Of a stretch of 64,000 nucleotides of DNA, positions 1 through 64,000 are shown one piece after another. Below the pieces are notes generated by a model. It searched no databases. It was given only the letters and a program-made list of their open reading frames with translations, and had not been told where the DNA came from. The translations under genes and the position numbers were made by a program. The DNA is from a virus. The stretch is taken from positions 64,001 through 128,000 of IMG/VR virus record IMGVR_UViG_3300042922_000836; one strand, 5' to 3'. Position 1 is the first letter of the stretch. Every line of letters begins with the position of its first letter.

Positions 1-29
1 ATTGCCTGTTAAATCTATTACTTTTTTCA

Positions 30-1328
30 TTATTTTTCTTCAACTTCTATTACTTCCTGTGCCTCTTCCATGTCAGGTTCTATGGCATCAACCTTTATAA
101 TAGATTCAAGTACCTTGAAATTAAAATTCTTATGTTTAAAAGCAGAGAATTTAGCTTTATTATCAATTCTGACAACAATACCTTCACGAATATGAGTTTT
201 ACCGACAGAATCAGCACCGTCATAATATGTATGTACTCTTTGCATTAAATCTTCATTTGTAGTATAAATAAACTTGTCTAATTGAGGTACATGATTTATA
301 CACATCTGTTCACATCTCAGCTTAACTAATTCCCAAGGATACTCAACTACATAACCGTCTTCATTGGTCATTGTCATGCGATATACATAAACATTGTTTT
401 CACCCTCTTGGCAACCATATGTAAACTTTGTTATATCACCATATTGTTTTATGAATTCTTTATCACAGGTTTTTTTATTACTGCACTCAGGCATTATAAA
501 TCGACTACCCTCTGTATAACCGACAATTTCATAGTAAACTGTTTCACCTTTTTGCAACTTGTCCACAAAGAAGTCATGCCATTTTCTTCTGAAATTGTTA
601 TCACCATAATAACCGTTAGCATAACTTTGAAGTACCATTTTTCTTGTGCCACTTATGTATTTCCAAGACTTTACAAGCTTATTTTTTATTTTTAAAAGTT
701 TTTGAATGAGATTTTGCTTTTTCTGAAATTCTTCCAGACTATATGAGGTTCTACCGCTTGTACCATGCATTTTTAAAGTTATGTAACATGTATCACCAGT
801 TTTGAATTGATGTAAATTATATGCTAACTGTGATGTGTCAACATGTTCTTCAAAAAGAGGAAAAGAAATTCTATCTACATTTTTAGGCTTAACTTTATTA
901 CTTGTGACTTTGTTGGCTGTTTTTTTAACAGGAATATATTTTTCACAAATAACTATGCCATTAAGAACGGTAATTTTATCTCCCTCTTTAAGAGCTTCAA
1001 TATCACAAAATTTATCTAAGCTTGTCAGTGGCATAAATAAACCATCAGATTTTTCACCACGAAGTTTTAGGCTTGTTATATTTCTTCTTTCAGGATCAAG
1101 ATATCCACCACAACTGTTGCCATTTTCATCTTTTTTTCTTAACAGATTATTTTGTGTTGCATATTCTATACCGATTTTACCGTCTGTCGGAAAATAAACA
1201 CCTAATTCATTTTCAAATGTTCTCAAATCGACTATAACGAAGTTACCGAAACATTCACCTACTTGAAGTCTGTCTGCATTTGAGTGTTTTCTAAGATTTT
1301 TTATTCTTGTTATATAAGCCTCATACAT
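30..1328 (-). CDS. RNA ligase, Rnl2/DRB0094-like, with N-terminal OB (tRNA-binding-like) domain
   Basis: HSNADRLQ N-terminal motif; nucleotidyltransferase motifs LKMHGTS (I), YYEIVG (III), EGIVVR (IV), FKHKN (V). Confidence 0.8.
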   Translation of the reverse strand: MYEAYITRIKNLRKHSNADRLQVGECFGNFVIVDLRTFENELGVYFPTDGKIGIEYATQNNLLRKKDENGNSCGGYLDPERRNITSLKLRGEKSDGLFMPLTSLDKFCDIEALKEGDKITVLNGIVICEKYIPVKKTANKVTSNKVKPKNVDRISFPLFEEHVDTSQLAYNLHQFKTGDTCYITLKMHGTSGRTSYSLEEFQKKQNLIQKLLKIKNKLVKSWKYISGTRKMVLQSYANGYYGDNNFRRKWHDFFVDKLQKGETVYYEIVGYTEGSRFIMPECSNKKTCDKEFIKQYGDITKFTYGCQEGENNVYVYRMTMTNEDGYVVEYPWELVKLRCEQMCINHVPQLDKFIYTTNEDLMQRVHTYYDGADSVGKTHIREGIVVRIDNKAKFSAFKHKNFNFKVLESIIKVDAIEPDMEEAQEVIEVEEK

Positions 1329-1346
1329 TTAATCATCTCCCCTTTA

Positions 1347-1877
1347 TTAATTTTTTGATAACCAATCAATAAATATATTTACTTTCTGATTAAGAGAGTT
1401 GTAATCTCCATTATTACTTATAACGTAGTTAAACTCAAAATTATCAAGTGCGGTTTCCGATGGATGGTTCTTCTGTTCAGTTGTTAAATTGTTTTCAACA
1501 TTTCGATTAACTCTTAGAGAGATACATTCCCAACCATTTTCTTTAAGCCGATTGATTTCATTTGGGAATCTTGCATCAGGTATTAATACATAATCCCACT
1601 CATTTGGGAAAAACGTTAAAATATCTTCAATGAAATCAACCCAAAATTCAGGATATGCACTTCTTACTCTATCTGTACCAACGAACTGAAGAAGTGTCCT
1701 TCCCTTTTCATCTTTATTTCCATCCCAACCAAAAAACATTTTACATATGTATTTAACCAAATCACCGTAATGTGCTATCAATACTTTATAACCCTTTGCT
1801 GTTAATTGTTTGCTAATTATCTGTGCTGTACAATCCTTTCCTGACCTTGCCTTACCACTTATTGGTATTATCTTCAT
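1347..1877 (-). CDS. deoxynucleoside monophosphate kinase
   Basis: P-loop GKARSGKD, RTLLQFVGT, DARFPNE, HPSETALD typical of phage dNMP kinases; start moved to MKIIPISG. Confidence 0.8.
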   Translation of the reverse strand: MKIIPISGKARSGKDCTAQIISKQLTAKGYKVLIAHYGDLVKYICKMFFGWDGNKDEKGRTLLQFVGTDRVRSAYPEFWVDFIEDILTFFPNEWDYVLIPDARFPNEINRLKENGWECISLRVNRNVENNLTTEQKNHPSETALDNFEFNYVISNNGDYNSLNQKVNIFIDWLSKN

Positions 1878-2406
1878 AGACACCTCTTGCAATTATGTCA
1901 TTTACTATTTTATCGTAACCAGCTTCATTTCCATCAACTGTATAATAAGGAACTTGATAGTCATAAAGCAGTTTTAAAAGCGGTTCAACTAAAGCATCAG
2001 ATTCTTCTTCATTTTGAAGTCTACCATCTGCCTCATATGGTTCAACCCTTCTGATTAAATAGTTAATATTATTAAACGAATTAAATACATCAAAGACAGT
2101 CTTATTAAAATTTCCTTCCAAAGCTTTATTACCATTGTTATACAATATTGATAATATCAACGGACTGTCAGTAATAATGTAATTAACTTTACCATTTAAT
2201 CTACTTTGTCTATAATATTGATTTCCAAATATATATGCCTGATTTTTAAAAGCTTCTTTATTTCCGTCATAAACCATGTCTTTTGCAAATTCTTGGACAT
2301 ATTCTGCTTTATAACCTTTCATTTTTAACTGAGAAAAAACATGTCCTGAACCTTTACTTTTTCCCGCAGAGGGAACACCTATCATATTTATTACTATAGT
2401 TTCCAA
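1852..2406 (-). CDS. NadR/Ttd14-type AAA_28 P-loop kinase
   Basis: GVPSAGKS Walker A, EFAKD, ITDSP, GRLQNEEES. Confidence 0.7.
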   Translation of the reverse strand: METIVINMIGVPSAGKSKGSGHVFSQLKMKGYKAEYVQEFAKDMVYDGNKEAFKNQAYIFGNQYYRQSRLNGKVNYIITDSPLILSILYNNGNKALEGNFNKTVFDVFNSFNNINYLIRRVEPYEADGRLQNEEESDALVEPLLKLLYDYQVPYYTVDGNEAGYDKIVNDIIARGVYEDNTNKW

Positions 2407-2407
2407 A

Positions 2408-2938
2408 TTAAACCCTCCTATATATATTTGCTATATCCAACCAGTTATTTACTCTAAACATACCGAAATAATTATTTACATTTAAACTTTTATTCCATGG
2501 TTGAGTAAATACTATTGCTCTATAATGTTTGTCTATTACATTATCAATGCAATCATCTATTAAAGTATCGATCCTTAACAAATGTTTATCAGGACACATA
2601 TAAAGTTGTTCTGACTTATACCAAGAAAATGTTCGTTTTAATAACAAATCTCTTGCATTTCTTGTACATGGATGACCAGCAGTTGGAAATATAACATCAT
2701 CTTTTTTATTCAACCAAGTTATAACCTCTACCGCATCATCTTTTGGTGTAGCATTTAAAAATAAATCATCATCCCTAAATTCTTCAAATAAATTTTCACA
2801 TTCTTTTTTGATAAATAATCTTACATTATAATTTGTAAAAGTATCTATGGTTAAATTATCGTTATATTTTTTATTATATCTTTCGATTATGTAGGGCATA
2901 AAGTTAAATGTGGTATCATCTAAGTCAATTCCAATCAT
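2408..2938 (-). CDS. 5'(3')-deoxyribonucleotidase, HAD family
   Basis: IGIDLDDT HAD motif I, K..LIDD motif, FTQPWN. Confidence 0.8.
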   Translation of the reverse strand: MIGIDLDDTTFNFMPYIIERYNKKYNDNLTIDTFTNYNVRLFIKKECENLFEEFRDDDLFLNATPKDDAVEVITWLNKKDDVIFPTAGHPCTRNARDLLLKRTFSWYKSEQLYMCPDKHLLRIDTLIDDCIDNVIDKHYRAIVFTQPWNKSLNVNNYFGMFRVNNWLDIANIYRRV

Positions 2939-2942
2939 TAAT

Positions 2943-3809
2943 TCACCCCTCTATATTTTTAATCGGACATGGATTAAATACTGTATTATGTAAAATTGTG
3001 CAATCTTCAATAATTTTTCCAGATAATAAGCATTTGCCTTTTTTGGGATTATAAAGAAATGCTTCTGCATTACGCATAAGAAACGGACATTTATCACACT
3101 TACCTATTTCCATATCTTTAATGTCAAGTTCAAAAGTGATTTGTTTTTTATCAAGCTTTCTCTTAAAGAATAACAATTCATCTGCATGAGGTAAATCTTT
3201 TGCCCAATCAATAAAAATCCCAAACCATTCTTTCAATCTATGATTTTTTCGCTGATGTATCATAGAAAAAACATTTTCATAATTTAAAAGCACTGTTCTT
3301 TTTTGGAGAAAACCTTCAGGAAGAGATTCTTTAAGTAATCTGAACCATTTATAATCTTTTGTTTCTATGTATTTTTGTCTTAAACCCTCTAAATGATTTA
3401 TTACTAAATTCCAATATGTATCTTCCGTTTGATTTTCATCAATCTCAAACATTTCCTTTGTTATTGGATAACTTTTAAGCTTATGCATTGTACTACAACT
3501 GTTTGTGACCACCCCGATATGATATGTATCAAATTCTGACCACCAAAAACGTGGTGCTAAAATATCTACTGATACTGCGATCTGCCTTAGAAACTTTCGA
3601 TGTTCACTTCCACCCATGATAAGAGATTGTGCCAATTGTAAATCAACTTGTCCAATTTCTAAATCAATCGGTATTGCTTCAATAAATTGACCTTTCTTTA
3701 TTTCAGCATATTTTACTATACTATCAGATTTTGCCCAGCTATCCATCGGATTTCTCATTCCTCTGAAAGCATTATGTACATTGAAAACCTGTGTTTTTTC
3801 AAATCTCAA
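2943..3809 (-). CDS. ThyX/Thy1-related phage protein
   Basis: MRNPMDSW..SDS, HRKFLRQI, APRFWWSEFDTY, SCSTMHK, QRKNHRL; canonical RHR motif absent. Confidence 0.5.
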   Translation of the reverse strand: MRFEKTQVFNVHNAFRGMRNPMDSWAKSDSIVKYAEIKKGQFIEAIPIDLEIGQVDLQLAQSLIMGGSEHRKFLRQIAVSVDILAPRFWWSEFDTYHIGVVTNSCSTMHKLKSYPITKEMFEIDENQTEDTYWNLVINHLEGLRQKYIETKDYKWFRLLKESLPEGFLQKRTVLLNYENVFSMIHQRKNHRLKEWFGIFIDWAKDLPHADELLFFKRKLDKKQITFELDIKDMEIGKCDKCPFLMRNAEAFLYNPKKGKCLLSGKIIEDCTILHNTVFNPCPIKNIEG

Positions 3810-3996
3810 TTATTTTTTCCTTTCATATTTTAATTTTTTTACTGCCATATTAAAAGACATATAACTTTTCCTATTATAGAACCTATTATTGCATAACAAA
3901 ATCTTTCTTCAAGAGATATATCTTTTAACCAAAGTTTTGATAAATGATAAATAATAAAAGTATTTATTAATAAATTAATAATAATTTCCATTTAAT

Positions 3997-4485
3997 CTAT
4001 TTCTCCATATTTTTAAAAAATCTATGCACTTCAAATTCAAACATAAATTCTCGTGTGTCCTCAAACCAATTTGAGGCTTTTTGGCTCGATATTGCTGGGG
4101 AATAAAAGTATACTGCCCCTTGTGAAGTATCTTCTACATCCCCACACAACACCTCATAGACTGCTGTTATTGTATCCACAGTCGGATAGAATTTTGGATT
4201 GTAATAGTTATTAATTGAATTGAATTGATTTTTCTGTATTAAAACATCATAAATCGTGTCAGGGAAATCCTTATTTTTAACTCTATTGATAACAACTTGA
4301 GCAATTAATCTTTTATGTTCTATCGTTGAATCTCTGACTTCTCTTTCAACTACATAACATAGCATGTCGAATTCCTCAATAGTAAAATCAACTATGTAAT
4401 CATTAATTGCAAATATCTTGAATGAATTTAAAGTATTAATCATAATGATTATTACTATTAACGTTATAAATGTTTTAAACTTCAT
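3997..4485 (-). CDS. SleB/CwlJ-like cell wall hydrolase (Hydrolase_2)
   Basis: signal peptide, VEREV, VVINRV..FPDTIYDV..Q.NQF, GAVYFYSP, HRFF. Confidence 0.8.
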   Translation of the reverse strand: MKFKTFITLIVIIIMINTLNSFKIFAINDYIVDFTIEEFDMLCYVVEREVRDSTIEHKRLIAQVVINRVKNKDFPDTIYDVLIQKNQFNSINNYYNPKFYPTVDTITAVYEVLCGDVEDTSQGAVYFYSPAISSQKASNWFEDTREFMFEFEVHRFFKNMEK

Positions 4486-4508
4486 ATTATCTCCTTGTTA
4501 TAAGTATC

Positions 4509-4781
4509 TTATTTCTCAATGACTTCTACAACTGAATTGTAATAAATATATCTTTTACCATTTAAATCGAAAAGAACTTTATTTTCAGCTATTTGAATAT
4601 CAATTTTACCCTCTACTGTATTTAATAACTTTCCGTCATAACTGTAGATATTAACAATTCTGTCAAGACCGCCACTTAAATTACTGCCTAAAGATTTAAA
4701 CTCTCGTTCACATGATGCGGTACATGATGTTAATACGATTATTACTATCGACACTAAAAGAATGATTTTAAATATTTTCAT
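4509..4781 (-). CDS. small lipoprotein
   Basis: hydrophobic N-terminus with lipobox LTSC. Confidence 0.6.
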   Translation of the reverse strand: MKIFKIILLVSIVIIVLTSCTASCEREFKSLGSNLSGGLDRIVNIYSYDGKLLNTVEGKIDIQIAENKVLFDLNGKRYIYYNSVVEVIEK

Positions 4782-5973
4782 CTATCTTCACACACTTCAA
4801 ATTACCGACAACTGTACCGTTTTTAACATCTTCATAAGAGCATGACTTAATTAATTTAACATCAGGAGAAGGTGTTTTAAAATTGTTGGTTACGAAAGTT
4901 TTTGTAAAACATTTTCCGTTACAATAAAGATCAACGATATCACCAATATGTAATTCTTGACCTACAGAATCTGTTCTCGATATTAATACACCAATATTAC
5001 CATAAGTGTTATTTGTATAAGTACCTTTGATATAAGGTGTAAATTTAGGAGGATCATAATTATCCAAAATCTTATAATCTTCTGTATTGATATAGCCACA
5101 AGGCTGAGATATTATACGATCTGCAAAGATACATGAACAACTTGTTGCAGTTTTTGTTCTTACATAAACACCACCTGTGGATAGTTTAGACAAAGCAATG
5201 ACTTGTAATATATCGCCTACTTTAAATGCATCTTTATAAATTTTAATGTTTTTAACTTCAATCCAATCACCGACCTGAACTTTACGTTCAGCTTTTTCAA
5301 CAATTACTACTTTAACAATATCATTTTTACATAACCACCAGCAGTGTCCTTGTTTACCTTTACCCTCACCATTATGACCATATGTTATTTTTTCAAAGAA
5401 CTCGACACAAACAGATTTATTTTCAACTGCTATAATTTTTCCCTGTTTCATATAACAATTTTTATTTGAATTTTCATTGTTTATACTTTTTACAAAATCA
5501 TTTACTTTAAAATCTGAACTTAAATCTTCTGATACCTTTTCTGCTGATACCTTATCTTTAAGACCTAATCTTTCAAAAGCTAATGTAGCACCGATTTTAA
5601 AATCAAATGTATCAACAGGATTGCATTTTGCACATACCTCTTTAACCAAAAGACCGCTATCAAATAATTTTGCTGTGGTTACTTTACCGTCTGTTTCGAT
5701 ATTGATAGAATATTGTTTTTTATATGTAACAACTTCAACACCCATTAAGCTATTAATTAATGTATCAGAGCCAAAAGTGATATATCTTTCTTGAAAACCA
5801 GCATAAAAGGTATTTTTCTTATATTTATCCCATTTTGTAACTTTTTCTGTTTCATTCAACCAAATGAAACCACGATTATAACATTCATTTATAAAATCCT
5901 GTGCATCTTCTTCAGAATCACATTTGACTGCTAAATCTGTCCTTTTAAATTTCTCCCATTCGATATTATTCAT
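4768..5973 (-). CDS. hypothetical multidomain phage protein
   Basis: long ORF; likely start MNNIEW after GAAAGG RBS; repeated KVGD/KVND SH3-like segments. Confidence 0.6.
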   Translation of the reverse strand: MNNIEWEKFKRTDLAVKCDSEEDAQDFINECYNRGFIWLNETEKVTKWDKYKKNTFYAGFQERYITFGSDTLINSLMGVEVVTYKKQYSINIETDGKVTTAKLFDSGLLVKEVCAKCNPVDTFDFKIGATLAFERLGLKDKVSAEKVSEDLSSDFKVNDFVKSINNENSNKNCYMKQGKIIAVENKSVCVEFFEKITYGHNGEGKGKQGHCWWLCKNDIVKVVIVEKAERKVQVGDWIEVKNIKIYKDAFKVGDILQVIALSKLSTGGVYVRTKTATSCSCIFADRIISQPCGYINTEDYKILDNYDPPKFTPYIKGTYTNNTYGNIGVLISRTDSVGQELHIGDIVDLYCNGKCFTKTFVTNNFKTPSPDVKLIKSCSYEDVKNGTVVGNLKCVKIDENI

Positions 5974-6008
5974 TTTAAATTTTCCTTTCAAAATATGTAT
6001 TGTTTTTA

Positions 6009-6302
6009 TTATTTTATTTTTATTACTTTGTTTTTTTCCCAACAACAAGTTATGTTTTTGCTGAAATCTGGCATGATTACTAAAACTTCATTTTTAATAC
6101 CGCTAACTGTTCCCTCTAAGCTACTGTCTAAATTCCTGACATGATCACCTATGTAAATTTCATCAGGATTTACTGTTTTGCCTAATGCTACAACTCTTTG
6201 CATTGAATTAAGTGTTTTCCCTTTAGAATTTGATGTATTTAATTCTTCAAGAATAAAATTTAAAGCATCTAAAATTTCCTGTGCATTTTCCTGTGCAGAC
6301 AA
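6009..6302 (-). CDS. hypothetical protein
   Basis: ORF with AGGTG RBS directly after a sigmaA promoter. Confidence 0.6.
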   Translation of the reverse strand: MSAQENAQEILDALNFILEELNTSNSKGKTLNSMQRVVALGKTVNPDEIYIGDHVRNLDSSLEGTVSGIKNEVLVIMPDFSKNITCCWEKNKVIKIK

Positions 6303-6373
6303 TATATCACCTTCTTTCTTTAATGTATTATTTCTTTCTACGTTGTTATGTCATTATTACTTTCGACTTTAAT

Positions 6374-6402
6374 ATTATACTACCTTTTTTAAATAAAGTC
6401 AA
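6374..6402 (-). promoter_or_regulatory. sigmaA-type promoter
   Basis: TTGACT-N17-TATAAT, flanked by two ATTACTT-N4-C motifs (6356, 6447). Confidence 0.75.
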
Positions 6403-6472
6403 TAGGTATTTTCACATTTCTGAAGAGTTTGCTTTTATGACGCAAAATTACTTTCGTCTTTAAAGACAACCC

Positions 6473-6991
6473 TTATTTCAATATTTTTAAATCCAAAACA
6501 GACCTACATATATTATATATCATTTCAGCACTATCCTTTGTAAATATGATATGTATATTGTATTTCGTCTGCAATTTTATAAGTGTCCTGTAAAAAGCCA
6601 ACTCATTATACTGGCTTTCATATCTGTGTGCCAAAATATCTTCCCAACTGCCATTTTCAATTATCAAAAATTTGTGTTCAATATTTTTGGTGCGTTTAAT
6701 TTCATTGCTAAACGCATCACTTTTAAAATTGTTTGCCAGCTCATCCAAGTTTTTCTTTCTTTCGATAAACAATTCATCGACAAAGTGAGTATCTTTCAAA
6801 AATCCCAGATCTGGATTAGCTTTAATTATAAAACCATAGTCACCACTTTCAAAGCTTTTATCCATATAAGAGATTTTATTTTGGTCAAACCACTTCTTAA
6901 TATGTTCATTTTTCTGTTCCCTTTTATCTATTTGAATAACCATATTAGACAGCAATTCCTTATATTGTTTTTCAGTATAGAAAATTCTCAT
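6473..6991 (-). CDS. ERCC4-domain nuclease (possible resolvase)
   Basis: IDKREQ, GDY, IERKKNLDEL, LIIE motifs. Confidence 0.8.
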   Translation of the reverse strand: MRIFYTEKQYKELLSNMVIQIDKREQKNEHIKKWFDQNKISYMDKSFESGDYGFIIKANPDLGFLKDTHFVDELFIERKKNLDELANNFKSDAFSNEIKRTKNIEHKFLIIENGSWEDILAHRYESQYNELAFYRTLIKLQTKYNIHIIFTKDSAEMIYNICRSVLDLKILK

Positions 6992-9900
6992 CGTACCATC
7001 ACCCACTTTTTTAATATCTTTTCTGTTTCATCTTTTTGAACCCATTCATTGTTGGAATCCTTAAACCATTTCTTTTCTTCGGAACATTCAAGTGTCTTTA
7101 TAATATCGCCTTTTTCAAAAGCATTATCTTCAAATTGTTTTATCTTTGCTTTAACAATTTCCACTTCACCATTACAAAGTCTATATAATGTAATCTTAGG
7201 ATTCGTAAATTTAATTTCTATTTCAGTTACAAAAGCATATTCAGGTGAAAGATTTGGAATGATTGTCTGTATATAGCCTAAATGATCTAATTCATATTTA
7301 ATTCTTTCATTCATAGGAATATCTTTATTATCGAGAGTATCCCAAATTTCCCTTAAACTTCTGTCATAATCAAAATTCCGATATAATTTGTCAGTTTGCT
7401 CAGAATATTCAGTTATGTATTTTTTATAGTTTTCATTTAAATTTTCTTTATTAAACTGCGTTCTTTCATATAAATCATCTACACATTTTATAAAGTTTTT
7501 TATCTTTGTAATTGAACCAAACTCATCAAAATAACCGATTTCAACTAAAGTATTTATTTTAGAACTATCAAGGCTCTTTATTTTTTTCAGTGCTTTCAAT
7601 AAATCATAGAAATTATCGAATTTTTGTTTTTGTGATAAAGAATATAGGTCATCAGCACACTTTTGACTCAATCCTTTAATAGAAAGCAAAGATGAATATA
7701 TAACCATGTTTTTCTTATCAGCAACAAACTTACGGTTATCTGCACCCCATTCAAATTTACCCTCTTTAATATTAAATGCTTTTGTCATTTCTTGCTTTAA
7801 TTCTGCAACCTTATCTTTTTTGCCTTTATCCGAATAGACTTGCAATAAAACCTCATAGAATTCATAAGGGTAATAAGCTTTGAGATATGCACAATACAGA
7901 GAATCAAGTGCCATACAGAAAGCATGAGCCGAATTAAATCCATAACCGCAACTATCACTTATGATTTGCCATACTTTTTCTGACATTTCTGTTGCCTCTA
8001 TGTCTGTTACATTCACACCTTCTTTAATTTTCTCTTTAAATCCCTCTATGAATTTTGATTTCAATGGTCTTACCTTTTCAGGATGTTTTTTAGCAATAGC
8101 TTTAATAATACCATAACATTGATCAATAGGAAATCCCGCATAGTTTAAAGTATTCATAGTTTGCTCTTGGTACAAAATGAATGATTGTGGAAATTCTTTT
8201 GTCTGTATGAGGTTATCAAAAGCTTTAATACCATAACTAAATGGCTCTCTTGATTTAAATTTTGAATACATTGACTTAAATGCAGGTCGGATACCCGCTA
8301 TAAAAGCTGAAAGTTCTGAAATATTTTTCGGTTGATATTCCATGGCTTTTTTCTTTGTGGAATCTTTTTCAACCTGATTGACACCAATCGTATAACCATA
8401 TTTATAAATATCCCAGATCTTTTCATTGTCTTTTACTATTTCCATCAATTGATTGACAGTATGCGGTTTCATTTTTATCCGTTTATAAATCAAATCAATT
8501 AACAGAACAACATCGACTTTAAGAAGGTCATTTTTTAAGAACTTGTAATTTTCAGCAATAGCACCATCAATGACTGTTGTTATATATTCTTTTTTTGTAC
8601 TTTCACTTTTACATTTAATTAAGCCAATTTCTTCTCTGATATTTCCTTGATATAGCAAATAACCGCAAGGTGCTTTTTTCTTATCTGAAATAACACCCCA
8701 ATATGGTTTACTTTGAGTTATGTAATCATGATATTTTTCATCTACAAAATCATAAATGCTTAAATCTTCTTTTTCATCATCATCCGCATATTTTTCAGCT
8801 TCATCATACTGCTCTATTTGTTTGGAAATTTCATTAGCTATTTCAAAGTCCAAATTTTTTGCCCTTGCAAACAATTTAAATGCTGATTTCTTTTTAAATG
8901 TTCCGAAAGCAATCATTGGATATGCATGTCCTTTTCCTAAAATCTGTTCTTGAGCTTCTGCAAAAACCTCTGGATTACCACAGTTCATATCAAGGTCAGG
9001 TAAACTTCGTGTTTCCAAAATACGGCTTTCGGAAATAAAACGTTCAGGATAAAGCTTTATGGGAGAAGTAAATCTGTCAACTTTACTAAAACCTAAAAGA
9101 GTATTTGTAAAATATCCGACACCAGAACCTCTTCCGCTATTTGTTATAATTCCACCCAGTTCTTCGGCTTTTTTTACAATTGCATAGTCAAATAAGAAAT
9201 AATCTGCCATACCTGTTTTTTTAATTACATCAACTTCATTTTTAACACCCTCATAATATCTGTCATATTCAGATTCAGGTATATTCTTCATATACTCTTT
9301 AAATTTTGCAGTAATCAATCTACTGTAAATTTTATTTTTTTCTTCTTGCGTATTATTTGGGTACACAGTTGGAAGTTTAATATCATTATTTAATACAATA
9401 TCTTCAAAACTTAAAACAATATCGGTATTATCCATGGCTCTTTTAATTTGCTCACTGTTTAAAATACCCTGTTTAATAAATCTATTTTTTGTTGTTTCAT
9501 CATCAGGATAATCCATAAACCAGCCATCTTCTTCATCATAATGAATACCTTTTGCCTCTAATACATAAGTCCTTTCTTTTTCCTGTTCAGGATAAATATA
9601 GTGACTATCCATTCCGACAATAATATCAATTCCGTATTTTTCTGATAAATTAAGAATATATTTATTAATTATTCTCTGCTTATCCGTTAAATGATATTGC
9701 ACTTCAAGCATTAAATTATCTTTAAAATGATTATGTAATTGCATGATAATTTCATCAATTTCAGCATACTGCCAGAAAGCAATACAGGCAGTAGTTACAA
9801 ACACATCATCAGGTGGAAGAGAAAGTAATAACTCAATATCAACTCTTGGTTTATAATAATAACCACTTTCGTTTGCATCGGAAAGAATACGATTTATTGC

Positions 9901-10185
9901 TCTTCTTCCTGTTTCATTTTTAGCAAGAATAACAATATGTCCGTTTGTTCTATCTTTCTCAGAACGATCTTTAACCCAATATGCCTCAGTTCCAAAAATA
10001 AATTTAAGGTTATATTTTTTTGCCATTTCATAGGTTTCATAGTAATAAGACTGCCATCCATGGTCTACACTTGATAATACTTTATGTCCTAATTCGATAC
10101 ATCTTTTTGCATAATCCTCATATGATGCGGCAGAATCAGGTGTAAATATATTTGAGTAATATGTATGTTTATGATAATTCTGCAT
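6988..10185 (-). CDS. dnaE: DNA polymerase III alpha subunit (phage DnaE-type)
   Basis: PHP domain HKHTYYS/DHG/DSHY, GRGSG, LPDLD, KNDLL, YGFNSAHA. Confidence 0.93.
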   Translation of the reverse strand: MQNYHKHTYYSNIFTPDSAASYEDYAKRCIELGHKVLSSVDHGWQSYYYETYEMAKKYNLKFIFGTEAYWVKDRSEKDRTNGHIVILAKNETGRRAINRILSDANESGYYYKPRVDIELLLSLPPDDVFVTTACIAFWQYAEIDEIIMQLHNHFKDNLMLEVQYHLTDKQRIINKYILNLSEKYGIDIIVGMDSHYIYPEQEKERTYVLEAKGIHYDEEDGWFMDYPDDETTKNRFIKQGILNSEQIKRAMDNTDIVLSFEDIVLNNDIKLPTVYPNNTQEEKNKIYSRLITAKFKEYMKNIPESEYDRYYEGVKNEVDVIKKTGMADYFLFDYAIVKKAEELGGIITNSGRGSGVGYFTNTLLGFSKVDRFTSPIKLYPERFISESRILETRSLPDLDMNCGNPEVFAEAQEQILGKGHAYPMIAFGTFKKKSAFKLFARAKNLDFEIANEISKQIEQYDEAEKYADDDEKEDLSIYDFVDEKYHDYITQSKPYWGVISDKKKAPCGYLLYQGNIREEIGLIKCKSESTKKEYITTVIDGAIAENYKFLKNDLLKVDVVLLIDLIYKRIKMKPHTVNQLMEIVKDNEKIWDIYKYGYTIGVNQVEKDSTKKKAMEYQPKNISELSAFIAGIRPAFKSMYSKFKSREPFSYGIKAFDNLIQTKEFPQSFILYQEQTMNTLNYAGFPIDQCYGIIKAIAKKHPEKVRPLKSKFIEGFKEKIKEGVNVTDIEATEMSEKVWQIISDSCGYGFNSAHAFCMALDSLYCAYLKAYYPYEFYEVLLQVYSDKGKKDKVAELKQEMTKAFNIKEGKFEWGADNRKFVADKKNMVIYSSLLSIKGLSQKCADDLYSLSQKQKFDNFYDLLKALKKIKSLDSSKINTLVEIGYFDEFGSITKIKNFIKCVDDLYERTQFNKENLNENYKKYITEYSEQTDKLYRNFDYDRSLREIWDTLDNKDIPMNERIKYELDHLGYIQTIIPNLSPEYAFVTEIEIKFTNPKITLYRLCNGEVEIVKAKIKQFEDNAFEKGDIIKTLECSEEKKWFKDSNNEWVQKDETEKILKKWVMVR

Positions 10186-10197
10186 TATATTACTCCT

Positions 10198-11295
10198 TTA
10201 AAATAAATCTTCATCGTTATTATTAAATTGTGAATCCTTTGTATCTAAAAACTTTTTAATATGAGGACATGATTTTCTATGATTGCACAAAACTGTACAA
10301 AAGAAAGTATCTTCGACAGCTTTACCGCTTTTATTGTATTTGGTGAAATTTTTTACTTTCCATTCACTCTCTTTGTCAGATTTATTTTCAAATCTTTTAA
10401 TCATTTCCGTAATATATTCAATGGTTTCTCTTCTGACTTCATCTGTCAATTCGTATTTTCTCACATATGGTTTTATTGTATATTTGTCTATAACACTTGA
10501 TGGTAAATTACTAAGTGAGTTATTTTTTAATGATTCTGTCAGCATATTTTCTACATCGAATTCATCATACCCTAAGTCATATAAGTTTTTTTCAAGATAC
10601 GGTTTTAATTCTGATACAAGCTTACCACGATTAATTACTTTCGACTGCGTTGTTTCAGATTTAGAGGTTTTTTTGGTTTTTCCCATAAAAGTAACTTCAC
10701 AATATTTAACCATTATCCAAGCAACAAGCTTTACTTTGTTTCCCTCTTGCTCTTTAGCCATTGCATATAAACAAAGCTGTCTTCCCGCCTTAATTAAGCT
10801 TTCATTGTCGAAATCAGTTGATGTTTTATAATCAAAGATTGAAATTGTATCATCATTATTATGCCTGATTAAATCAGTGTAACCTTGTAGATATACATCC
10901 TCATTCAGTTTATAAAGTATCAATTCCTCAGTAGTAAAGTATCCATATGGTCTTCTGTAATTTTCGCAGAAGTGGTTCATATCCTTTAACCAATTTTCTC
11001 TTATTTTTTCATTGGGGAAATCTACTCCGACAAGGTCAAGTTCCTCCAGCTCTTTATGTAATGCAATTTTCAAATCTTCTTCAGTTGCCTCATCATTCAT
11101 AAGCAATTCCAAAGTATCATGAATAATTGAGCCGAGAATAGAATAAACACCGTCAATACCTTTATCATGTTTTATGTAAGTTCGCCATGCACTGTATTCA
11201 CATTCATGAATTGTGTTTAGTTTGCTGATAGAGTAAATTCGTTTTTTTAATTCATATAACTTTTCAAGTCTTTCATCTTTTTCACGTATGCCTAT
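10198..11295 (-). CDS. PD-(D/E)XK exonuclease (AddB/Cas4-like) with Cys cluster
   Basis: frame extends upstream of track start through YSISKLNTIHEC..GSIIHDTLE; GYTDLI, DYKTS, QLCLY, C-terminal FCTVLCNHRKSC; probable ATA start at 11295. Confidence 0.8.
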   Translation of the reverse strand: MGIREKDERLEKLYELKKRIYSISKLNTIHECEYSAWRTYIKHDKGIDGVYSILGSIIHDTLELLMNDEATEEDLKIALHKELEELDLVGVDFPNEKIRENWLKDMNHFCENYRRPYGYFTTEELILYKLNEDVYLQGYTDLIRHNNDDTISIFDYKTSTDFDNESLIKAGRQLCLYAMAKEQEGNKVKLVAWIMVKYCEVTFMGKTKKTSKSETTQSKVINRGKLVSELKPYLEKNLYDLGYDEFDVENMLTESLKNNSLSNLPSSVIDKYTIKPYVRKYELTDEVRRETIEYITEMIKRFENKSDKESEWKVKNFTKYNKSGKAVEDTFFCTVLCNHRKSCPHIKKFLDTKDSQFNNNDEDLF

Positions 11296-11310
11296 AATTA
11301 TCTTCCTTTC

Positions 11311-12333
11311 TTATAACCATATTGTACATTCCTGAATGATTTTCTTAAAAATATCTTTTGGCATGTCACAAGGAGATAATTTACTGTCCTTTGGCAAATA
11401 TTTATTTTCCAAATCATAAATAAAGCCAATTTGATTTTGAAACATCAAATTATCAACCTGTAATTTTTTACATTCCTCAATGATATCTTCGATTTTTAAA
11501 CCTTCATCATAACATACAATGTATCTTTTAATTAATAAAGCTTTTAAATATTTTGCTTGTATGTCGGATATATGACAACCGCAACTTGCGACTGCATTGT
11601 TACAACCCATACTGAATAATTTCATTATTGATTTTTCACTTTCTACAATTAAACATAAATCTTTTTCTTGAATTGCCGAATAATTTTTAGCATAACCATA
11701 GAGTGTTAAACTCCGACTACAAGGAATAATGGGTAAATATCTTTCCTCTTTTGCACAATGCTTATCATTTAATCTTCCCATTATTCCGATTAATTTATTA
11801 TCTAATGAATATTCAGGAATGGTAATCCTATTTGTTGTAAAATCATAACCAATACCGAATTCTTCTTGTGCTTGAAAGTCTATTCCGTCTTTAAAAAACA
11901 GCATATTATATTTGTTTTTATATGGCTCTAAAATGCTTTCAGGATATGTTTTCATAGATAGTTCAGGCTCTACAATATCTTTAAGAAGATCCTTATAAAA
12001 CCCGCCAAATGGAAATTTTACATCAGTTTGGAATTGAGATTTTTCCAACCCAGCTTTTTCTGTTATATAATCTAATGCTTGTAAAAAGCTTATTTCTTTC
12101 TTTTTCATGCATAAGGTATATAAATTTCCTTTATCATTATTGCTGAAACAATGGTATGACAAAGTATTTAAATTGAAAACAGTTGATGTAGGATTTCTGC
12201 CTGATTCTCTTGCAAACCGTAATATTTCCTTTGTTTTATCATGAGAAATATTATCAAATCCCAAATCTTCCAATATTGAAATAACAGTTTCGGTGTTATT
12301 GCTTAAATAATCTGTTAATGCAATTAAATTGAT
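11311..12333 (-). CDS. DNA primase (TOPRIM)
   Basis: RITIPE, IGIMGR, LYG, IVESEKS, CYDEG; between helicase and nuclease; probable ATC start at 12333. Confidence 0.8.
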   Translation of the reverse strand: MNLIALTDYLSNNTETVISILEDLGFDNISHDKTKEILRFARESGRNPTSTVFNLNTLSYHCFSNNDKGNLYTLCMKKKEISFLQALDYITEKAGLEKSQFQTDVKFPFGGFYKDLLKDIVEPELSMKTYPESILEPYKNKYNMLFFKDGIDFQAQEEFGIGYDFTTNRITIPEYSLDNKLIGIMGRLNDKHCAKEERYLPIIPCSRSLTLYGYAKNYSAIQEKDLCLIVESEKSIMKLFSMGCNNAVASCGCHISDIQAKYLKALLIKRYIVCYDEGLKIEDIIEECKKLQVDNLMFQNQIGFIYDLENKYLPKDSKLSPCDMPKDIFKKIIQECTIWL

Positions 12334-12365
12334 GTAGCATCACCTCCCCTATCTTGCTTTATATT

Positions 12366-13835
12366 TTATTGGTGTGTATTGACTACTGTACAATATCCTA
12401 CTTCAGTCCATTTATTATATCTGCCATTAAATTCATAGACCAACTGTACATTAGTTTCATCATTTCTACTTTTGTCTAAAAAGAATATTTTATATGTTTT
12501 ATTTTTATCAAGAGTTATCATTTTCCTGATTTTTGAATATTTACCGTTTTCATCTCTTTCAAGCTGATACGGTTTTACATCATATCTTTCGTTTTCAAAT
12601 TCATCTGCCCATATATCACGAAAGTAAACCATTTCAGAAAATACTTCTTTTATTTGTTTAGCATTACTTAGACAACTTGCGTTTAAATACCTTTGATTTA
12701 AAGTGTGTAATGCCAACTGATATGTAGTGACAATTGCAATATTTTCTTTACTTGCAAGTTGCAATAATTTTCTTGACTGCATTAAAAGTTGTTGCCACAT
12801 TGAATTATCATCAATTTCATCTTCACTTTTAAATGTGTCATACATAACCAAGTTATAACCAAGTTTGCTGTACTTTCGGATATATTTTGTAATCTTATTC
12901 ATATCATTATCAAACATCTTATAAAACTTGATTGTCTTATATTTTTCATTGGCTATATCCTTTGCTTTATTTAACATATCAAGTTGTTCTTGTGTAAAAT
13001 TGCCCATTTTAATTTTTTTACGAGTAAGATCCCAATAATTTAATTCTTGCGTTAAAATATGAATCAATAATAAAATTTTGAAAGCCTCTGATTTTTGTTC
13101 GTTACTTATGACAATACATTTGATACCACTTTCACAAGCTGGTATTATCATATTTTCAAAAACGAAAGATGATTTTCCACCACCTGAATAAGAACTTAAC
13201 ATAAACAATTCAGATAAGGGAATTCCTAAAGTTAAATAATTTAATATTTTGCATATCTTTCCATAAGCAATTCCCATAGTTGAACCTTTATTACATTCGG
13301 CAATGAAATCATCATCTATTTCAAGAGTTTCAATATTCATATCATGACTTACATTTATCGCAACACTATTTAACTGATAATCAAAAAAATCATAAACATC
13401 TTGGCTTGTCATATTTTTGAATTTGTTTAAATTCTGCAAAATATTAAAACCTTTATCGTAATACTGTAACATTATATTTGCTTTAACAATTTTATCGTGA
13501 TAAGCATCAATATTATCTGTATTTATCAAATTTTTCAAATCTTCAACTGTCCTGCATCCACCCATTTCATCAAATTTTGATTTTACATTTGGCTTGTCCT
13601 GTAAAAACGTAAATATTGATACAGAATCAAAAGATTTAAATCCTTGATTATACATTTGTTTTCCGAGAGAAAAGTAAAATATGCCATCATCCGTTAATAT
13701 TGTTTCGTCACCATTTTCATTTATCTTGCCATAATCATCATATAAATCAGGCTCTTTCCACAAACAAAAAATAAAGGAAGCCTCAATACTTTCTCTGCCA
13801 TTAGTTAACTCTGCTGGATACTTTTTTAAATCTAT
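12366..13835 (-). CDS. replicative DnaB-like helicase
   Basis: Walker A SYSGGGKSS, ISNEQ, YDTFK, QLA, DKSRN; probable ATA start at 13835. Confidence 0.85.
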   Translation of the reverse strand: MDLKKYPAELTNGRESIEASFIFCLWKEPDLYDDYGKINENGDETILTDDGIFYFSLGKQMYNQGFKSFDSVSIFTFLQDKPNVKSKFDEMGGCRTVEDLKNLINTDNIDAYHDKIVKANIMLQYYDKGFNILQNLNKFKNMTSQDVYDFFDYQLNSVAINVSHDMNIETLEIDDDFIAECNKGSTMGIAYGKICKILNYLTLGIPLSELFMLSSYSGGGKSSFVFENMIIPACESGIKCIVISNEQKSEAFKILLLIHILTQELNYWDLTRKKIKMGNFTQEQLDMLNKAKDIANEKYKTIKFYKMFDNDMNKITKYIRKYSKLGYNLVMYDTFKSEDEIDDNSMWQQLLMQSRKLLQLASKENIAIVTTYQLALHTLNQRYLNASCLSNAKQIKEVFSEMVYFRDIWADEFENERYDVKPYQLERDENGKYSKIRKMITLDKNKTYKIFFLDKSRNDETNVQLVYEFNGRYNKWTEVGYCTVVNTHQ

Positions 13836-14353
13836 ACTTCGTCATCTCCTAAAAATTTACTTATATCTTTTCTATCTTTTTGATTATTGTTATTATTAAT
13901 ATCTGCCATATCTCTTGCAGTGTCTATACATATAATTTTCATTTCACTGTTTTGCCTTGATTTTACACGTTTTTTATCTTCATATACTTGATTGATATTG
14001 TTATTTATAATTCCAAAAATATAGGCTATTTTAAGACTTTCATTTTCAAAATCCTTTTGCCTTAATGCCTTTTTAATTTTTTCATCTTGCTGTTCGATTG
14101 TTTCTAAAATAACTTCATTACTATAAAAGTTAAGTTCATTTAATTTACGAGTTAATATTGTATTAAACTTTTGACCTTTTTCATAGTTCAAAAATTCATA
14201 ACAGATATGATCAACTATTTTTCTATATAAAGTTTTAGGTTTCTGAAATTCATCATAGACTTCTTGTGATTTATAATATTTATTCTTAATTTTAATGAAT
14301 TCATCAGTATAACCTATTTCGCCTGTTATTGTACATTTACATTTTCTTCTCAT
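13832..14353 (-). CDS. hypothetical replication-region protein
   Basis: ORF between AAA ATPase and helicase; start MRRKCKC after GGGGTG RBS. Confidence 0.6.
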   Translation of the reverse strand: MRRKCKCTITGEIGYTDEFIKIKNKYYKSQEVYDEFQKPKTLYRKIVDHICYEFLNYEKGQKFNTILTRKLNELNFYSNEVILETIEQQDEKIKKALRQKDFENESLKIAYIFGIINNNINQVYEDKKRVKSRQNSEMKIICIDTARDMADINNNNNQKDRKDISKFLGDDEV

Positions 14354-14371
14354 ATTAACACCCCCAAGGAA

Positions 14372-14390
14372 AGGTGGGTAATACCCACCT
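14372..14390. terminator. GC-rich intergenic hairpin
   Basis: AGGTGGGTA-A-TACCCACCT inverted repeat; weak U-tract. Confidence 0.45.
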
Positions 14391-14397
14391 ATTTTAA

Positions 14398-15498
14398 TTA
14401 CTGTTCTAAAAGTGCAACGATTTCGCAAAGAACATCAACAGGTAATTTTTCATCAGTAAATTTCTTACAATTGCTTTCGGCTAATTTTGCTTTTGCACTT
14501 GCTTTTACAGAATCTGATGCTTTAATGAATTTATCAGAAATAATGGCAAGATAATTTTGTCTTAAATCAATATTTGCGGTTTCATCATCGACTTCATGCT
14601 CTTTTTTTATTGCTATTTCTGCCTGTTTTTCATGCTGTTTTTCTTCTGCTTTTTTCATATTATTTAATTCACTTTCAGAAACAGGTTCTGTAATTGAGTT
14701 TTTAACACCATATTCAAAAGCTTCAAGAAATGCCTCTGGTGATAAATCAATCTTTTCAGGTAATACAGTAAATCTGCTACCCGCATCGATAAATGAATTA
14801 CCTCTTAAATAAATAATTCTATGTTCACCGAGAATTTTACCGTCTACAATTTCTCTATCTATACCACCGACCATAACCATCTGTGCTGTATCGGCAATAG
14901 CAGAGTAAATATTGTCCTGAAGGTTATTTGTGATTTGTTCATACTTTTCACCACTGAATAAATCGGTTTTTTCCTTCAACTTTGTATGACACAGAATAAA
15001 TACTGCTATACCAGCATTTCTTAAACGAGCCATTTGGTCATTTATAAGAAGTATTAATCTATCTTTGCCACGATTATAACCACCAAATGCATCATTCAAT
15101 GATTTACAAGGAGTACCTTTTTCTTTCTTATGTAATCTGAAAACTTCTTTTGTAGCCACATCAACCATTGTGTCGAAAGTATCAAAGCAAATTCCCTTTA
15201 TACCATAAGTTTTATTATTTTCGACTATATCATCAACAATCTGTTCAAAACCTCTGGTTTCTGTTTCCTCATCATAATCCTGTGACCAATCTGTTGCAAC
15301 TTCAACTTGTAAATTATCGAGTGAATGATAACCTTCCTCATTTCCAAAGGATACAAGCAATCCCTTTGTTTCATCACCCCATGCCTTTTTAACAAGCTTT
15401 GACCACCATGTAGTTTTACCAAATTTTCTTGGTGCAAGAAACATATAATGCGGATAACTACATAAATCCACTTTAACCTTATTCAATTTAAATCCCAT
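14398..15498 (-). CDS. AAA_24 ATPase (Sak4-like recombination/annealing protein)
   Basis: APRKFGKTT, FDTFD, GGYNRG, ILCH, AGSRF; next to SSB-like gene. Confidence 0.75.
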   Translation of the reverse strand: MGFKLNKVKVDLCSYPHYMFLAPRKFGKTTWWSKLVKKAWGDETKGLLVSFGNEEGYHSLDNLQVEVATDWSQDYDEETETRGFEQIVDDIVENNKTYGIKGICFDTFDTMVDVATKEVFRLHKKEKGTPCKSLNDAFGGYNRGKDRLILLINDQMARLRNAGIAVFILCHTKLKEKTDLFSGEKYEQITNNLQDNIYSAIADTAQMVMVGGIDREIVDGKILGEHRIIYLRGNSFIDAGSRFTVLPEKIDLSPEAFLEAFEYGVKNSITEPVSESELNNMKKAEEKQHEKQAEIAIKKEHEVDDETANIDLRQNYLAIISDKFIKASDSVKASAKAKLAESNCKKFTDEKLPVDVLCEIVALLEQ

Positions 15499-15524
15499 AA
15501 TAAAATCCTTCTTTCTTTTTATAA

Positions 15525-15545
15525 GGTGGCAGATTGACTGCCACC
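15525..15545. terminator. intergenic hairpin
   Basis: GGTGGCAG-ATTGA-CTGCCACC. Confidence 0.45.
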
Positions 15546-15561
15546 ATAATTTAATTTAATT

Positions 15562-16662
15562 TTAGAATAAATCAGAATCATCAACATCAGGCTTTTCTAC
15601 TACTGTTTTTGTTTCAGGCTTGTCCTCTGCTTTTTTCATTACTTCCTCAAGATTTTCATCTTTGGTAGGAACAAAAATACTTTCTTCAAATTCTGACATT
15701 TTCATTTCTGAATCAATAATACCGTTTGCGAAATCACCTAAGAGTTTAGGATCGGCAAGTCTATATTCATTAATCTTTTCACCGACTATACTTCCTCTTG
15801 GCTTAAAATATTCAAGAGGATGAATATCAAGCTCAACCTGTTGTTTCTGTGCGGGAGTTAACATCGATTCATTAAATTCAACTTCTTCTGCACCACGAAT
15901 TAAGCGAACATCCCATAACATATGAGCCATTGTTTTGTTTTTTATATCGATATAATTCATTTTATAGTCGAATAATTTTTTATGGCTTTCGTTATTTTCA
16001 AAGTCAAACTTAGAATAATTAAAAATAAGCTGTTGCGGAACGAATTTATTCTTTTCATCTTTATTTATGTACTGCTCGATAAAACCGTTTAAATAAATCT
16101 TTTTATTTTCTTTCTGCTCAGATTTATCAATGCTATCCTTGTTGTAATAGAAATCAAAAGTGAGCAACAATTTATTTTTCTGTTCTTTATCAACCGCATA
16201 AATATTCTGAAACTTGAATTTATCGTAATACTGATCCTTATACCATTCTTTGGCGAACTGTCCTATAACACAAACTTTGCCCTCATATTTCGGCAACCAA
16301 TCTTTCAAAAAGACAAGAGCATCATACTGTGTAAGAAACTCTTTCCGACCACCAAAGTCTTCTCCAAGGTCTACTGTAAACTTTTTAAAACTTGCAATCT
16401 TTTTAAGCACATCTTCATCGAGCCTGTTTGCCCATTTTATTTCGATTTTTTCATTTTCAGTGTTCATAGATTGAATAACATCCTGAATACTATCAAATCC
16501 CTCAACAAAAGCCATATTGTTATCGCTTTCCTTGATACCGAAGTTTACACTTACCATTGCTTTTTTATTTTTGCCTGTCATTTCTTTAAAAAAAGGTCTT
16601 TTTGCATCCGTTTTCGGAATTAATATTGTTCCTGTAAAATTAAATCTTGCTGGTATACCCAT
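15562..16662 (-). CDS. putative single-stranded DNA-binding protein
   Basis: acidic C-terminal tail DVDDSDLF; position upstream of AAA ATPase/helicase/primase. Confidence 0.55.
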   Translation of the reverse strand: MGIPARFNFTGTILIPKTDAKRPFFKEMTGKNKKAMVSVNFGIKESDNNMAFVEGFDSIQDVIQSMNTENEKIEIKWANRLDEDVLKKIASFKKFTVDLGEDFGGRKEFLTQYDALVFLKDWLPKYEGKVCVIGQFAKEWYKDQYYDKFKFQNIYAVDKEQKNKLLLTFDFYYNKDSIDKSEQKENKKIYLNGFIEQYINKDEKNKFVPQQLIFNYSKFDFENNESHKKLFDYKMNYIDIKNKTMAHMLWDVRLIRGAEEVEFNESMLTPAQKQQVELDIHPLEYFKPRGSIVGEKINEYRLADPKLLGDFANGIIDSEMKMSEFEESIFVPTKDENLEEVMKKAEDKPETKTVVEKPDVDDSDLF

Positions 16663-16767
16663 TTGTTTTTCTCCTTTAAATTTTTAATATTTTTTAATTA
16701 ATGTAATTATTGATAACATATTAAATCAGTAGTTGGTTTTAACCACCCCCTTTATGTAAATATTTAT

Positions 16768-17037
16768 TTAATCCCAACCACAGCAACCGCAACAGTAATT
16801 ATCATATTCTTCATTAGGACTATATTCAAAAAAAGGCAAATCCCATTTACTATCTACGGTTTTGCTACAGAAAGAACACTTTGCTTTTCTTCCCTCTAAT
16901 CCCTCATTTCCTATACATAATTTTTCAATTTCTTCATGCTCTTTTTTCATTCCGATGCAAATACCACATACTGGTTTATTGTTGCTATCTATTGCATTTG
17001 AAACATGTCCACATTTCATAAGATAAGCCATTTTCAA
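16768..17037 (-). CDS. Cys-rich hypothetical protein
   Basis: CxxC pairs, YCCGCCGWD end. Confidence 0.6.
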   Translation of the reverse strand: MKMAYLMKCGHVSNAIDSNNKPVCGICIGMKKEHEEIEKLCIGNEGLEGRKAKCSFCSKTVDSKWDLPFFEYSPNEEYDNYCCGCCGWD

Positions 17038-17252
17038 CTTCCTTTACTATTTGAGCCAAAAAATGTATTAAACAATATTAAAAGTCCAATAGATTGCCAG
17101 TATGTAATTGTGCCGAAATCGGTAATTTCAGGTATTATTCCATTCCATAACCAATATACAATCAATCCATTTATAAAAAATGCAAGAATAGTTCCAATAA
17201 AAGTAACAACACTGTCTGTAAGTTTATCATCTTTGTTTTCGTTATTTTTCAT
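17034..17252 (-). CDS. small membrane protein
   Basis: two hydrophobic segments, WLWN..ITYWQ; start after AAAGGA RBS. Confidence 0.6.
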   Translation of the reverse strand: MKNNENKDDKLTDSVVTFIGTILAFFINGLIVYWLWNGIIPEITDFGTITYWQSIGLLILFNTFFGSNSKGS

Positions 17253-17265
17253 ACGTTTTCCTTTC

Positions 17266-17532
17266 TTAATCGCCTTTATCTGATATATCATTATTAAATT
17301 GTCTATCATTTTCAAGAACACATTCATGACAGGGATGAGTTTCATCATTTCTAACAGCATCTGTACATTCCATACAGAAAATATTATTTGTATTGCAGTC
17401 ACTGATAAAACCGATACAATAAGGACAAAGTAACTTACCACAGATTGAACATCTATAATCATTTAAATCTTCTTCAGCAATTTCTTCATCACTAATATCA
17501 CAACCGCATACTTCACATTTTAAATTATCCAT
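17266..17532 (-). CDS. zinc-finger-like protein
   Basis: multiple CxxC motifs; AAGGAG RBS. Confidence 0.6.
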   Translation of the reverse strand: MDNLKCEVCGCDISDEEIAEEDLNDYRCSICGKLLCPYCIGFISDCNTNNIFCMECTDAVRNDETHPCHECVLENDRQFNNDISDKGD

Positions 17533-17599
17533 TGAATTACTCCTTCATCGTTATTTTTGCCATTATTACTTTGAACGTTTCAAGGTCAAAAAATATATG

Positions 17600-17833
17600 C
17601 TACATCCATTTACCAATAATCTTAGATACCATTGCAGTATATATTGAAATAATTATAATTACTATTACAAATATAATTATTGATAATCCTAATGATATCC
17701 ATAACGGTGAAAGCACCCATAACCAAGACCAATTAATTACTCCAAAACATTTCAATGCAACAAAGATTATTTCTAATAACCACACAGCACCTGAACTAAA
17801 ACCAAAAGTAACTTGGGCAGTATTTTTTTCCAT
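17600..17833 (-). CDS. small membrane protein
   Basis: LKCFGVINWSWLWVLSPLWI hydrophobic hairpin. Confidence 0.65.
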   Translation of the reverse strand: MEKNTAQVTFGFSSGAVWLLEIIFVALKCFGVINWSWLWVLSPLWISLGLSIIIFVIVIIIISIYTAMVSKIIGKWM

Positions 17834-17843
17834 TTTCTCACCT

Positions 17844-18245
17844 CTATTCTATAATTTCAAGTTCCATATAAATATCGCTTGGTACATCATCTTCCCAAAT
17901 AATACTATTTTTTAAAATATAATTATTGTATGTACTTGCTGTTTTATTTGCTCTCATTTTAGCCTGTTCTGCCCAGCCCTGTTTTTCTTCCTTATCACTG
18001 TCTTTATACTGTTCGTATGTAAGTTTATCAGTTTCATATGATGAAATCATTGCTCTGCATGTATCTTCAACCTTTTTTAAAGTCTTATAATTTGTGGCAT
18101 CATCGGCTTTCTGAATGTCATATGCTCTTTTATTCCAAACTGCTCTGCCTTGCGGAGTTGCAACATAAAATATTGTTGCTCCGATTACGATAACTAAGAC
18201 TACAATTCCGATTATTTTATATGCTGTTTCACTCATTTTATTCAC
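17844..18245 (-). CDS. membrane-anchored hypothetical protein
   Basis: N-terminal TM helix; overlaps upstream lipoprotein gene. Confidence 0.65.
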   Translation of the reverse strand: MNKMSETAYKIIGIVVLVIVIGATIFYVATPQGRAVWNKRAYDIQKADDATNYKTLKKVEDTCRAMISSYETDKLTYEQYKDSDKEEKQGWAEQAKMRANKTASTYNNYILKNSIIWEDDVPSDIYMELEIIE

Positions 18246-18798
18246 CTGTTCCTACTTCATATTTAATAACAGGATCGTCAATTTCAAAAGGAATATCAGA
18301 ATATAAATATGTACCTGTCCACTCTATGTATCTTCCATCTGGTGTAAAGAAGAATATTCCGTCTTGCTGATCACCGTAACAACCGTCTATATCTGCCAAC
18401 CATTCTGTATATGAACCATTATACTCTTCACTGATAGGTGTTAAATAATTCGTTAAGCTTGTAACTTTACCCTCAACAATAAATCTGCCTATAACCGCAC
18501 CGTTGTCAGAAAACAATAATACATATCCTAAAGGCATATCTGCAATCGGACAAGGTAATGTTCTTGCCTTTTCTCTCTGTCCATTAACCCAATATGTTTT
18601 TCTGATTATATTATATCGTTCCAATGAATAATCAATATCGGTTGGTGTCGGTTGATTTGCTTGAAGGATATCTGCCATATTTTTAGTGTTTAATGTATCT
18701 TGATATGAGCCATCATCTAATAAGTCACACCCCATAAATGTTACCATTAATATGCCTACAATTAATACGCAAATGATTTTTTTAATAAGTTTCTTCAT
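18238..18798 (-). CDS. lipoprotein
   Basis: signal peptide with FMGC lipobox; AGGAG RBS. Confidence 0.65.
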   Translation of the reverse strand: MKKLIKKIICVLIVGILMVTFMGCDLLDDGSYQDTLNTKNMADILQANQPTPTDIDYSLERYNIIRKTYWVNGQREKARTLPCPIADMPLGYVLLFSDNGAVIGRFIVEGKVTSLTNYLTPISEEYNGSYTEWLADIDGCYGDQQDGIFFFTPDGRYIEWTGTYLYSDIPFEIDDPVIKYEVGTGE

Positions 18799-18829
18799 AA
18801 TTTTTTTAATCTCCTTTAATTTATATGTT

Positions 18830-19042
18830 TTATTTTAATTTATTTATTAAGCCATCAAGAATAAGGTTTACTTGGTCAACATCATAAGGATCATAATCCA
18901 AAAGACCACAAGGACATTTACAATGATACAAATAGTCCTCTTTATTTCCTGTTAATATATTTTCTACTTTAATACTGATTTCACTTCCGTTAGGTTCAAT
19001 AACATATCTAACATTTCCAAATAAAATTTCTAATCTTTTCAT
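18830..19042 (-). CDS. hypothetical protein
   Basis: ORF with GAGG RBS. Confidence 0.55.
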   Translation of the reverse strand: MKRLEILFGNVRYVIEPNGSEISIKVENILTGNKEDYLYHCKCPCGLLDYDPYDVDQVNLILDGLINKLK

Positions 19043-19093
19043 TTAAATATCCTCTTTCTTCTTATAACGTTTAATTACTTTAATCGTTGTGAC

Positions 19094-20818
19094 TTAAAAA
19101 TTTTTATGCAATAATGCTCTTATCTCTGCCAAAGACTGTTCCCTCAATAATTTACCATCTTCAAATATCGGTTCAAGTAAATTATCCGTTGCTTTATCAT
19201 ATTCTTCCTGTGACAAGCCATCCCTATAAAGAATATCATCACCGTTACGGTATACACAAACTTTTCCTGTTGCAGATTTCTTAAAACCTGAATCGGTAAT
19301 CGGATCTTTGTAAAGATTCTTTTCTTCACTACCGAATATTCCGTATGTTGATTTTAAAGCAAAGCCAAAAGTATCCCTTGTATTATACTGATATGTATAA
19401 GAACCGATACCATATACCATATTGGTAGATGCAAAACCTTTTGCTTTTAATCTATCACAAATTTCTTTACATCTGTCTAATGTAATTGCATCACCGTAGA
19501 TACAGCCGATATGTGTATCAAGCTGTTTATATCCCTGTGCAGTAATTGTTCCACCGAAAATTTCCCAAAGGATTTCAATAACACCTTTTTGTTCAGATTT
19601 CAATTTAATTTCATTACATCTTGCAAGATTATATGTATAAATATAATAATACTGTTTATCATATCTGTTCCAATCAACATCAAATACAATTTCATAATTA
19701 ATATTATTGAATTTAAATACCCCGCTAACTTCACTTTTACCACATTCACCATGTGGAGTATTGGTTCTTAATTCATCAATTAGAGTTTCTTCCATCCATT
19801 TTTTACAATCATCAAGAGTTTTTATGTAATTCTCTTTGTCTAAATCATATATCTGGACAGTACCGCAAACAATATCCACAGGATTACCTGAGTCTGGTCT
19901 TATAACTATTCTACCGTCACGATTTATAATTTCAGGCTTTAATTTACCTATAACATCATACAATACACTCCATAAATCCCAAGTATCTGAAACTATAGAG
20001 GCAAAACCTTTCGGATATACTTCCGTAATTATATGGCGATAAGATTCCAATTCATTTCTGCCATATGCACACATAACCGAATGTTCTGTTGCGGGAATTG
20101 AACAGCCTACAAGTTCTTTTTCAATGTTTGCATTGTAATAATTCTCATGATATAAAATAGCGGGAATTGTATCTGTACCAACAAATGATGTTAAGTGACC
20201 AGCACCACTTGATACTGCACTTTCTACTCCACCCATGCCTCTAAAAGAAAAATCATGTCCTTGGAATTTAACACCGCTTAAATCACCATTGGTTTCATTT
20301 GCATAATCATTAAGCATTTTCCGATACTTATATGCAATAGTAGCAGAAGTAGTTGGTTGCCATAAACAACTCGACATTAAAGTTTCCAGATAATTTGTCA
20401 GCCAGAAGAATTCAGGTTTCGTGTTTTCAATCGTTAACATGGGAGTTCTTATGTTTACTCTCGTACCTTCCTTAACAGCACTTATTTTAATAGGAAGATA
20501 ACCTAACTTATGTAATGCCTCAAGGTGACTTGCATCAGGATCAGGATCGTTTAAGGTATATTTAATTGCTCTTTTGTATTCATTGATTACATCTTCCAAA
20601 GGTCTTTTGAAGAAATTTTCATCAAAATAGTTAATTAAATAGTTTTTAATAAATCCCTGAAATCCAAAAGCTACTATCTTGTCCACACCTTTTATTCTGG
20701 TCATTCTTGGTGTCCATGTGCTATAAATTTTCTCCGTATTTGCTGGATACTGCTTTCTATGTGATATCTTATAAAAATCACACAGCAAAGTTGCGGGTAA
20801 TTTCAAATTTTCTTTCAT
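19094..20818 (-). CDS. nicotinamide phosphoribosyltransferase-like protein (NadV/NAMPT; probable Namat of NARP1)
   Basis: DFYKISH, HDFSFRG, GTDT, PATEHSVM, SIVSDTWD, IRPDSG, YGDAIT, RDTFGFA, KKSA. Confidence 0.9.
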   Translation of the reverse strand: MKENLKLPATLLCDFYKISHRKQYPANTEKIYSTWTPRMTRIKGVDKIVAFGFQGFIKNYLINYFDENFFKRPLEDVINEYKRAIKYTLNDPDPDASHLEALHKLGYLPIKISAVKEGTRVNIRTPMLTIENTKPEFFWLTNYLETLMSSCLWQPTTSATIAYKYRKMLNDYANETNGDLSGVKFQGHDFSFRGMGGVESAVSSGAGHLTSFVGTDTIPAILYHENYYNANIEKELVGCSIPATEHSVMCAYGRNELESYRHIITEVYPKGFASIVSDTWDLWSVLYDVIGKLKPEIINRDGRIVIRPDSGNPVDIVCGTVQIYDLDKENYIKTLDDCKKWMEETLIDELRTNTPHGECGKSEVSGVFKFNNINYEIVFDVDWNRYDKQYYYIYTYNLARCNEIKLKSEQKGVIEILWEIFGGTITAQGYKQLDTHIGCIYGDAITLDRCKEICDRLKAKGFASTNMVYGIGSYTYQYNTRDTFGFALKSTYGIFGSEEKNLYKDPITDSGFKKSATGKVCVYRNGDDILYRDGLSQEEYDKATDNLLEPIFEDGKLLREQSLAEIRALLHKNF

Positions 20819-21420
20819 TATTTTTGCTCTCCTTTTAAGTTTTTTATTAAATTTAATGTATACGATAAACAGTCATAAGCCGACTGCAAACCAGCTCTGT
20901 CATCCAAAAAAATGTTATAATATATTTTTCTGCCTCCATACGATATGTAATCCATATTTTCGTTTATCTTATCGTAAGGCAAACCAATTTCATTAAGATA
21001 ATTTATAATAAAAGGTTCATCTATTTTTTCACGACAAGTAAATACAATAAAATTTGCTCCATATTTTTTACATTCTTTTAAAAGATTTATTACTTCATCA
21101 AATTTATGCCCTTTTCCATGAAAATCATAAATCGTTTCATCGAAGTCATATGCAATTATAATTCTACCGTATTTTGCCCATTCTTGATAAAGTCGATTTA
21201 TAACATTTCTATTTTTTAAGTAAAAGTCCAAATGAGAATCTTTTTCAATATATTTAATAATTTTGTCTGCCATAGAACTCATTCCGACCATTCTACCTTC
21301 TAAATATCCATCTTTCCAATTTTCACCATCTACAAGTTTTAACATCTCTTTTTTATGATCTTCATAAGCTGTTTCTTCTAATTCTCTAATATAATATTTA
21401 AGGTTCTCTGTTTCAATCAT
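20818..21420 (-). CDS. HAD-superfamily protein
   Basis: IAYDFDETI, FTCR, INEN, KIY...LDDR. Confidence 0.7.
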   Translation of the reverse strand: MIETENLKYYIRELEETAYEDHKKEMLKLVDGENWKDGYLEGRMVGMSSMADKIIKYIEKDSHLDFYLKNRNVINRLYQEWAKYGRIIIAYDFDETIYDFHGKGHKFDEVINLLKECKKYGANFIVFTCREKIDEPFIINYLNEIGLPYDKINENMDYISYGGRKIYYNIFLDDRAGLQSAYDCLSYTLNLIKNLKGEQK

Positions 21421-21427
21421 TTTATTA

Positions 21428-21724
21428 TTACCTTCCTCTAAAAGAGTGCATCATATTCATTGTACTTATAGCACCAGCGGTACTAATATTATTTAATGTA
21501 TTAATTGTATGAAGTGTATGCAAATGATTCGTTCTGTTGTTACAATTTGAAATATATTCATTTCGTATTTGTTGTCTTTGACACCTTTTATATTTTTTAA
21601 AATTCTTCTTTTTACAATTTCCGCATTTTATACTTTCATATATTAATTCATATATTAATAAGAAAACAAAGAAGATAAAAAGTATAACCAAAAAAACAAG
21701 TAAACCTGTCAAGAAAATATCCAT
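21428..21724 (-). CDS. membrane-anchored hypothetical protein
   Basis: N-terminal TM helix. Confidence 0.5.
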   Translation of the reverse strand: MDIFLTGLLVFLVILFIFFVFLLIYELIYESIKCGNCKKKNFKKYKRCQRQQIRNEYISNCNNRTNHLHTLHTINTLNNISTAGAISTMNMMHSFRGR

Positions 21725-21729
21725 TTAAT

Positions 21730-22521
21730 TTAATCTCCAATTATTATTATTTTTTCATGTGAATCATTAAACATGTTGTTTGCTGTATAAACTTTTTTTA
21801 TCAAATTGCTTTTTAATATTTCGCCATTAAATATTGTATTTTCACAATGAGATACATAAAGAAAAATATCTTTTGCTCCTTGGTCTTTAAGTAATTGGGC
21901 AGATGCCATAAATGTACCACCTTTTGCACAAAGGTCATCAATTATCAATATATTTTTATCCTTTATGTCAGGACAATTTTCAAGTTCAAAACCGATTATT
22001 TTACCTGTATTTAAATCTCTCTTTTTGTTTGCATTAAAATAAGGTACAGAAAGTTGAAACATTTCCGAATATCTTGACATTGCACCCTTATCAGGATAAA
22101 GAACATAATCAATTTTTTCAGCTTTAAAAACATTACTAACGTAATATATAGGAGTTAATTCATATACATTATTAATTAATTCTTTAGTAACTTTTGAATG
22201 AACATCAAAAACTAATACTGAATCAAAATCCATTGAATTTATAATATTTGCAAAATATTTTAAGCTGAACATATAACCGTCTATCTTTCGATCCATACGT
22301 GAATACGGAACATACTTCATCATTAAATATTTAAATTTATTTGGATATACATCATCAAGATATTGCTTGACCATCTGTAACACCATTAAATCGATATCGG
22401 TTTCATACTTTAATTCAACCATTATTTCTGAAAATGATTCAGGTATAATCTCTTTATATATCCTTTCATTATTCGGGTAGCACTCATTTCCTATTATTTT
22501 ACCATTTATGTATACTGCCAT
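21730..22521 (-). CDS. ribose-phosphate pyrophosphokinase-like protein (probable Adps of NARP1)
   Basis: YPNNE, YVPYSRMDR, DVHS, PDKGA, KKRD..TGKI, IIDDLCAKGGTF, YVSH. Confidence 0.85.
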   Translation of the reverse strand: MAVYINGKIIGNECYPNNERIYKEIIPESFSEIMVELKYETDIDLMVLQMVKQYLDDVYPNKFKYLMMKYVPYSRMDRKIDGYMFSLKYFANIINSMDFDSVLVFDVHSKVTKELINNVYELTPIYYVSNVFKAEKIDYVLYPDKGAMSRYSEMFQLSVPYFNANKKRDLNTGKIIGFELENCPDIKDKNILIIDDLCAKGGTFMASAQLLKDQGAKDIFLYVSHCENTIFNGEILKSNLIKKVYTANNMFNDSHEKIIIIGD

Positions 22522-22554
22522 TCTTTTAACTTCCCTCTTTCTTTTTAATTATCT

Positions 22555-22896
22555 TTAATTTTGGTATTTTTCTAATGCTTTATATTTTTCTTTTATTTTA
22601 ATAACATCGATTATATTTAAAAGATTACATCTTTCATCAATTGTAAATTCTAAAGCTAAAAATCCATTAGACAAACCTATCATCCAAGTTTCTACCTTTT
22701 CAAATTCCGCATTTAAATATTCTGTGGGCATTGAATTTTTATCTTCATAACTACAACTATAAAATATATCTGGATTGTTTTTATTCCTAAGTCTAATCCA
22801 ATCATCTGAAAGCATTTTAGTTCCTTCAGGGAAAAGAGGATGAGAAACTAAATCTTTGTTATCTTCAATCTCTTTTAATTTTTCTGTTATTGTCAA
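22555..22896 (-). CDS. hypothetical protein
   Basis: ORF with AGGAG RBS. Confidence 0.55.
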   Translation of the reverse strand: MTITEKLKEIEDNKDLVSHPLFPEGTKMLSDDWIRLRNKNNPDIFYSCSYEDKNSMPTEYLNAEFEKVETWMIGLSNGFLALEFTIDERCNLLNIIDVIKIKEKYKALEKYQN

Positions 22897-22981
22897 TATA
22901 ACTCACTCCTTATTAATGTAATGTCGAAACCATATAGTTTCAAAATATTTATTAATTACAGTTTTTATCATAAACTATTCC

Positions 22982-23479
22982 TTACCTTGATGTATTATTA
23001 TTTTCGGCATTGTTTGAGGAATAATAAGAAATCAAATCCATTGCCATATTAGCTAACGTATCGGCTTGAACATTTCCCTCACAGTCAGCATGTCCAATAC
23101 ATTTTACAAATTCAATATTTTTAAATTGATCTTTTAAATCGATAAGTTCTTGCCAAAGTTCTTTGTTTAATACAGGTTCTTTATTACTGGTTTTCCACCC
23201 ATTTTTAATCCAACCCAATGTCCATTTGTTCATACCATTAATAACATACTGACTATCCATAACAACTTTTACTGGTATATCTTTTCTCTTGATACTTTCT
23301 AAACCTTTGATACAAGCAGTGAGTTCCATTACATTATTTGTGGTATTTAAAGCATTTCCGTTTATCTCTTTTGTTAAATTATTATATTTGAGAAGAACAC
23401 CCCAGCCACCGATATTTGTTTTACTCTGATTTCCTCTGCATCCGCCATCAGCATATATGTAAATTGGTTCTACATTCAT
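22982..23479 (-). CDS. rnhA: ribonuclease HI
   Basis: YADGGCRGN, TNNVMEL, DSQYV, W..NGWK, NKELW, GH....N..AD. Confidence 0.92.
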   Translation of the reverse strand: MNVEPIYIYADGGCRGNQSKTNIGGWGVLLKYNNLTKEINGNALNTTNNVMELTACIKGLESIKRKDIPVKVVMDSQYVINGMNKWTLGWIKNGWKTSNKEPVLNKELWQELIDLKDQFKNIEFVKCIGHADCEGNVQADTLANMAMDLISYYSSNNAENNNTSR

Positions 23480-23483
23480 AATT

Positions 23484-23891
23484 TCACCCCTGACTAATTG
23501 AATATATTAAGTCTTGAACATATTCAAAAATTATTATTTCAGGTAAAGTATAACATGTCACAATAGTATATACTTGTATTCCTATTAAAACAAAGCTAAA
23601 GATAGAAAACGCACTTGATATAATAACAAACAATATATCACTCTCACTAAAATCATTATATTTTTTGCTAAAAAGTCTTTTTATGCTAATAAATAAAAAC
23701 ACAAGACTTAATAAAAGTAAGAGAATACTGATTATAATCCAAACCCAGCTTGTAGCAATTTTAAAGTTTATTATTTTAGTTCCAAGTTCTTCTATGTAGG
23801 GCATTACGTTTTGAGAAGACCAATCAAATGCTATACCGAATTTTTCCGATAACTTATCTATGACCTGAATGATACCATTAGTTATTTCCAC
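23484..23891 (-). CDS. membrane protein
   Basis: two TM helices. Confidence 0.6.
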   Translation of the reverse strand: MEITNGIIQVIDKLSEKFGIAFDWSSQNVMPYIEELGTKIINFKIATSWVWIIISILLLLLSLVFLFISIKRLFSKKYNDFSESDILFVIISSAFSIFSFVLIGIQVYTIVTCYTLPEIIIFEYVQDLIYSISQG

Positions 23892-23893
23892 TT

Positions 23894-24184
23894 TTATTCC
23901 TCTCTTTCATTATCTTTTATTATTTTAAAAGAACCTTGCATTAATTTAAGAAGTTCTTTATCTATATAATTTACACTATCACTATTAATTTTGGCATTAA
24001 TACTTTTTGTTATTGCTTCAATCGATTTATCTATCTTTTCTTTTACTTCAGGAAGATTAGCAACTTCTTTAATTTCAGAAACAGCTTTATTAATAATTTC
24101 ACCCCTGATTGAATCTTTTAAAATTTCTTTAGCGATAAGCTTATAAAAGACTTCATCATCTTCAACATCAATTATTATTTTCAT
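23894..24184 (-). CDS. hypothetical protein
   Basis: ORF with AGGAG RBS. Confidence 0.6.
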   Translation of the reverse strand: MKIIIDVEDDEVFYKLIAKEILKDSIRGEIINKAVSEIKEVANLPEVKEKIDKSIEAITKSINAKINSDSVNYIDKELLKLMQGSFKIIKDNEREE

Positions 24185-24198
24185 TCAAACATCTCCTT

Positions 24199-24534
24199 TT
24201 ACTTTTCAATAATAGTATATATTTTGCCATCTTGATTAATAATTTCATATTTTCTGTTAAATTCATTAAAATTAATATTATCATCGATAGTTACTTTATA
24301 TATGAATTTATCTGTCTTTATATTTTGTTTTTGAGAACCGATTGCTATTAACATAACAAAAATTAATGATATAGTAAAAATGATAATTGAACAAAGTTCT
24401 TCATCATGAAATAAACAAATTCCTATAATAAATGTAATTATACATAACATAACTAATAAAAAAATTTCTAATTCAGGGAAAAGTGTACTATTTATTATCT
24501 GAACTTGCTGACTTAAAATTTCAATACCTTCCAA
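24199..24534 (-). CDS. membrane protein
   Basis: two TM helices, KYEIINQDGKIYTI tail. Confidence 0.6.
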   Translation of the reverse strand: MEGIEILSQQVQIINSTLFPELEIFLLVMLCIITFIIGICLFHDEELCSIIIFTISLIFVMLIAIGSQKQNIKTDKFIYKVTIDDNINFNEFNRKYEIINQDGKIYTIIEK

Positions 24535-24544
24535 AATATAAAAC

Positions 24545-24841
24545 CTACCTTTCTAATAAATAAATACTTGTTGCAACAAGAAGACAATCACCTGTATATG
24601 TTGCATATTGTGAATCTACTTTATAGCATTGTGGTTTATATTCATAACCACCACTCATATTAGAGCCTTCTTCATCATAAACAGGCAGACATACCCATTT
24701 TTCATCTTTTGAAAAAGTTAATCCATCAATTGAAACCCCATTAAGTGACCAGCCATTTCTACCTATTAAAATATCTTTATTTTTATGATCAATTTTTTGT
24801 TCATCTAATCTATGTAGAACATCTTTATAAATCCATTCCAT
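24545..24841 (-). CDS. hypothetical protein
   Basis: ORF in tightly packed run. Confidence 0.55.
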   Translation of the reverse strand: MEWIYKDVLHRLDEQKIDHKNKDILIGRNGWSLNGVSIDGLTFSKDEKWVCLPVYDEEGSNMSGGYEYKPQCYKVDSQYATYTGDCLLVATSIYLLER

Positions 24842-25205
24842 TTGATTTACTTCCCTCTTTTGGATTAACTACGATTAAATCTCCTGTAAAGAACAGCCAT
24901 TTAGGATCGGTGGTATCTTCTTTTAGACAGACAATACTTGGTTTTTCCCTATGTTTTTCATCATATACAAGAGTAAATATTTCATCTTTATGAGCTTCAG
25001 TCCAAGCTTTATATTTCTCCGATAATTTATCATAGTCAGGATGATTTCTAATTACATCTAAATTCAACTTGACTTTAGAAAACTCATCTAAATAAGGTGA
25101 TATTTGTAAAAGTTCCTTATAAGCTATCATTTTTCTAATTTCTTCATTAGATAAACCTTTCTTCTTTAATTGAGTTGTATAATTTCTTTTTTGTTCTCTG
25201 TTCAT
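24825..25205 (-). CDS. hypothetical protein
   Basis: MNREQKR start, AAAGG RBS. Confidence 0.6.
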   Translation of the reverse strand: MNREQKRNYTTQLKKKGLSNEEIRKMIAYKELLQISPYLDEFSKVKLNLDVIRNHPDYDKLSEKYKAWTEAHKDEIFTLVYDEKHREKPSIVCLKEDTTDPKWLFFTGDLIVVNPKEGSKSNGMDL

Positions 25206-25338
25206 ATTTTATCAACCTTTCTTTACACATTGTTTTATTACTTATGACCTCATAAACTCTTTAATAATAATAAATAATCATAAAATTACTTATTATATAT
25301 TGGTTATACATTATAATTACTTGTTACGTTTATAATCT

Positions 25339-25360
25339 AAAAATAAAGGGGAAATCCCCA
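25339..25360 (-). terminator. rho-independent terminator after MrpR-like gene
   Basis: GGGGATTTCCCC followed by TTTATTTTT on minus strand. Confidence 0.55.
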
Positions 25361-25374
25361 ATATTTTTAATGTA

Positions 25375-26274
25375 TTATAATTTAAATGTTTTCTTCCACT
25401 GTTGATAATCGTTCATAAAAGCTTTAACTTGACTTGCATTTGGTTCACTATCATGGAAACCTTCTTCGATTAGAATGTCTTTATATTCAATACGATCTGC
25501 CCTACGTTCTTTTTCGTAAATTCGATAATACATACCTGAACGATATACACTCGTAATTGTTAGTTCTTTTGCCCAATCCGTTAGATATATCATTCTACTT
25601 ACTTTACGGAAATTAGTTGATACAGTCATACGAATTAGATAAGGTGTATTCTCTAAGTCTTTTGTATAACTACTACGAATATCACTTTCAATTTCAATAG
25701 TTTTCATTTGAAGTGCTTTTTTAAATGTATGAACTGATTGTGGATAAATTTTATATGTTTTAAAATCAAAATTAACAACACCATGTATTAAATCAATATC
25801 ATCTTTTTTAACATTTACCACATCTTGTATTCCACTAAATGCTAACCACAAAGCTGTACATGCCATTATATCAATTGTATCTACATTGGGATTATAACCA
25901 TACTTATCGAGATGCTCTTGAAAATGTTCTGGTGAACTAATGAGTTCATTCTTATGAGTTTCCATAAATTTAATTTTTGTGCTATCAACATCTTCAAGAA
26001 AGTTAGAGATATTACGGTCAACAAGTTGATTTAAAATACACCAATCAAGATATTTCCGAAGTAGGATAATCATTGAATTTACAGAGTTGGTTGTTTTCCC
26101 ACCACATTGTGCAATAACTGAAACAGCTTTTTCTCTGGTAAATTGTGAAAAATCTTTACCACTGTTTTTCTCAAACATTTCGATTGAGTTGAAAATTCTT
26201 ATGAGTCTGTCTTTTGTCATTTGTACTTCGGTGAAATCTTCAAGAAATTTTTCTTTTTGTTTTGAGTTATACAT
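25375..26274 (-). CDS. MrpR/YopR-like master repressor (catalytically degenerate tyrosine-recombinase fold)
   Basis: MYNSKQKEKFL..KDFSQFT..YLDWC, LWLAFSGI and TSVYRSGMYYRIY resemble SPbeta YopR as recalled; no HxxR motif. Confidence 0.7.
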   Translation of the reverse strand: MYNSKQKEKFLEDFTEVQMTKDRLIRIFNSIEMFEKNSGKDFSQFTREKAVSVIAQCGGKTTNSVNSMIILLRKYLDWCILNQLVDRNISNFLEDVDSTKIKFMETHKNELISSPEHFQEHLDKYGYNPNVDTIDIMACTALWLAFSGIQDVVNVKKDDIDLIHGVVNFDFKTYKIYPQSVHTFKKALQMKTIEIESDIRSSYTKDLENTPYLIRMTVSTNFRKVSRMIYLTDWAKELTITSVYRSGMYYRIYEKERRADRIEYKDILIEEGFHDSEPNASQVKAFMNDYQQWKKTFKL

Positions 26275-26314
26275 TTAATCCCCTCCGTCTATTAATATTA
26301 TTTTCAACATTGAT

Positions 26315-26343
26315 ATTATAGCATGTACGAAACATTTTGTCAA
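26315..26343 (-). promoter_or_regulatory. sigmaA promoter of the MrpR-like gene
   Basis: TTGACA-N17-TATAAT with extended TG. Confidence 0.8.
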
Positions 26344-26382
26344 CTGTTTACAATATTGATTAACAAATAATTTACATATCTG

Positions 26383-26886
26383 CTATATATGTATTTTTTG
26401 TTCATAGAGATGTGTGAATTTTTTCAATTCGCTTTGTGTTGGTAAAATTTTATAACATTTACTTTCATAATCATTTTCATGCGGAGAATTATAGAATTCA
26501 TCAGATTTTTCAAATATTTCTAAATAAAATGTTTTATCATATTCACTGATTTCATTGCATGTTGCTTTTATAATACTTTCCCTTTCTGATTGCATCCAAA
26601 TAGCTGGTTTTATTTGAACTTCAATAAATATGATTAAATTTTCATTTACTCTACGAATTAGAAATGATAATTTAACATCATCTTTATTATAAAACACCCA
26701 CTCTTTTTCTTCAGCAATATCAATACATAAAGATTCAAGTAAAACAGTTGTTTCATAGCAATTATTATTAATAATTAAAAGTCCGTTTTCACCTAATATT
26801 ATGTCTGTTTCCTTAATCATATCCCAATCGACAGGTATACTCATTAATATATTATCGTGTCTAATTTTCATTCTTAGATACCTCAT
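26383..26886 (-). CDS. hypothetical protein
   Basis: 167-aa ORF. Confidence 0.5.
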   Translation of the reverse strand: MRYLRMKIRHDNILMSIPVDWDMIKETDIILGENGLLIINNNCYETTVLLESLCIDIAEEKEWVFYNKDDVKLSFLIRRVNENLIIFIEVQIKPAIWMQSERESIIKATCNEISEYDKTFYLEIFEKSDEFYNSPHENDYESKCYKILPTQSELKKFTHLYEQKIHI

Positions 26887-26964
26887 TTATAAATTATGTA
26901 GTAAACTATGCTTGAATTTAAATATTACTTTAATCGTATTTTCCAAGCATAATTTGTGGATTCG

Positions 26965-27429
26965 CTAACAAAATGCTACAATGTCTTTAAATTGTGATGT
27001 ATTCTGAACACCTTTGTTATAAGCCATTATTGTTATAGGATTCTGAAATGCCATTGCATATGCTATTTTCAATAACTGGTCTTCTGTTAAATGCCCTACA
27101 CATTCTTCAATTTCATTCTGAGTTAAAGTATCTCTGTTTTCTATCATAACTGTTGAGTCTGCTGTAGTACCAGCAATTTCACCCGCTATGTAGTTTACAT
27201 GTGATGGAGAAGGTTTGCCCCATCTTTTTGAGGTTATCGGGAAAGCTTCAACTACATCAGAAAAATAATTAAACTTGTTGTTAGAAATTATAACGTACAA
27301 ATGTCTTCCCACATATTTTCTGTTTCCGTTAGAACCTTCTCTCTCTACCGTTGCCCAAACTACATCACCAATTTTGTATGATGTTTTTTTTCTTATGTTG
27401 TTATTCAAGGGGTATACCCCTCCTTTCAA
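26965..27429 (-). CDS. PemK/MazF-family protein (orphan)
   Basis: GDVVWA, GRHLYVIISNNKFN, PITSK, STVMIE, VGHLT; true start probably a few codons downstream. Confidence 0.8.
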   Translation of the reverse strand: MKGGVYPLNNNIRKKTSYKIGDVVWATVEREGSNGNRKYVGRHLYVIISNNKFNYFSDVVEAFPITSKRWGKPSPSHVNYIAGEIAGTTADSTVMIENRDTLTQNEIEECVGHLTEDQLLKIAYAMAFQNPITIMAYNKGVQNTSQFKDIVAFC

Positions 27430-27453
27430 TTATCTAACGTTTAAAGTAATAAT

Positions 27454-27482
27454 ATTATACTACCTTTATCTCTTTTTGTCAA
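27454..27482 (-). promoter_or_regulatory. sigmaA promoter of MazF-like gene
   Basis: TTGACA-N17-TATAAT followed immediately by ATTACTTTAAACG. Confidence 0.8.
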
Positions 27483-27933
27483 TAGGTTTTTTTACTTTAT
27501 TTTGTGAATTTTCTGTTACAGAAAACCAATTCAATCGAATTTCTTTATTATATTCCAACAAATTTATTATTTCAATAGGTGACATTTGTGCTTTAATCGG
27601 CATAATATCATTGTTTCTACGTTTATAATAATAATTGTTTTCATTTCTTTTATTATTAAAAGCATTACATTCTATGGAAAATGAAAGATCACAATTATAA
27701 TTATTGCTCCTTTCTATTTTAATATCAACTACATTATCACTGTCTGTGTCAGAAACATTCATACCATTTTTCTTTGCCAATTCAAGAACAGTATGTAAAT
27801 CATTCTTATCTATTTTACTTGTAATGATAGGAATGAGCCATGAGTTTTTATAATTAAATTTATCGGTTAATTTTAATAAATCCATTGTAATAGGAAATTG
27901 AGTTAAAATTTTATCGTTTTCATATATGTTCAT
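27466..27933 (-). CDS. hypothetical protein
   Basis: 155-aa ORF with own promoter. Confidence 0.5.
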   Translation of the reverse strand: MNIYENDKILTQFPITMDLLKLTDKFNYKNSWLIPIITSKIDKNDLHTVLELAKKNGMNVSDTDSDNVVDIKIERSNNYNCDLSFSIECNAFNNKRNENNYYYKRRNNDIMPIKAQMSPIEIINLLEYNKEIRLNWFSVTENSQNKVKKPIDKKR

Positions 27934-28003
27934 ATCTTATATAAGCAGATGTTCTGCTTTTCCTTCTTTCTCTCTCTATAATTTAATAATCAGTAACACA
28001 TTT

Positions 28004-28041
28004 TGTGATATTATTATAAGACAAATATCACAGTTTGTCAA
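28004..28041 (-). promoter_or_regulatory. sigmaA promoter with overlapping palindromic operator
   Basis: TTGACA-N17-TATAAT; TGTGATATT-N11-AATATCACA straddles the -10. Confidence 0.7.
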
Positions 28042-28128
28042 GTGTCAAATTTTGATTGTCGATTTTATTTAACCATAAATATTTTAATGCTTTATTATAC
28101 TAAAATATTTTGATGTTTTAGTGATGAA

Positions 28129-28479
28129 TTAATTAATTAAATCCCAATATTTCTCTACAATCGGTTTTGCATCAGTATACTGAGGATATCCATATAAATC
28201 TTCACTTATTGCTGAGTTTAAACAATTTTGAATAATAGCTGTTACATATTTTTTTGTATATTTTATTCTTTTAAACTGCACAATAAAAGCTTTTATATTT
28301 TCTTCTCCGACAGTTGTATTATGCTCTTTTAAATACATATCGCTTTTAATAGGATTTTTTGGGTTCTCATCCAATTCTCTTACTTTTTGTATTAATTTCT
28401 TTTTTTTATATTTGTTATGAAAGAAACAACCAATAGCTACAAAGATCCAAAAATAAGCGATAAATATTGTTAATGCCAT
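28129..28479 (-). CDS. membrane-anchored hypothetical protein
   Basis: N-terminal TM, AGGGG RBS. Confidence 0.6.
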   Translation of the reverse strand: MALTIFIAYFWIFVAIGCFFHNKYKKKKLIQKVRELDENPKNPIKSDMYLKEHNTTVGEENIKAFIVQFKRIKYTKKYVTAIIQNCLNSAISEDLYGYPQYTDAKPIVEKYWDLIN

Positions 28480-28574
28480 AAACTTTCCCCCTTATTATTG
28501 AATTTTAATTATCAGAAGATATGTTTCAAATCATGTGGTATCATTTTTAAATATTAAACATTCAATTCTCATCT

Positions 28575-28790
28575 TTATTTCCTCTCTTTAAGTTTCTTTA
28601 ATTCTTTATTATAAGAAGCTTGTAAATTATTCATAAATTTTACATCTATTTCATTGTAGTTTCCAGTATCACCCTCTATTTCATCTGCAAAGGATACATC
28701 ACTTGCAATAAAACTATCCAAACATTTGTCTTCAATAACATCTTTATTAAAAATATCTTTCGCTGTTTTGTTTTTTTCAGTGTTATTCAT
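28575..28790 (-). CDS. hypothetical protein
   Basis: ORF with AAGGA RBS. Confidence 0.5.
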   Translation of the reverse strand: MNNTEKNKTAKDIFNKDVIEDKCLDSFIASDVSFADEIEGDTGNYNEIDVKFMNNLQASYNKELKKLKERK

Positions 28791-28826
28791 AATGCTAATT
28801 CCTTTTCAAGAAGAATTTATTTTATA

Positions 28827-29348
28827 TTATCTTTCTTGTTCTAATAACCGTCTAACTTTATTAATTTCTTCGTCTGAATGGACTGTACCACCCGCATTGA
28901 ATTCGATATACCATTGAAGAACTTCTTTCCTTGTTTGAAGATCATTTATATTAATTTTCATAACATTCAAAAAATCAGGCTTGTCTTCATATTCATTGAA
29001 ATAATAACCAAGCACTTTAATTTCATTATTAATAAATCTTTTCATAGCAGTAATTCTTTGAAGTCCATCAACACAGACAAATTCTTTATATGGATTATTT
29101 TTATGCCTATATGTCCAATTGGGATGATTTAAATAAACTATTCTTGATGTATTACCACCTTTCAAAATGAATTCAACAAATTTTATTTGTTGATTTTCAA
29201 TCCAAATATTACCTCTTTGAAAATCTGGATTTAAAATTAATCCATCATCTTTTTCCATCCTTTCTATCGATTTTACAAAATCAACTATATCATAATCACC
29301 TTGCCATGATCCATATTTCGTAAACTGTGGAATATCAAAAAATTTCAT
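28827..29348 (-). CDS. stand-alone DUF262 (ParB/Srx-like, GmrSD N-terminal) protein
   Basis: PDFQRGNIW, VDGLQRITA, FNAGGT. Confidence 0.75.
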   Translation of the reverse strand: MKFFDIPQFTKYGSWQGDYDIVDFVKSIERMEKDDGLILNPDFQRGNIWIENQQIKFVEFILKGGNTSRIVYLNHPNWTYRHKNNPYKEFVCVDGLQRITAMKRFINNEIKVLGYYFNEYEDKPDFLNVMKININDLQTRKEVLQWYIEFNAGGTVHSDEEINKVRRLLEQER

Positions 29349-29363
29349 ATGTATTTCCTTTCT

Positions 29364-29729
29364 TTAATCTTCATATGCATTTTTATCTTTCCAAACCCAA
29401 AAACAAGTATCAATATCATTTTGTTCATTGAATTTTGTAAAAGGTATAGTTAGAAAGAAAAACTTATTGTAACCATCTATTGTTTTATCTGAATTTTCCC
29501 AAGTACCACTGATAAAACTATTAATTTTATTTTCTTTCAGATATTCTTTAAAACTTTCAATATTTTCAAGATGTTCTTCTTTTGATTTTGCATTAATTAT
29601 AATAAATTCAAAGCTAAGACCACTAACTGTAGTCCTTTTAAGTAAATGGTTTGTCATGTCCTGTTCTTCTTTTTGAGTTATTACCTGTATTAATTTTGCA
29701 TCCATAATGTGTTTATTCTCCTTTTTCAA
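29364..29729 (-). CDS. hypothetical protein
   Basis: ORF in packed run. Confidence 0.5.
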   Translation of the reverse strand: MKKENKHIMDAKLIQVITQKEEQDMTNHLLKRTTVSGLSFEFIIINAKSKEEHLENIESFKEYLKENKINSFISGTWENSDKTIDGYNKFFFLTIPFTKFNEQNDIDTCFWVWKDKNAYED

Positions 29730-30099
29730 TTATATTTTTAATCTGCCTGAGCTGATTTAATGATAATTGAGAATCACTACCATATTCAGAGAAATGTTTC
29801 TTAATGAAATCTATAAGATTATGAGATTCAATTTCTATATTGAGAGCTTCTTTGTTTAAATATAATTTCCATTCAGGAGAAAACTGACCACTTCTTTCAC
29901 GAAAATTATCTTCAATATTAAATTGTATTGAACAATGAGGCTCTCCAAAAGTTGTCGTAATGTATTTTCTACCAATATCTACTACAGTTACCTCTTTCAA
30001 AAGGTCATCAAATCGGCTTTTTTGATATCCAATATATTTTATATATACAACTTGTCCTTTTTTGAAATCACTTTTAACCATTGCATTACCAACTTTCAT
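29713..30099 (-). CDS. hypothetical protein, paralog of 30096..30539
   Basis: shared KSDFKK.Q.VYI, EVTV..IG..Y, EWKLYL.KE, LS.NQL motifs. Confidence 0.65.
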   Translation of the reverse strand: MKVGNAMVKSDFKKGQVVYIKYIGYQKSRFDDLLKEVTVVDIGRKYITTTFGEPHCSIQFNIEDNFRERSGQFSPEWKLYLNKEALNIEIESHNLIDFIKKHFSEYGSDSQLSLNQLRQIKNIIEKGE

Positions 30100-30539
30100 T
30101 CATCATTATCATATAATTTACTTATCGTATCGTTCCATTGAAAAAGATTGGTATCTTTTTGCTGTATTGAAATATCTATATTTTCGTATATAATCTCTCT
30201 GATTCTTATAAGCTGATTATATGATAAATTAGCGGAATTTTCATTAAAATTAAAAAATGGCTTAATATCATTTATAATTTTTTCATTTTCAGTTACATAA
30301 TTAGATTCGATATCTTCCTTATGTAAATATAATTTCCATTCGTATGCATATTTGCAAACCTGATGGAATTCATTTTTAATATCAAATTGAATATTATTTA
30401 AATATTCTCTATAATCTACAGTTAAATAATTAACTCCAATACTTTTGACTGTAACTTCTATTACCATATTTGGATTTACGGAAGCTATATAAACCGTTTG
30501 ACTTTTCTTAAAATCACTTTTTTCTATTTTAGACACCAA
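30096..30539 (-). CDS. hypothetical protein, paralog of 29713..30099
   Basis: same shared motifs. Confidence 0.65.
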   Translation of the reverse strand: MVSKIEKSDFKKSQTVYIASVNPNMVIEVTVKSIGVNYLTVDYREYLNNIQFDIKNEFHQVCKYAYEWKLYLHKEDIESNYVTENEKIINDIKPFFNFNENSANLSYNQLIRIREIIYENIDISIQQKDTNLFQWNDTISKLYDNDE

Positions 30540-30570
30540 CTTTCTAAATTCATCTTACATCTATATTTTT

Positions 30571-31164
30571 TTATATTAACCTCATATTATGTTTAGCCTG
30601 ATATTCTGCCCAACAATCCATGAAAGCATTTGAATTATCTTTCAATAACCGTTTGTATTTTCTATATTTCTTTTTCAATTCTTTCATTTCTTCGTATACA
30701 TCTTCATTGACATAACTCCAAATATCAAAATAAATTGTATCGAATTTAGTTCCCTTTGGAAATTCATGCGTAAAACAATCACTTTCTATTATTTTAACTT
30801 TTTCATTTAAAGGGAGTTGGTTTCCGACCAATTCAATTACTTCTTTATATTTTTCCAATATTGTTATTGATTTTACATCAAATTTATCTTGAATTGCTAA
30901 TACAATTAAGCCTAACCCTAACCCAGCGATCAGCACATCACCGTTGGCATTGTATACAAAATTGCTATTTGTTCTTGTTTCCATAGGTGTATTTGACATT
31001 ACACATTCATCATTATATGTAAGCCTAATATAATTTCCATAAGGAATTGTATCCATAATAAATCGGTTTTCTTTTGTTACGGTGAATTTTTCTAATTTAA
31101 ATTTGCCTACTTGCCCTTCTTTTAGAATTTCATGCATTTCTTTATATAAACCTATATGAATCAC
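30571..31164 (-). CDS. class I SAM-dependent methyltransferase (spermidine-synthase-like)
   Basis: VLIAGLGLG motif I, ILE, FDTIYFDIW. Confidence 0.75.
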   Translation of the reverse strand: MIHIGLYKEMHEILKEGQVGKFKLEKFTVTKENRFIMDTIPYGNYIRLTYNDECVMSNTPMETRTNSNFVYNANGDVLIAGLGLGLIVLAIQDKFDVKSITILEKYKEVIELVGNQLPLNEKVKIIESDCFTHEFPKGTKFDTIYFDIWSYVNEDVYEEMKELKKKYRKYKRLLKDNSNAFMDCWAEYQAKHNMRLI

Positions 31165-31166
31165 TC

Positions 31167-31517
31167 CTATTCATTTTTTAAAATATTTTCTCGGTTTTCA
31201 ATATTCTCTTTGAGTTCACCTTTTAAATATAATTCCTGTTTATATTGTCTTAATTTTCTAACAGATTCCGTTAATTTTTTTCTGTCAGAATATTCTTGCC
31301 AGTGTTCCTTTTGCCTTATTCTTCTTTTTTCGGCTATTTCAGGATTGACTATTATTTGAATTAATGTTCTGCTAACACCAAATTGTTTTGCTAAAATTCT
31401 TGTTCCGACTTTTTGCGTTTTATATATTTCTCTGATTTCATGTTTTTGTTCATCTGTTAGTTTTTTTCGTCTATCTTGTAGACCTGTTAATTTAATTTTC
31501 TCACTTTTATATGGCAC
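31167..31517 (-). CDS. helix-turn-helix protein
   Basis: KLTDEQKHEIR..TRILAKQFGVSRTLIQII. Confidence 0.7.
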   Translation of the reverse strand: MPYKSEKIKLTGLQDRRKKLTDEQKHEIREIYKTQKVGTRILAKQFGVSRTLIQIIVNPEIAEKRRIRQKEHWQEYSDRKKLTESVRKLRQYKQELYLKGELKENIENRENILKNE

Positions 31518-31540
31518 TAATTCCTCTCCTATTATAATTA

Positions 31541-32354
31541 TTAATATTTTATATTCAAATTATCATATTGCTCATCGGTTATAGAAATTACATCAAGAAT
31601 TTTAACTTCTGTTGTAGTTCCTGATATAAATCTTTTTTGTCCTTTTTTCCAAGAATAATTATCACTTGATAACCACCATAAATTTTTCTTTGATTTTGTA
31701 TATTGAGCCAATATTAGATAATGTTCCATTTCTTTTTCCTCTCAATCTTAAAATACCCATTGTTCTCTGTCAATCATTAAATGAAATTCATTTCTACTGA
31801 TATGTGCATTTTTAATTGCAAGTTCCTGATATTCTTTTGGTATATCTTTTAATTTATATCCTTTTTGAACTTTGCCTGTATTATCTTCAAAAATAATAAT
31901 CATATTTTGATTTAAAAACGGTAATATTTCATTTACTTTCATTTTATCATTCATATCATTTTTAATTTCTAACATATATAGCCTTTCTGTGGGATTTAAC
32001 CAATTCTTTTTTAGGAACTAATTCATTTTGCCATTGCAATAATATTTTTAAATTTTCTATATTCAACAAAGGGATCAATTCATTTATTTTCAAAGAATTA
32101 ACTAAATTTCTTTTTTCTATTGATTCTAAAATTTTTGGAGTTATTTTGTATAGACGAATACCACAATATTTATCAGTGGTAATAAATGTACCATCTGAAT
32201 TAAATTTAATTCCACCTAATAAAATAATTCTTCCAGTAGGAGAAATTTTTTCAATTTCATTAATTTCATATTTAGCTTTTTCCCATGGTTTAGAAACATT
32301 AACAGCTACTTTATCACCTACCTTTAATTCTTTTAACCAGTCATTATATAACAT
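31541..32354 (-). CDS. three small hypothetical proteins (31541-31729, 31748-31975, 31962-32354)
   Basis: co-oriented packed ORFs, mostly with RBSs. Confidence 0.55.
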
Positions 32355-32375
32355 TATAAGTTTCCTTTCTGGCTT

Positions 32376-33185
32376 TTAGTTAATTTTATCAACCAATACT
32401 CTAAAATGAAAGCATTGAATATTCCAACCACCCGCAGAAATCGTGTTGACTTTTGCAGAGCCTTTTTCACCGATAACAATTCCATTGATTTCACCGTTGC
32501 CACCGATTGTTAAACCTTTAGCATCCGTAATAACACCTGTGATATCTTTAACACGTTCAAGGAATAATTTGCGTTTATTATTTTTTTCTTTTTCCATTTC
32601 GTTTTCAATTTTAATATTTCTTTCTTCATCAGGAAGACCATATAAGCTTTGAGTTAACTCTGAATACATAGAAAATTGTAATCTTTTAGATTGTTTATCA
32701 AGTCTTAATTCTTTTTCCTTTTCAATATAATCAGGAAGTTTTGTGTGAGCATATGAATGATATTTTTTATCTTCTTTCCATTTTTTAAATTCATTAAGTC
32801 TGTTTTTATAACCATCATAAAATTCAACATATCTTATATATTCTTGCTTATGCCATTCTATGGCTCTGATTTTCCATGCCGACAGAAATTCCTCTACGAT
32901 TGGGATCTTTTCAATGCTTTCTTCAATTTTTTGTTTTTCAAGGTATTTAGCAAGGGAAGTTTTATATTCTTCCAGATCTCTATTAGCATATTTTAAATCA
33001 TCTTTATCATAATAATACGGATTTTTACCTGTTGAAAGAGCCTGTTTAATTCTTTCAATTTTCTTTTCGGTTTTTTCAATTGATTTCATCGCACCTTCAA
33101 TTCTTTTTTCAATAAAAGACAAAATACATCCCCCTTTAAATCTATTATAGTTTTTCATTCGTTTAAATACATTTCTACATATCAT
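32376..33185 (-). CDS. hypothetical coiled-coil phage protein
   Basis: C-terminal INGIVIG..A.V.TISAGGWNIQCFHFRVLV; true start probably near 33123. Confidence 0.65.
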   Translation of the reverse strand: MICRNVFKRMKNYNRFKGGCILSFIEKRIEGAMKSIEKTEKKIERIKQALSTGKNPYYYDKDDLKYANRDLEEYKTSLAKYLEKQKIEESIEKIPIVEEFLSAWKIRAIEWHKQEYIRYVEFYDGYKNRLNEFKKWKEDKKYHSYAHTKLPDYIEKEKELRLDKQSKRLQFSMYSELTQSLYGLPDEERNIKIENEMEKEKNNKRKLFLERVKDITGVITDAKGLTIGGNGEINGIVIGEKGSAKVNTISAGGWNIQCFHFRVLVDKIN

Positions 33186-33199
33186 TTTACCATATTTTG

Positions 33200-33228
33200 A
33201 TTATAGCATGTTTTATCAAAATTATCAA
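33200..33228 (-). promoter_or_regulatory. sigmaA-type promoter
   Basis: TTGATA-N17-TATAAT with extended TG. Confidence 0.6.
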
Positions 33229-33517
33229 TATTATATTTTATTTTTTATATTACGTAATACAGTATATACGAACTTCAATTTATCATTGTACGAAATATAG
33301 TTATTTGTTTATCCAAGATTAAAATTGCAATTCTAACAAATTGTTTAATTAATATATCATATATATGTGTATAATTTGTGTATATTTTACATGTTATTTT
33401 ATACCAGTTATTTAATTCTAAACATTATGACCAATAAAAGGGATTTGCCCCACTTTTTTCCCTTATATCCATTAATACACATGTTATAAAATTACAGTTT
33501 AAACAAGGCATGGTAAT

Positions 33518-34429
33518 TTATTGTTTATTATTGGAATAAATAGTATTCTTACCGTATTTAATGCTGACAATATCATTAGCTTTATAATCATAATGACCAA
33601 AATATTTTTTATAATTATATCTGTCTTGTGCTGTTATATCAAGAGAACTATAATAACTGTTGTTTCTTTTTAAGGTATCTGCTTCAGTTTTAAATGTAAA
33701 TTCCCTGTTATTTACATTTATTGTAACGTTAACTGTTTTGGCTTCACTTTTTGTAACTGCCGAAGCAATTTTTCTTCTTAAATGAACTATATTATTGTTA
33801 TCTTCCAATATTTCATTAATTTTTTCTTGTATCAAGTCTTTTCTTTTGAAAACTTCTGAAATCATTAATTTATTATCTTCATTTTTTAAATATTCATTGG
33901 ATAACTTTTCAATAGTTTTGTCAGGATCAACAATAAAATTAATTATTGTATCTGTACTAAATTCAGCATGTTGAATTTTTAAACTATAATTAACTTTATT
34001 ATTTCCCGCAAATACTTCTCTTTCAGCTTTTTCCGCTATATCATATTTACATTCATCTGTATCAATAAATGCCCTGACAATATTCATTTTAGAGATTTTG
34101 TCATTTATAGTATATTGAAGGTTTTTCGATAAATCAGCTTTTATTGATGATAAGTATATTCTTGAAGAATAATCACAGTTAAGTAAATCTGCACACTCAA
34201 ATTTCATATCATAAACCTTATCATTAATTATCATTCCTTGATATCTTAAATGACTTTCAAGAATTAAATTTTCATGATAAAAATTTTCACCATATAAAAT
34301 TTGAACATCATTATTATAATGTGCCTTTACAAAATGATAGTGTTGGAAATACGATGACTTTTCAATTGTACAATAAAATTCTATGCTGTTTTTATCTTTC
34401 AACCAGTTTCCGAAATCTTCTTTATTCAT
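33518..34429 (-). CDS. hypothetical protein
   Basis: 303-aa ORF, AGGAG RBS. Confidence 0.7.
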   Translation of the reverse strand: MNKEDFGNWLKDKNSIEFYCTIEKSSYFQHYHFVKAHYNNDVQILYGENFYHENLILESHLRYQGMIINDKVYDMKFECADLLNCDYSSRIYLSSIKADLSKNLQYTINDKISKMNIVRAFIDTDECKYDIAEKAEREVFAGNNKVNYSLKIQHAEFSTDTIINFIVDPDKTIEKLSNEYLKNEDNKLMISEVFKRKDLIQEKINEILEDNNNIVHLRRKIASAVTKSEAKTVNVTINVNNREFTFKTEADTLKRNNSYYSSLDITAQDRYNYKKYFGHYDYKANDIVSIKYGKNTIYSNNKQ

Positions 34430-34491
34430 TTTAATCTCCTTTTTTCATGTTAATATTATAATTTATTTCAACGTACCCTGAGTGTCCTGTT

Positions 34492-35136
34492 TTATGATTT
34501 ACATAAATCAATTCCTAAGATTTTTATTGTCGGAACGAAAATACCGATTACTTCAAAATCTTTTCTTAATAACCATTCCGCATCATTTGACCAATATTTT
34601 TCATTTGAACGCATAAGCTGACAGAAAGCATAATTTATATTATTGGAGTCTTTAGATGATGAAAAATCATATCCGTCAATAATACCGAATTTGTTTTTAT
34701 ATTTAACAATAGTACCCCTTGGAATTGATATTTTCTCTGCGGATTCTTCACTGATATCATAACTGCCATCACATTCTTCGCATGTTGTACAATATCCTAA
34801 TTCATCTAAACTCCATCCGTTTAACTCTTGTGTGTGACCGCAGTCTAAACATTCAACAGTAACCGTATTATTTAAGTTTTCATTAACTACAATAAATTCA
34901 ACTTTATCTCTATCTAAATCAATATATAATATGTCTAAATCCTCATTATCTTCACAGTTATTTCCACAACCACAGACAGAACAATAAAAGTCACCGTTTC
35001 CATCTGCATTTTTCAATTCATCAACGAGAATATCACTGTATGCCTCTTTACATTCAGTACAAATACATACCCATATTCCATGTTCATCATCACACCAGTC
35101 ATCAAACAGAATATTTTTATACCTTAAATACTTCAT
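34492..35136 (-). CDS. Cys-rich hypothetical protein
   Basis: several CxxC pairs, AGGAG RBS. Confidence 0.6.
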   Translation of the reverse strand: MKYLRYKNILFDDWCDDEHGIWVCICTECKEAYSDILVDELKNADGNGDFYCSVCGCGNNCEDNEDLDILYIDLDRDKVEFIVVNENLNNTVTVECLDCGHTQELNGWSLDELGYCTTCEECDGSYDISEESAEKISIPRGTIVKYKNKFGIIDGYDFSSSKDSNNINYAFCQLMRSNEKYWSNDAEWLLRKDFEVIGIFVPTIKILGIDLCKS

Positions 35137-36308
35137 ATAGCTAACTCCTTATCGAATATCATTTGTGGATTTTCTTTATGCAATATTGCATTAGAAGTTA
35201 TAATGCACTTTTTAATGCTTTCGTTTAAAGTAACATCATAAATTGCTTTCGTTATAATATCTTCTATTATTGTACGAAGACCTCTTGCTCCAGTTTCCGT
35301 TGATATTGCGATATTTGCAATTGTTTCCAACGCATCTTTGGTAAATTCAAGTTCAACATTATCCATGTTGAATAATTTTTGATATTGTTTTACAAGAGCA
35401 TTTTTAGGCTCGGTCAGGATCTTAATCAGGTCATTAATGCTTAACGAATGAAGATTAACAATGACAGGAATTCTGCCGACCAATTCAGGCATTAAACCAT
35501 ATTTTATTATATCTGTTGATTTAACCTTATTTTTTATCGGTGACTTTATTTCAAAATCATTCGTGTTATTAAATCCGACTTTACGAAAAGATGATGTATC
35601 AAGAATATTTTCAATGCCTGTAAAAGCACCACCGCATATAAATAAGACATTCTTTGTATTAAATGTGAAATTATCTTTCTTAAAATTAAAGCTTGATTCC
35701 TTGCCCTCTAACAGTTTCAGAAAGCATGATTGTACTTCCGATGCAATAGCACCATCTTTTCTGATTATTGAAGGATTATTTTCGGTATTGGCTATTTTAT
35801 CAATTTCATCAATAAATACAATACCACGTTCTGCCCTTTCATGATCTCCACAAGATTTATTTAATAAATCTATTAAAATATCTTCTGTTGACCTTCCGAC
35901 AATTCCTGTTGGAGTAAAATCTGTGGCATCAACACCAACAAAGGGAACATCCAGTATTTTAGCAAGTGTTTCAACAAGAAGTGTTTTACCGCTACCTGAC
36001 TTGCCAACTAACAATACATTGCTTTTTTGTAATTCAACATCCCCTTCGGTTTGGTTTATTCTTTTATAATGGTTATAAGCTGATACCGCTAATGTTATCT
36101 TTGCATCTTCTTGACCGATAACATATTCATCTAATTTTTTCTTAATCTCAAAAGGTTTGAGAATTTCTTTTTTATTTTTGTTGTTCTGAATTTTTGTGTT
36201 TTCATTGACTAAAACTCTGATTGCTTCACAATAAATATCAGACATTTTTAATCCATTTTCTAAAACAATATCTGATTTTGGATAGATACTTTTATTATCA
36301 ACTGTCAC
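35133..36308 (-). CDS. clpX: ClpX-like AAA+ unfoldase lacking the N-terminal zinc-binding domain
   Basis: LDEYVIGQEDAK, KSNVLLVGKSGSGKT, FIDEIDKI, FICGGAF, VGF loop, PELVGRIP, TGARGLR. Confidence 0.85.
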   Translation of the reverse strand: MTVDNKSIYPKSDIVLENGLKMSDIYCEAIRVLVNENTKIQNNKNKKEILKPFEIKKKLDEYVIGQEDAKITLAVSAYNHYKRINQTEGDVELQKSNVLLVGKSGSGKTLLVETLAKILDVPFVGVDATDFTPTGIVGRSTEDILIDLLNKSCGDHERAERGIVFIDEIDKIANTENNPSIIRKDGAIASEVQSCFLKLLEGKESSFNFKKDNFTFNTKNVLFICGGAFTGIENILDTSSFRKVGFNNTNDFEIKSPIKNKVKSTDIIKYGLMPELVGRIPVIVNLHSLSINDLIKILTEPKNALVKQYQKLFNMDNVELEFTKDALETIANIAISTETGARGLRTIIEDIITKAIYDVTLNESIKKCIITSNAILHKENPQMIFDKELAI

Positions 36309-36368
36309 TATTTCAATCCCCTTTCTTTTTATATAACAATTATTTTTACGATTTCCTTACAAGACAAA

Positions 36369-38652
36369 TTATAGAAGCTCATATTTCAGAACTTCTATAT
36401 ATCCATATTTTAAACAATTATTTATTTCTGTAACATCTTGATTTTCAATTTTGCTATTTGATTTTTTATATTCCATATTTCCAAATTCAATTTCTTTGGA
36501 TATTAAACTTTTTAGCTTTTGTAAATTATCAGTAGATGCAATCAATTTCATACTATTATGAGTTTTCCATTTGTTACAACTAAAGAGAAGATATGTATTT
36601 TCTTTATTTTCATCTTCATTATCCAAGCCAATCACACCTTTAAATTAAATTTTTCCAGACCAACATCTTCAAGATAATCTTGAAATGCATCATATAATGA
36701 TTTCGATTTATCGGTATAAAGAGGATGTGTTTTAAAATCATTAATTATTTTTATACTTAAATCAAAAACTTCATCACATACCATTTCTTTCTTTTCAAAT
36801 ACTCGGCAAAAATCATATCCCATAACTAAAAGTAAATATGCCTCTTCCTCAGAAAAGGATTTGTTACTGTTTTTTATATTATTAACATCAACCATTGTTT
36901 TTCTCCTTTTATGTTTTAACTTTTTCTCATCATATAATAACTGAAACCATCTTCAGGTACTTCTTTAATATCGAAATTACCTGATGAATCTCCACCGCTT
37001 TTTTTCCAAGCTTTTTCTTCTGCCTGTTTAATTTCATCTGCCATAACGACACCTACGGTAGTTGCTGTGAGTTCTCCTGTTCTCCTGTGAAAATGATTTA
37101 AACTATAAAAATAAGGTTTCATTTGTTTATATCTCCTTTATATTATTCAGGTACTCCACATCCATCTTTAAAGACTGCTCCGCTAATTCTAAACCATTTT
37201 GACATATGATCATAATCTTCGTCAGGAATAAAATTCACACCTTCAATATAATATTTTTCAGTTTTAGGAAAATTTCGTTTTAACTCTTTTATCATATCGT
37301 CATTTGTTTTAATTGGCTTTTCTGTTTTTAAATAAAATGTATATTCTTTATTATGGTCGGTTTTTTCATTTTCTTCTCCATAATAATAAAACCATATCTC
37401 ATAATATTTTGTTTCATAATAATCTGATATTAAAACTTCGTGCTTGTCCTCATCATCGTCTGCCCAAGAAAGAGTACCATTTACATCACATAATGGACAT
37501 ACATCAGTACCCCTATCTACAAGCATTAATTCTTCACAATTACAACATTTCACAAAATCAGCATATTCGCTATAATTATTGTTTTCAGGATTTACCATGT
37601 TTTTAATACTCATATAATCCCCTTTAATTAGTAATCTGTTTCATTTTAGTTAATATATCATTTGCTAAATTGTAAATATAATTATCCTGTGTATAATTTA
37701 TTATCCGTTTTATATTTGTAAATGTTGGCTTTTCAATTATTGTTTTTAAATCCATTATTTCATCTTTTATCTCATTAATCAACATGATTGATGTATTAAA
37801 TTTTAATTGTTTCTCCCTTTCTTGAATAGCATTTATTATTGATTCTTTACATAATACCATTCTAAATCACTCCTTTCATGAATTTCTATAATTATTTTCC
37901 TTGATAAACTATATTTTGAATTTTAACCGCCCTATTGCATATGTTATCTACAATATCTGCCAATCTACTATCGGTACAAAAATCAAATTGATGACCATCC
38001 TTATTTAATTCCTCTATTGCAACATAACACTCAACTAACATTTTATATGAATTTTTTAAATGTTCTTTTACTTCATTTTTTGTCATTGTATTATATCTCC
38101 TTATTTTATTTATAACATATTGTTGTAAAATCTTGATAGTCATTTTTTGCCATACCATCCACAAATGAATTAAATGTAGTCAATTTCTCAACAATAGCCT
38201 TTTCAGATTTTGTAAAATATCCACTAACCTCATTTTTTAATTCTTCTATTGTGTCAAAACTCATATATCTACCATATCTTCTTATTAATAATGTATACAT
38301 AATTAATTCTCCTTTAATTTTTATTTTTGGTGGTAGGTTTTCGGCAACCCACTAACACCGATTAAACATGCTAACCGCATATTTTTTCATCACCATCAGA
38401 GAGTTCATAATCCTCTAACATTTTTTGATATTTTTTTGGTAATTCTTTATAATATTTTTTCACTCTATGACCGCTACTCCATTCATTCAAATAATATTCT
38501 TCAATTACAAACTGGTGCAATTTATCACTATGTAAAATAACAGTTCCTAATCCTAAAACACCCTCTCTAACTGTTGTAACATCTCCCCCTTTTTCAAAAT
38601 ATCTGTTCATTAAGTTTTCAGCATTTGCTAAACTTATTTCATATGTTTTCAT
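36369..38652 (-). CDS. run of small hypothetical proteins (36369-36635, 36632-36895, 36916-37122, 37143-37613, 37624-37860, 37892-38164, 38106-38300, 38371-38652)
   Basis: co-oriented ORFs, most with AGGAG RBSs, behind element at 38681. Confidence 0.6.
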
Positions 38653-38786
38653 ATATCTCCTTTTAATTTTATTTCTACTTATATAACAATTAAAAAGCTA
38701 AATTCCTTACACTTATTACAATTTTTATTTTTTTATTTTAAAATGATCTATAATCTATCATCTGAAGTTCACCTTTTTATACCATA

Positions 38787-39239
38787 TTAAACTTCTGTTA
38801 ATTCATCAGCAAAAGCATCACATTCAATACCATCTTCAAATATAATTTTCCATATAGTTCCAACCTCTTCAAAATCATATTCAGATTCAACGAAACGATT
38901 TATTACAGTACATTTTTGTTTATCATATTTTTTCCATTTACTATCTAAGCCTTGTGTATCAAAAATGCATATTTTACCTATAAGATTTCTCTTATCTCTT
39001 TCCATTTGTTCTACAAATTCATTTGCTGTTAAAATATTTTTTTTACATAGTTTAACATATCCTGTTTTATCTGATTTATGGTTAATTTCTTGTATATGAT
39101 ATTCATCTCCATTATTATCATAATATATATCATTAACTTTAAAATTAAACCAATTAACTATAATATTGTTTTTACTATTTTCTTTTAGTTCTTCTTCTAA
39201 TTCTACAGAACATTCGACTGCATAATTATTAATTATCAT
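38787..39239 (-). CDS. hypothetical protein
   Basis: AGGAG RBS; element at 39273 upstream. Confidence 0.65.
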   Translation of the reverse strand: MIINNYAVECSVELEEELKENSKNNIIVNWFNFKVNDIYYDNNGDEYHIQEINHKSDKTGYVKLCKKNILTANEFVEQMERDKRNLIGKICIFDTQGLDSKWKKYDKQKCTVINRFVESEYDFEEVGTIWKIIFEDGIECDAFADELTEV

Positions 39240-39322
39240 TTAAAAATCTCCTTCCAATATCTATGTATATTTATATAACAATTAAAAGAGATAAATCCTT
39301 ACAAAATCGATTTATCGGTATT

Positions 39323-39628
39323 TTAAAATTTAATTTCTTGTCCAGTTGTAATAAATTCAGAATATACATCAATATCTGGGAAAGCTGGTATATATTCGTA
39401 TCTCGCAATATACAATTCGTTTCCTACAATTTTTCCGTATAATCTGTATGTATCGGTAAAGCCGACACTTTCTTCTGCGGTTAAATTGATTATGACATTG
39501 TTTTCTTTCTTTACAACATAAATATGGTCTTGATTATCGTTTCTGAGTTCCAACATGACATTGTTTAATGTTTTTTTAGGGTTTCTAAGAAAGTCATTCC
39601 AGTTGTATACAAGTTTACATTTATTCAT
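39323..39628 (-). CDS. hypothetical protein
   Basis: GAGG RBS; element at 39674 upstream. Confidence 0.6.
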   Translation of the reverse strand: MNKCKLVYNWNDFLRNPKKTLNNVMLELRNDNQDHIYVVKKENNVIINLTAEESVGFTDTYRLYGKIVGNELYIARYEYIPAFPDIDVYSEFITTGQEIKF

Positions 39629-39764
39629 TTTTAATACCTCTTAAATTTCTATGTATAATTTCTTTTTACATTTATATAACAATTAAAATATCACATTCCT
39701 TACAAAGATTGTCACCTTCAACAATTCATATCTGATGTTAAGTTTAAAGAATAAACATAATTGC

Positions 39765-42700
39765 TTATTTTAAATCATTATAATCGTTTATTGCTCTTTC
39801 TTTAATAGTGTTATATAAAGGATTATCTGCTGTTATATTATGCCATCCATCTGGATCATCTTCATTCCAGTCCTCTCTTGATTCAAATAAAATTATTCCA
39901 TTAAATGCAAAAATTCCGTCTACCTGTTCATCAAATTGCACTTCAACAATTCCATCTAAATCACCTCTAACTTCATAGTTAGAAAAATCAATATATCCAC
40001 CGTCATAACGCATATTTAACATAATAATACCTACTCTCAATATTTATTTTTCATCTTATCTAAATCCATCTTTGATGTAATTATTATTTTTATATTTCTT
40101 ACCAACATAAAATTCTACAGGCTGATTATTCTCCAAAGATTTAATTATTTCTGTTTCATTGTTTAAAGTAGTTAAAATTCTACGATATGATATTCGTTTT
40201 CCACTATATATTGAATCATAAAAATAATTTTCAAATTCTTTTGGAGTTAATGTTTTTCTCTCTGGTTCATACAGTTCCACTCCATCATATCTATTTGCCC
40301 TAAACCGTCTTTCTGAACAAAAATCATCATATGAAATGGCTCTTTTTGACATTCGTAATAAATGCTCGCCATAATCATAATAACTACAATATCTGTTTCC
40401 TATTTTTAACTCCCCTCTGTATTCTTTACTTGGTTTCCCGCCTTTCATAAAACTCTCGGTATAATCTCTTAATTTTTCATTTGTATATATTTTTCCTATA
40501 AAATCTGATAGGCTTCTACCTGATGTGTCATTATTACATCCACTTCTGTCTAAATGTAGTAATCTTCCGTCAGATAATTTTACAAATTTTGTTTCAAATA
40601 TTATTGAATGACTCATATAAAATCTCCTTTAATCTCCTTAATTTAATTTTCATAAATTTTTTCGTCTTTGTTGGAAAGTTGTTCAATAGTAATTTTTTGC
40701 ATTTATTCCTCATCACTAAATTGTAAAGCCTCAATTAAATCCTGTTTACTATTTATCGGTGTAGGAGTATTCATAGAGTTGCCCAACCATATATTCCAAT
40801 GACAAAATCGTAAAAACGTTCATTCACATAAAGGGTTACAACATCTATCATTTTATTTCTTTAATTCCACCGTTCTTCCAAAAAGAAGAACACATTCCAT
40901 ATATTTCATCAACACCATAACCTCTGTTGCCATCGATTGTAGCTGAACTAATATATTTTATAGGAAGTTTTACATCTTTATCTAAAGATATCTCTAATAT
41001 ACTACCAGCACCATTCCAGTTATCATATAACCCACATGATGTATTTTTATCAATTGTTAAATATCCTTTACCTTTACGTTTATTTATTGTTCTATATCCT
41101 TCTTTAATATCGTTCTCACTGTCTTCTATGATTTTATCTTGCAAATCTAATAATTCACCTAAAGTTATATCTACAAAAAATGCAAGAGAATTCATATGTG
41201 ATGTACAATTTGCAACTTCATCCCTAACAGATTTTAAAAATTTACTATCACCATAATCACAATCACGCAAAGCTTTATTTAATTGTAATTTTGTATAACC
41301 TTGCTGTTTTGTCAACCACACAAGAGATGCCTGATTATTTATTATTTCACCATATCTGCCATTATAATGAGGATATACACAATTCAATGTATAATCGTAA
41401 CTTTCATCACCTGTGTCTACTATGATATCAACTTGTACCGATTGATTAATATAATGTTCATATGGATAATTAAAATTAACATGCATATATACCCAATCTT
41501 TAATAAAATCTTCGTATCCATCATATATTTCTTCATCTAAATTATCTGCAATTGTTTTAATAACATCATATTGATATTCAAAACCACAGTCAACATAACA
41601 TTCGTCAAGTAATTCATAAAATTTATTTTTCGGATTTTTAGATTTAAAAATATCTTTTATTGTACTATCTTCAAGATAATCATTGTAATCTGTATAAATA
41701 TCACCTGTATATGTACCATTTTCTTTGTTATAATTTAAATAGCAATTTTTATTTATGCAATCTTTTATCAATTCAACAATTTGTTTCTCTGTTATTTCAA
41801 CTGCAATTTTACTCATTTTATATTCTCCTTTATCTATGCTTATTCATTCTATTATTCCATATTAATATATAATTGTAATCGGTCATCATAAGAGCCACCA
41901 CTTAAATATCTCCCAGCTATTATTAACTCCACCTCTGCATTTAAAAGTTCAATAGAAAAATTTTGTTTTCCTGTTTCAAAATTAAATGTTTGTATATCTT
42001 GCCAAAAAGTATTTGATTTATCTTTTTCAACTTTTATAAAATTTACATTATACAGAGTTGAATAACTGAACTTTGGTAATGCATATAATATATCTTTAAC
42101 TTTCATATAACCACCTATCAACAGTAAATAGTTCCTATATATTCGACAAACTTGTTATCATAATCAAAATTTTCAGGTAAATATTTACTATAAGATTCTT
42201 TCAATTCAATCAGAGCATCTTCTTTATTTTTGTATGCTTGACTAAATAATGTTGGATATTTTTTAATACTTCCTATATAGAAAGATTCGTTAACATAAAA
42301 TTTATTATCAGTAATTATTGACTTAGCTTCTCCCTCGGCTTCATTAAATTCAAATAAATTTGCCTCAACTGCTATATCTGCAATATCCTTATTATTTTTA
42401 ACTTTATAATCAACAAGATCATCATCTGTAATGTACAGACCATATACATAAATACCATATTTATAAATTGACATATTTAATCATCAACTTTTCTAATCTT
42501 CATCAGGAAAGAGAACAGTTGTTACACCTCTATTCCATTCCGTTATAATCCATATTTCACCTATACAAGTGTTATAACTTGCTAAAATTCTATCATCATT
42601 ATTTTCAACAGCTTTATCATTTAAAGGCTTATCATCCTCACATGTATCTCCCCAATCACATTTTTTATATCGTGTTAAAGCATTAATTACATCTTTTGCA

Positions 42701-43639
42701 AACTGTTCATTATCAGCTATTTCATCATTTATTCGCCTTGTCCAAACAAGCTGACCAAGTTTAAATTTATTCATATAGAATATCCTTCTTTCTTATAATT
42801 CTTTGATAAACATTTGCAGTTCATCTTCAGATATTTAATTTAATTGCTTGTGTGAATACCAATCTATTTTACTACCTATACATACGCATACAGCTACATG
42901 TTCACCTTTAAATAAATTACTATTAAAGGCTGTTTCTTTTACAATACCAATTTCTTTTGTTCTTTTTATTATAATTTCATCACCGTTATATAATTTATAA
43001 GCATTTATAATTTTCATTCGTCTTCATCTTCTTCATCTTCATCATCATCATCTTCATCTTGACAACAATACAAGGCATCGTCTTCATCATCATATTCTTC
43101 ACCGCAAATAGGACAGATATAAACATCCTCTTCTTCTTGATAATCAGCAAATCCGCAATTATAAGCTGTGGGATCGAGTTCTTTTAATGCATAAGCGGAA
43201 TCATATGTATAACCGCAAATATCGACTGTACCATATGTTTCATTAAGCATATCATCATAATCATCTTCTGTATATTTTTCATGACTTTCATATTTAACTT
43301 CTAATAACTTTTTTGACATAATTTTTTCCCCTTTTAATATATCATGTGTAAAGCACATAATGGATAATAGTCTTTTTTCTGATAAATTTCAATTAAATCT
43401 CCTGAATTTTCAACTATAAGCTTACGCATATCATCTGATGTTAAAAATTTAATACTTTTCAAAAATGTGAGAACTTCTTTATTTGTTGCATTATTATCAA
43501 TATATAAATCATCAAATTCTATACATTGATTATTTATTTCATAACCATCTTCCTTGTTACCCAAAACATCGGTATAATTTATAAGCTTAAACCGATTACA
43601 TTTAGTTGTATTAACAACTTTATTTCTCATAAATTTCAT
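39765..43639 (-). CDS. run of hypothetical proteins (39765-40040, 40056-40616, 40848-41816, 41852-42121, 42118-42474, 42493-42774, 42835-43017, 43014-43358, 43334-43639)
   Basis: co-oriented ORFs with RBSs behind element at 43662; 42493 ends IWIITEWNRGVTTVLFP (common mobile-element family); 43014 is very acidic with CPICG. Confidence 0.6.
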
Positions 43640-43697
43640 CTCCTATTACGTATTGTCATCTATATAACATTTAAAATTTCATTATCCTTACATCGGT

Positions 43698-45398
43698 TTA
43701 TTCATATGAATAAAAGCTTAAAACATCAGAATCATAAAAACAACCATCATTAATATCGGCTGTGATTATTTTATATTCTTTACTTGTTTTTACCAATTTT
43801 ATTAATGTTTTAAAATCATAAATGGTTGCATAATTTTTTCTTCCTACCCATTGTGATAAAGCTACATTTGTGGTATTTAAGAAAAAATGCATATCTCTGA
43901 TGTTTGTTCTGCATATCATTCCACCTTTTTGTTTGATCTTCATTAAAACATCATATTTCACATAATTTAAACCTTTAGATCCGATCCTTTCAAATCTCTT
44001 TTTGCCTGTAACATAATCGGTTCTTAAAAAATATATTGCATTTTCAAACCCTGTAACTTTGTTTATATTTTCATATGTATCACATTTTACTTCACCGATA
44101 AAATCAAAATTATCATTATAAGCTTCATAATTATACGTTTTTATAAATTCCATTTATTTTCTCCTTATGAATTTTAATTATCCTACTTTATCATGCCACA
44201 GTAATCCTCTTGCCTCATAAAGAGGAATCCAATGTTCTTCATAAAAATCATATCCAGCACCGTCAATTCCAAATATATAACCTATATCATCTGTTTTATA
44301 TATTCTAAAACCGCAATTTGCCATGATTTGTAAACCACCGTTTTCTTCCAACCACCATTTATCACAGCTATCTCCAAATTGCCACATAGTTCCCCACATA
44401 GGAAGAAAATCATCTCTTTGTACTTCAAAATCTTCTTCTTCAATTTCAACTACTTCATCATTAATTTCAGCTTTAATGTTTCCATTAGAAAGTTTTTCTA
44501 TAATTTCACCATATTCACTATGGTTAAACGAATATATGTAATTTCCTACAGATGATGGTGTTATTTCGGTTATATCATCAATATTTTTAATATATGCTCT
44601 TTTGATTAATACATGTGGAATAGCATTAAAACCATTAACCCATTGTTCACATGCTTCTTTTTTAGTCATTAATTTTATTCTCCTTTTATTACTTTTTATA
44701 TTTACTATTCATCTGTAAATAATGAAAAACCATATTGAGCTATAACCAAATAATTTATATCATTTAAATTTTTACATACACTTATATCAAGTTTTTTATC
44801 ATCAATAATAATTGCTTTAATATCATCTATTTCCGCATATATTTCAACTTCACCAGACCTGAAATCAAAATGTTTATACTTCATTTTTAAAGGCTCATTA
44901 TCATCAATTTCCAGAAAAGATTTATGAAAATATTTGCGTTCATCATACCATCCAGATACTAAAATATAACCTCTTAACATTTTTATTCTCCTATTAAATC
45001 CAATTATAATAATCGAGTGGCTCGTCATTTCTACGAAGATAATCTTCACATTCTTGACCTCTGTTCAACCATTTAAGAGCAATATCTTCCTTTATATAAA
45101 GGACACCATCAATAACCTTATACATATCATTGTCTGGATTATTTTTATTTTGTTTATATAAATACTTTTGATAATCAAGTTCAGTGCATGTATTATTCCA
45201 ATATTTACAATTGTAATTATTTTCGTTCATCCAATCTTGACACATTTTATCTAATTTTTTCATATCACCCATATGGTCATATCTGCCTGTATATTCTATT
45301 TTATCTAATAATTTTTCAGTTTCATCATCGACAATATGAATAATATGCTGTGTAAAATAATAATTAAAATTAATATGTTTTTCTTTATTTTTTGACAT
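43698..45398 (-). CDS. four hypothetical proteins (43698-44153, 44178-44669, 44705-45049, 44994-45398)
   Basis: co-oriented ORFs with AGGAG/GAGG RBSs behind element at 45513. Confidence 0.6.
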
Positions 45399-45538
45399 TT
45401 TTATACCTCTTTCAATTTATAGAATATTATTTTTTGGTAATGACAGCCACCTTTGAGGTGGCTATTTCGGCTAATCAAGCCATCATCAGATTACCTTTTA
45501 ATATCTTCATTTATATAACAATTTAAAATATCCTTTCC

Positions 45539-46492
45539 TTACATTTTAATTTTTGTTTTTGTTTTTGTTTTTGTTTTCGGTTTTGTTGTTGTTTGAAGTT
45601 TCATAGGGATTTTAGGTTCAAGCCATACATCAACATACGATGCACTATCCTCATCAAATTTATAAGTTAGTCCTTGATGTGTTAAAGCAGAATAACCAAT
45701 CTTTTTAATTGCAGTATCAGTATCATAATCATAGAGATAAACATTATTATTTTTATCAATCATATATAAATTTGAATCATCTATTATTCCTTTATTTGTT
45801 TTAACATATCCTTCGGAATCATCAAGCCACATTAGTTTTCTAACATCTAAATCAAAATCATTTAATTTATCATAATAATCATCCCACATGTCATAAATAC
45901 TATTAAAAATTCTTGGTTCATATGAACTATTGCTATATAAAATACCATCCTTTTCTTCAAAATTTCCAATTGTATAAATTTCACCCAAATCATCAAGAAA
46001 AGACATTTTACTTGTTATTGCATTATAAATTAATTTGTGACAAGTATTATCTTTATAAAAATCTTTCTTTAATTGTTTTATAGGAACTAATTGAGATATT
46101 ATATATTCCATAGTATCAGAGATATTTTTTCTTGGCACTATATTAATAATACCATTATGAGCAACTCCTAAATTTGTTCTGAAAGATAATTTTTGCAATG
46201 CTTCTACATTTTCAATTATAGGGAAAGGATGGCAATTTTGCTGATTAACTCCACCATGTGTTGCTATCCTAAAATGCATTATAAGAGAAATATCTTTTAA
46301 ATCTATTCGGCTTTTTAATTTATTTAATTGTTCCTTTAATTCTTCAAGTTTCATAAAGCCTTTTTCTATATTTACCATTTTATTTTCTGTCCACATGATA
46401 CCCGCACCATCTGAATTGTTAGTCCACATTGTTTCAATCAATTCATCTGAAGGCATTTCTACACCCTTTGGTTTACAAGCAATTATACACAT
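45539..46492 (-). CDS. class II (Ntn) glutamine amidotransferase
   Basis: N-terminal MC, N.DGAG, HFRIATHG, HPF, HNGII, SDT, SNSSY. Confidence 0.85.
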   Translation of the reverse strand: MCIIACKPKGVEMPSDELIETMWTNNSDGAGIMWTENKMVNIEKGFMKLEELKEQLNKLKSRIDLKDISLIMHFRIATHGGVNQQNCHPFPIIENVEALQKLSFRTNLGVAHNGIINIVPRKNISDTMEYIISQLVPIKQLKKDFYKDNTCHKLIYNAITSKMSFLDDLGEIYTIGNFEEKDGILYSNSSYEPRIFNSIYDMWDDYYDKLNDFDLDVRKLMWLDDSEGYVKTNKGIIDDSNLYMIDKNNNVYLYDYDTDTAIKKIGYSALTHQGLTYKFDEDSASYVDVWLEPKIPMKLQTTTKPKTKTKTKTKIKM

Positions 46493-47829
46493 ACTGATAC
46501 CTCACGTTCAATTAATTTCATGTTTTCCATATAATTATTTAATTCCTCATAAGAAGTATCTTCAAAAATATCTTCCCATTTTGTGGAGCTTATCATTTTC
46601 AGATTAATTTTTTTAGCATATCTGCAAATCGTATCAACGAATTGTAATGTAGCTTTAAGTGTACTAATATTTAATGTACCCTTGAAAATACGGAACTCAA
46701 TTGTATTTCTGTTTTCAAGATTTATAGCTTGATACCTATTACCCTTGCAATATTTTACTTTATCGCACATTGTATATTCATTATCGTATGTATCATAAGA
46801 TAATTCATTTTTTCTTGCCCATTCATATAATTTGTTTACATTTCTTCGAGAGAATTTAACAACATTTGTGTCCCAAAACCTATTTATTAATAAAATAAGT
46901 TTTGCTATGTTTAGATCTTGAGTAACCTCATTTTGACCGAAAAATTTTCGACTAACATGAACATGTAAACCACATGTATTTGTTTCATGCGACTTAAAGC
47001 CATTTTCCTTGCAAATATCAGCAATTTTATCCCAACCTAAATCATCCATATGATAATCAAGGGAGGCTGGGTGCGAAACAATTTCAAAACCATGATTAAG
47101 ACTTCCATCATGTTTACAATAAATATCATCAGTCATATCTGTTAATCTTTTAGCAATTCTATTTGGTTCATCACCATCATCAACTTCCAGTTCAACACCC
47201 ATATATAAATTATCTATTGGATTACCTAAAAATTCTGGATCTGGTTTATAACCATGGTTTCTAATACTTGATCTTTCAATATTATCATAACAATTATTAC
47301 AATAATATTCTTCTGTTTCATCATCATAATTTGCATCATCATTTTGTATAACATCATCACAACTGTGGCATTGAGTCCAATTACCACTACAGCTATCACA
47401 TATTATTAAGTTTGTGTCATAAGTTATATATGCATAAGAATAATATCTACCGCAATCAGCACACTGATAATAGTCACCAGCACAACGATCACATACATGT
47501 TTTTCATGGTTTGTACCATAATTTATAATTTCATAATCATTTGTTATTTCACCGCAGTCTTCACAAGTTATACATGAATCATTATCATAACAACCTTGAC
47601 AAACATAATCATTATTGTGTTCATCATAACACGCATCTTCTTCTTTAACAAATTCACCACATTCTCTGCATTTAATATAACCCATTCTTTCAGAACATTC
47701 ACAACACAATTCATCACCGTCTTCAGTAGTTATATAATCGCCATCTTCACAAACACAACCACATTCGGTGCATATAATATCATTGTTTTCCATTTCCTCA
47801 TTGTTTTCAATTATTTCGTTGTTTTTCAT
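46483..47829 (-). CDS. amidoligase (COOH-NH2 ligase, Amidoligase_2) with N-terminal Cys-rich repeats
   Basis: GVELEV, DGSL, FEIVSHP, CGLHVHVS, RYQAIN, TIEFRIFKGT; about ten CxxC pairs at N-terminus. Confidence 0.85.
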   Translation of the reverse strand: MKNNEIIENNEEMENNDIICTECGCVCEDGDYITTEDGDELCCECSERMGYIKCRECGEFVKEEDACYDEHNNDYVCQGCYDNDSCITCEDCGEITNDYEIINYGTNHEKHVCDRCAGDYYQCADCGRYYSYAYITYDTNLIICDSCSGNWTQCHSCDDVIQNDDANYDDETEEYYCNNCYDNIERSSIRNHGYKPDPEFLGNPIDNLYMGVELEVDDGDEPNRIAKRLTDMTDDIYCKHDGSLNHGFEIVSHPASLDYHMDDLGWDKIADICKENGFKSHETNTCGLHVHVSRKFFGQNEVTQDLNIAKLILLINRFWDTNVVKFSRRNVNKLYEWARKNELSYDTYDNEYTMCDKVKYCKGNRYQAINLENRNTIEFRIFKGTLNISTLKATLQFVDTICRYAKKINLKMISSTKWEDIFEDTSYEELNNYMENMKLIEREVSVCV

Positions 47830-47909
47830 TTTTATAATCCCCTTAAAGTTTATTTATATTTAAATTTATTACTTTGTACGTTCTTATAACAAATAAAATC
47901 GGTATTTCC

Positions 47910-48788
47910 TTACAAGCTAAAAGCTTTAAGAAATTCCTGTGCCTCATCAATAAATGATGTAGCAACTTCATCAAAAATATAATTATCAGAGTCATTGTCA
48001 TAACGCAAACATATCCATACAGATGATGTAAATTGAAATTCGCTGAAAAAATCACTATTTAAATCAAAATTATTATCAAGTTCATAATAATAATCATGTA
48101 TTAAATTTGCATTTTCTTGACTTTTAATATGAAACCAGCGATGTTCATATCCTTCACTTGCATAACCTACATACGGTGGTTTTAAATAAAAATTTTCTAT
48201 TGCTTCAACTTTTTGCTTTAAAATTTGTAAATCTGTTTTGTTCATAGCTAATCTCCTTGAATTAAAATCATATTTAAATTATTATTTACGACATTGTTAT
48301 AACAATAAAAAACGTTATTTCCTTACATAACGTTTACATTATCAAGATTTATAACGGAAGATATACCCTCAATATAATATTCGCCACCATTGATTGGAAT
48401 GTATGTATCTAAGTCTTCATCAGACAATTCTTCAGCTTTATATAAGGGAACAGGAAAACCCTCCACACTGAATTCTTCATAATAATCATCAAGAGCTTTA
48501 ATTAAATCACCATTTTCATCACAATTAACTATTATAAAATTTGTCCATGCTGTGCCTGAAATTAAATTTAATCTTAACATATTAAATCTCCTTTGCTGTT
48601 TCCCAAATTTCCAATATTAATTGTTTTAAATCAAAAAACATCATTATTTGTTTTTTAGTAAAAAGAAAATAAATACCCATAGGCAAGAATATTAATACTG
48701 CTGTAATATCTTTTGTGATAAAAACATTAACTATTGAAATTGCCACAAGAATTAAACCGCATAATCTTTGTTTCATATGTATCTCCAT
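47910..48788 (-). CDS. three small proteins (47910-48245, 48323-48580, membrane protein 48582-48788)
   Basis: GGAG RBSs; two end inside the 30-bp element. Confidence 0.6.
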
Positions 48789-48818
48789 TTTATTACTTTA
48801 ATCGTTCTTCATGTATTT

Positions 48819-48847
48819 ATATTACTACAATTTTTGCTATATGTCAA
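48819..48847 (-). promoter_or_regulatory. sigmaA-type promoter
   Basis: TTGACA-N17-TAATAT with ATTACTTTAATCG motif at 48792. Confidence 0.55.
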
Positions 48848-48890
48848 TATCCTTTTTTTTACAATGATTATTATTTTAAACGTTATTAGC

Positions 48891-48920
48891 AAAAAATAAA
48901 ACTCCGTCATTAACGGAGTC
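48891..48920 (-). terminator. rho-independent terminator
   Basis: ACTCCGT-N5-ACGGAGT followed by TTTATTTTTT on minus strand. Confidence 0.7.
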
Positions 48921-48927
48921 TTATTTA

Positions 48928-49645
48928 TTAATCAACTATTTTTAAAACATCATTAACATTAATATCAAATAATAGAGAACCATCCAAAGTTGGCTCAATA
49001 TCGAAAACATCAATATTTTTTATAAACTCAATAAATTCAACTTTTTGGTCACGTTTTAAGTCAAATATATCAATTTTTATTTGAAAAAAGCCATTTGTTT
49101 CTGTTGGCTCTATATTATCTATTGGTACAATTTCACCATTATATTCTATAACCAATTTTTTCATATATTCAATAGCCTTTTGATATTTTTCATATTGTGG
49201 TTGATTAATGATAAATTTTTTGTCTTTTATGCTTTCCCTATATCTCCTATCCAGTTCCATTAAAAATTTTGCTAAAACTACATCTTTTTCTTCGGGAGTC
49301 ATTAAATCCCTCCTTTATCAGACATAAATTCATCATTTCAAGTTTATTTTCAATTATATAACAACAAGAAAGCTGAATTCCTTACTTATAATATTTCGGT
49401 GGTAACAATTTTTTGCCGATATAACTTGCAAGATTTTCACGTTTTATTGGTATTTCAACTTTAGATCTTGTAATTCTGCCACCATCAGTTTTTTGATTCC
49501 AATTTATATAATTGTTTTCAGTATCATAAAACCAAATTTCTATATATCCATCAACAAATCTTTGATTCTCAATCCGATTAATCGAAATAATTTTATCTTT
49601 AAGTATAATGGTATCTCCGCTTTTTACTCTCCTGACTTTACCCAT
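48928..49645 (-). CDS. two hypothetical proteins (48928-49302, 49382-49645)
   Basis: co-oriented ORFs; separated by element at 49356. Confidence 0.6.
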
Positions 49646-49696
49646 TTATAATAATTCTCACTTCCCTATTTCGTTGTTTTTATATTCAATCATTTA

Positions 49697-49918
49697 TTAA
49701 TTTATTTCTTCTTCAACCATTTTCATGAATTCTTTGTCTTTTCTCAATTGTTCGCTGGCAAACTGCAATGCCCATCCATATTGCTTAACAGCTTTCATAA
49801 CCACTTCACGATCATTACGAAGTTCAAGACTGACAAATTCTAATGTCATTCCACCTTCATTTTTTATTTTCTTTAATACGAATTCCTTATCCGACCAATT
49901 TTCTCTCATGATTTCCAC
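49697..49918 (-). CDS. DUF4116-like repeat protein
   Basis: LEFVSLELRNDREVVMKAVKQYGWALQFASEQLRKDKE. Confidence 0.7.
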   Translation of the reverse strand: MEIMRENWSDKEFVLKKIKNEGGMTLEFVSLELRNDREVVMKAVKQYGWALQFASEQLRKDKEFMKMVEEEIN

Positions 49919-49922
49919 CTAC

Positions 49923-51162
49923 TTAATAATCTTCAGATTCAATTGGTTCTTCCCAATTTTCAGGTGGTTTCAAGTGTTGACCAAACATATTATACCACTC
50001 GCCACATTCACATTGACAAGCACCACAATATTGGTCAGTAAGTTCAACTTCTTTGCCACATTTATCACAAATTCCAACTGAAGGTTTCATATAACTACTT
50101 TCATATTTTACAATACCTTTATCAATAAGATCAGGATGTTTACCATTAATACAATCATCATAATTTTCATTTGCTCTTGTATTATTTGGCTCTATTTTTA
50201 AATTTCCTTCTTCATCGCAAGGAAAAGAAAACCCAAAATTATTTGTTTTATCCATAAACTCACGTTTATAATAAAAACTTGTAATTTTATGCCTTTGACT
50301 TATTATTTTCATATTATACCTCATCTGTTTCATTCTATAGCTGATTCTATGCTTTGAATAGCTTCATCCAAGTTATTTACAGCTTCGTCTAAGTTATCAC
50401 GAGCCGATTCTGCTTGTTGATAACGTTCTGAGCCTTGCAAATTTTCAGGTATGTTATCGAGATATTCTTCTTCCTCATCTTTGATATTGTTTAAATCATC
50501 ACGCAGTTCATTAAGCTGGTCTATGATTTCTTGCAAAGATTTTCTTCTTTCTTTATTCATATATTTTTTAATCTCCTTTTATTTTTTATTCAATTTTTCT
50601 ATTTTCAAACTACCAACAATTAAATCAGCTAATAAATTATTATCTAAAACATTAAAATTATTAATCATCCCCTCATCAGTAAAATAATAAGGATTTTTAA
50701 TTTTTTGTAGTATATTTGGTCGTTCTTTTATAATATTGAATTCTTCAAACAGGTCTAATCCAATTAAATTGCAAACCTCATCCATATGATTCATTTCTTT
50801 ATCATCCTTATTTTACATTAATAACTTATATCCATGTGGAAAAAGTATTCACTTGAATTGTTTTCCATATCAAAAATAGTTTGCTGACTTTTACCATTTA
50901 AATCATCTATATCTGCAAACAATATTGTTATTTCTTCTTTGTCAGAAATATCGCCCATATGCTCTCTAATATAATCATCTATTTCATCAGCAGTTACCAC
51001 CGCTACAATATTTGTATTTTCATATGTTTTTATATCAAATATTTTATTATCCGTAGAAGATTTAAGGTTTGTCAAAGCCAAAATTCCTTTGGCAAACTTA
51101 TCAATGTCATCATGACCTTGTATTGTATAACAAAAACCTTTTACTTTATTCAACTTAAACAC
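49923..51162 (-). CDS. four hypothetical proteins (49923-50333 Zn-ribbon, 50330-50560 coiled coil, 50579-50794, 50818-51162)
   Basis: co-oriented ORFs with RBSs behind element at 51184. Confidence 0.6.
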
Positions 51163-51227
51163 CTCTTATTAATTTATTCATTTATATAACAATAATAACC
51201 TAAAATTCCTTACATGTCAATACTTTG

Positions 51228-51425
51228 TTAGGAATTTTTTGTATTTCTCTTATTAACATTCGGAACATATTCTTTAAAACAAACCATATTATTTTCTTCA
51301 TCAATCAAAATTTCCATAGGCATACCCTCTTTAAGATTAAAAGGTATACTAACATCTTTCGGAATTAATACCTTGCCATTTTCATCGATACGTACCATAA
51401 TTTCTAAGCTTTTCAACATAAACAT
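51228..51425 (-). CDS. AbrB/MazE/SpoVT-family DNA-binding protein
   Basis: VRIDENGKVLIPKDV...FNLKEGMPMEI; start placed downstream of element at 51438. Confidence 0.75.
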   Translation of the reverse strand: MFMLKSLEIMVRIDENGKVLIPKDVSIPFNLKEGMPMEILIDEENNMVCFKEYVPNVNKRNTKNS

Positions 51426-51548
51426 TTCCTTTCGTTTATATAACTTTTTGAATTGAATAATCCTTACATTCACATAAGCACCCAAACCGAAATTTCGATG
51501 CTTATATTAATCCAAGAATATAACAATTGAAATTGATCTTTCCTTACA

Positions 51549-54128
51549 TCATTTAAGTAACAATTTCACAACTTCTTCCGCAATACATAAATGACTGTCA
51601 CCCAAAACATTTATAACCCTTTGATAATCATTATCATAGGTTACAATAACAGCCTCTGTCAAATTATAAAGTTTATCACTAAAACGATTAAGTTTATATT
51701 CATAATCATTTTTGTATTCAAGCTTTTTCAAACCTCTTTCGCCTTTGAGAGCCTCAGACAATTTTTCAACAAACTGTCTTTTAGCCTCAAATTCTTCTTT
51801 ATTCTCAATTTTTTCGGTTTCAGTTAATTTTTCGTACATATTATCAATCACCATTCTTAATTTATTTTATTTGATAGGTCATCAATATCAAACATTGCTT
51901 TACTACCGTTCTGTAAATAATACAGCACAGCTTCATAAGCTTCAATCGCACCTTTACAATTATTATACATTGCAACAACTTGCGGATTTTTATCATTTTC
52001 AAAATCTTTGGCATACTTTACCTGTTTTTCCATTGCTTTTTTAATGATAATTTTAAGTTCTGACATTGACTTAGCCATATATTTTAATCTCCTTAAATTA
52101 TTTAATAGAAATAAGTCGCATTTTTTTCATTTTCATTTTATTGTCTGGAAATTCCTCATGGTAAATATTTTTCATTTTTTTAATTGCATCACCAACATTT
52201 TTTGCAGTTATTTTGTATGGATTAGATTCTATGTAGCCTATAAATTTTTGCATATTTACATTCCCCTTTCATTTACATAACAATTAAGATTAAATATTCC
52301 TTACCTTAAATCATTTTCTAAACAATCAACAATACATTTTGCTATAATATGTTTATCATATTCACACCAACGATTTCGACCTAAAACTCCCAATCCATTA
52401 CTTGAATAATCTTTTGTATCTTTTGCATATCGGTACATTATTTTATTATGTAAAGAATTACAACATGACCTTTCAGTTGTGAGATATACCACTTTGTTAT
52501 TAACTGGATTTTTTACAAATCCACTGCAACCTCTTTTTTCACCATTAATTATGATATTTTTAAGAGAATATTCAAATCCATCATTAATATTTTTTACCGA
52601 ATTTTTAATTGTTGTTGCTAAAAGAATTTCCTCATAATTAAGTTTCATTAATCAACCAGCTCCTTCATCATTTCATTTAATGCATTATAATCTAAATTAC
52701 CGCTTATATATTTTATATGGTCTGGTGTTTTGTCATATTGCATACCCATATGTTTTATAAAGCTTGAATAAGGCTTTTTTGACTCCTTGTGATTTTTCAT
52801 AAAATCAACTGCACTGCGATATAAAGGTTCTTCATTGTTTATCCATAATGAAACATTCCAAGTTGACTGATTTCTCCAACCATTGTAGTCTGTATTTTCC
52901 ATATTAGCACCTCATTAAAAATTTTTATCTACAATCATATAACGTTTAAGATGATTAATTCCTTACGTTATTTTTTCTTTACAGGTTTTACATTTTTATA
53001 AGCTATTAAATTTATGTAACCTATATATATATTTTTATCATAATATTCATTCATCATTATGTCGTGTAATTTATCATTTGCCTCATCATAATTTTTTGCG
53101 GTTATATTGTATTTGTCAAAATTTATAATGCCAATATATTTTCTCATATATTTGCCATTTCGTAATATTCTTCAATTTCGGTTGTCGGAAATTTATTTGC
53201 AAAATAATTCGCATTATCATTATCAAAATCGTAAATCATTGAGCCTAAAGACATACCGTCTTTAACGATATATGTTATCGTTTCATCAAAAATTGCATAT
53301 GCTTTAGCCATTATATATGCAGTAAAACTATCTTCAAAATATCCTATGACCGACATACCAAGTGAATTATTTTCATCATCGAATTTTATTTTTGTTACTT
53401 TATACATATATTTTATCTCCTATACAAATACATTCATCTTCCATGATACCGTCAAGCCATTCTAAAAGCTGTTTTTCATTTTTAAAATATAAAGGAAGAG
53501 CCAAACCGTCTGCATAAACTCTTAAAGAGTCTTTATCGGACTCAATAGGATCGAGAGCATAACCCATTGTTTCAAGTTTTTTAATTGTTGAATTTTTCAA
53601 TTTTACTGCCATGATTTATTACCTCATTATTTTAAATTTAATTGTAGGATGATTTTTCAACCACCCTACAATCATATAACATTTATATTAATAATTTCCT
53701 TACATTGTCAATTTATCGATTTTTGCTTTGAGGATTTCTTTTCTTTCAGAAATTTTATTAATTTCAGTTCTTATATCATTTAACATAGACATAAATTCAG
53801 CTAAAACTGAACCATCGAATGAATTATCAATTACTGAAAAGAACCGTTTATATTCAAATAATCTTACTTCATTAGTTCCCAATTTTTGATTGATTTTATC
53901 ATTTAATTTTTCAAACAAATAGAAAAGATGAGATTCTTCTACTTCCATAATTTCGTTTTTTAAGCGATTCATGTCTTCAGAATTATAACCAAGGTCTTTC
54001 AATGTATCATATACACCGTCATAATAGCTTTGATATGCAAGATAATCATCATCGTGTTCTTTTTCCTTATACATTCCGTAAGCATTTTTGAATCTTTTTT
54101 CAATTTGCGATTTCTGTTTTTTTGTCAT
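51549..54128 (-). CDS. run of small hypothetical proteins (51549-51854, 51857-52078, 52301-52648, 52648-52902, 53144-53407, 53400-53612, 53700-54128)
   Basis: one or two genes per element-bounded unit, with RBSs. Confidence 0.6.
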
Positions 54129-54930
54129 GGTAAAACCACCTTTAAAAAATTTTATTTACATTTATATAACATTCAGAATTAAATATTCCTTACAAACAAC
54201 ATTTTCGCCTCATCAACATATTTATACTGATTTTGAACAGTCAACCATAAGGTAGATGTTTTAAGCGAGGTATCTATCTTTGCGTATGCATCCGCAAAGT
54301 GTTGTTCAACCTCTAAATTCGGAGTCGCATATATTCTTATATATTCATCCCTTTCTTTTAAATTTCGGTACTACACGCAGTTACTTTCACTGCCCTCATC
54401 CTCTATCGGCTCGTCAGCCTCACCTCTACCTCGTACCATTTTAACCTCTTTCATTAATTTGTTTATTGATTTTAATTATTTATTCAGTAAAAGTGTTTCA
54501 TAAAAATCACCCCTTTTGCTTGATAAATTTGGCGAAATCGTCATCAATATTCATCATACTACAATTCAAAACTCATTCTATAATTCATCATTTTTCCATT
54601 TAAATTAAACTACCACTTGATAACCACCCTCTTTCAATTATGTAATTTTAAAAATCTTTAATTCCTACTAATTTTTTTCATAGAAATCACCTCTTTCACT
54701 TATATAACGTTTCAAACATTTAATTCCTTACCAAGTCATAAAACCACCCCTTTAAAGAATTTTTGCATGGATTATAAAACAATCATCTTTATTTCCCAAC
54801 AGATGAATACACCGTTGAATTTTGTTTTACATTTATATAACGTTTGCTTTGAGTATTTCCTTACGGTAAATTATCCGTACAATCGAAGGCTTGAAGATTT
54901 ATTTCCTCAAGCCATCTCAACACCTATAAT

Positions 54931-55422
54931 TTATCTTAAAACTGAAAATTTCGTTTCATATTCAACCGAGCCATATCTTGCTCTTATTTGTTCAAGTGAC
55001 ATTTTATGTTTATTTTTTGTGTTGTCTTCGGGCAAATGCCATGCCCAAGCTGTTTTGTTTTTACACCATGAAAAACCTAAACTTTTCAGCTTGTCTTTAT
55101 ATTGTAAGGTATTACCACTTATCCAGATCCATTTACCAACGAGTTCAACCTTGCATCCACCCATAAAAATTACCGAATTTATGATTTTTTGAAATTCTTC
55201 AGGAGTTTCGGAATTTTCGGTTTTGCTTTCATAAACCTCATTTTCTATATTACGATGAATATTCTTATATATCATAAATGCTGTTTCATATTCAGCATTT
55301 ATTTGTTGCATTATTACAGTAGTATCAATATCTTTATTAAGATCAGGATGATACTTTTTTGTGAGAACACGATATAATTCTTTTACATCTTCCAAAGTTT
55401 TAACATTTACAAAATATTTCAT
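54931..55422 (-). CDS. J-domain (DnaJ-like) protein
   Basis: LYRVLTKKYHPDLN..MQQINAEY; C-terminal WIWISGNT..LKSLGFSW; GAGGTG RBS. Confidence 0.8.
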   Translation of the reverse strand: MKYFVNVKTLEDVKELYRVLTKKYHPDLNKDIDTTVIMQQINAEYETAFMIYKNIHRNIENEVYESKTENSETPEEFQKIINSVIFMGGCKVELVGKWIWISGNTLQYKDKLKSLGFSWCKNKTAWAWHLPEDNTKNKHKMSLEQIRARYGSVEYETKFSVLR

Positions 55423-55493
55423 GATAAGCACCTCATATTAAATTTTAAATTAAATTTCCTTGCAATTATATAATACTTGAATTTAAGATTTCC

Positions 55494-55823
55494 TTACGCA
55501 ACGATTTCAAGGACTTTCATTCGGTCAGCCAATATCCATTGACCGCCTTGTGACTCAGGTCTATCATATGTAGAAAAATTTTCAACTTCGACTTTTACCC
55601 AAACTCTCGCACAGCCATTTTTAGGATTTTTACTTAAATGTGGTGCATATGGTGTAAAGGTACAATGCCATCCTTGACGAACCGCAAAACCTTTTGTCGG
55701 AATACATTCAGACTTCAACCATTGACCAACAGGAACAACATTTTTTGCACCAATAAACAAAGCACCCAGAGTTCCGTTTTTTCTTAATTTCATCAGTTTA
55801 TAAGCTATCATTTTCAAAACCAA
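55494..55823 (-). CDS. hypothetical protein
   Basis: bounded by elements at 55846 and 55468; stop inside element. Confidence 0.65.
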   Translation of the reverse strand: MVLKMIAYKLMKLRKNGTLGALFIGAKNVVPVGQWLKSECIPTKGFAVRQGWHCTFTPYAPHLSKNPKNGCARVWVKVEVENFSTYDRPESQGGQWILADRMKVLEIVA

Positions 55824-55871
55824 CCTTTAAATTTTAATTACACTTATATAACAATTGAATTAATTGATTCC

Positions 55872-56144
55872 TTACGATATATAGCAATTATTTTCGATTC
55901 TGCCTGTTTGCATGGTATACCATGACATTACAAGCACATGATTATCAGTTTCCGCAATATCAATTTTTGTAGAGCCTTCGCTACCGCAAAATATTCCGCA
56001 AAAAGGTGTTCCATCCTCATTGACCATAGTCAAGCCATTGTTTGCCAGAATTGTCTGTACCTCGTCAACTGCGACCTCATCACGATAGATCACATCAGAC
56101 AACTGATAATTACATTTTTTTATTGCCAACTTTAAACTTCCCAT
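55872..56144 (-). CDS. hypothetical protein
   Basis: bounded by elements at 56183 and 55846; stop inside element. Confidence 0.65.
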   Translation of the reverse strand: MGSLKLAIKKCNYQLSDVIYRDEVAVDEVQTILANNGLTMVNEDGTPFCGIFCGSEGSTKIDIAETDNHVLVMSWYTMQTGRIENNCYIS

Positions 56145-56231
56145 AATAGTTACCTCTTTTTTAATAATTTTGTGTTACACTTATATAACAACAGAAAATT
56201 AGTTTTCCTTACGCAAAATTATCTGCATAAT

Positions 56232-56255
56232 AAAAAGCATGAAAATATCATGCTC
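56232..56255 (-). terminator. rho-independent terminator
   Basis: AGCATGA-N5-TCATGCT followed by TTTT on minus strand. Confidence 0.55.
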
Positions 56256-56875
56256 TTGATTATGTATAAAATTTGTAATAATCGGCATGTAAGGCAATAG
56301 CAATCTCTATTTACTACTGCCTTATATGGAAACTAACAGATAACTGTTTGAATTTTTCCATACTACACCGACTACCTTTTTTTCATAGATTTTATCACAT
56401 CCTTTCATTGTACTCATCCCCATGACTTATAAACCAAACTTTAAATCATTATGTAAATTTTATTTGATTTTTTTGTTTGTTTTATCACTCTTTACTCTTG
56501 ACCGCTAAGAGTAAAGACTCGCCCACTGTTGCCAGTAAGAGAGTTATCGCCATGGGTACATTTTAACGAATTTTTCCAGAAACTAAGGTTATCGTGATTC
56601 TTACCCTATAGCGGTCAAAACAAAATACTTGCAATTACTTAATTTTGTCTATAGTTCCCATAAAAGGGAGTAAGAAAGTCATTCCTTCCAAAGTTTGCCA
56701 TACAGGAGATTCTGTGAAAATTTCGCCAAAATGATGATTATTTGTTTGGTACAGTATTCGCTATTACGTGGCAACCGTATTAGTACCATTTAAGCTATAA
56801 ATTTTTGTAATGATTTTTTGCATAATTTAAAACACTAAATATTTTTAATATTTTAAACTACATAAAAAAACTTTA
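56232..56875 (-). ncRNA. putative structured non-coding RNA
   Basis: no ORF of 60 aa or more; lies between tandem promoter-like array and terminator; several helices whose mismatches read as G-U pairs on the minus strand. Confidence 0.5.
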
Positions 56876-56880
56876 CATTT

Positions 56881-57233
56881 ATATAACACTTGAAAATCAT
56901 TTTTCCTTACAAGCTTTTTTTACTGATTTTTAAATGTTTATTGCTTACGATAATATAACATTTAAAAACTTAATTTCCTTACATTGAATTTTTATTGATT
57001 TTTCCATGCAATTATATAACATTTATAATCTTAATTTCCTTACATATTGCATTTAAGGAAATTTTAAAAATATACTTTACAATTATATAACACTTATTTT
57101 TTATGATTCCTTACAGATCGTAGTGTAACACTTTTGTCACACATTTTTAACTAAAATTTACCGATTGCATATTTGAATTATTTGTAAATTAATCTTTACA
57201 ATAATATAACACTTAAAAACACTGATTCCTTAC
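56881..57233 (-). repeat. tandem array of five 30-bp elements
   Basis: copies at 56881, 56953, 57014, 57085, 57204 separated by 42, 31, 41 and 89 nt of non-coding DNA. Confidence 0.9.
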
Positions 57234-57261
57234 ACCTAAAATTTACCAGTAAAAATATGGT

Positions 57262-57289
57262 AAAAAATAGGAGGCATCACTGCCTCCTA
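57262..57289 (-). terminator. rho-independent terminator of sigma-like gene
   Basis: TAGGAGGCA-N4-TGCCTCCTA then TTTTT on minus strand. Confidence 0.8.
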
Positions 57290-57312
57290 AATCTTACCAG
57301 TATCGTCTGGGA

Positions 57313-58701
57313 TTATTTACCAAAATGTTTTTTAACCATTTTTTGGAATTTTTCTATTAAATACCATTTTTCAAGCTTGTTACAATATATGGTATATAAG
57401 GAAATATTATCCATATATTCAATATCACTTTCTGTGTATTCCGACTCTTGACCGACTTTTAAATTATTATACACTTCGTGAGATTCAAGCCACTTGAAAT
57501 AATTTACCATATTATGGTTAAAAGCACCGTCTATCACATGGTGTATATTAAAGTTACCGTCTTTTATCGCAGTATGTGAATTTTCGAGTTTGTCAAGGAA
57601 CTTTGTACCCTTTGTGACTTTTTTGTGTCCTGTCATCAATTCTTCAATAGCTTGATAATCTTTACGTCTGTATGACTTAATTGCGTCAATATCTTTAAAT
57701 TTCAATGCCACTTCACGAATTCGTGACATATGACCGCTTACGGTCTTCATACTGCATCCAACTTTTTCCGCTATTGCCAGATCCTGCCAGCCATATGACC
57801 GATATTTTAAAATTTGTGCCTGTCTGGGAGTAATTTCCTTTAAAAAGGAATTAATTAACTCATTTTCTCCAGATTTTTCCAGTAGCCTGTCAATCTCGGA
57901 ATTGACACAAATCTGGGAATAAATACCATTTTCACCGTTCTCATCAAGTGTGTCTTCAATGTAAAGTTTTCTTGGAACATAATCAACTTTTCTGTGAAGT
58001 TTTTCTTCCTCAATTAAACTGTCAATATTTACCAGTGTAACATTTTTATCGGCAATCATGCTGGCAATCTCTTCCAGTTTAGCGGTTGAAACTTCCACTT
58101 TTTGGTGCTTTAGGATTTTTCTGGCAATAATCAAATTATTGTAAAGTTTGGTATTTTCGGTATTTTTTACCATTTTATTATTTCCGTATAAGGAATTTTT
58201 TACCATATTACAAGCTTTTAAAAATATTGATTTCATGGTATTTTTTGCCAGTATCATATCAGCATATTCACTGGAATTTAATTCCAGTCCGTCTTTTAAT
58301 TTTTGCTCCAGTTTATACCAGTAATTTAAGGTTTCAATGGGTATTTTTACCAGTTCTTCATACATTGCTAAATAGGCAATATTTACCAGATCCATAGAGT
58401 CATTGTTGATGCTTGACAAATTTTGGAAATTATTTACCATTTTAAGGTTATGAACTGACGGATTTTTTGACATAATATATTTGCAAGAATAACATGCACA
58501 TGTCACAGAAATGTCATATAGAATTTTCATTCTTAAAAGCGGGTATTTGGTAAACTTTTCCTTAATTTCTGCATTTACTTCTGCCAAAGTTTGGTAATTT
58601 TCAGGTACTACTAAATTTTCCATATTCTGGGCGATTAAAGGGTTTTTGGAATTTTCTTCCAGTGTGAGATTCTCCGAGTAAATTTTTACAGTTTTTTCCA
58701 T
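57313..58701 (-). CDS. large divergent sigma70-family (ECF/group 5-like) factor or LuxR-HTH regulator
   Basis: region-2-like DSMDLVNIAYLAMYEE and region-4 HTH ITPRQAQILKYRSYGWQDLAIAEKVGCSMKTVSGHMSRIR; AAGGA RBS. Confidence 0.65.
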   Translation of the reverse strand: MEKTVKIYSENLTLEENSKNPLIAQNMENLVVPENYQTLAEVNAEIKEKFTKYPLLRMKILYDISVTCACYSCKYIMSKNPSVHNLKMVNNFQNLSSINNDSMDLVNIAYLAMYEELVKIPIETLNYWYKLEQKLKDGLELNSSEYADMILAKNTMKSIFLKACNMVKNSLYGNNKMVKNTENTKLYNNLIIARKILKHQKVEVSTAKLEEIASMIADKNVTLVNIDSLIEEEKLHRKVDYVPRKLYIEDTLDENGENGIYSQICVNSEIDRLLEKSGENELINSFLKEITPRQAQILKYRSYGWQDLAIAEKVGCSMKTVSGHMSRIREVALKFKDIDAIKSYRRKDYQAIEELMTGHKKVTKGTKFLDKLENSHTAIKDGNFNIHHVIDGAFNHNMVNYFKWLESHEVYNNLKVGQESEYTESDIEYMDNISLYTIYCNKLEKWYLIEKFQKMVKKHFGK

Positions 58702-58787
58702 TTTTTAGTACTTCCTTTTTTAAAATATAATTTTAGTCAAAGGTTATAATTGCATATTCAATTTTCAACTAAACCTTCGCCATGACT

Positions 58788-58816
58788 ATAGTATCACATT
58801 AAAGTTATTAAGTCAA
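58788..58816 (-). promoter_or_regulatory. sigmaA promoter of sigma-like gene
   Basis: TTGACT-N17-TACTAT with extended TG. Confidence 0.65.
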
Positions 58817-59630
58817 TAGGCAATTTTTACCAGTAATAATGTTTCCGATGGTAAATAATGGTATTTTTTTATAAATCACCCGAAGTCGCCTAAAATTTAC
58901 CAGTTTTTTAAATGGAAATATATGGTAATGCGACCTTTTGCTGTAAAGTCGAATTATACGGGGTATTTACCATTTTTTTAGGAGGTTTTCCGACCGAAAA
59001 TGAGGATTAGTAGGTACTTCTCATCGATCCAGTCCTTCCCAGAACCGATTGATTTGTCACTAAACAGCACTTTTCTTTCGGAAATTTCTTCGGTGCAAAG
59101 ATCATCACCAATACACTTCAAACTCTCATTGTAGTCACTAAAAACCGATTTTAACAGCACACAGAAATAGCCTTGTTTTTGGCTGTTTTTCACCTCTGTT
59201 TTGTCTTGTTTTGTGCGGATTCACATTGTTTTAAAGCTGAAACCCTCATGTTTCCTGTGTTTTATCGAAGATTACAGGTGGACAGGGGGTTATTTGTCAT
59301 TTATGGGGGTGTATTTTGAGCAGTAACCTACCTATTATATAGGAAGATAAAACATACAGCCAACTATAATACCCGCCTTAAATACGAACACAAGCTGTCA
59401 GGAACGGTTTTAAACGCACTCTATAACGCATAAAGTAATAATGTATAAACAGCACAAATACAGTCTGAATACTCGGTCAACAACCAACCTTATATATATG
59501 TAAAGCACTGTATCAGTTCACAGCAAAAGAAAATCCATAATCGCTGAAAGCCTTACAACATCAATGTTTATATAATGTATGTTCAACGTTGATAATAATA
59601 ATAGTTCACAAATATTTCACAAATACCCTA

Positions 59631-59659
59631 TTGACTTACCACCTATACTATGATATAAT
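59631..59659 (+). promoter_or_regulatory. sigmaA promoter of recombinase gene
   Basis: TTGACT-N17-TATAAT with extended TG; ATTACTT-N4-C motif at 59666-59677. Confidence 0.8.
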
Positions 59660-59704
59660 TATCGTGTTGAAAGTAATAACACTTACAACAAAAGGAGAAT
59701 TTAT

Positions 59705-60496
59705 ATGATAAATACTTATGTTTCAGGCAATAGCACAATAACAGTTAATCCCGCTTTCAGAAGAGTAGTTGAACAGTGGAAACAGAGAAACAAAGTCGAG
59801 AAAGCCACTGTAGAGAATAACTTTCCGAAACAGGAGTTCACAGCAAAGCCTACAGCGAAATATTCTCTGTATACAACAGATGGCAGACCGAAACCAAAGT
59901 GCGGAGATGCAATTAAAGACAAGGACACCATACAGGCAATAAAAGAAGCTCTCCTTAACTCAGGCAAATTCGGATACCGCAACTACCTTATATATACAGT
60001 GGGCATAAATGTAGGTCGCAGAGCTGGTGACTTGCTTAAACTGAAGGTCAGTGATGTAATGTCCAAAGGAAACATAAAGTGTGAGATTGTCCATGTCGAG
60101 GAAAAGACAGGCAAGATTATAGAGTTCTACTTTAACGATACAATCAGAAATGCAATTGCAGAATACTTGAATTCACAGCCTGACCTTAAAGCTACAGATT
60201 ACCTGTTCAAAAGCCACAAGGGTGATGGTAGGTTGACCACAAAAGCATACTGGAGAATACTTAAAGATGTACAGAACCAGTTGCAACTCACAGATCACCT
60301 GTCAACACACAGTATGCGTAAAACCTTTGGATATCACAAGTACCAAGAATACAAAGGTCAGCAAATAGAGGGCGGGTTTGATGTGGTAGATATGTTACAG
60401 GATGCATACGGACACAGCAGTCGCAAACAGACCATGACTTATATAGGTATAAGCAAGGAAAACAAAAAGAAGTTGTATTGTGACTCTACACTATAA
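59705..60496 (+). CDS. tyrosine recombinase (catalytic domain, no obvious arm-binding domain)
   Basis: intact R (GRRAGDLL), K (EEKTGK), HSMRKT, GHSS, Y (TMTYIG); AGGAG RBS. Confidence 0.9.
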   Translation: MINTYVSGNSTITVNPAFRRVVEQWKQRNKVEKATVENNFPKQEFTAKPTAKYSLYTTDGRPKPKCGDAIKDKDTIQAIKEALLNSGKFGYRNYLIYTVGINVGRRAGDLLKLKVSDVMSKGNIKCEIVHVEEKTGKIIEFYFNDTIRNAIAEYLNSQPDLKATDYLFKSHKGDGRLTTKAYWRILKDVQNQLQLTDHLSTHSMRKTFGYHKYQEYKGQQIEGGFDVVDMLQDAYGHSSRKQTMTYIGISKENKKKLYCDSTL

Positions 60497-60707
60497 TACA
60501 GGAAAGGAAGTTTGTGCATATGGTTAATACAGGTTAGAGGTTACAGGAAAAAGGACAGTGGTAGTGAAAGTGGTAACTCACAAACCAAAAAGTAAACCAC
60601 AAACCAACCACAACCACACAGGTAAACCACCCGCATCCAAACCACCGTAAAAGAAAGCGGTTACATATTATCTTCTCTTATATATCTTATCTAATAAGAT
60701 AGTGTTT

Positions 60708-60770
60708 AGTGTGCGTTTTTGCACACTGGATTGAGTAGTGTACTAAGGATAGTGTGCAATTTTGTACACT
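60708..60770. promoter_or_regulatory. pair of 20-bp palindromic binding sites
   Basis: AGTGTGC-GTTTTT-GCACACT (60708-60727) and AGTGTGC-AATTTT-GTACACT (60751-60770). Confidence 0.65.
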
Positions 60771-60855
60771 AAACGAAAAGCGATAACTAAAAAAATTGAA
60801 AGGAAAACTTCAACTAAAACAAAAATAATTGAACAATTGAAAGGTGATTTAAAAT

Positions 60856-61986
60856 ATGATTATAAATAAAATGAAAGACAATGCAAATGCAATTTACAAT
60901 AATGAAATTGAAAATGAAAATGTAAACAACAACTTAGCTTTGGCTAAACAAGAGAATTTCGGCAATACAGAATGTGACTTCTGGAAAAATGATAATGGTC
61001 AGGTATTTATGACCAGAGATCAGATCGGACAGGCATTGGAATATAACAATCCAATGATAGCTATTTATAAAATACATGAAAGGCACAAGGAAAGATTAGA
61101 CCAATTTTCAGTATTAACCAAATTGACTAATACTGACGGAAAGTCTTATGATACCTATCTTTATTCTGCTAAAGGTGTCTATGAAATTTGCAGATGGAGT
61201 CAACAACCCAAAGCAGATACTTTCATGAATTGGGTATGGGATGTAATTGATGGTTTAAGAACAGGAAGTTTAGGAGATGGCTATTTAAAAACTATCAATA
61301 ACACGAATGTTCAATTACAAGCGGTTGCTAAAATGATTCAGGAACTTTATAAGCAAAATTTTAATATGCAAAATGATATAAATGTCTTAAAGAAATCATT
61401 GTTGCCGAAACCTGAATATTCCGCATGGAAGAATTCCATAAATCCCAAAATAACACAGTTGGCTGAAAAACTTCAAATCGATAAGAATAAAATTTTGAGT
61501 AGCATTTACATAGAAATAAAAAAGAGGCATTTAGTTAATTTGGAGGCATTACAGAGAATACTTTCTGAAGAAACAGGTTCTGATAAAACAACTCTTGATA
61601 CAGTTGAACAATATGCAAAAGATTATTTTGAAGAAATACTTGATGAAATGCTCATTAACAATGGATTGAAAGAATTGCCAGAACCATTAAAACAGTTAGA
61701 ACCGTCAGAACCTGTAAAGAATACAATTACTTTTGATGCTCTTGACCTTATTATAAATCCTCTTGTAGCAAGATATAAAGATAAATCCCCGCATGGAATT
61801 GTAACCCGCAGAAGAATTTTTTCAAAAATGAACGTAAACTGGCATAACAGAATTACAAGATATATGAAGAAATTCAACACTGAGAAAGAGCCTAAAAAAT
61901 CGGCACTTGTTTTACAAGACAAAACATTATTAAGTGAATTTAAGAAAGCAGTTAAAATATTATCAAATGAAAGTGTTCCTGTATAA
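60856..61986 (+). CDS. BRO-N domain antirepressor-like protein
   Basis: MTRDQIGQALEY..IHERHKERL, YSAKGVYEICRWSQQPKADTFMNWVWDVI. Confidence 0.8.
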   Translation: MIINKMKDNANAIYNNEIENENVNNNLALAKQENFGNTECDFWKNDNGQVFMTRDQIGQALEYNNPMIAIYKIHERHKERLDQFSVLTKLTNTDGKSYDTYLYSAKGVYEICRWSQQPKADTFMNWVWDVIDGLRTGSLGDGYLKTINNTNVQLQAVAKMIQELYKQNFNMQNDINVLKKSLLPKPEYSAWKNSINPKITQLAEKLQIDKNKILSSIYIEIKKRHLVNLEALQRILSEETGSDKTTLDTVEQYAKDYFEEILDEMLINNGLKELPEPLKQLEPSEPVKNTITFDALDLIINPLVARYKDKSPHGIVTRRRIFSKMNVNWHNRITRYMKKFNTEKEPKKSALVLQDKTLLSEFKKAVKILSNESVPV

Positions 61987-61992
61987 TTAATA

Positions 61993-62757
61993 ATGATAAA
62001 CGATTTAATGTTCATAAAATATTATATCAGCTTGTTTAAAGGTGTTAATTTTGAAACAAGTCCACCTAACGCAAAGCAACTTCTTATATACGGTTTTTTA
62101 TTTATGAATCGTACCATGCGGGATGAAGTAAATATATCTTTGGAATTTTTAGTAACTAAATGCGGATATAAGATAAGCAGAAGCTCAGGCAAAAGTATCG
62201 AAACATTTCGGCAAGAATTACATAATATGATTCAGATTAAAAATATTGGACATTTTGAATTGTCTACCGAAACAGATATATTGACTATTTTGCCAAATAA
62301 AACATTTACAATATATCTTGGTGAAATTATAGCTGACAGTGACCAATTTACGAAAATACTGTTTGATGAATTTGATAAAATAACAGCATCAGATTATAGT
62401 TACAAATGTAATATGTTATTAATTTATCTGTACATAAAATCATTTATTTACGAAAAGCCAAAAGAAAAGCAATTATATTCGGTTGCAAATCCTGAAGAAC
62501 CGCAGAGAGGCTGTTCCATATCTTTATATGATATGAGTGTGGCAACAGGCATATCGATTTCTTCAATCCAAACTATTATCAAAGAACTACAGGATTTAAA
62601 GCTTATAACTTCATATACCACAGGCAAATATTTATCAAGCAAAGGAACACTCTGCAATGCCAAAAATATTTATGTGCTATACGGTGAAGAAAGCGAAATT
62701 CCTAATGTTGAACAAAGATTAAAGCAATTTTATAATGTTAAAAAATTTATAAATTAA
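61993..62757 (+). CDS. winged-HTH protein (possible replication initiator/regulator)
   Basis: C-terminal ISLYDMSVATGISISSIQTIIKELQDLKLI, NIY. Confidence 0.55.
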   Translation: MINDLMFIKYYISLFKGVNFETSPPNAKQLLIYGFLFMNRTMRDEVNISLEFLVTKCGYKISRSSGKSIETFRQELHNMIQIKNIGHFELSTETDILTILPNKTFTIYLGEIIADSDQFTKILFDEFDKITASDYSYKCNMLLIYLYIKSFIYEKPKEKQLYSVANPEEPQRGCSISLYDMSVATGISISSIQTIIKELQDLKLITSYTTGKYLSSKGTLCNAKNIYVLYGEESEIPNVEQRLKQFYNVKKFIN

Positions 62758-62769
62758 GGAGATTAAATT

Positions 62770-63238
62770 ATGTTATTGTTAAAAAAAGCTAATAAGCATT
62801 TTAATATAGGTGAAAAAGTTTTAGTTCCGACTGAATTGATGGCAACTACCCGCTATGGTGAATCTACATATAACCAGAGTTATTACAAAGGTGTTGTTCT
62901 TTATAATGTCGGAAAGTTATGTTGTGTCAGAATATTGGCAAATGGTGATAAAAACGCATACACAGAATGTTTTGATCCAAATAAACTAAAGAGAGATAAG
63001 GGTAAAATATTGGTAAGCTATGGGAAGATTTAAAATAAACAATCTGTGCATTAATTGTTATTGGTCTGAAAAATGCATGGATACAGACAATAAAAAAAGA
63101 AAATGTCCTGACTATACTCCAATCGAGATGGCGGGAATTGATGACAGAGATATAGATTTCTATGAAAAAGTCTTATATGAGAATACAAAAGAATATAATA
63201 AACAATTGAAAGAACTTGAACAGAAGTTCATTTTTTAG
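62770..63238 (+). CDS. two small hypothetical proteins (62770-63033, 63020-63238)
   Basis: co-oriented, AAGGAG RBS on first. Confidence 0.55.
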
Positions 63239-63299
63239 ACATTACAATGTCACAAGTAATAATCCCAAAATTGACTTTAATTAAAAGGAGAATTAAATA

Positions 63300-64000
63300 A
63301 TGAATGAATTAAAAATATTTGAACAAAGAGAAGTATTAGGCAAAGATTTTAGAATATATGGAAATATAGAAAACCCTCTATTTATGGCAAAAGATGTTGC
63401 TATATGGATTGAGTATGACACAAACAAAGTAAATGAAATGGTAGCTATGGTTGACGAAGAAGAAAAGCTGACAGAAACAATTTCGTGGTCAGGTCAAAGA
63501 CGAAAAATGTGGTTTTTAACTGAGAATGGTTTGTATGAAGTTTTGATGCAGAGTCGAAAACCAATTGCGAAAGAGTTTAAAACAAAAGTAAAAGAAATAT
63601 TAAAGACAATTCGTAAAACTGGTGGTTACGTGGCAAATGATGAATTATTTGTTAATACATATTTACCTCATGCTGATGAAAACACAAAAGAATTATTCAA
63701 ATTGAATTTAACAGTTATAAGACAGTTAAACAATAAGCTTGATGAACAAAAACCTTTAGTAGAATTTGCAGAACAAGTTATAAGTTCAGAAGATACAGTG
63801 GACATTGGACAAATGGCGAAATTGGCTTCTGATAATAATTTTAAAATCGGTAGAAATAAGCTTTGTGTTTTTCTGCGGGAAAAAGGTATGTTTATGAAAA
63901 ATAATATTCCATATCAAAAATATATGAATGTTGATTTATTTGAAGTTGTTGAAATAGTAAAAAAAATTGGAAACGATTACAAAGTATTTCTTAAAACAAT
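63300..64000 (+). CDS. BRO-N plus ANT/KilAC phage antirepressor (truncated by window end)
   Basis: ATG after AGGAG; ENPLFMAKDVA, FLTENGLYEVLMQSRKPIAK, IRKTGGY, KPLVEFA, IGRNKL..FLR, PYQKY. Confidence 0.88.
   Translation, partial: MNELKIFEQREVLGKDFRIYGNIENPLFMAKDVAIWIEYDTNKVNEMVAMVDEEEKLTETISWSGQRRKMWFLTENGLYEVLMQSRKPIAKEFKTKVKEILKTIRKTGGYVANDELFVNTYLPHADENTKELFKLNLTVIRQLNNKLDEQKPLVEFAEQVISSEDTVDIGQMAKLASDNNFKIGRNKLCVFLREKGMFMKNNIPYQKYMNVDLFEVVEIVKKIGNDYKVFLKT

What the first reader, a model, noticed from the sequence alone, without database searches (positions are those of the whole stretch)
36331..60496. Candidate new system: phage sigma factor, 26 element-bounded gene units, tandem array, ncRNA and adjacent tyrosine recombinase
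Seen: one 30-bp element (minus strand GTAAGG-N17-GTTATA, often followed by AnTGTAA) recurs 26 times in one orientation with invariant spacing, at gene boundaries or in non-coding DNA, and was not seen in the first 36 kb. Density rises towards 57.2 kb, where five tandem copies abut the terminator of a 462-aa sigma-like gene. An intact tyrosine recombinase lies divergently 1 kb beyond that gene. Established: two hexamers with a 17-nt spacer is sigma70-family promoter geometry, and GTTATA is the -10 of clostridial group-5 sigmas (BotR/TetR), but their -35 is TTTACA, not GTAAGG. Inference: a host sigmaA promoter (58788-58816) makes a private sigma that fires a 21-kb field of promoter+RBS+gene units. 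The polarised layout next to a recombinase recalls an integron-like accessory gene capture and shuffling platform.
Basis: partly seen in the sequence, partly recalled or inferred. Interest (0 to 1): 0.9.

Follow-up and report, generated by a model that had tools for sequence, protein, structure and literature searches.

The report
Phage sigma factor with private promoters
A large soil phage carries its own very divergent sigma factor next to 26 copies of one unusual promoter that head a block of small accessory genes and a large folded RNA, a known way for phages to run genes on a private switch rather than a new gene-capture machine.

Summary
GTAAGG-N17-GTTATA occurs 24 times exactly and 26 times with one mismatch, all on the minus strand at window 36332-57233. 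It occurs nowhere else in the 137-kb phage genome.

The elements look like promoters:
- 19 of 26 lie 19-115 nt before a ribosome site and start codon.
- Five tandem copies precede a ~640-nt ORF-free, strongly folded RNA candidate with no Rfam match.

The adjacent 462-aa protein belongs to a small, very divergent sigma-70-family clade (folds). It has a host-type sigmaA promoter and a terminator.

Four of the five relatives checked for the factor and the motif were read in full. They share the replication genes but have neither the factor nor the motif. One relative has an equivalent array of 13 host-type promoters, and one of these heads a homologue of a field gene.

The integron-like reading is not supported. 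The recombinase is Xer-like, it is conserved in relatives that lack the elements, and the elements have no attC features.

Nothing here is experimental, and no close relative exists to test cassette turnover. The scan's own notes describe similar private-sigma arrays on other DNA, which I did not check.

The parts
58788..58816 (-). Host-type (sigmaA-like) promoter of the sigma-like gene: TTGACT, 17 nt, TACTAT, with TG before the -10
   Evidence: Consensus scan. It resembles the divergent promoter at 59631-59659 (inverted repeat I1, 54 nt, 70% complementary).
57313..58701 (-). 462-aa divergent sigma-70-family protein (P0001). Residues ~57-240 are sigma2/3-like with an insertion, 280-335 are sigma4/LuxR-type HTH, and 336-462 are a unique extension of unknown fold.
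   Evidence: No lead for the extension.
57268..57289 (-). Intrinsic terminator after the sigma-like gene (9-bp stem with 5 G-C pairs, then a T run)
   Evidence: sequence.
57205..57233 (-). Promoter element, tandem copy 1
   Evidence: (score 44.8).
57086..57114 (-). Promoter element, tandem copy 2
   Evidence: (40.9).
57015..57043 (-). Promoter element, tandem copy 3
   Evidence: (43.9).
56954..56982 (-). Promoter element, tandem copy 4
   Evidence: (41.3).
56882..56910 (-). Promoter element, tandem copy 5, the one nearest the RNA
   Evidence: (46.7, the best in the genome).
56226..56875 (-). Candidate ~640-nt structured non-coding RNA. Its 5' end is inferred a few nt after the last -10. Its 3' end is taken at the hairpin 56257-56233 plus the U run.
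   Evidence: No minus-strand ORF of 40 aa or more. MFE -181.2 kcal/mol. z is -15.4 with 20 shuffles and -8.2 with my own 40 shuffles; the plus strand gives -5.5; 13 control windows give +1.0 to -3.5. Helices with pair probability 0.9 or more are mapped. No Rfam match.
56184..56212 (-). Promoter element heading the 90-aa ORF 55872-56144
55847..55875 (-). Promoter element heading ORF 55494-55817. Its TAA is the stop codon of the upstream ORF.
55469..55497 (-). Promoter element (one mismatch, ATTATA) heading ORF 54931-55422. It supplies the stop of the upstream ORF.
54836..54864 (-). Promoter element in the ORF-poor stretch; no ORF of 30 aa or more behind it
54703..54731 (-). Promoter element in the ORF-poor stretch, followed only by ribosome-site and start-codon stubs of 3-22 codons
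54165..54193 (-). Promoter element heading the 142-aa ORF 53700-54128
53675..53703 (-). Promoter element heading ORF 53400-53612; supplies the upstream stop
52938..52966 (-). Promoter element heading ORF 52648-52902, then 52301-52648. The latter has a homologue behind a host-type promoter in relative G002.
52276..52304 (-). Promoter element (one mismatch, GTTATG) heading ORF 52098-52253; supplies the upstream stop
51519..51547 (-). Promoter element, first of a pair before ORF 51228-51419
51439..51467 (-). Promoter element, second of the pair before ORF 51228-51419
51185..51213 (-). Promoter element heading ORF 50818-51153. A TTGACA lies just upstream, so a host-type promoter overlaps it.
49357..49385 (-). 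Promoter element heading ORF 48928-49302; supplies the upstream stop
48298..48326 (-). Promoter element heading ORF 47910-48245; supplies the upstream stop
47885..47913 (-). Promoter element heading the amidoligase-like gene 46483-47829 and the GATase-like gene 45539-46492; supplies the upstream stop
45514..45542 (-). Promoter element heading ORF 44994-45398 (115-nt leader); supplies the upstream stop
43663..43691 (-). Promoter element heading ORF 43334-43630 and about 4 kb of further ORFs
39675..39703 (-). Promoter element heading ORF 39323-39628
39274..39302 (-). Promoter element heading ORF 38787-39239
38682..38710 (-). Promoter element heading ORF 38371-38652
36332..36360 (-). Last promoter element, heading the ClpX-like AAA+ gene 35133-36308. 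It is preceded by a hairpin at 36399-36370.
59705..60496 (+). Xer-like tyrosine recombinase, divergent neighbour, with its own host-type promoter at 59631-59659. By my reading it is not part of the promoter system.
   Evidence: Homologues in G001, G003 and G004.

Best explanation
This is a phage-private transcription module. The steps below are inferred unless marked as shown.

1. Host sigmaA RNA polymerase starts at a host-type promoter (58816-58788). It makes the 462-aa protein and stops at the terminator at 57289-57268.
2. That protein is a very divergent sigma-70-family factor. It replaces sigmaA on the host core enzyme.
3. Its HTH domain (residues ~285-335) reads the invariant GTAAGGAA. 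Its N-terminal sigma2-like domain reads the invariant (T)GTTATAT, 15 nt further on.
4. The holoenzyme starts a few bases later, near the conserved TG-A.
5. This fires 26 co-oriented promoters that exist nowhere else in the genome. Five tandem copies drive a ~640-nt structured RNA. Twenty-one more drive about 48 small, mostly orphan accessory genes, ending with a ClpX-like ATPase gene.

The neighbouring replication genes keep host-type promoters.

Shown by computation: the sites, their placement, the family membership of the protein's relatives, the fold signal of the RNA, and the absence of factor and motif together in relatives.

Inferred: that the protein binds core polymerase, that it is the factor that reads these sites, the transcription start sites, and the timing.
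For: Sites:
- 26 sites with a fixed 17-nt spacer, one orientation, restricted to 21 kb.
- 19 of 26 lie 19-115 nt upstream of a ribosome site and start codon.
- There is no dyad symmetry (sequences).

Not a host sigmaA promoter:
- The element is not a good sigmaA promoter. The hexamer in -35 register is AAGGAA. T at -7 is present in only 3 of 26 sites (sequences).
- The five clearest sigmaA-type promoters of this genome all keep T at -7. These are the three perfect-consensus promoters and the two divergent ones.

The protein:
- It is the only sigma4-like match in the genome.
- All 12 of its homologues are proteins of 169-567 aa, most with the HTH at the C-terminus.
- 15 of 15 family members, P0001 included, hit NCBIfam TIGR02937, the sigma-70 family model.
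- In P0006, P0009 and P0011 the match covers both region 2 and region 4. P0011 scores above the curated cut-off, 44.5 against 42.9 bits.
- P0001 residues 57-335 align to the family profile at 99.8% probability.

Fold searches with the AlphaFold model:
- Foldseek against the PDB: almost all of the 50 listed rows are sigma chains, with best E 4.8e-3.
- VIA-align: sigma4 domains at Z 8.6-9.2, and whole sigma factors aligned over model residues 34-340.
- Foldseek against BFVD: phage sigma factors among the named rows.

Relatives:
- 0 of 5 relatives have the factor, and none has the motif above its control.
- Relative G002 has an equivalent array of 13 host-type promoters, with 21 matches in the genome. 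One of them heads a 48%-identical homologue of field gene 52301-52648.
Against: - P0001 itself has no Pfam Sigma70_r2 match. It scores below the TIGR02937 cut-off, 27.9 bits, and only over the linker and region 4.
- By sequence against solved structures only the HTH matches, and LuxR/NarL regulators score better than sigma factors there.
- Fold matches of the N-terminal part are weak. No Foldseek E-value reaches 0.001, and the multi-domain rows have rmsd 9-24 A. The tool warns that helical models often reach such Z values by chance.
- A 125-aa extension after region 4 is atypical for sigma factors.
- The -10 part (TGTTATATA) has the geometry of an extended -10 of sigmaA, as in relative G002 (TGGTAAGAT). 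A role for the host sigma is therefore not excluded.
- The one homologue-bearing phage fragment I could read (G006, 46% complete) shows no repeated promoter.
- There are no RNA data of any kind.
Confidence: 0.6

Rival explanations
1. Sigma appropriation or activator model. The elements are read by host sigmaA through the extended -10-like TGTTATAT. The 462-aa protein, or another phage protein, binds GTAAGGAA as an activator that replaces -35 recognition, as MotA and AsiA do at T4 middle promoters.
For: - The geometry equals that of the host-type array in G002: hexamer, 14 nt, TGn, hexamer.
- The HTH of P0001 scores best against LuxR/NarL activators by sequence.
- T4 middle promoters pair a sigma70 -10 with a MotA box. 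This is from the abstract listing of PMC2988021 and PMC6024815, plus recall.
Against: - T at -7 is missing in 23 of 26 sites.
- GTAAGGAA is a single asymmetric site, whereas LuxR-type activators usually bind repeats as dimers (recalled).
- Family members match a sigma-70 model over region 2 as well as region 4.
- The folds found are sigma factors over the whole length.
Confidence: 0.17
2. The elements are promoters, but their reader is not the 462-aa protein. It is either a host alternative sigma or another, unrecognised phage factor. From memory, the -35 half recalls the AGGAWWT of sigmaH.
For: - The link between protein and sites rests on adjacency and joint absence in relatives, not on any assay.
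- Most field genes have no known function.
Against: - No other sigma-like gene was found in the genome.
- The extended motif occurs only as singletons in 185,579 species' genomes (2 hits), in the metagenome collection (1 hit) and in IMG/VR (76 singletons of a shorter pattern). No host regulon with this exact signal was seen.
- The -10 half does not fit sigmaH (recalled).
Confidence: 0.1
3. Integron-like platform. The tyrosine recombinase captures and shuffles gene cassettes at the 30-bp elements.
For: - Polarised array next to a recombinase gene.
- 8 of 26 elements supply the stop codon of the upstream ORF, within G-TAA-GG.
- The field genes are almost all absent from relatives.
- An ORF-poor stretch holds gene-start stubs.
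Against: - The recombinase is Xer-like and not an integron integrase.
- It is conserved in G001, G003 and G004, which have no elements.
- The elements have no inverted-repeat structure.
- Each unit carries its own promoter.
- There is only one paralogue pair in the field.
- The stubs share nothing with other genes beyond the promoter itself.
Confidence: 0.03
4. The repeated promoters also serve as homology patches for recombinase-independent cassette exchange, as proposed for the promoter-early stem-loops (PeSLs) of T4-type phages. This adds to the promoter model and does not replace it.
For: - PeSLs are described as composite promoter-terminator motifs that mediate indels in hyperplastic regions (abstracts of PMC2839356 and PMC4122927).
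- The field is lineage-specific.
- A field gene sits in the equivalent array of G002 behind another promoter type.
- Elements abut gene ends tightly.
Against: - Terminator-like hairpins precede only 2 of the 26 elements.
- No close relative exists in which to see breakpoints.
- The laid contigs gave no usable joints.
Confidence: 0.25

Closest known systems
Phage-encoded alternative sigma factors with their own promoter class: SPO1 gp28 and gp33/34, and phiEco32 gp36 with phage 7-11
   Same: - A host-sigma promoter makes a phage sigma, which redirects host core polymerase to a conserved non-host promoter used many times in the phage genome.
- The SPO1 switch from sigmaA to phage sigmas is stated in the abstract of PMC13401047 (listing).
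- In-silico inference of such promoters for phages 7-11 and phiEco32 is in the abstract of PMC4331800.
   Different: - The protein is not detectably related to these by the searches run. tblastn against 50,697 phage records found nothing.
- It has a sigma2 insertion and a 125-aa C-terminal extension.
- The consensus GTAAGGAA-N15-GTTATAT is its own.
- The regulon is one contiguous 21-kb accessory field plus an RNA, not the replication or late genes.
- The SPO1 consensus sequences are only recalled, not checked.
Group-5 (TcdR/BotR/TetR/UviA) clostridial sigma factors
   Same: The -10 hexamer GTTATA is the same (passages of PMC4031146).
   Different: - Their -35 is TTTACA.
- The SRQ marker of their region 4.2 is absent; P0001 has S-R-I.
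- P0001 is 462 aa and matched no such family model.
PeSLs (promoter-early stem-loops) and early-promoter arrays of large lytic phages
   Same: - Many near-identical promoters punctuate a hypervariable block of small orphan genes.
- Relative G002 has exactly such an array with host-type promoters.
   Different: - PeSLs are host sigma70 promoters fused to a stem-loop.
- Here the -35 is non-host, and hairpins precede only 2 of 26 elements.
- Exchange at the elements is untested.
T4 middle promoters (MotA box plus sigma70 -10, with AsiA)
   Same: A host-like (extended) -10 is combined with a foreign conserved box in place of -35, at fixed spacing.
   Different: - The candidate factor is itself sigma-like.
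- The -7 T is missing in 23 of 26 sites.
- I did not search for MotA or AsiA homologues.
Large ornate phage-associated RNAs (GOLLD, ROOL)
   Same: Several-hundred-nucleotide, highly structured RNAs of unknown function linked to phages. From abstract listings of 10.1101/2024.12.08.627333 and PMC5737381; the link to phages is partly recalled.
   Different: - No match to either Rfam model, or to any other, at E up to 1.
- The evidence is one sequence only, so no covariation.
Integrons (IntI, attI, attC cassettes)
   Same: A polarised array of small genes near a tyrosine recombinase gene.
   Different: - The recombinase is not IntI-like.
- There are no attC-type hairpin sites.
- Every unit has its own promoter.

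Membership tests
Sigma-70 family (for the 462-aa protein) | Region 4 helix-turn-helix that reads the -35 element | tested here: met
   - Pfam GerE at residues 290-329, E 6.4e-7.
- Sigma70_r4_2 at 17.6 bits and Sigma70_r4 at 14.6 bits, both below cut-off.
- VIA-align Z 8.6-9.2 to sigma4 of SigF, SigD, SigC, SigK and RpoE, with rmsd 1.5-3.1 A over 56-68 residues.
- LuxR-type regulators share this fold and also match.
Sigma-70 family (for the 462-aa protein) | Region 2 (core binding, -10 recognition) | tested here: inconclusive
   - No Pfam Sigma70_r2 match in the genome or in P0001.
- Relatives P0006, P0009 and P0011 match TIGR02937 from profile positions 5-24 onwards.
- P0001 residues 57-335 align to their profile at 99.8%.
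- Whole-length fold matches to sigma factors are weak.
Sigma-70 family (for the 462-aa protein) | Score above the curated cut-off of NCBIfam TIGR02937 | tested here: not met
   - P0001 scores 27.9 bits against a cut-off of 42.9.
- Family member P0011 scores 44.5 and P0009 scores 41.2.
Sigma-70 family (for the 462-aa protein) | Binds core RNA polymerase and confers promoter-specific initiation | not testable with these tools
   This needs biochemistry.
Group-5 sigma factors (TcdR/BotR/TetR/UviA) and their promoters | -10 element GTTATA | tested here: met
   24 of 26 sites have GTTATA. The family consensus is from passages of PMC4031146.
Group-5 sigma factors (TcdR/BotR/TetR/UviA) and their promoters | -35 element TTTACA | tested here: not met
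   All 26 sites have GTAAGG.
Group-5 sigma factors (TcdR/BotR/TetR/UviA) and their promoters | SRQ motif in region 4.2 | tested here: not met
   P0001 reads S-R-I at that place. The marker is as stated in PMC4031146.
Integron | IntI-type integrase | tested here: not met
   The best NCBIfam rows are the XerA, XerD and XerC models at 46-66 bits, against cut-offs of 220-335. No integron-integrase model is listed at E up to 0.01.
Integron | attC sites: imperfect inverted repeats that fold as hairpins at cassette ends | tested here: not met
   The two conserved halves are not complementary, and the spacer varies (26 aligned sites). No intra-element inverted repeat is listed for 56100-59750.
Integron | Promoterless cassettes read from one common promoter | tested here: not met
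   26 promoter-like elements are spread through the array.
PeSL-type mobile regulatory cassettes | Conserved promoter repeated at the borders of small ORFs in a hypervariable block | tested here: met
   The field genes are absent from G001 and nearly absent from G002, G003 and G004.
PeSL-type mobile regulatory cassettes | Composite with a stem-loop terminator | tested here: not met
   Terminator-like hairpins lie directly upstream of only 2 of 26 elements: 57289-57268 and 36399-36370.
PeSL-type mobile regulatory cassettes | Indel breakpoints at the elements between close relatives | not testable with these tools
   No close relative was found. The laid contigs gave no usable joints.
Known RNA families (for the 640-nt RNA) | Match to an Rfam covariance model | tested here: not met
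   0 matches at gathering scores over the window. 0 matches at E up to 1 over 56000-59800.

The most novel reading that the evidence does not exclude
The private promoter is also a standard cassette border. Its -35 half carries an in-frame TAA that ends the gene before it, and its conserved 40 bp serve as homology for swapping accessory genes. If so, any captured gene falls at once under a sigma factor that only the phage makes. That would be an integron-like result reached without a site-specific recombinase. The same switch would massively express a new class of large structured phage RNA.
Probability: 0.12. Interest if true: 0.75.

Novelty: new member of a known kind. Interest (0 to 1): 0.45.

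Why it matters
If the assignment holds, it gives a new, sharply defined sigma-promoter pair: GTAAGGAA-N15-GTTATAT, read by a sigma family that standard domain models miss. That is useful for annotating phage sigma factors and as an orthogonal expression switch.

It also shows, within one phage group, the same early accessory array run either on host-type promoters (relative G002) or on a private sigma.

The ~640-nt RNA fed by five tandem promoters is a candidate new large structured phage RNA, but it rests on a single sequence.

Tried and rejected
Close relatives. None was found.
- megablast and tblastn against the phage records found nothing.
- The word-indexed protein search returned only the query itself.
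- The IMG/VR scan with P0001 confirmed no relative.
- The IMG/VR scan with the homologue P0008 found none.
- The motif scan of IMG/VR gave 76 loci, each with a single match.
- The extended motif gave 1 singleton in the metagenome contigs, with no further copy in that locus, and 2 singletons in the genome contigs.

Comparative test of the factor.
- The homologue P0014 lies on an IMG/VR fragment (L079/G006, 46% complete). It has no over-represented two-part motif and no excess of the element.
- G001, G004 and G003 have no repeated two-part motif.

The RNA.
- No Rfam family matched and no tRNA or tmRNA was found.
- blastn against phages and nhmmer against G001, G004 and G006 found nothing.
- Covariation could therefore not be tested.

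Other sequence checks.
- The second ORF-free stretch, 54194-54695, is not unusually structured (z -1.5).
- Its gene-start stubs match nothing in the genome except promoter cores.
- The C-terminal extension of P0001 gave no usable atlas hit.
- The single-sequence AlphaFold model was too poor to use (mean pLDDT 38).

Expression. No RNA holder was listed. The only run is a DNA run that may be the source sample.

Laid contigs. Laying that run's contigs on 37400-57350 gave only 20-40-nt pieces. The joints had sides of 20-31 nt, which the tool itself calls unreliable, so I drew nothing from them.

Not done.
- I did not search for MotA or AsiA homologues.
- I did not annotate the late genes.
- I did not open paper supplements.

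Full report
WHAT THE WINDOW IS. The window is bases 64001-128000 of a 137,094-bp virus record with direct terminal repeats. The DNA polymerase III alpha gene (6988-10185, minus strand) is 40-44% identical to those of Geobacillus virus E3, the Tsamsa-like Bacillus phages and an uncultured gut phage. It is 43-64% identical to 44 IMG/VR loci. G+C content is 25-34%. The only sequencing run that holds the stretch is labelled soil metagenome and may be the source. Almost all genes from 30 to 58701 lie on the minus strand.

THE OBSERVATION. GTAAGG-N17-GTTATA occurs 24 times exactly and 26 times with one mismatch, against 0.00 and 0.29 expected from shuffles. All copies are on the minus strand, between 36332 and 57233.
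- In the whole genome there are no further copies, and only a spacer of 17 gives any match.
- A 43-nt weight matrix separates the 26 sites (scores 34-47) from everything else; nothing scores between 8 and 34.
- It is the most over-represented non-trivial two-part word in the genome.

WHY THE SITES ARE PROMOTERS.
- 19 of the 26 sites are followed within 19-115 nt by a Shine-Dalgarno sequence and a start codon. These open 18 distinct ORFs.
- All sites point the same way as the genes.
- The two conserved halves are not complementary to each other, so the element is not a hairpin site.
- 8 of the 26 provide the stop codon of the preceding ORF (G-TAA-GG), and five more begin within 14 nt of the preceding stop. 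The packing is very tight.
- None of the upstream ORFs I take as real runs on to the TAA in the -10 half. This looks like compaction more than random junctions.
- Terminator-like hairpins precede only two elements, so most units probably read through into the next.

WHY THE HOST'S MAIN SIGMA FACTOR PROBABLY DOES NOT READ THEM.
- In the register of an extended -10 (TGn plus hexamer), the hexamer is TATATA. T at -7 is present in 3 of 26 sites.
- The hexamer in -35 register is AAGGAA.
- The same genome has clear host-type promoters that keep T at -7. Three are perfect TTGACA-17-TATAAT sites at 28041, 27482 and 26343, each correctly placed before a gene. Two are similar divergent promoters at 58816-58788 and 59631-59659.
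- Two promoter classes therefore coexist. The private class is confined to 36-57 kb.

THE 462-AA PROTEIN. Pfam finds only a LuxR/GerE-type helix-turn-helix at residues 290-329. No Sigma70_r2 match exists anywhere in the genome, and the only weak region-4 matches are in this protein. It has no close relative. An exhaustive HMMER search of 1.84 billion representatives found 12 homologues at E up to 0.001, the best at 33% identity. They are proteins of 169-567 aa, all metagenomic singletons, and two are named sigma-70 family by JGI.
- All 15 family members, the 462-aa protein itself (P0001) included, hit the NCBIfam sigma-70 family model TIGR02937.
- In P0006, P0009 and P0011 the match runs from profile positions 5-24 to the end, covering region 2 and region 4. 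P0011 passes the curated cut-off.
- P0001 itself scores 27.9 bits over the linker and region 4 only. Its residues 57-335 nevertheless align to the family profile at 99.8% probability.
- The alignment shows a ~45-residue insertion in the sigma2-like part and a unique 125-residue tail. The tail gave no lead.

Fold evidence. The AlphaFold model built with 15 sequences is confident for residues 60-240 and 285-335.
- Foldseek against the PDB lists almost only sigma-factor chains, with weak E-values (best 4.8e-3).
- VIA-align gives sigma4 domains at Z about 9, and whole sigma factors aligned across residues 34-340 at high rmsd.
- BFVD lists phage sigma factors among its named rows.
- By sequence against solved structures only the HTH matches, and LuxR/NarL proteins lead.
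- My reading is a very divergent sigma factor, with region 2 not independently proven.

LINK BETWEEN FACTOR AND SITES. The gene sits at the head of the array. It has a host-type promoter, and a strong terminator separates it from the first element. None of the 26 elements lies upstream of it, so it is not self-activating. Five relatives were checked (G001-G005, polymerase identity 55-64%). None has a family member, and none has the motif above the reversed-pattern control. Presence of both here and absence of both there is consistent with a pair, but it is only one lineage. The homologue-bearing fragment G006 shows no repeated motif.

WHAT RELATIVES HAVE INSTEAD. G001, G002, G003 and G004 share the replication module, with 16 hits each in G002 and G003.
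- Of the field genes, none has a homologue in G001 and one has a homologue in each of G002, G003 and G004.
- G002 (182 kb) has 21 copies of TTGACA-N14-TGGTAAGAT, a host-type promoter with an extended -10. Thirteen of them lie in a 22-kb plus-strand block at 159.4-181.2 kb.
- The homologue of field gene 52301-52648 (48% identity over 75 residues) lies directly behind the first promoter of that block.
- The field is thus the counterpart of a classical early-promoter array. In this phage the array has been moved onto a private factor.

THE TANDEM ARRAY AND THE RNA. Five elements start at 57233, 57114, 57043, 56982 and 56910, with spacings of 119, 71, 61 and 72 nt. Copies 3 and 4 have nearly identical spacers, which suggests duplication. 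They precede about 650 nt with no minus-strand ORF of 40 aa or more. That region ends in a hairpin with a U run at 56257-56226, just before the next element.
- The region folds far better than shuffles: z -15.4 with the tool's 20 shuffles and -8.2 with my 40. The opposite strand gives -5.5, and 13 control windows of equal length give +1.0 to -3.5.
- Several long-range helices have pair probabilities of 0.9 or more.
- No Rfam family matches and no homologue was found.
- It is therefore a single-sequence candidate for a new large structured RNA.
- A second ORF-poor stretch (54194-54860, behind two elements) is not unusually structured. It holds only start stubs of 3-22 codons.

THE RECOMBINASE AND THE INTEGRON IDEA.
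- The 263-aa protein is the only PF00589 match in the genome. It matches integrase PHROGs, and Xer-type NCBIfam models far below their cut-offs.
- Homologues at 31-32% identity exist in G001, G003 and G004, which have no elements.
- A large serine recombinase lies elsewhere, at genome 48037-48468.
- To the right of the tyrosine recombinase lie anti-repressor-like genes.
- The elements lack attC features, and each unit has a promoter. The field holds one paralogue pair only.
- The integron-like model is therefore not supported.
- A recombinase-independent role of the repeats in cassette exchange, as proposed for PeSLs of T4-type phages (abstracts of PMC2839356 and PMC4122927), remains possible but untested.

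COMPARISON WITH THE KNOWN.
- The working principle matches phage-encoded sigma factors with private promoters. Examples are SPO1 (abstract listing of PMC13401047) and phiEco32 and 7-11 (abstract of PMC4331800).
- The -10 equals that of group-5 clostridial sigmas, but the -35 and the SRQ marker do not fit (PMC4031146 passages).
- The scan's notes report similar private-sigma arrays on other DNA, including a 135-kb temperate gut phage with about 26 cassettes. I did not check those notes, and they share no similar sequence with this protein.

VERDICT. The promoter and private-factor reading is the best explanation (0.6). The integron-like reading is rejected. I class it as a new member of a known kind, with an untested but interesting RNA attached.

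Noticed in passing
window 57240-58980, minus strand: The word TGGTAAA occurs 12 times on the coding strand in 1,741 nt, against 0.35 expected (Poisson P about 5e-15). It lies inside the sigma-like gene in two reading frames, three times upstream at 70-nt steps, and once just before the first element. The gene uses the rare CTG for 10 of its 45 leucines, against 19 of 381 in 11 other large genes. The word resembles the extended -10 (TGGTAAGAT) of the host-type promoters in relative G002. Its function is unknown; candidates include regulator sites and sigma-dependent pause sites.
   Followed up: partly
window 54194-54860, minus strand: An ORF-poor stretch lies behind two elements. It holds four ribosome-site and start-codon stubs of 3-22 codons. 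It is not unusually structured (z -1.5) and has no similarity to other genes. It may be decayed cassettes or tiny peptide genes.
   Followed up: partly
window 58773-58826 and 59621-59674: Two divergent host-type promoters about 800 bp apart are 70% alike over 54 nt. One heads the sigma-like gene and the other heads the recombinase and anti-repressor genes. This looks like a paired early control region.
   Followed up: no
window 28041-28013, 27482-27454, 26343-26315, minus strand: Three perfect TTGACA-17-TATAAT promoters are each correctly placed before a gene. This shows that the replication-side genes use the host sigma factor.
   Followed up: partly
G002 (record of locus L083), 159,398-181,186 plus strand: A relative phage carries an array of 13 near-identical host-type promoters (TTGACA-N14-TGGTAAGAT-ATAAGAGT) before small genes, with 21 copies in the genome.
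   Followed up: partly
window 45539-47829, minus strand: An Amidoligase_2-like gene (448 aa) and a class-II glutamine amidotransferase-like gene (317 aa) lie as a pair inside the private-promoter field.
   Followed up: no
G000 genome 143-1006 and 128,571-136,405 (beyond the window's right end), plus strand: Five paralogous ORFs at 25-45% identity. From its sequence, the contig-end ORF looks like a DNA methyltransferase, but no family search was run.
   Followed up: no
It is probably the integrase proper.
   Followed up: no
window 51220-51192 and 53711-53683, minus strand: At two elements a TTGACA lies just upstream of GTAAGG, so a host-type promoter overlaps the private one.
   Followed up: no

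Follow-up and report, generated by a model that had tools for sequence, protein, structure and literature searches.

What is made from the largest ORF-free gap in the genome of a large uncultivated phage? The gap lies in an IMG/VR virus record of 137,094 bp with direct terminal repeats and a G+C content of ~28%, of which we analyzed bases 64001-128000 (hereafter, the window; 64,000 nt, with all coordinates given in window positions unless stated otherwise). A first-pass annotation had proposed that an ORF-poor stretch in the window encodes a structured ncRNA driven by a tandem promoter array, and every feature that it listed was found where it had been placed. Here, we ask whether this stretch represents a non-coding gene in its own right or, alternatively, the leader of an operon, a DNA-level element, or the remnant of a gene. 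The sequence supports the existence of a discrete minus-strand non-coding unit between the promoter array and a terminator, and we give somewhat better than even chances to the reading that 56228-56873 is a self-contained gene for a structured ncRNA of ~645 nt (Table 1).

Up to ~58700, the genes in the window are encoded on the minus strand; from 59705 onwards, they are encoded on the plus strand. In a PHROG scan, positions 1-36000 matched a PolC-like DNA polymerase, a primase, a helicase, an RNA ligase, an RNase H, and NAMPT; positions 36000-58700, which contain many small ORFs, gave almost no matches. Based on the polymerase, the closest deposited phage is 43.7% identical (origin, a human faecal sample), and Geobacillus and Bacillus siphoviruses are ~40% identical. 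Homologues of the Ant-like protein are found mostly in Clostridia genomes, with a best identity of 39%. A Bacillota (Firmicute) host is weakly indicated. Among the other genes on the minus strand, we note a MazF-like ORF (phrog_1936; 26965-27429) and an RNase H-like ORF (phrog_531; 22982-23479), both of which are distant from the stretch analyzed here.

Promoters, terminator, and coding potential

The phage-specific motif TAAGGAA-N16-TTATATWA has 17 matches in the window, all 17 on the minus strand between 36329 and 57232, compared with 0.01 expected from 100 shuffles. A looser pattern has 18 matches in the whole genome and none on the plus strand; 17 are located within the same interval, and one is an outlier outside the early region. 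The -10 part of this putative promoter is TGTTATATAA, an extended -10, and the -35 part is GTAAGGAA, which is dissimilar to TTGACA. Ten of the 17 promoters are followed, after 20-112 nt, by the start of an SD-led ORF with a length of at least 30 aa. No such ORF follows the promoters at 54700-54730 and 54833-54863 for >570 nt or the five tandem promoters at 56879-57232 (P1 to P5) for >730 nt. Below the former two, at 54370-54770 (minus strand), four strong SD and start-codon units open mini-ORFs of 3, 7, 3, and 5 codons and are followed by a 22-aa acidic ORF (54439-54371); these units may be minigenes or decayed gene starts.

The description of the stretch as ORF-poor and lying between five promoter-like elements and a terminator is borne out by the 17 motif matches and by a hairpin of -12.4 kcal/mol with a U-run, although a terminator scan listed this hairpin on the plus strand. 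We place the inferred 5' end of the RNA ~7 nt downstream of the proximal promoter's -10 and its 3' end in the terminator U-run. Because five promoters are stacked before the RNA, it should be the most strongly transcribed unit of the TAAGGAA class; to the extent that promoters are a guide, the RNA would be abundant and made early in infection. Among public sequencing runs, the sequence was listed for a single DNA run, which is possibly its source, and for no RNA run; the contigs of that DNA run returned two spurious pieces of 22-25 nt and did not cover the stretch.

A promoter array at this position could instead serve a long structured 5' leader of an early operon, with read-through into the 90-aa gene (55872-56144) and beyond. 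According to this model, the hairpins would function in processing, stability, or put-like antitermination, and the five promoters would represent the main early cluster. A precedent is provided by T7, in which the tandem early promoters A1-A3 are followed by an untranslated structured leader of several hundred nucleotides with an RNase III site. Consistent with a leader, the promoter array heads the early gene block, and the terminator of the RNA is the weaker of the two that were measured (-12.4 vs -17.3 kcal/mol). However, the next gene has a full promoter 20 nt past this terminator and the following genes likewise have their own, making a shared leader unnecessary. We therefore regard a leader as unlikely.

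The longest ORF on either strand of the stretch is 36 aa, and stops abound in all six frames. Together with the promoter array, the stretch forms the largest gap without ORFs of at least 60 aa in the genome (1112 nt, with four gaps of at least 400 nt in 137 kb). The RNA contains no GGAG or GAGG anywhere, and 7 of the 8 neighboring genes checked have strong SDs, of the AAGAGGT or AAAGGTGG type. The only starts with an SD-like motif are those of a 15-aa ORF, for which the SD is spaced by 12 nt and lies inside a 12-bp helix, and of a 28-aa ORF (56408-56322, minus strand), for which a weak GGGGA is located 8 nt upstream; the SDs of both are poor or sequestered, although translation of the 28-aa ORF is conceivable. 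Might the stretch nevertheless carry very small peptides (28-36 aa), or be the remnant of a decayed gene, with a stability that is fortuitous or secondary? Minus-strand ORFs of 36 aa (56679-56789) and 33/28 aa (56322-56423) are present, and very short SD-led ORFs exist in the nearby early region. However, a proper SD is missing from all of the small ORFs, the GGGGA of the 28-aa ORF is buried in an 8-bp helix with a predicted pairing probability (P) of 1.0, and the crowding of stops in six frames argues against decayed genes. We consider this explanation highly improbable. Altogether, and judged from sequence alone, the stretch has the promoter, the terminator, and the lack of a translatable ORF that characterize an independent ncRNA unit.

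Upstream of the promoter array, and separated from it by a terminator, lies the gene for an orphan 462-aa protein with a helix-turn-helix (HTH) motif. We suggest that this protein is a candidate factor for the TAAGGAA promoters. Among the Pfam models, GerE alone reached the cut-off; the region 4 match, Sigma70_r4_2, was weak (E 0.045), and sigma-70 region 2 gave no match. A search against the PDB by sequence returned nothing relevant, and look-alike clusters in the Atlas carry Sigma70_r4/ECF, which we take as a lead only. Among 5.8 billion proteins (searched at 254-809 residues), the protein found itself alone; no relative was present in JGI metagenomes or in any of the 20 IMG/VR relatives examined. 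A canonical TTGACT-17-TACTAT promoter with a TG precedes the 462-aa gene (58788-58816, minus strand), and a canonical TTGACT-17-TATAAT promoter with a TG (59631-59659, plus strand) precedes a gene for a 263-aa tyrosine-recombinase-like protein. Both sigma-A-like promoters point outwards from the divergent region. The functions of the promoters, the start and timing of transcription, and the role of the 462-aa protein are predictions throughout.

Two further observations concern this region. The sequence TTTACCAGT is present in five copies in the 137-kb genome, all in plus orientation and all within 1.7 kb around the gene for the 462-aa HTH protein (57242-58896); these copies could be an operator or iteron set. 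Moreover, a 109-aa early protein (phrog_12224; 55494-55823, minus strand) has homologues with 55-64% identity in T7-like coliphages, in some of which they are encoded in the first 2 kb of the record, and also in Cronobacter and Pectobacterium myophages. This distribution points to a widely travelled gene.

Table 1. Features of the predicted ncRNA locus and its upstream region (window coordinates; P, predicted pairing probability)
Feature	Position	Strand	Evidence
Orphan 462-aa protein with LuxR/GerE or sigma-region-4-type HTH	57313..58701	-	Pfam GerE 6.4e-7, Sigma70_r4_2 0.045
Terminator of the 462-aa gene, between gene and promoter array	57268..57289	-	-17.3 kcal/mol
Putative promoter P5 (distal)	57202..57232	-	Motif match
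Putative promoter P4	57083..57113	-	Motif match
Putative promoter P3	57012..57042	-	Motif match
Putative promoter P2	56951..56981	-	Motif match
Putative promoter P1 (proximal), TAAGGAA-N16-TTATATAA	56879..56909	-	Motif match
Predicted non-coding structured RNA, ~645 nt	56228..56873	-	Without credible ORF; fold z -7.8
5'-terminal A/U-rich hairpin (19 + 6 bp) that starts ~5 nt past the putative 5' end	56814..56869	-	P 0.95 and 0.70
Central domain, 12+5+4-bp closing helix (56711-56733/56559-56580)	56559..56733	-	Closing P 0.93-0.98
Distal partner UUGACCGCUA of the hairpin loop (candidate pseudoknot/kissing site)	56609..56618	-	Exact complement
G+C-rich core, 8-bp closing helix CCCAUGGC/GUCAUGGG	56419..56556	-	P 1.0
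7-nt loop AGCGGUC	56500..56506	-	Unpaired P 0.83-1.0; complements 56610-56616
3' three-way-junction domain, 7+12-bp stem	56265..56387	-	P 0.80-0.96
Intrinsic terminator of the RNA, 10-bp hairpin (56233-56257), then UUUUUAUUA U-run	56228..56262	-	-12.4 kcal/mol
Own putative promoter of the next gene (90 aa, 55872-56144)	56181..56211	-	Motif match; 20 nt past the RNA terminator

Predicted fold of the RNA

The minus-strand RNA (646 nt) has a minimum free energy (MFE) of -174.4 kcal/mol compared with -122.1 +/- 6.7 for 150 dinucleotide shuffles (z -7.8; best shuffle -138.8). Smaller shuffle sets agree, with z -7.6 for 20 shuffles and -7.4 for 12. For 24 control windows (644 nt each) taken from this strand of the phage, the MFE lay between -96 and -133 and z between +1.8 and -4.8; the MFE of the target was -173.3. 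Local z values, calculated in 160-nt windows, were ~0 in the flanking coding sequence and reached -5 to -7 in 56200-56560 and 56720-56960 (-7.2 at 56240-56399, -5.5 at 56400-56559, and -5.7 at 56800-56959). These data support that the predicted structure is exceptional for this phage genome and far beyond chance; they also argue against the idea of decayed genes, for which a z of -7.8 lies beyond the range of the 24 control windows. The plus strand also folds better than its shuffles (MFE -131.3 vs -106.2 +/- 6.1 for 150 shuffles, z -4.1), indicating that part of the folding signal is strand-symmetric. Nevertheless, the minus strand is favored, as the first-pass annotation held, by z (-7.8 vs -4.1) and by the number of G-U pairs (28 in the minus-strand fold vs 13 in the plus-strand fold).

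Two other gaps were inspected for structure. The gap at 51855-52300, considered as a second structured gap, turned out to contain two ordinary small genes (z -1.1). A further ORF-free gap of 434 nt is located outside the window at positions 46547-46980 of the genome and has z values of -4.6 (plus strand) and -4.9 (minus strand).

In the predicted fold, the 5'-terminal hairpin is followed by a central domain, a G+C-rich core, and a 3' three-way-junction domain (Table 1); the fold also has a long-range closing stem. Each of the three domains is closed, with helices of 8-13 bp. Inside the central domain, positions 56581-56710 are predicted with low confidence (P 0.2-0.4) and contain the distal partner of the candidate pseudoknot. 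The core comprises a GCAA-tetraloop hairpin (56517-56544), a 10-11-bp hairpin (56490-56516), and an A-rich hairpin. The 3' domain has hairpins at 56324-56363 (9 bp) and 56291-56323 (13 bp, two G-U), and its 12-, 9-, and 13-bp helices have P >0.9. Three of the four nested helices that had been proposed initially are well supported in the ensemble, i.e., the perfect 11-bp stem 56489-56499/56507-56517 (mean P 0.91), the hairpin 56290-56324 (P 0.91, two G-U pairs), and the helix 56747-56752/56783-56788 (P 0.74). For the fourth, a long-range helix between 56325-56335 and 56652-56662, the complementarity is real (10 Watson-Crick pairs and one U-G on the minus strand), but in the ensemble this helix has P ~0, since 56355-56363 is the local pairing partner of 56324-56332 (P 0.91). 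A single perfect stem is no more than chance would produce, as a perfect inverted repeat of at least 11 nt occurs in 16% of 1000 dinucleotide shuffles. Moreover, the fold is a single-sequence prediction, the details of which may be wrong.

These features also bear on the leader model. The length of the 25-bp 5' hairpin suits an RNase III substrate, as would be expected for a processed leader; however, a closed multi-domain structure of 640 nt with z -7.8 far exceeds the needs of a processing site.

As noted in the first-pass annotation, TTGACCGCTA (56498-56507) in the loop region of the 11-bp stem and TAGCGGTCAA (56609-56618) are exact complements of each other. Among 1000 dinucleotide shuffles, 0.6% contained a GC-rich inverted repeat of 10 nt and 1.5% a hairpin whose entire loop has a distal complement; a complement of this RNA's own 7-nt loop was found in 0.46% of 5000 shuffles. 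Opening the distal site requires 3.5-3.9 kcal/mol, and formation of the 7-bp duplex yields -11.2; the alternative of a nested "switch" is 15 kcal/mol worse than the MFE. Because the opening cost is lower than the gain from the duplex and the nested alternative is this unfavorable, we consider a switch less likely than a pseudoknot or kissing contact. Thus, of the original proposal of a pseudoknot or switch, the loop-to-distal pseudoknot is plausible and energetically affordable, and the nested switch falls away.

The locus might also function as DNA rather than through a stable RNA product, i.e., as a transcription-activated replication origin or as the source of a primer RNA, with the promoters opening the DNA or priming synthesis as in the cases of ColE1 RNA II, the T7 phi1.1A/B origin, and T4 oriF. 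Such a function would fit with the largest ORF-free gap in the genome, the tandem promoters, a phage-encoded RNase H (22982-23479), and a distance of only 2.3 kb to the cumulative GC-skew minimum (genome ~123 kb), where transcription diverges. However, the skew minimum is also the site at which gene orientation switches and is not necessarily an origin; an intrinsic terminator ends the transcript; and the stretch contains neither a DnaA-box-like cluster nor iterons. In addition, the strand asymmetry of the fold (z -7.8 vs -4.1; 28 vs 13 G-U pairs) suggests selection on RNA. We consider an origin or primer function improbable.

Relatives and known RNAs

The first-pass annotation left the RNA without a family, and our searches agree. 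Using cmscan with 4227 Rfam 15 models, we obtained no matches at gathering scores in the window. The ROOL, GOLLD, and OLE models gave no match at E <=10 on either 1601 nt or 646 nt, and the Rfam 15 matches at E <=10 inside 56228-56873 were noise only, with E >=4 (snoR9_plant, mir-4679, and mir-17). Therefore, the RNA is not a member of ROOL, GOLLD, OLE, or another Rfam 15 family, a collection that should include 6S, tmRNA, RNase P, group I/II introns, T-box, riboswitches, phi29 pRNA, HEARO, and ToxI. A tRNA or tmRNA was rejected based on ARAGORN, which found no tRNA genes and no tmRNA in the 64-kb window.

Sequence relatives were sought at several levels. In blastn searches, positions 56150-57300 had no match at 1e-5 among 50,697 phage records, and the RNA alone, at E <=5, matched eight records over 24-50 nt at E 2. 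Via the PolC-like polymerase, we recovered 44 IMG/VR relatives with 43-64% identity in that protein; the nearest contigs have 39-48% G+C and have essentially the replication module alone in common with this phage. The best blastn match of the RNA in 20 of these 44 relatives was a 21-nt A-rich stretch (E 1e-4), the promoter motif with at most one mismatch was present in none of the 20 relatives examined, and a single-sequence covariance model of the 146-nt core gave a best E of 0.044, in a coding region, against 43 of the 44. Three whole relatives share only the replication module, and window positions 28000-58700 gave no more than a few weak matches in them; their ORF-free gaps are unrelated to the ncRNA stretch. 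An exact 27-nt hairpin pattern had no matches in IMG/VR. The promoter pattern matched 56 IMG/VR contigs, with one match per contig, and a two-anchor pseudoknot pattern matched a single contig in JGI metagenomes, which has 45% GC and is otherwise dissimilar; we attribute both results to chance. Among 399 scored genomes of the class of a Clostridium-labelled genome, only A/U-rich matches of 27-52 nt were found, and three genomes with Ant homologues had no match to the RNA. Close relatives may nevertheless exist outside the collections that were searched.

In one of the three whole relatives (G001), we observed a 1.1-kb ORF-poor array with units of ~135 nt (L125:13884-15030). Each unit consists of a GC-rich hairpin followed by ATCTAAA-N4-TTTAG and is without an Rfam match. 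A 523-nt part of the array has z ~ -9 on both strands, and an ORF of 459 aa that resembles reverse transcriptases and has a YSDD motif (L125:10720-12099) is located 1.8 kb upstream of the array.

How does the RNA compare with large RNAs that have been described? ROOL and GOLLD are phage-borne large RNAs in which kissing loops hold nanocages together, and neither a function nor a protein partner is known for them (bioRxiv 10.1101/2024.12.08.627333). The RNA described here resembles them in its size range (~600-800 nt), in being carried by a phage, and in a multi-domain architecture with loop-loop or pseudoknot contacts, which in our case are predicted; it is likewise without an assigned function or partner. 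Unlike ROOL and GOLLD, which are often located near tRNA islands of phages and prophages, it lies in a 64-kb window with 0 tRNA genes, and it has no Rfam 15 match at E <=10 and no homologues in the searches above.

Within the literature considered, the closest functional analogue in print is lnc001 of phage K (Kayvirus), a ~635-nt intergenic minus-strand transcript with its own early promoter and the highest read count; its authors compare it to ROOL and GOLLD and describe its function as not known (PMC9241854). The two RNAs are alike in size, minus-strand location, and possession of an early promoter, which in our case is predicted, and phage K is a large lytic Firmicute phage. However, expression data exist for lnc001, whereas the present RNA is predicted from sequence. 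The two have no sequence similarity (blastn against the phage collection gave the 24-50-nt matches at E 2 only), and lnc001 adjoins a tRNA gene and folds modestly beyond its shuffles (z -2.2 vs -7.8 here). Highly transcribed putative ncRNAs and tandem early promoters are also described for a Listeria P100-like phage (PMC12282133), and candidate structured RNAs in viruses and phages have been surveyed (PMC10690425).

OLE RNA is ~600 nt long and ornate, is found in anaerobic or extremophilic Gram-positive bacteria, and works within an RNP (PMC9723947). The present RNA is similar in length and ornateness; however, OLE is encoded by a bacterial chromosomal gene with oap partner genes, and the present RNA has no Rfam match. 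In its arrangement, the locus is reminiscent of the early promoters of T7, several strong ones of which are stacked at the head of the early region and followed by an untranslated structured RNA. In contrast to the T7 leader, the untranslated part terminates here, and the next gene has its own promoter. The order of promoter, non-coding RNA, terminator, and downstream gene is also that of type III antitoxin (ToxI) loci, and the present locus has the same layout. Unlike ToxI, the RNA contains no 34-36-nt tandem repeats, and the 90-aa protein encoded downstream has no Pfam or PHROG match. TRF finds just two AT-rich 13-nt doublets (scores 36-38) in the RNA, and the initial suggestion of an antitoxin gains no support as far as the ToxI type is concerned.

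Proposed role of the RNA

The best reading of these data is, in our view, that the stretch encodes a structured early RNA that is stable and abundant, acts in trans, and represents a new family. We propose the following model. The 462-aa HTH protein, as the product of the first gene of the leftward arm, would be made first from the canonical TTGACT-17-TACTAT promoter. In the role of a sigma-like subunit or of an activator at the -35 site, it would then enable the TAAGGAA promoters, and the 17 phage-specific promoters would drive ~21 kb of small early genes. The five stacked promoters would lead to mass early production of the RNA, with transcription stopping at the intrinsic terminator, and the terminal hairpins, ~5 nt from the 5' end and in the terminator at the 3' end, would make the RNA long-lived, in an arrangement that is familiar from stable RNAs. 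Finally, the RNA would act in trans by its shape, by binding or sequestering a host or phage protein or by self-assembly.

A guide role, which had also been suggested, is not supported, given the lack of complementarity beyond shuffles to ten early 5'UTRs and the lack of a second match in the phage's own genome. Likewise, antisense pairing was rejected: the duplex energies against the ten early 5'UTRs have z -0.9 to +1.8, and the genome contains no other match. Because there is no antisense signal, we favor a shape-based trans-acting role, which is probably how the RNA functions, while any single role of this kind is much less probable than the existence of the ncRNA gene itself. A CsrA-type GGA sponge was considered and rejected, since the RNA contains seven GGA compared with ~8 expected from its composition (counted by eye). 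More speculatively, the RNA could be the first member of a class of large phage RNAs that self-assemble, a new class in which pairing of AGCGGUC with GACCGCU (7-10 nt) between molecules would generate RNA-only multimers that are mass-produced early from five promoters via a phage-specific factor. The kissing-loop bridges of ROOL and GOLLD serve as the model for such an intermolecular contact; we regard this idea as a long shot.

Altogether, on intrinsic evidence, we conclude that this RNA, the limits of which are well defined, is a real candidate for a new family among the large structured RNAs of phages. Its boundaries are unusually clear, as defined by a five-fold promoter array, a terminator, the lack of coding capacity, and a folding signal that is the strongest in the genome; because of these boundaries and the strong fold, the RNA should be easy to synthesize and examine in vitro. 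Large structured phage ncRNAs such as ROOL, GOLLD, and the lncRNAs of Kayvirus occur in abundance, and a function is not known for any of them; the locus adds a candidate to this group. If our model is correct, then the locus would tie the production of an RNA in large amounts at the onset of infection to a promoter class specific to this phage and, perhaps, to an orphan factor of the sigma or LuxR type; such a link would suggest an RNA-based function in host takeover or counter-defence.
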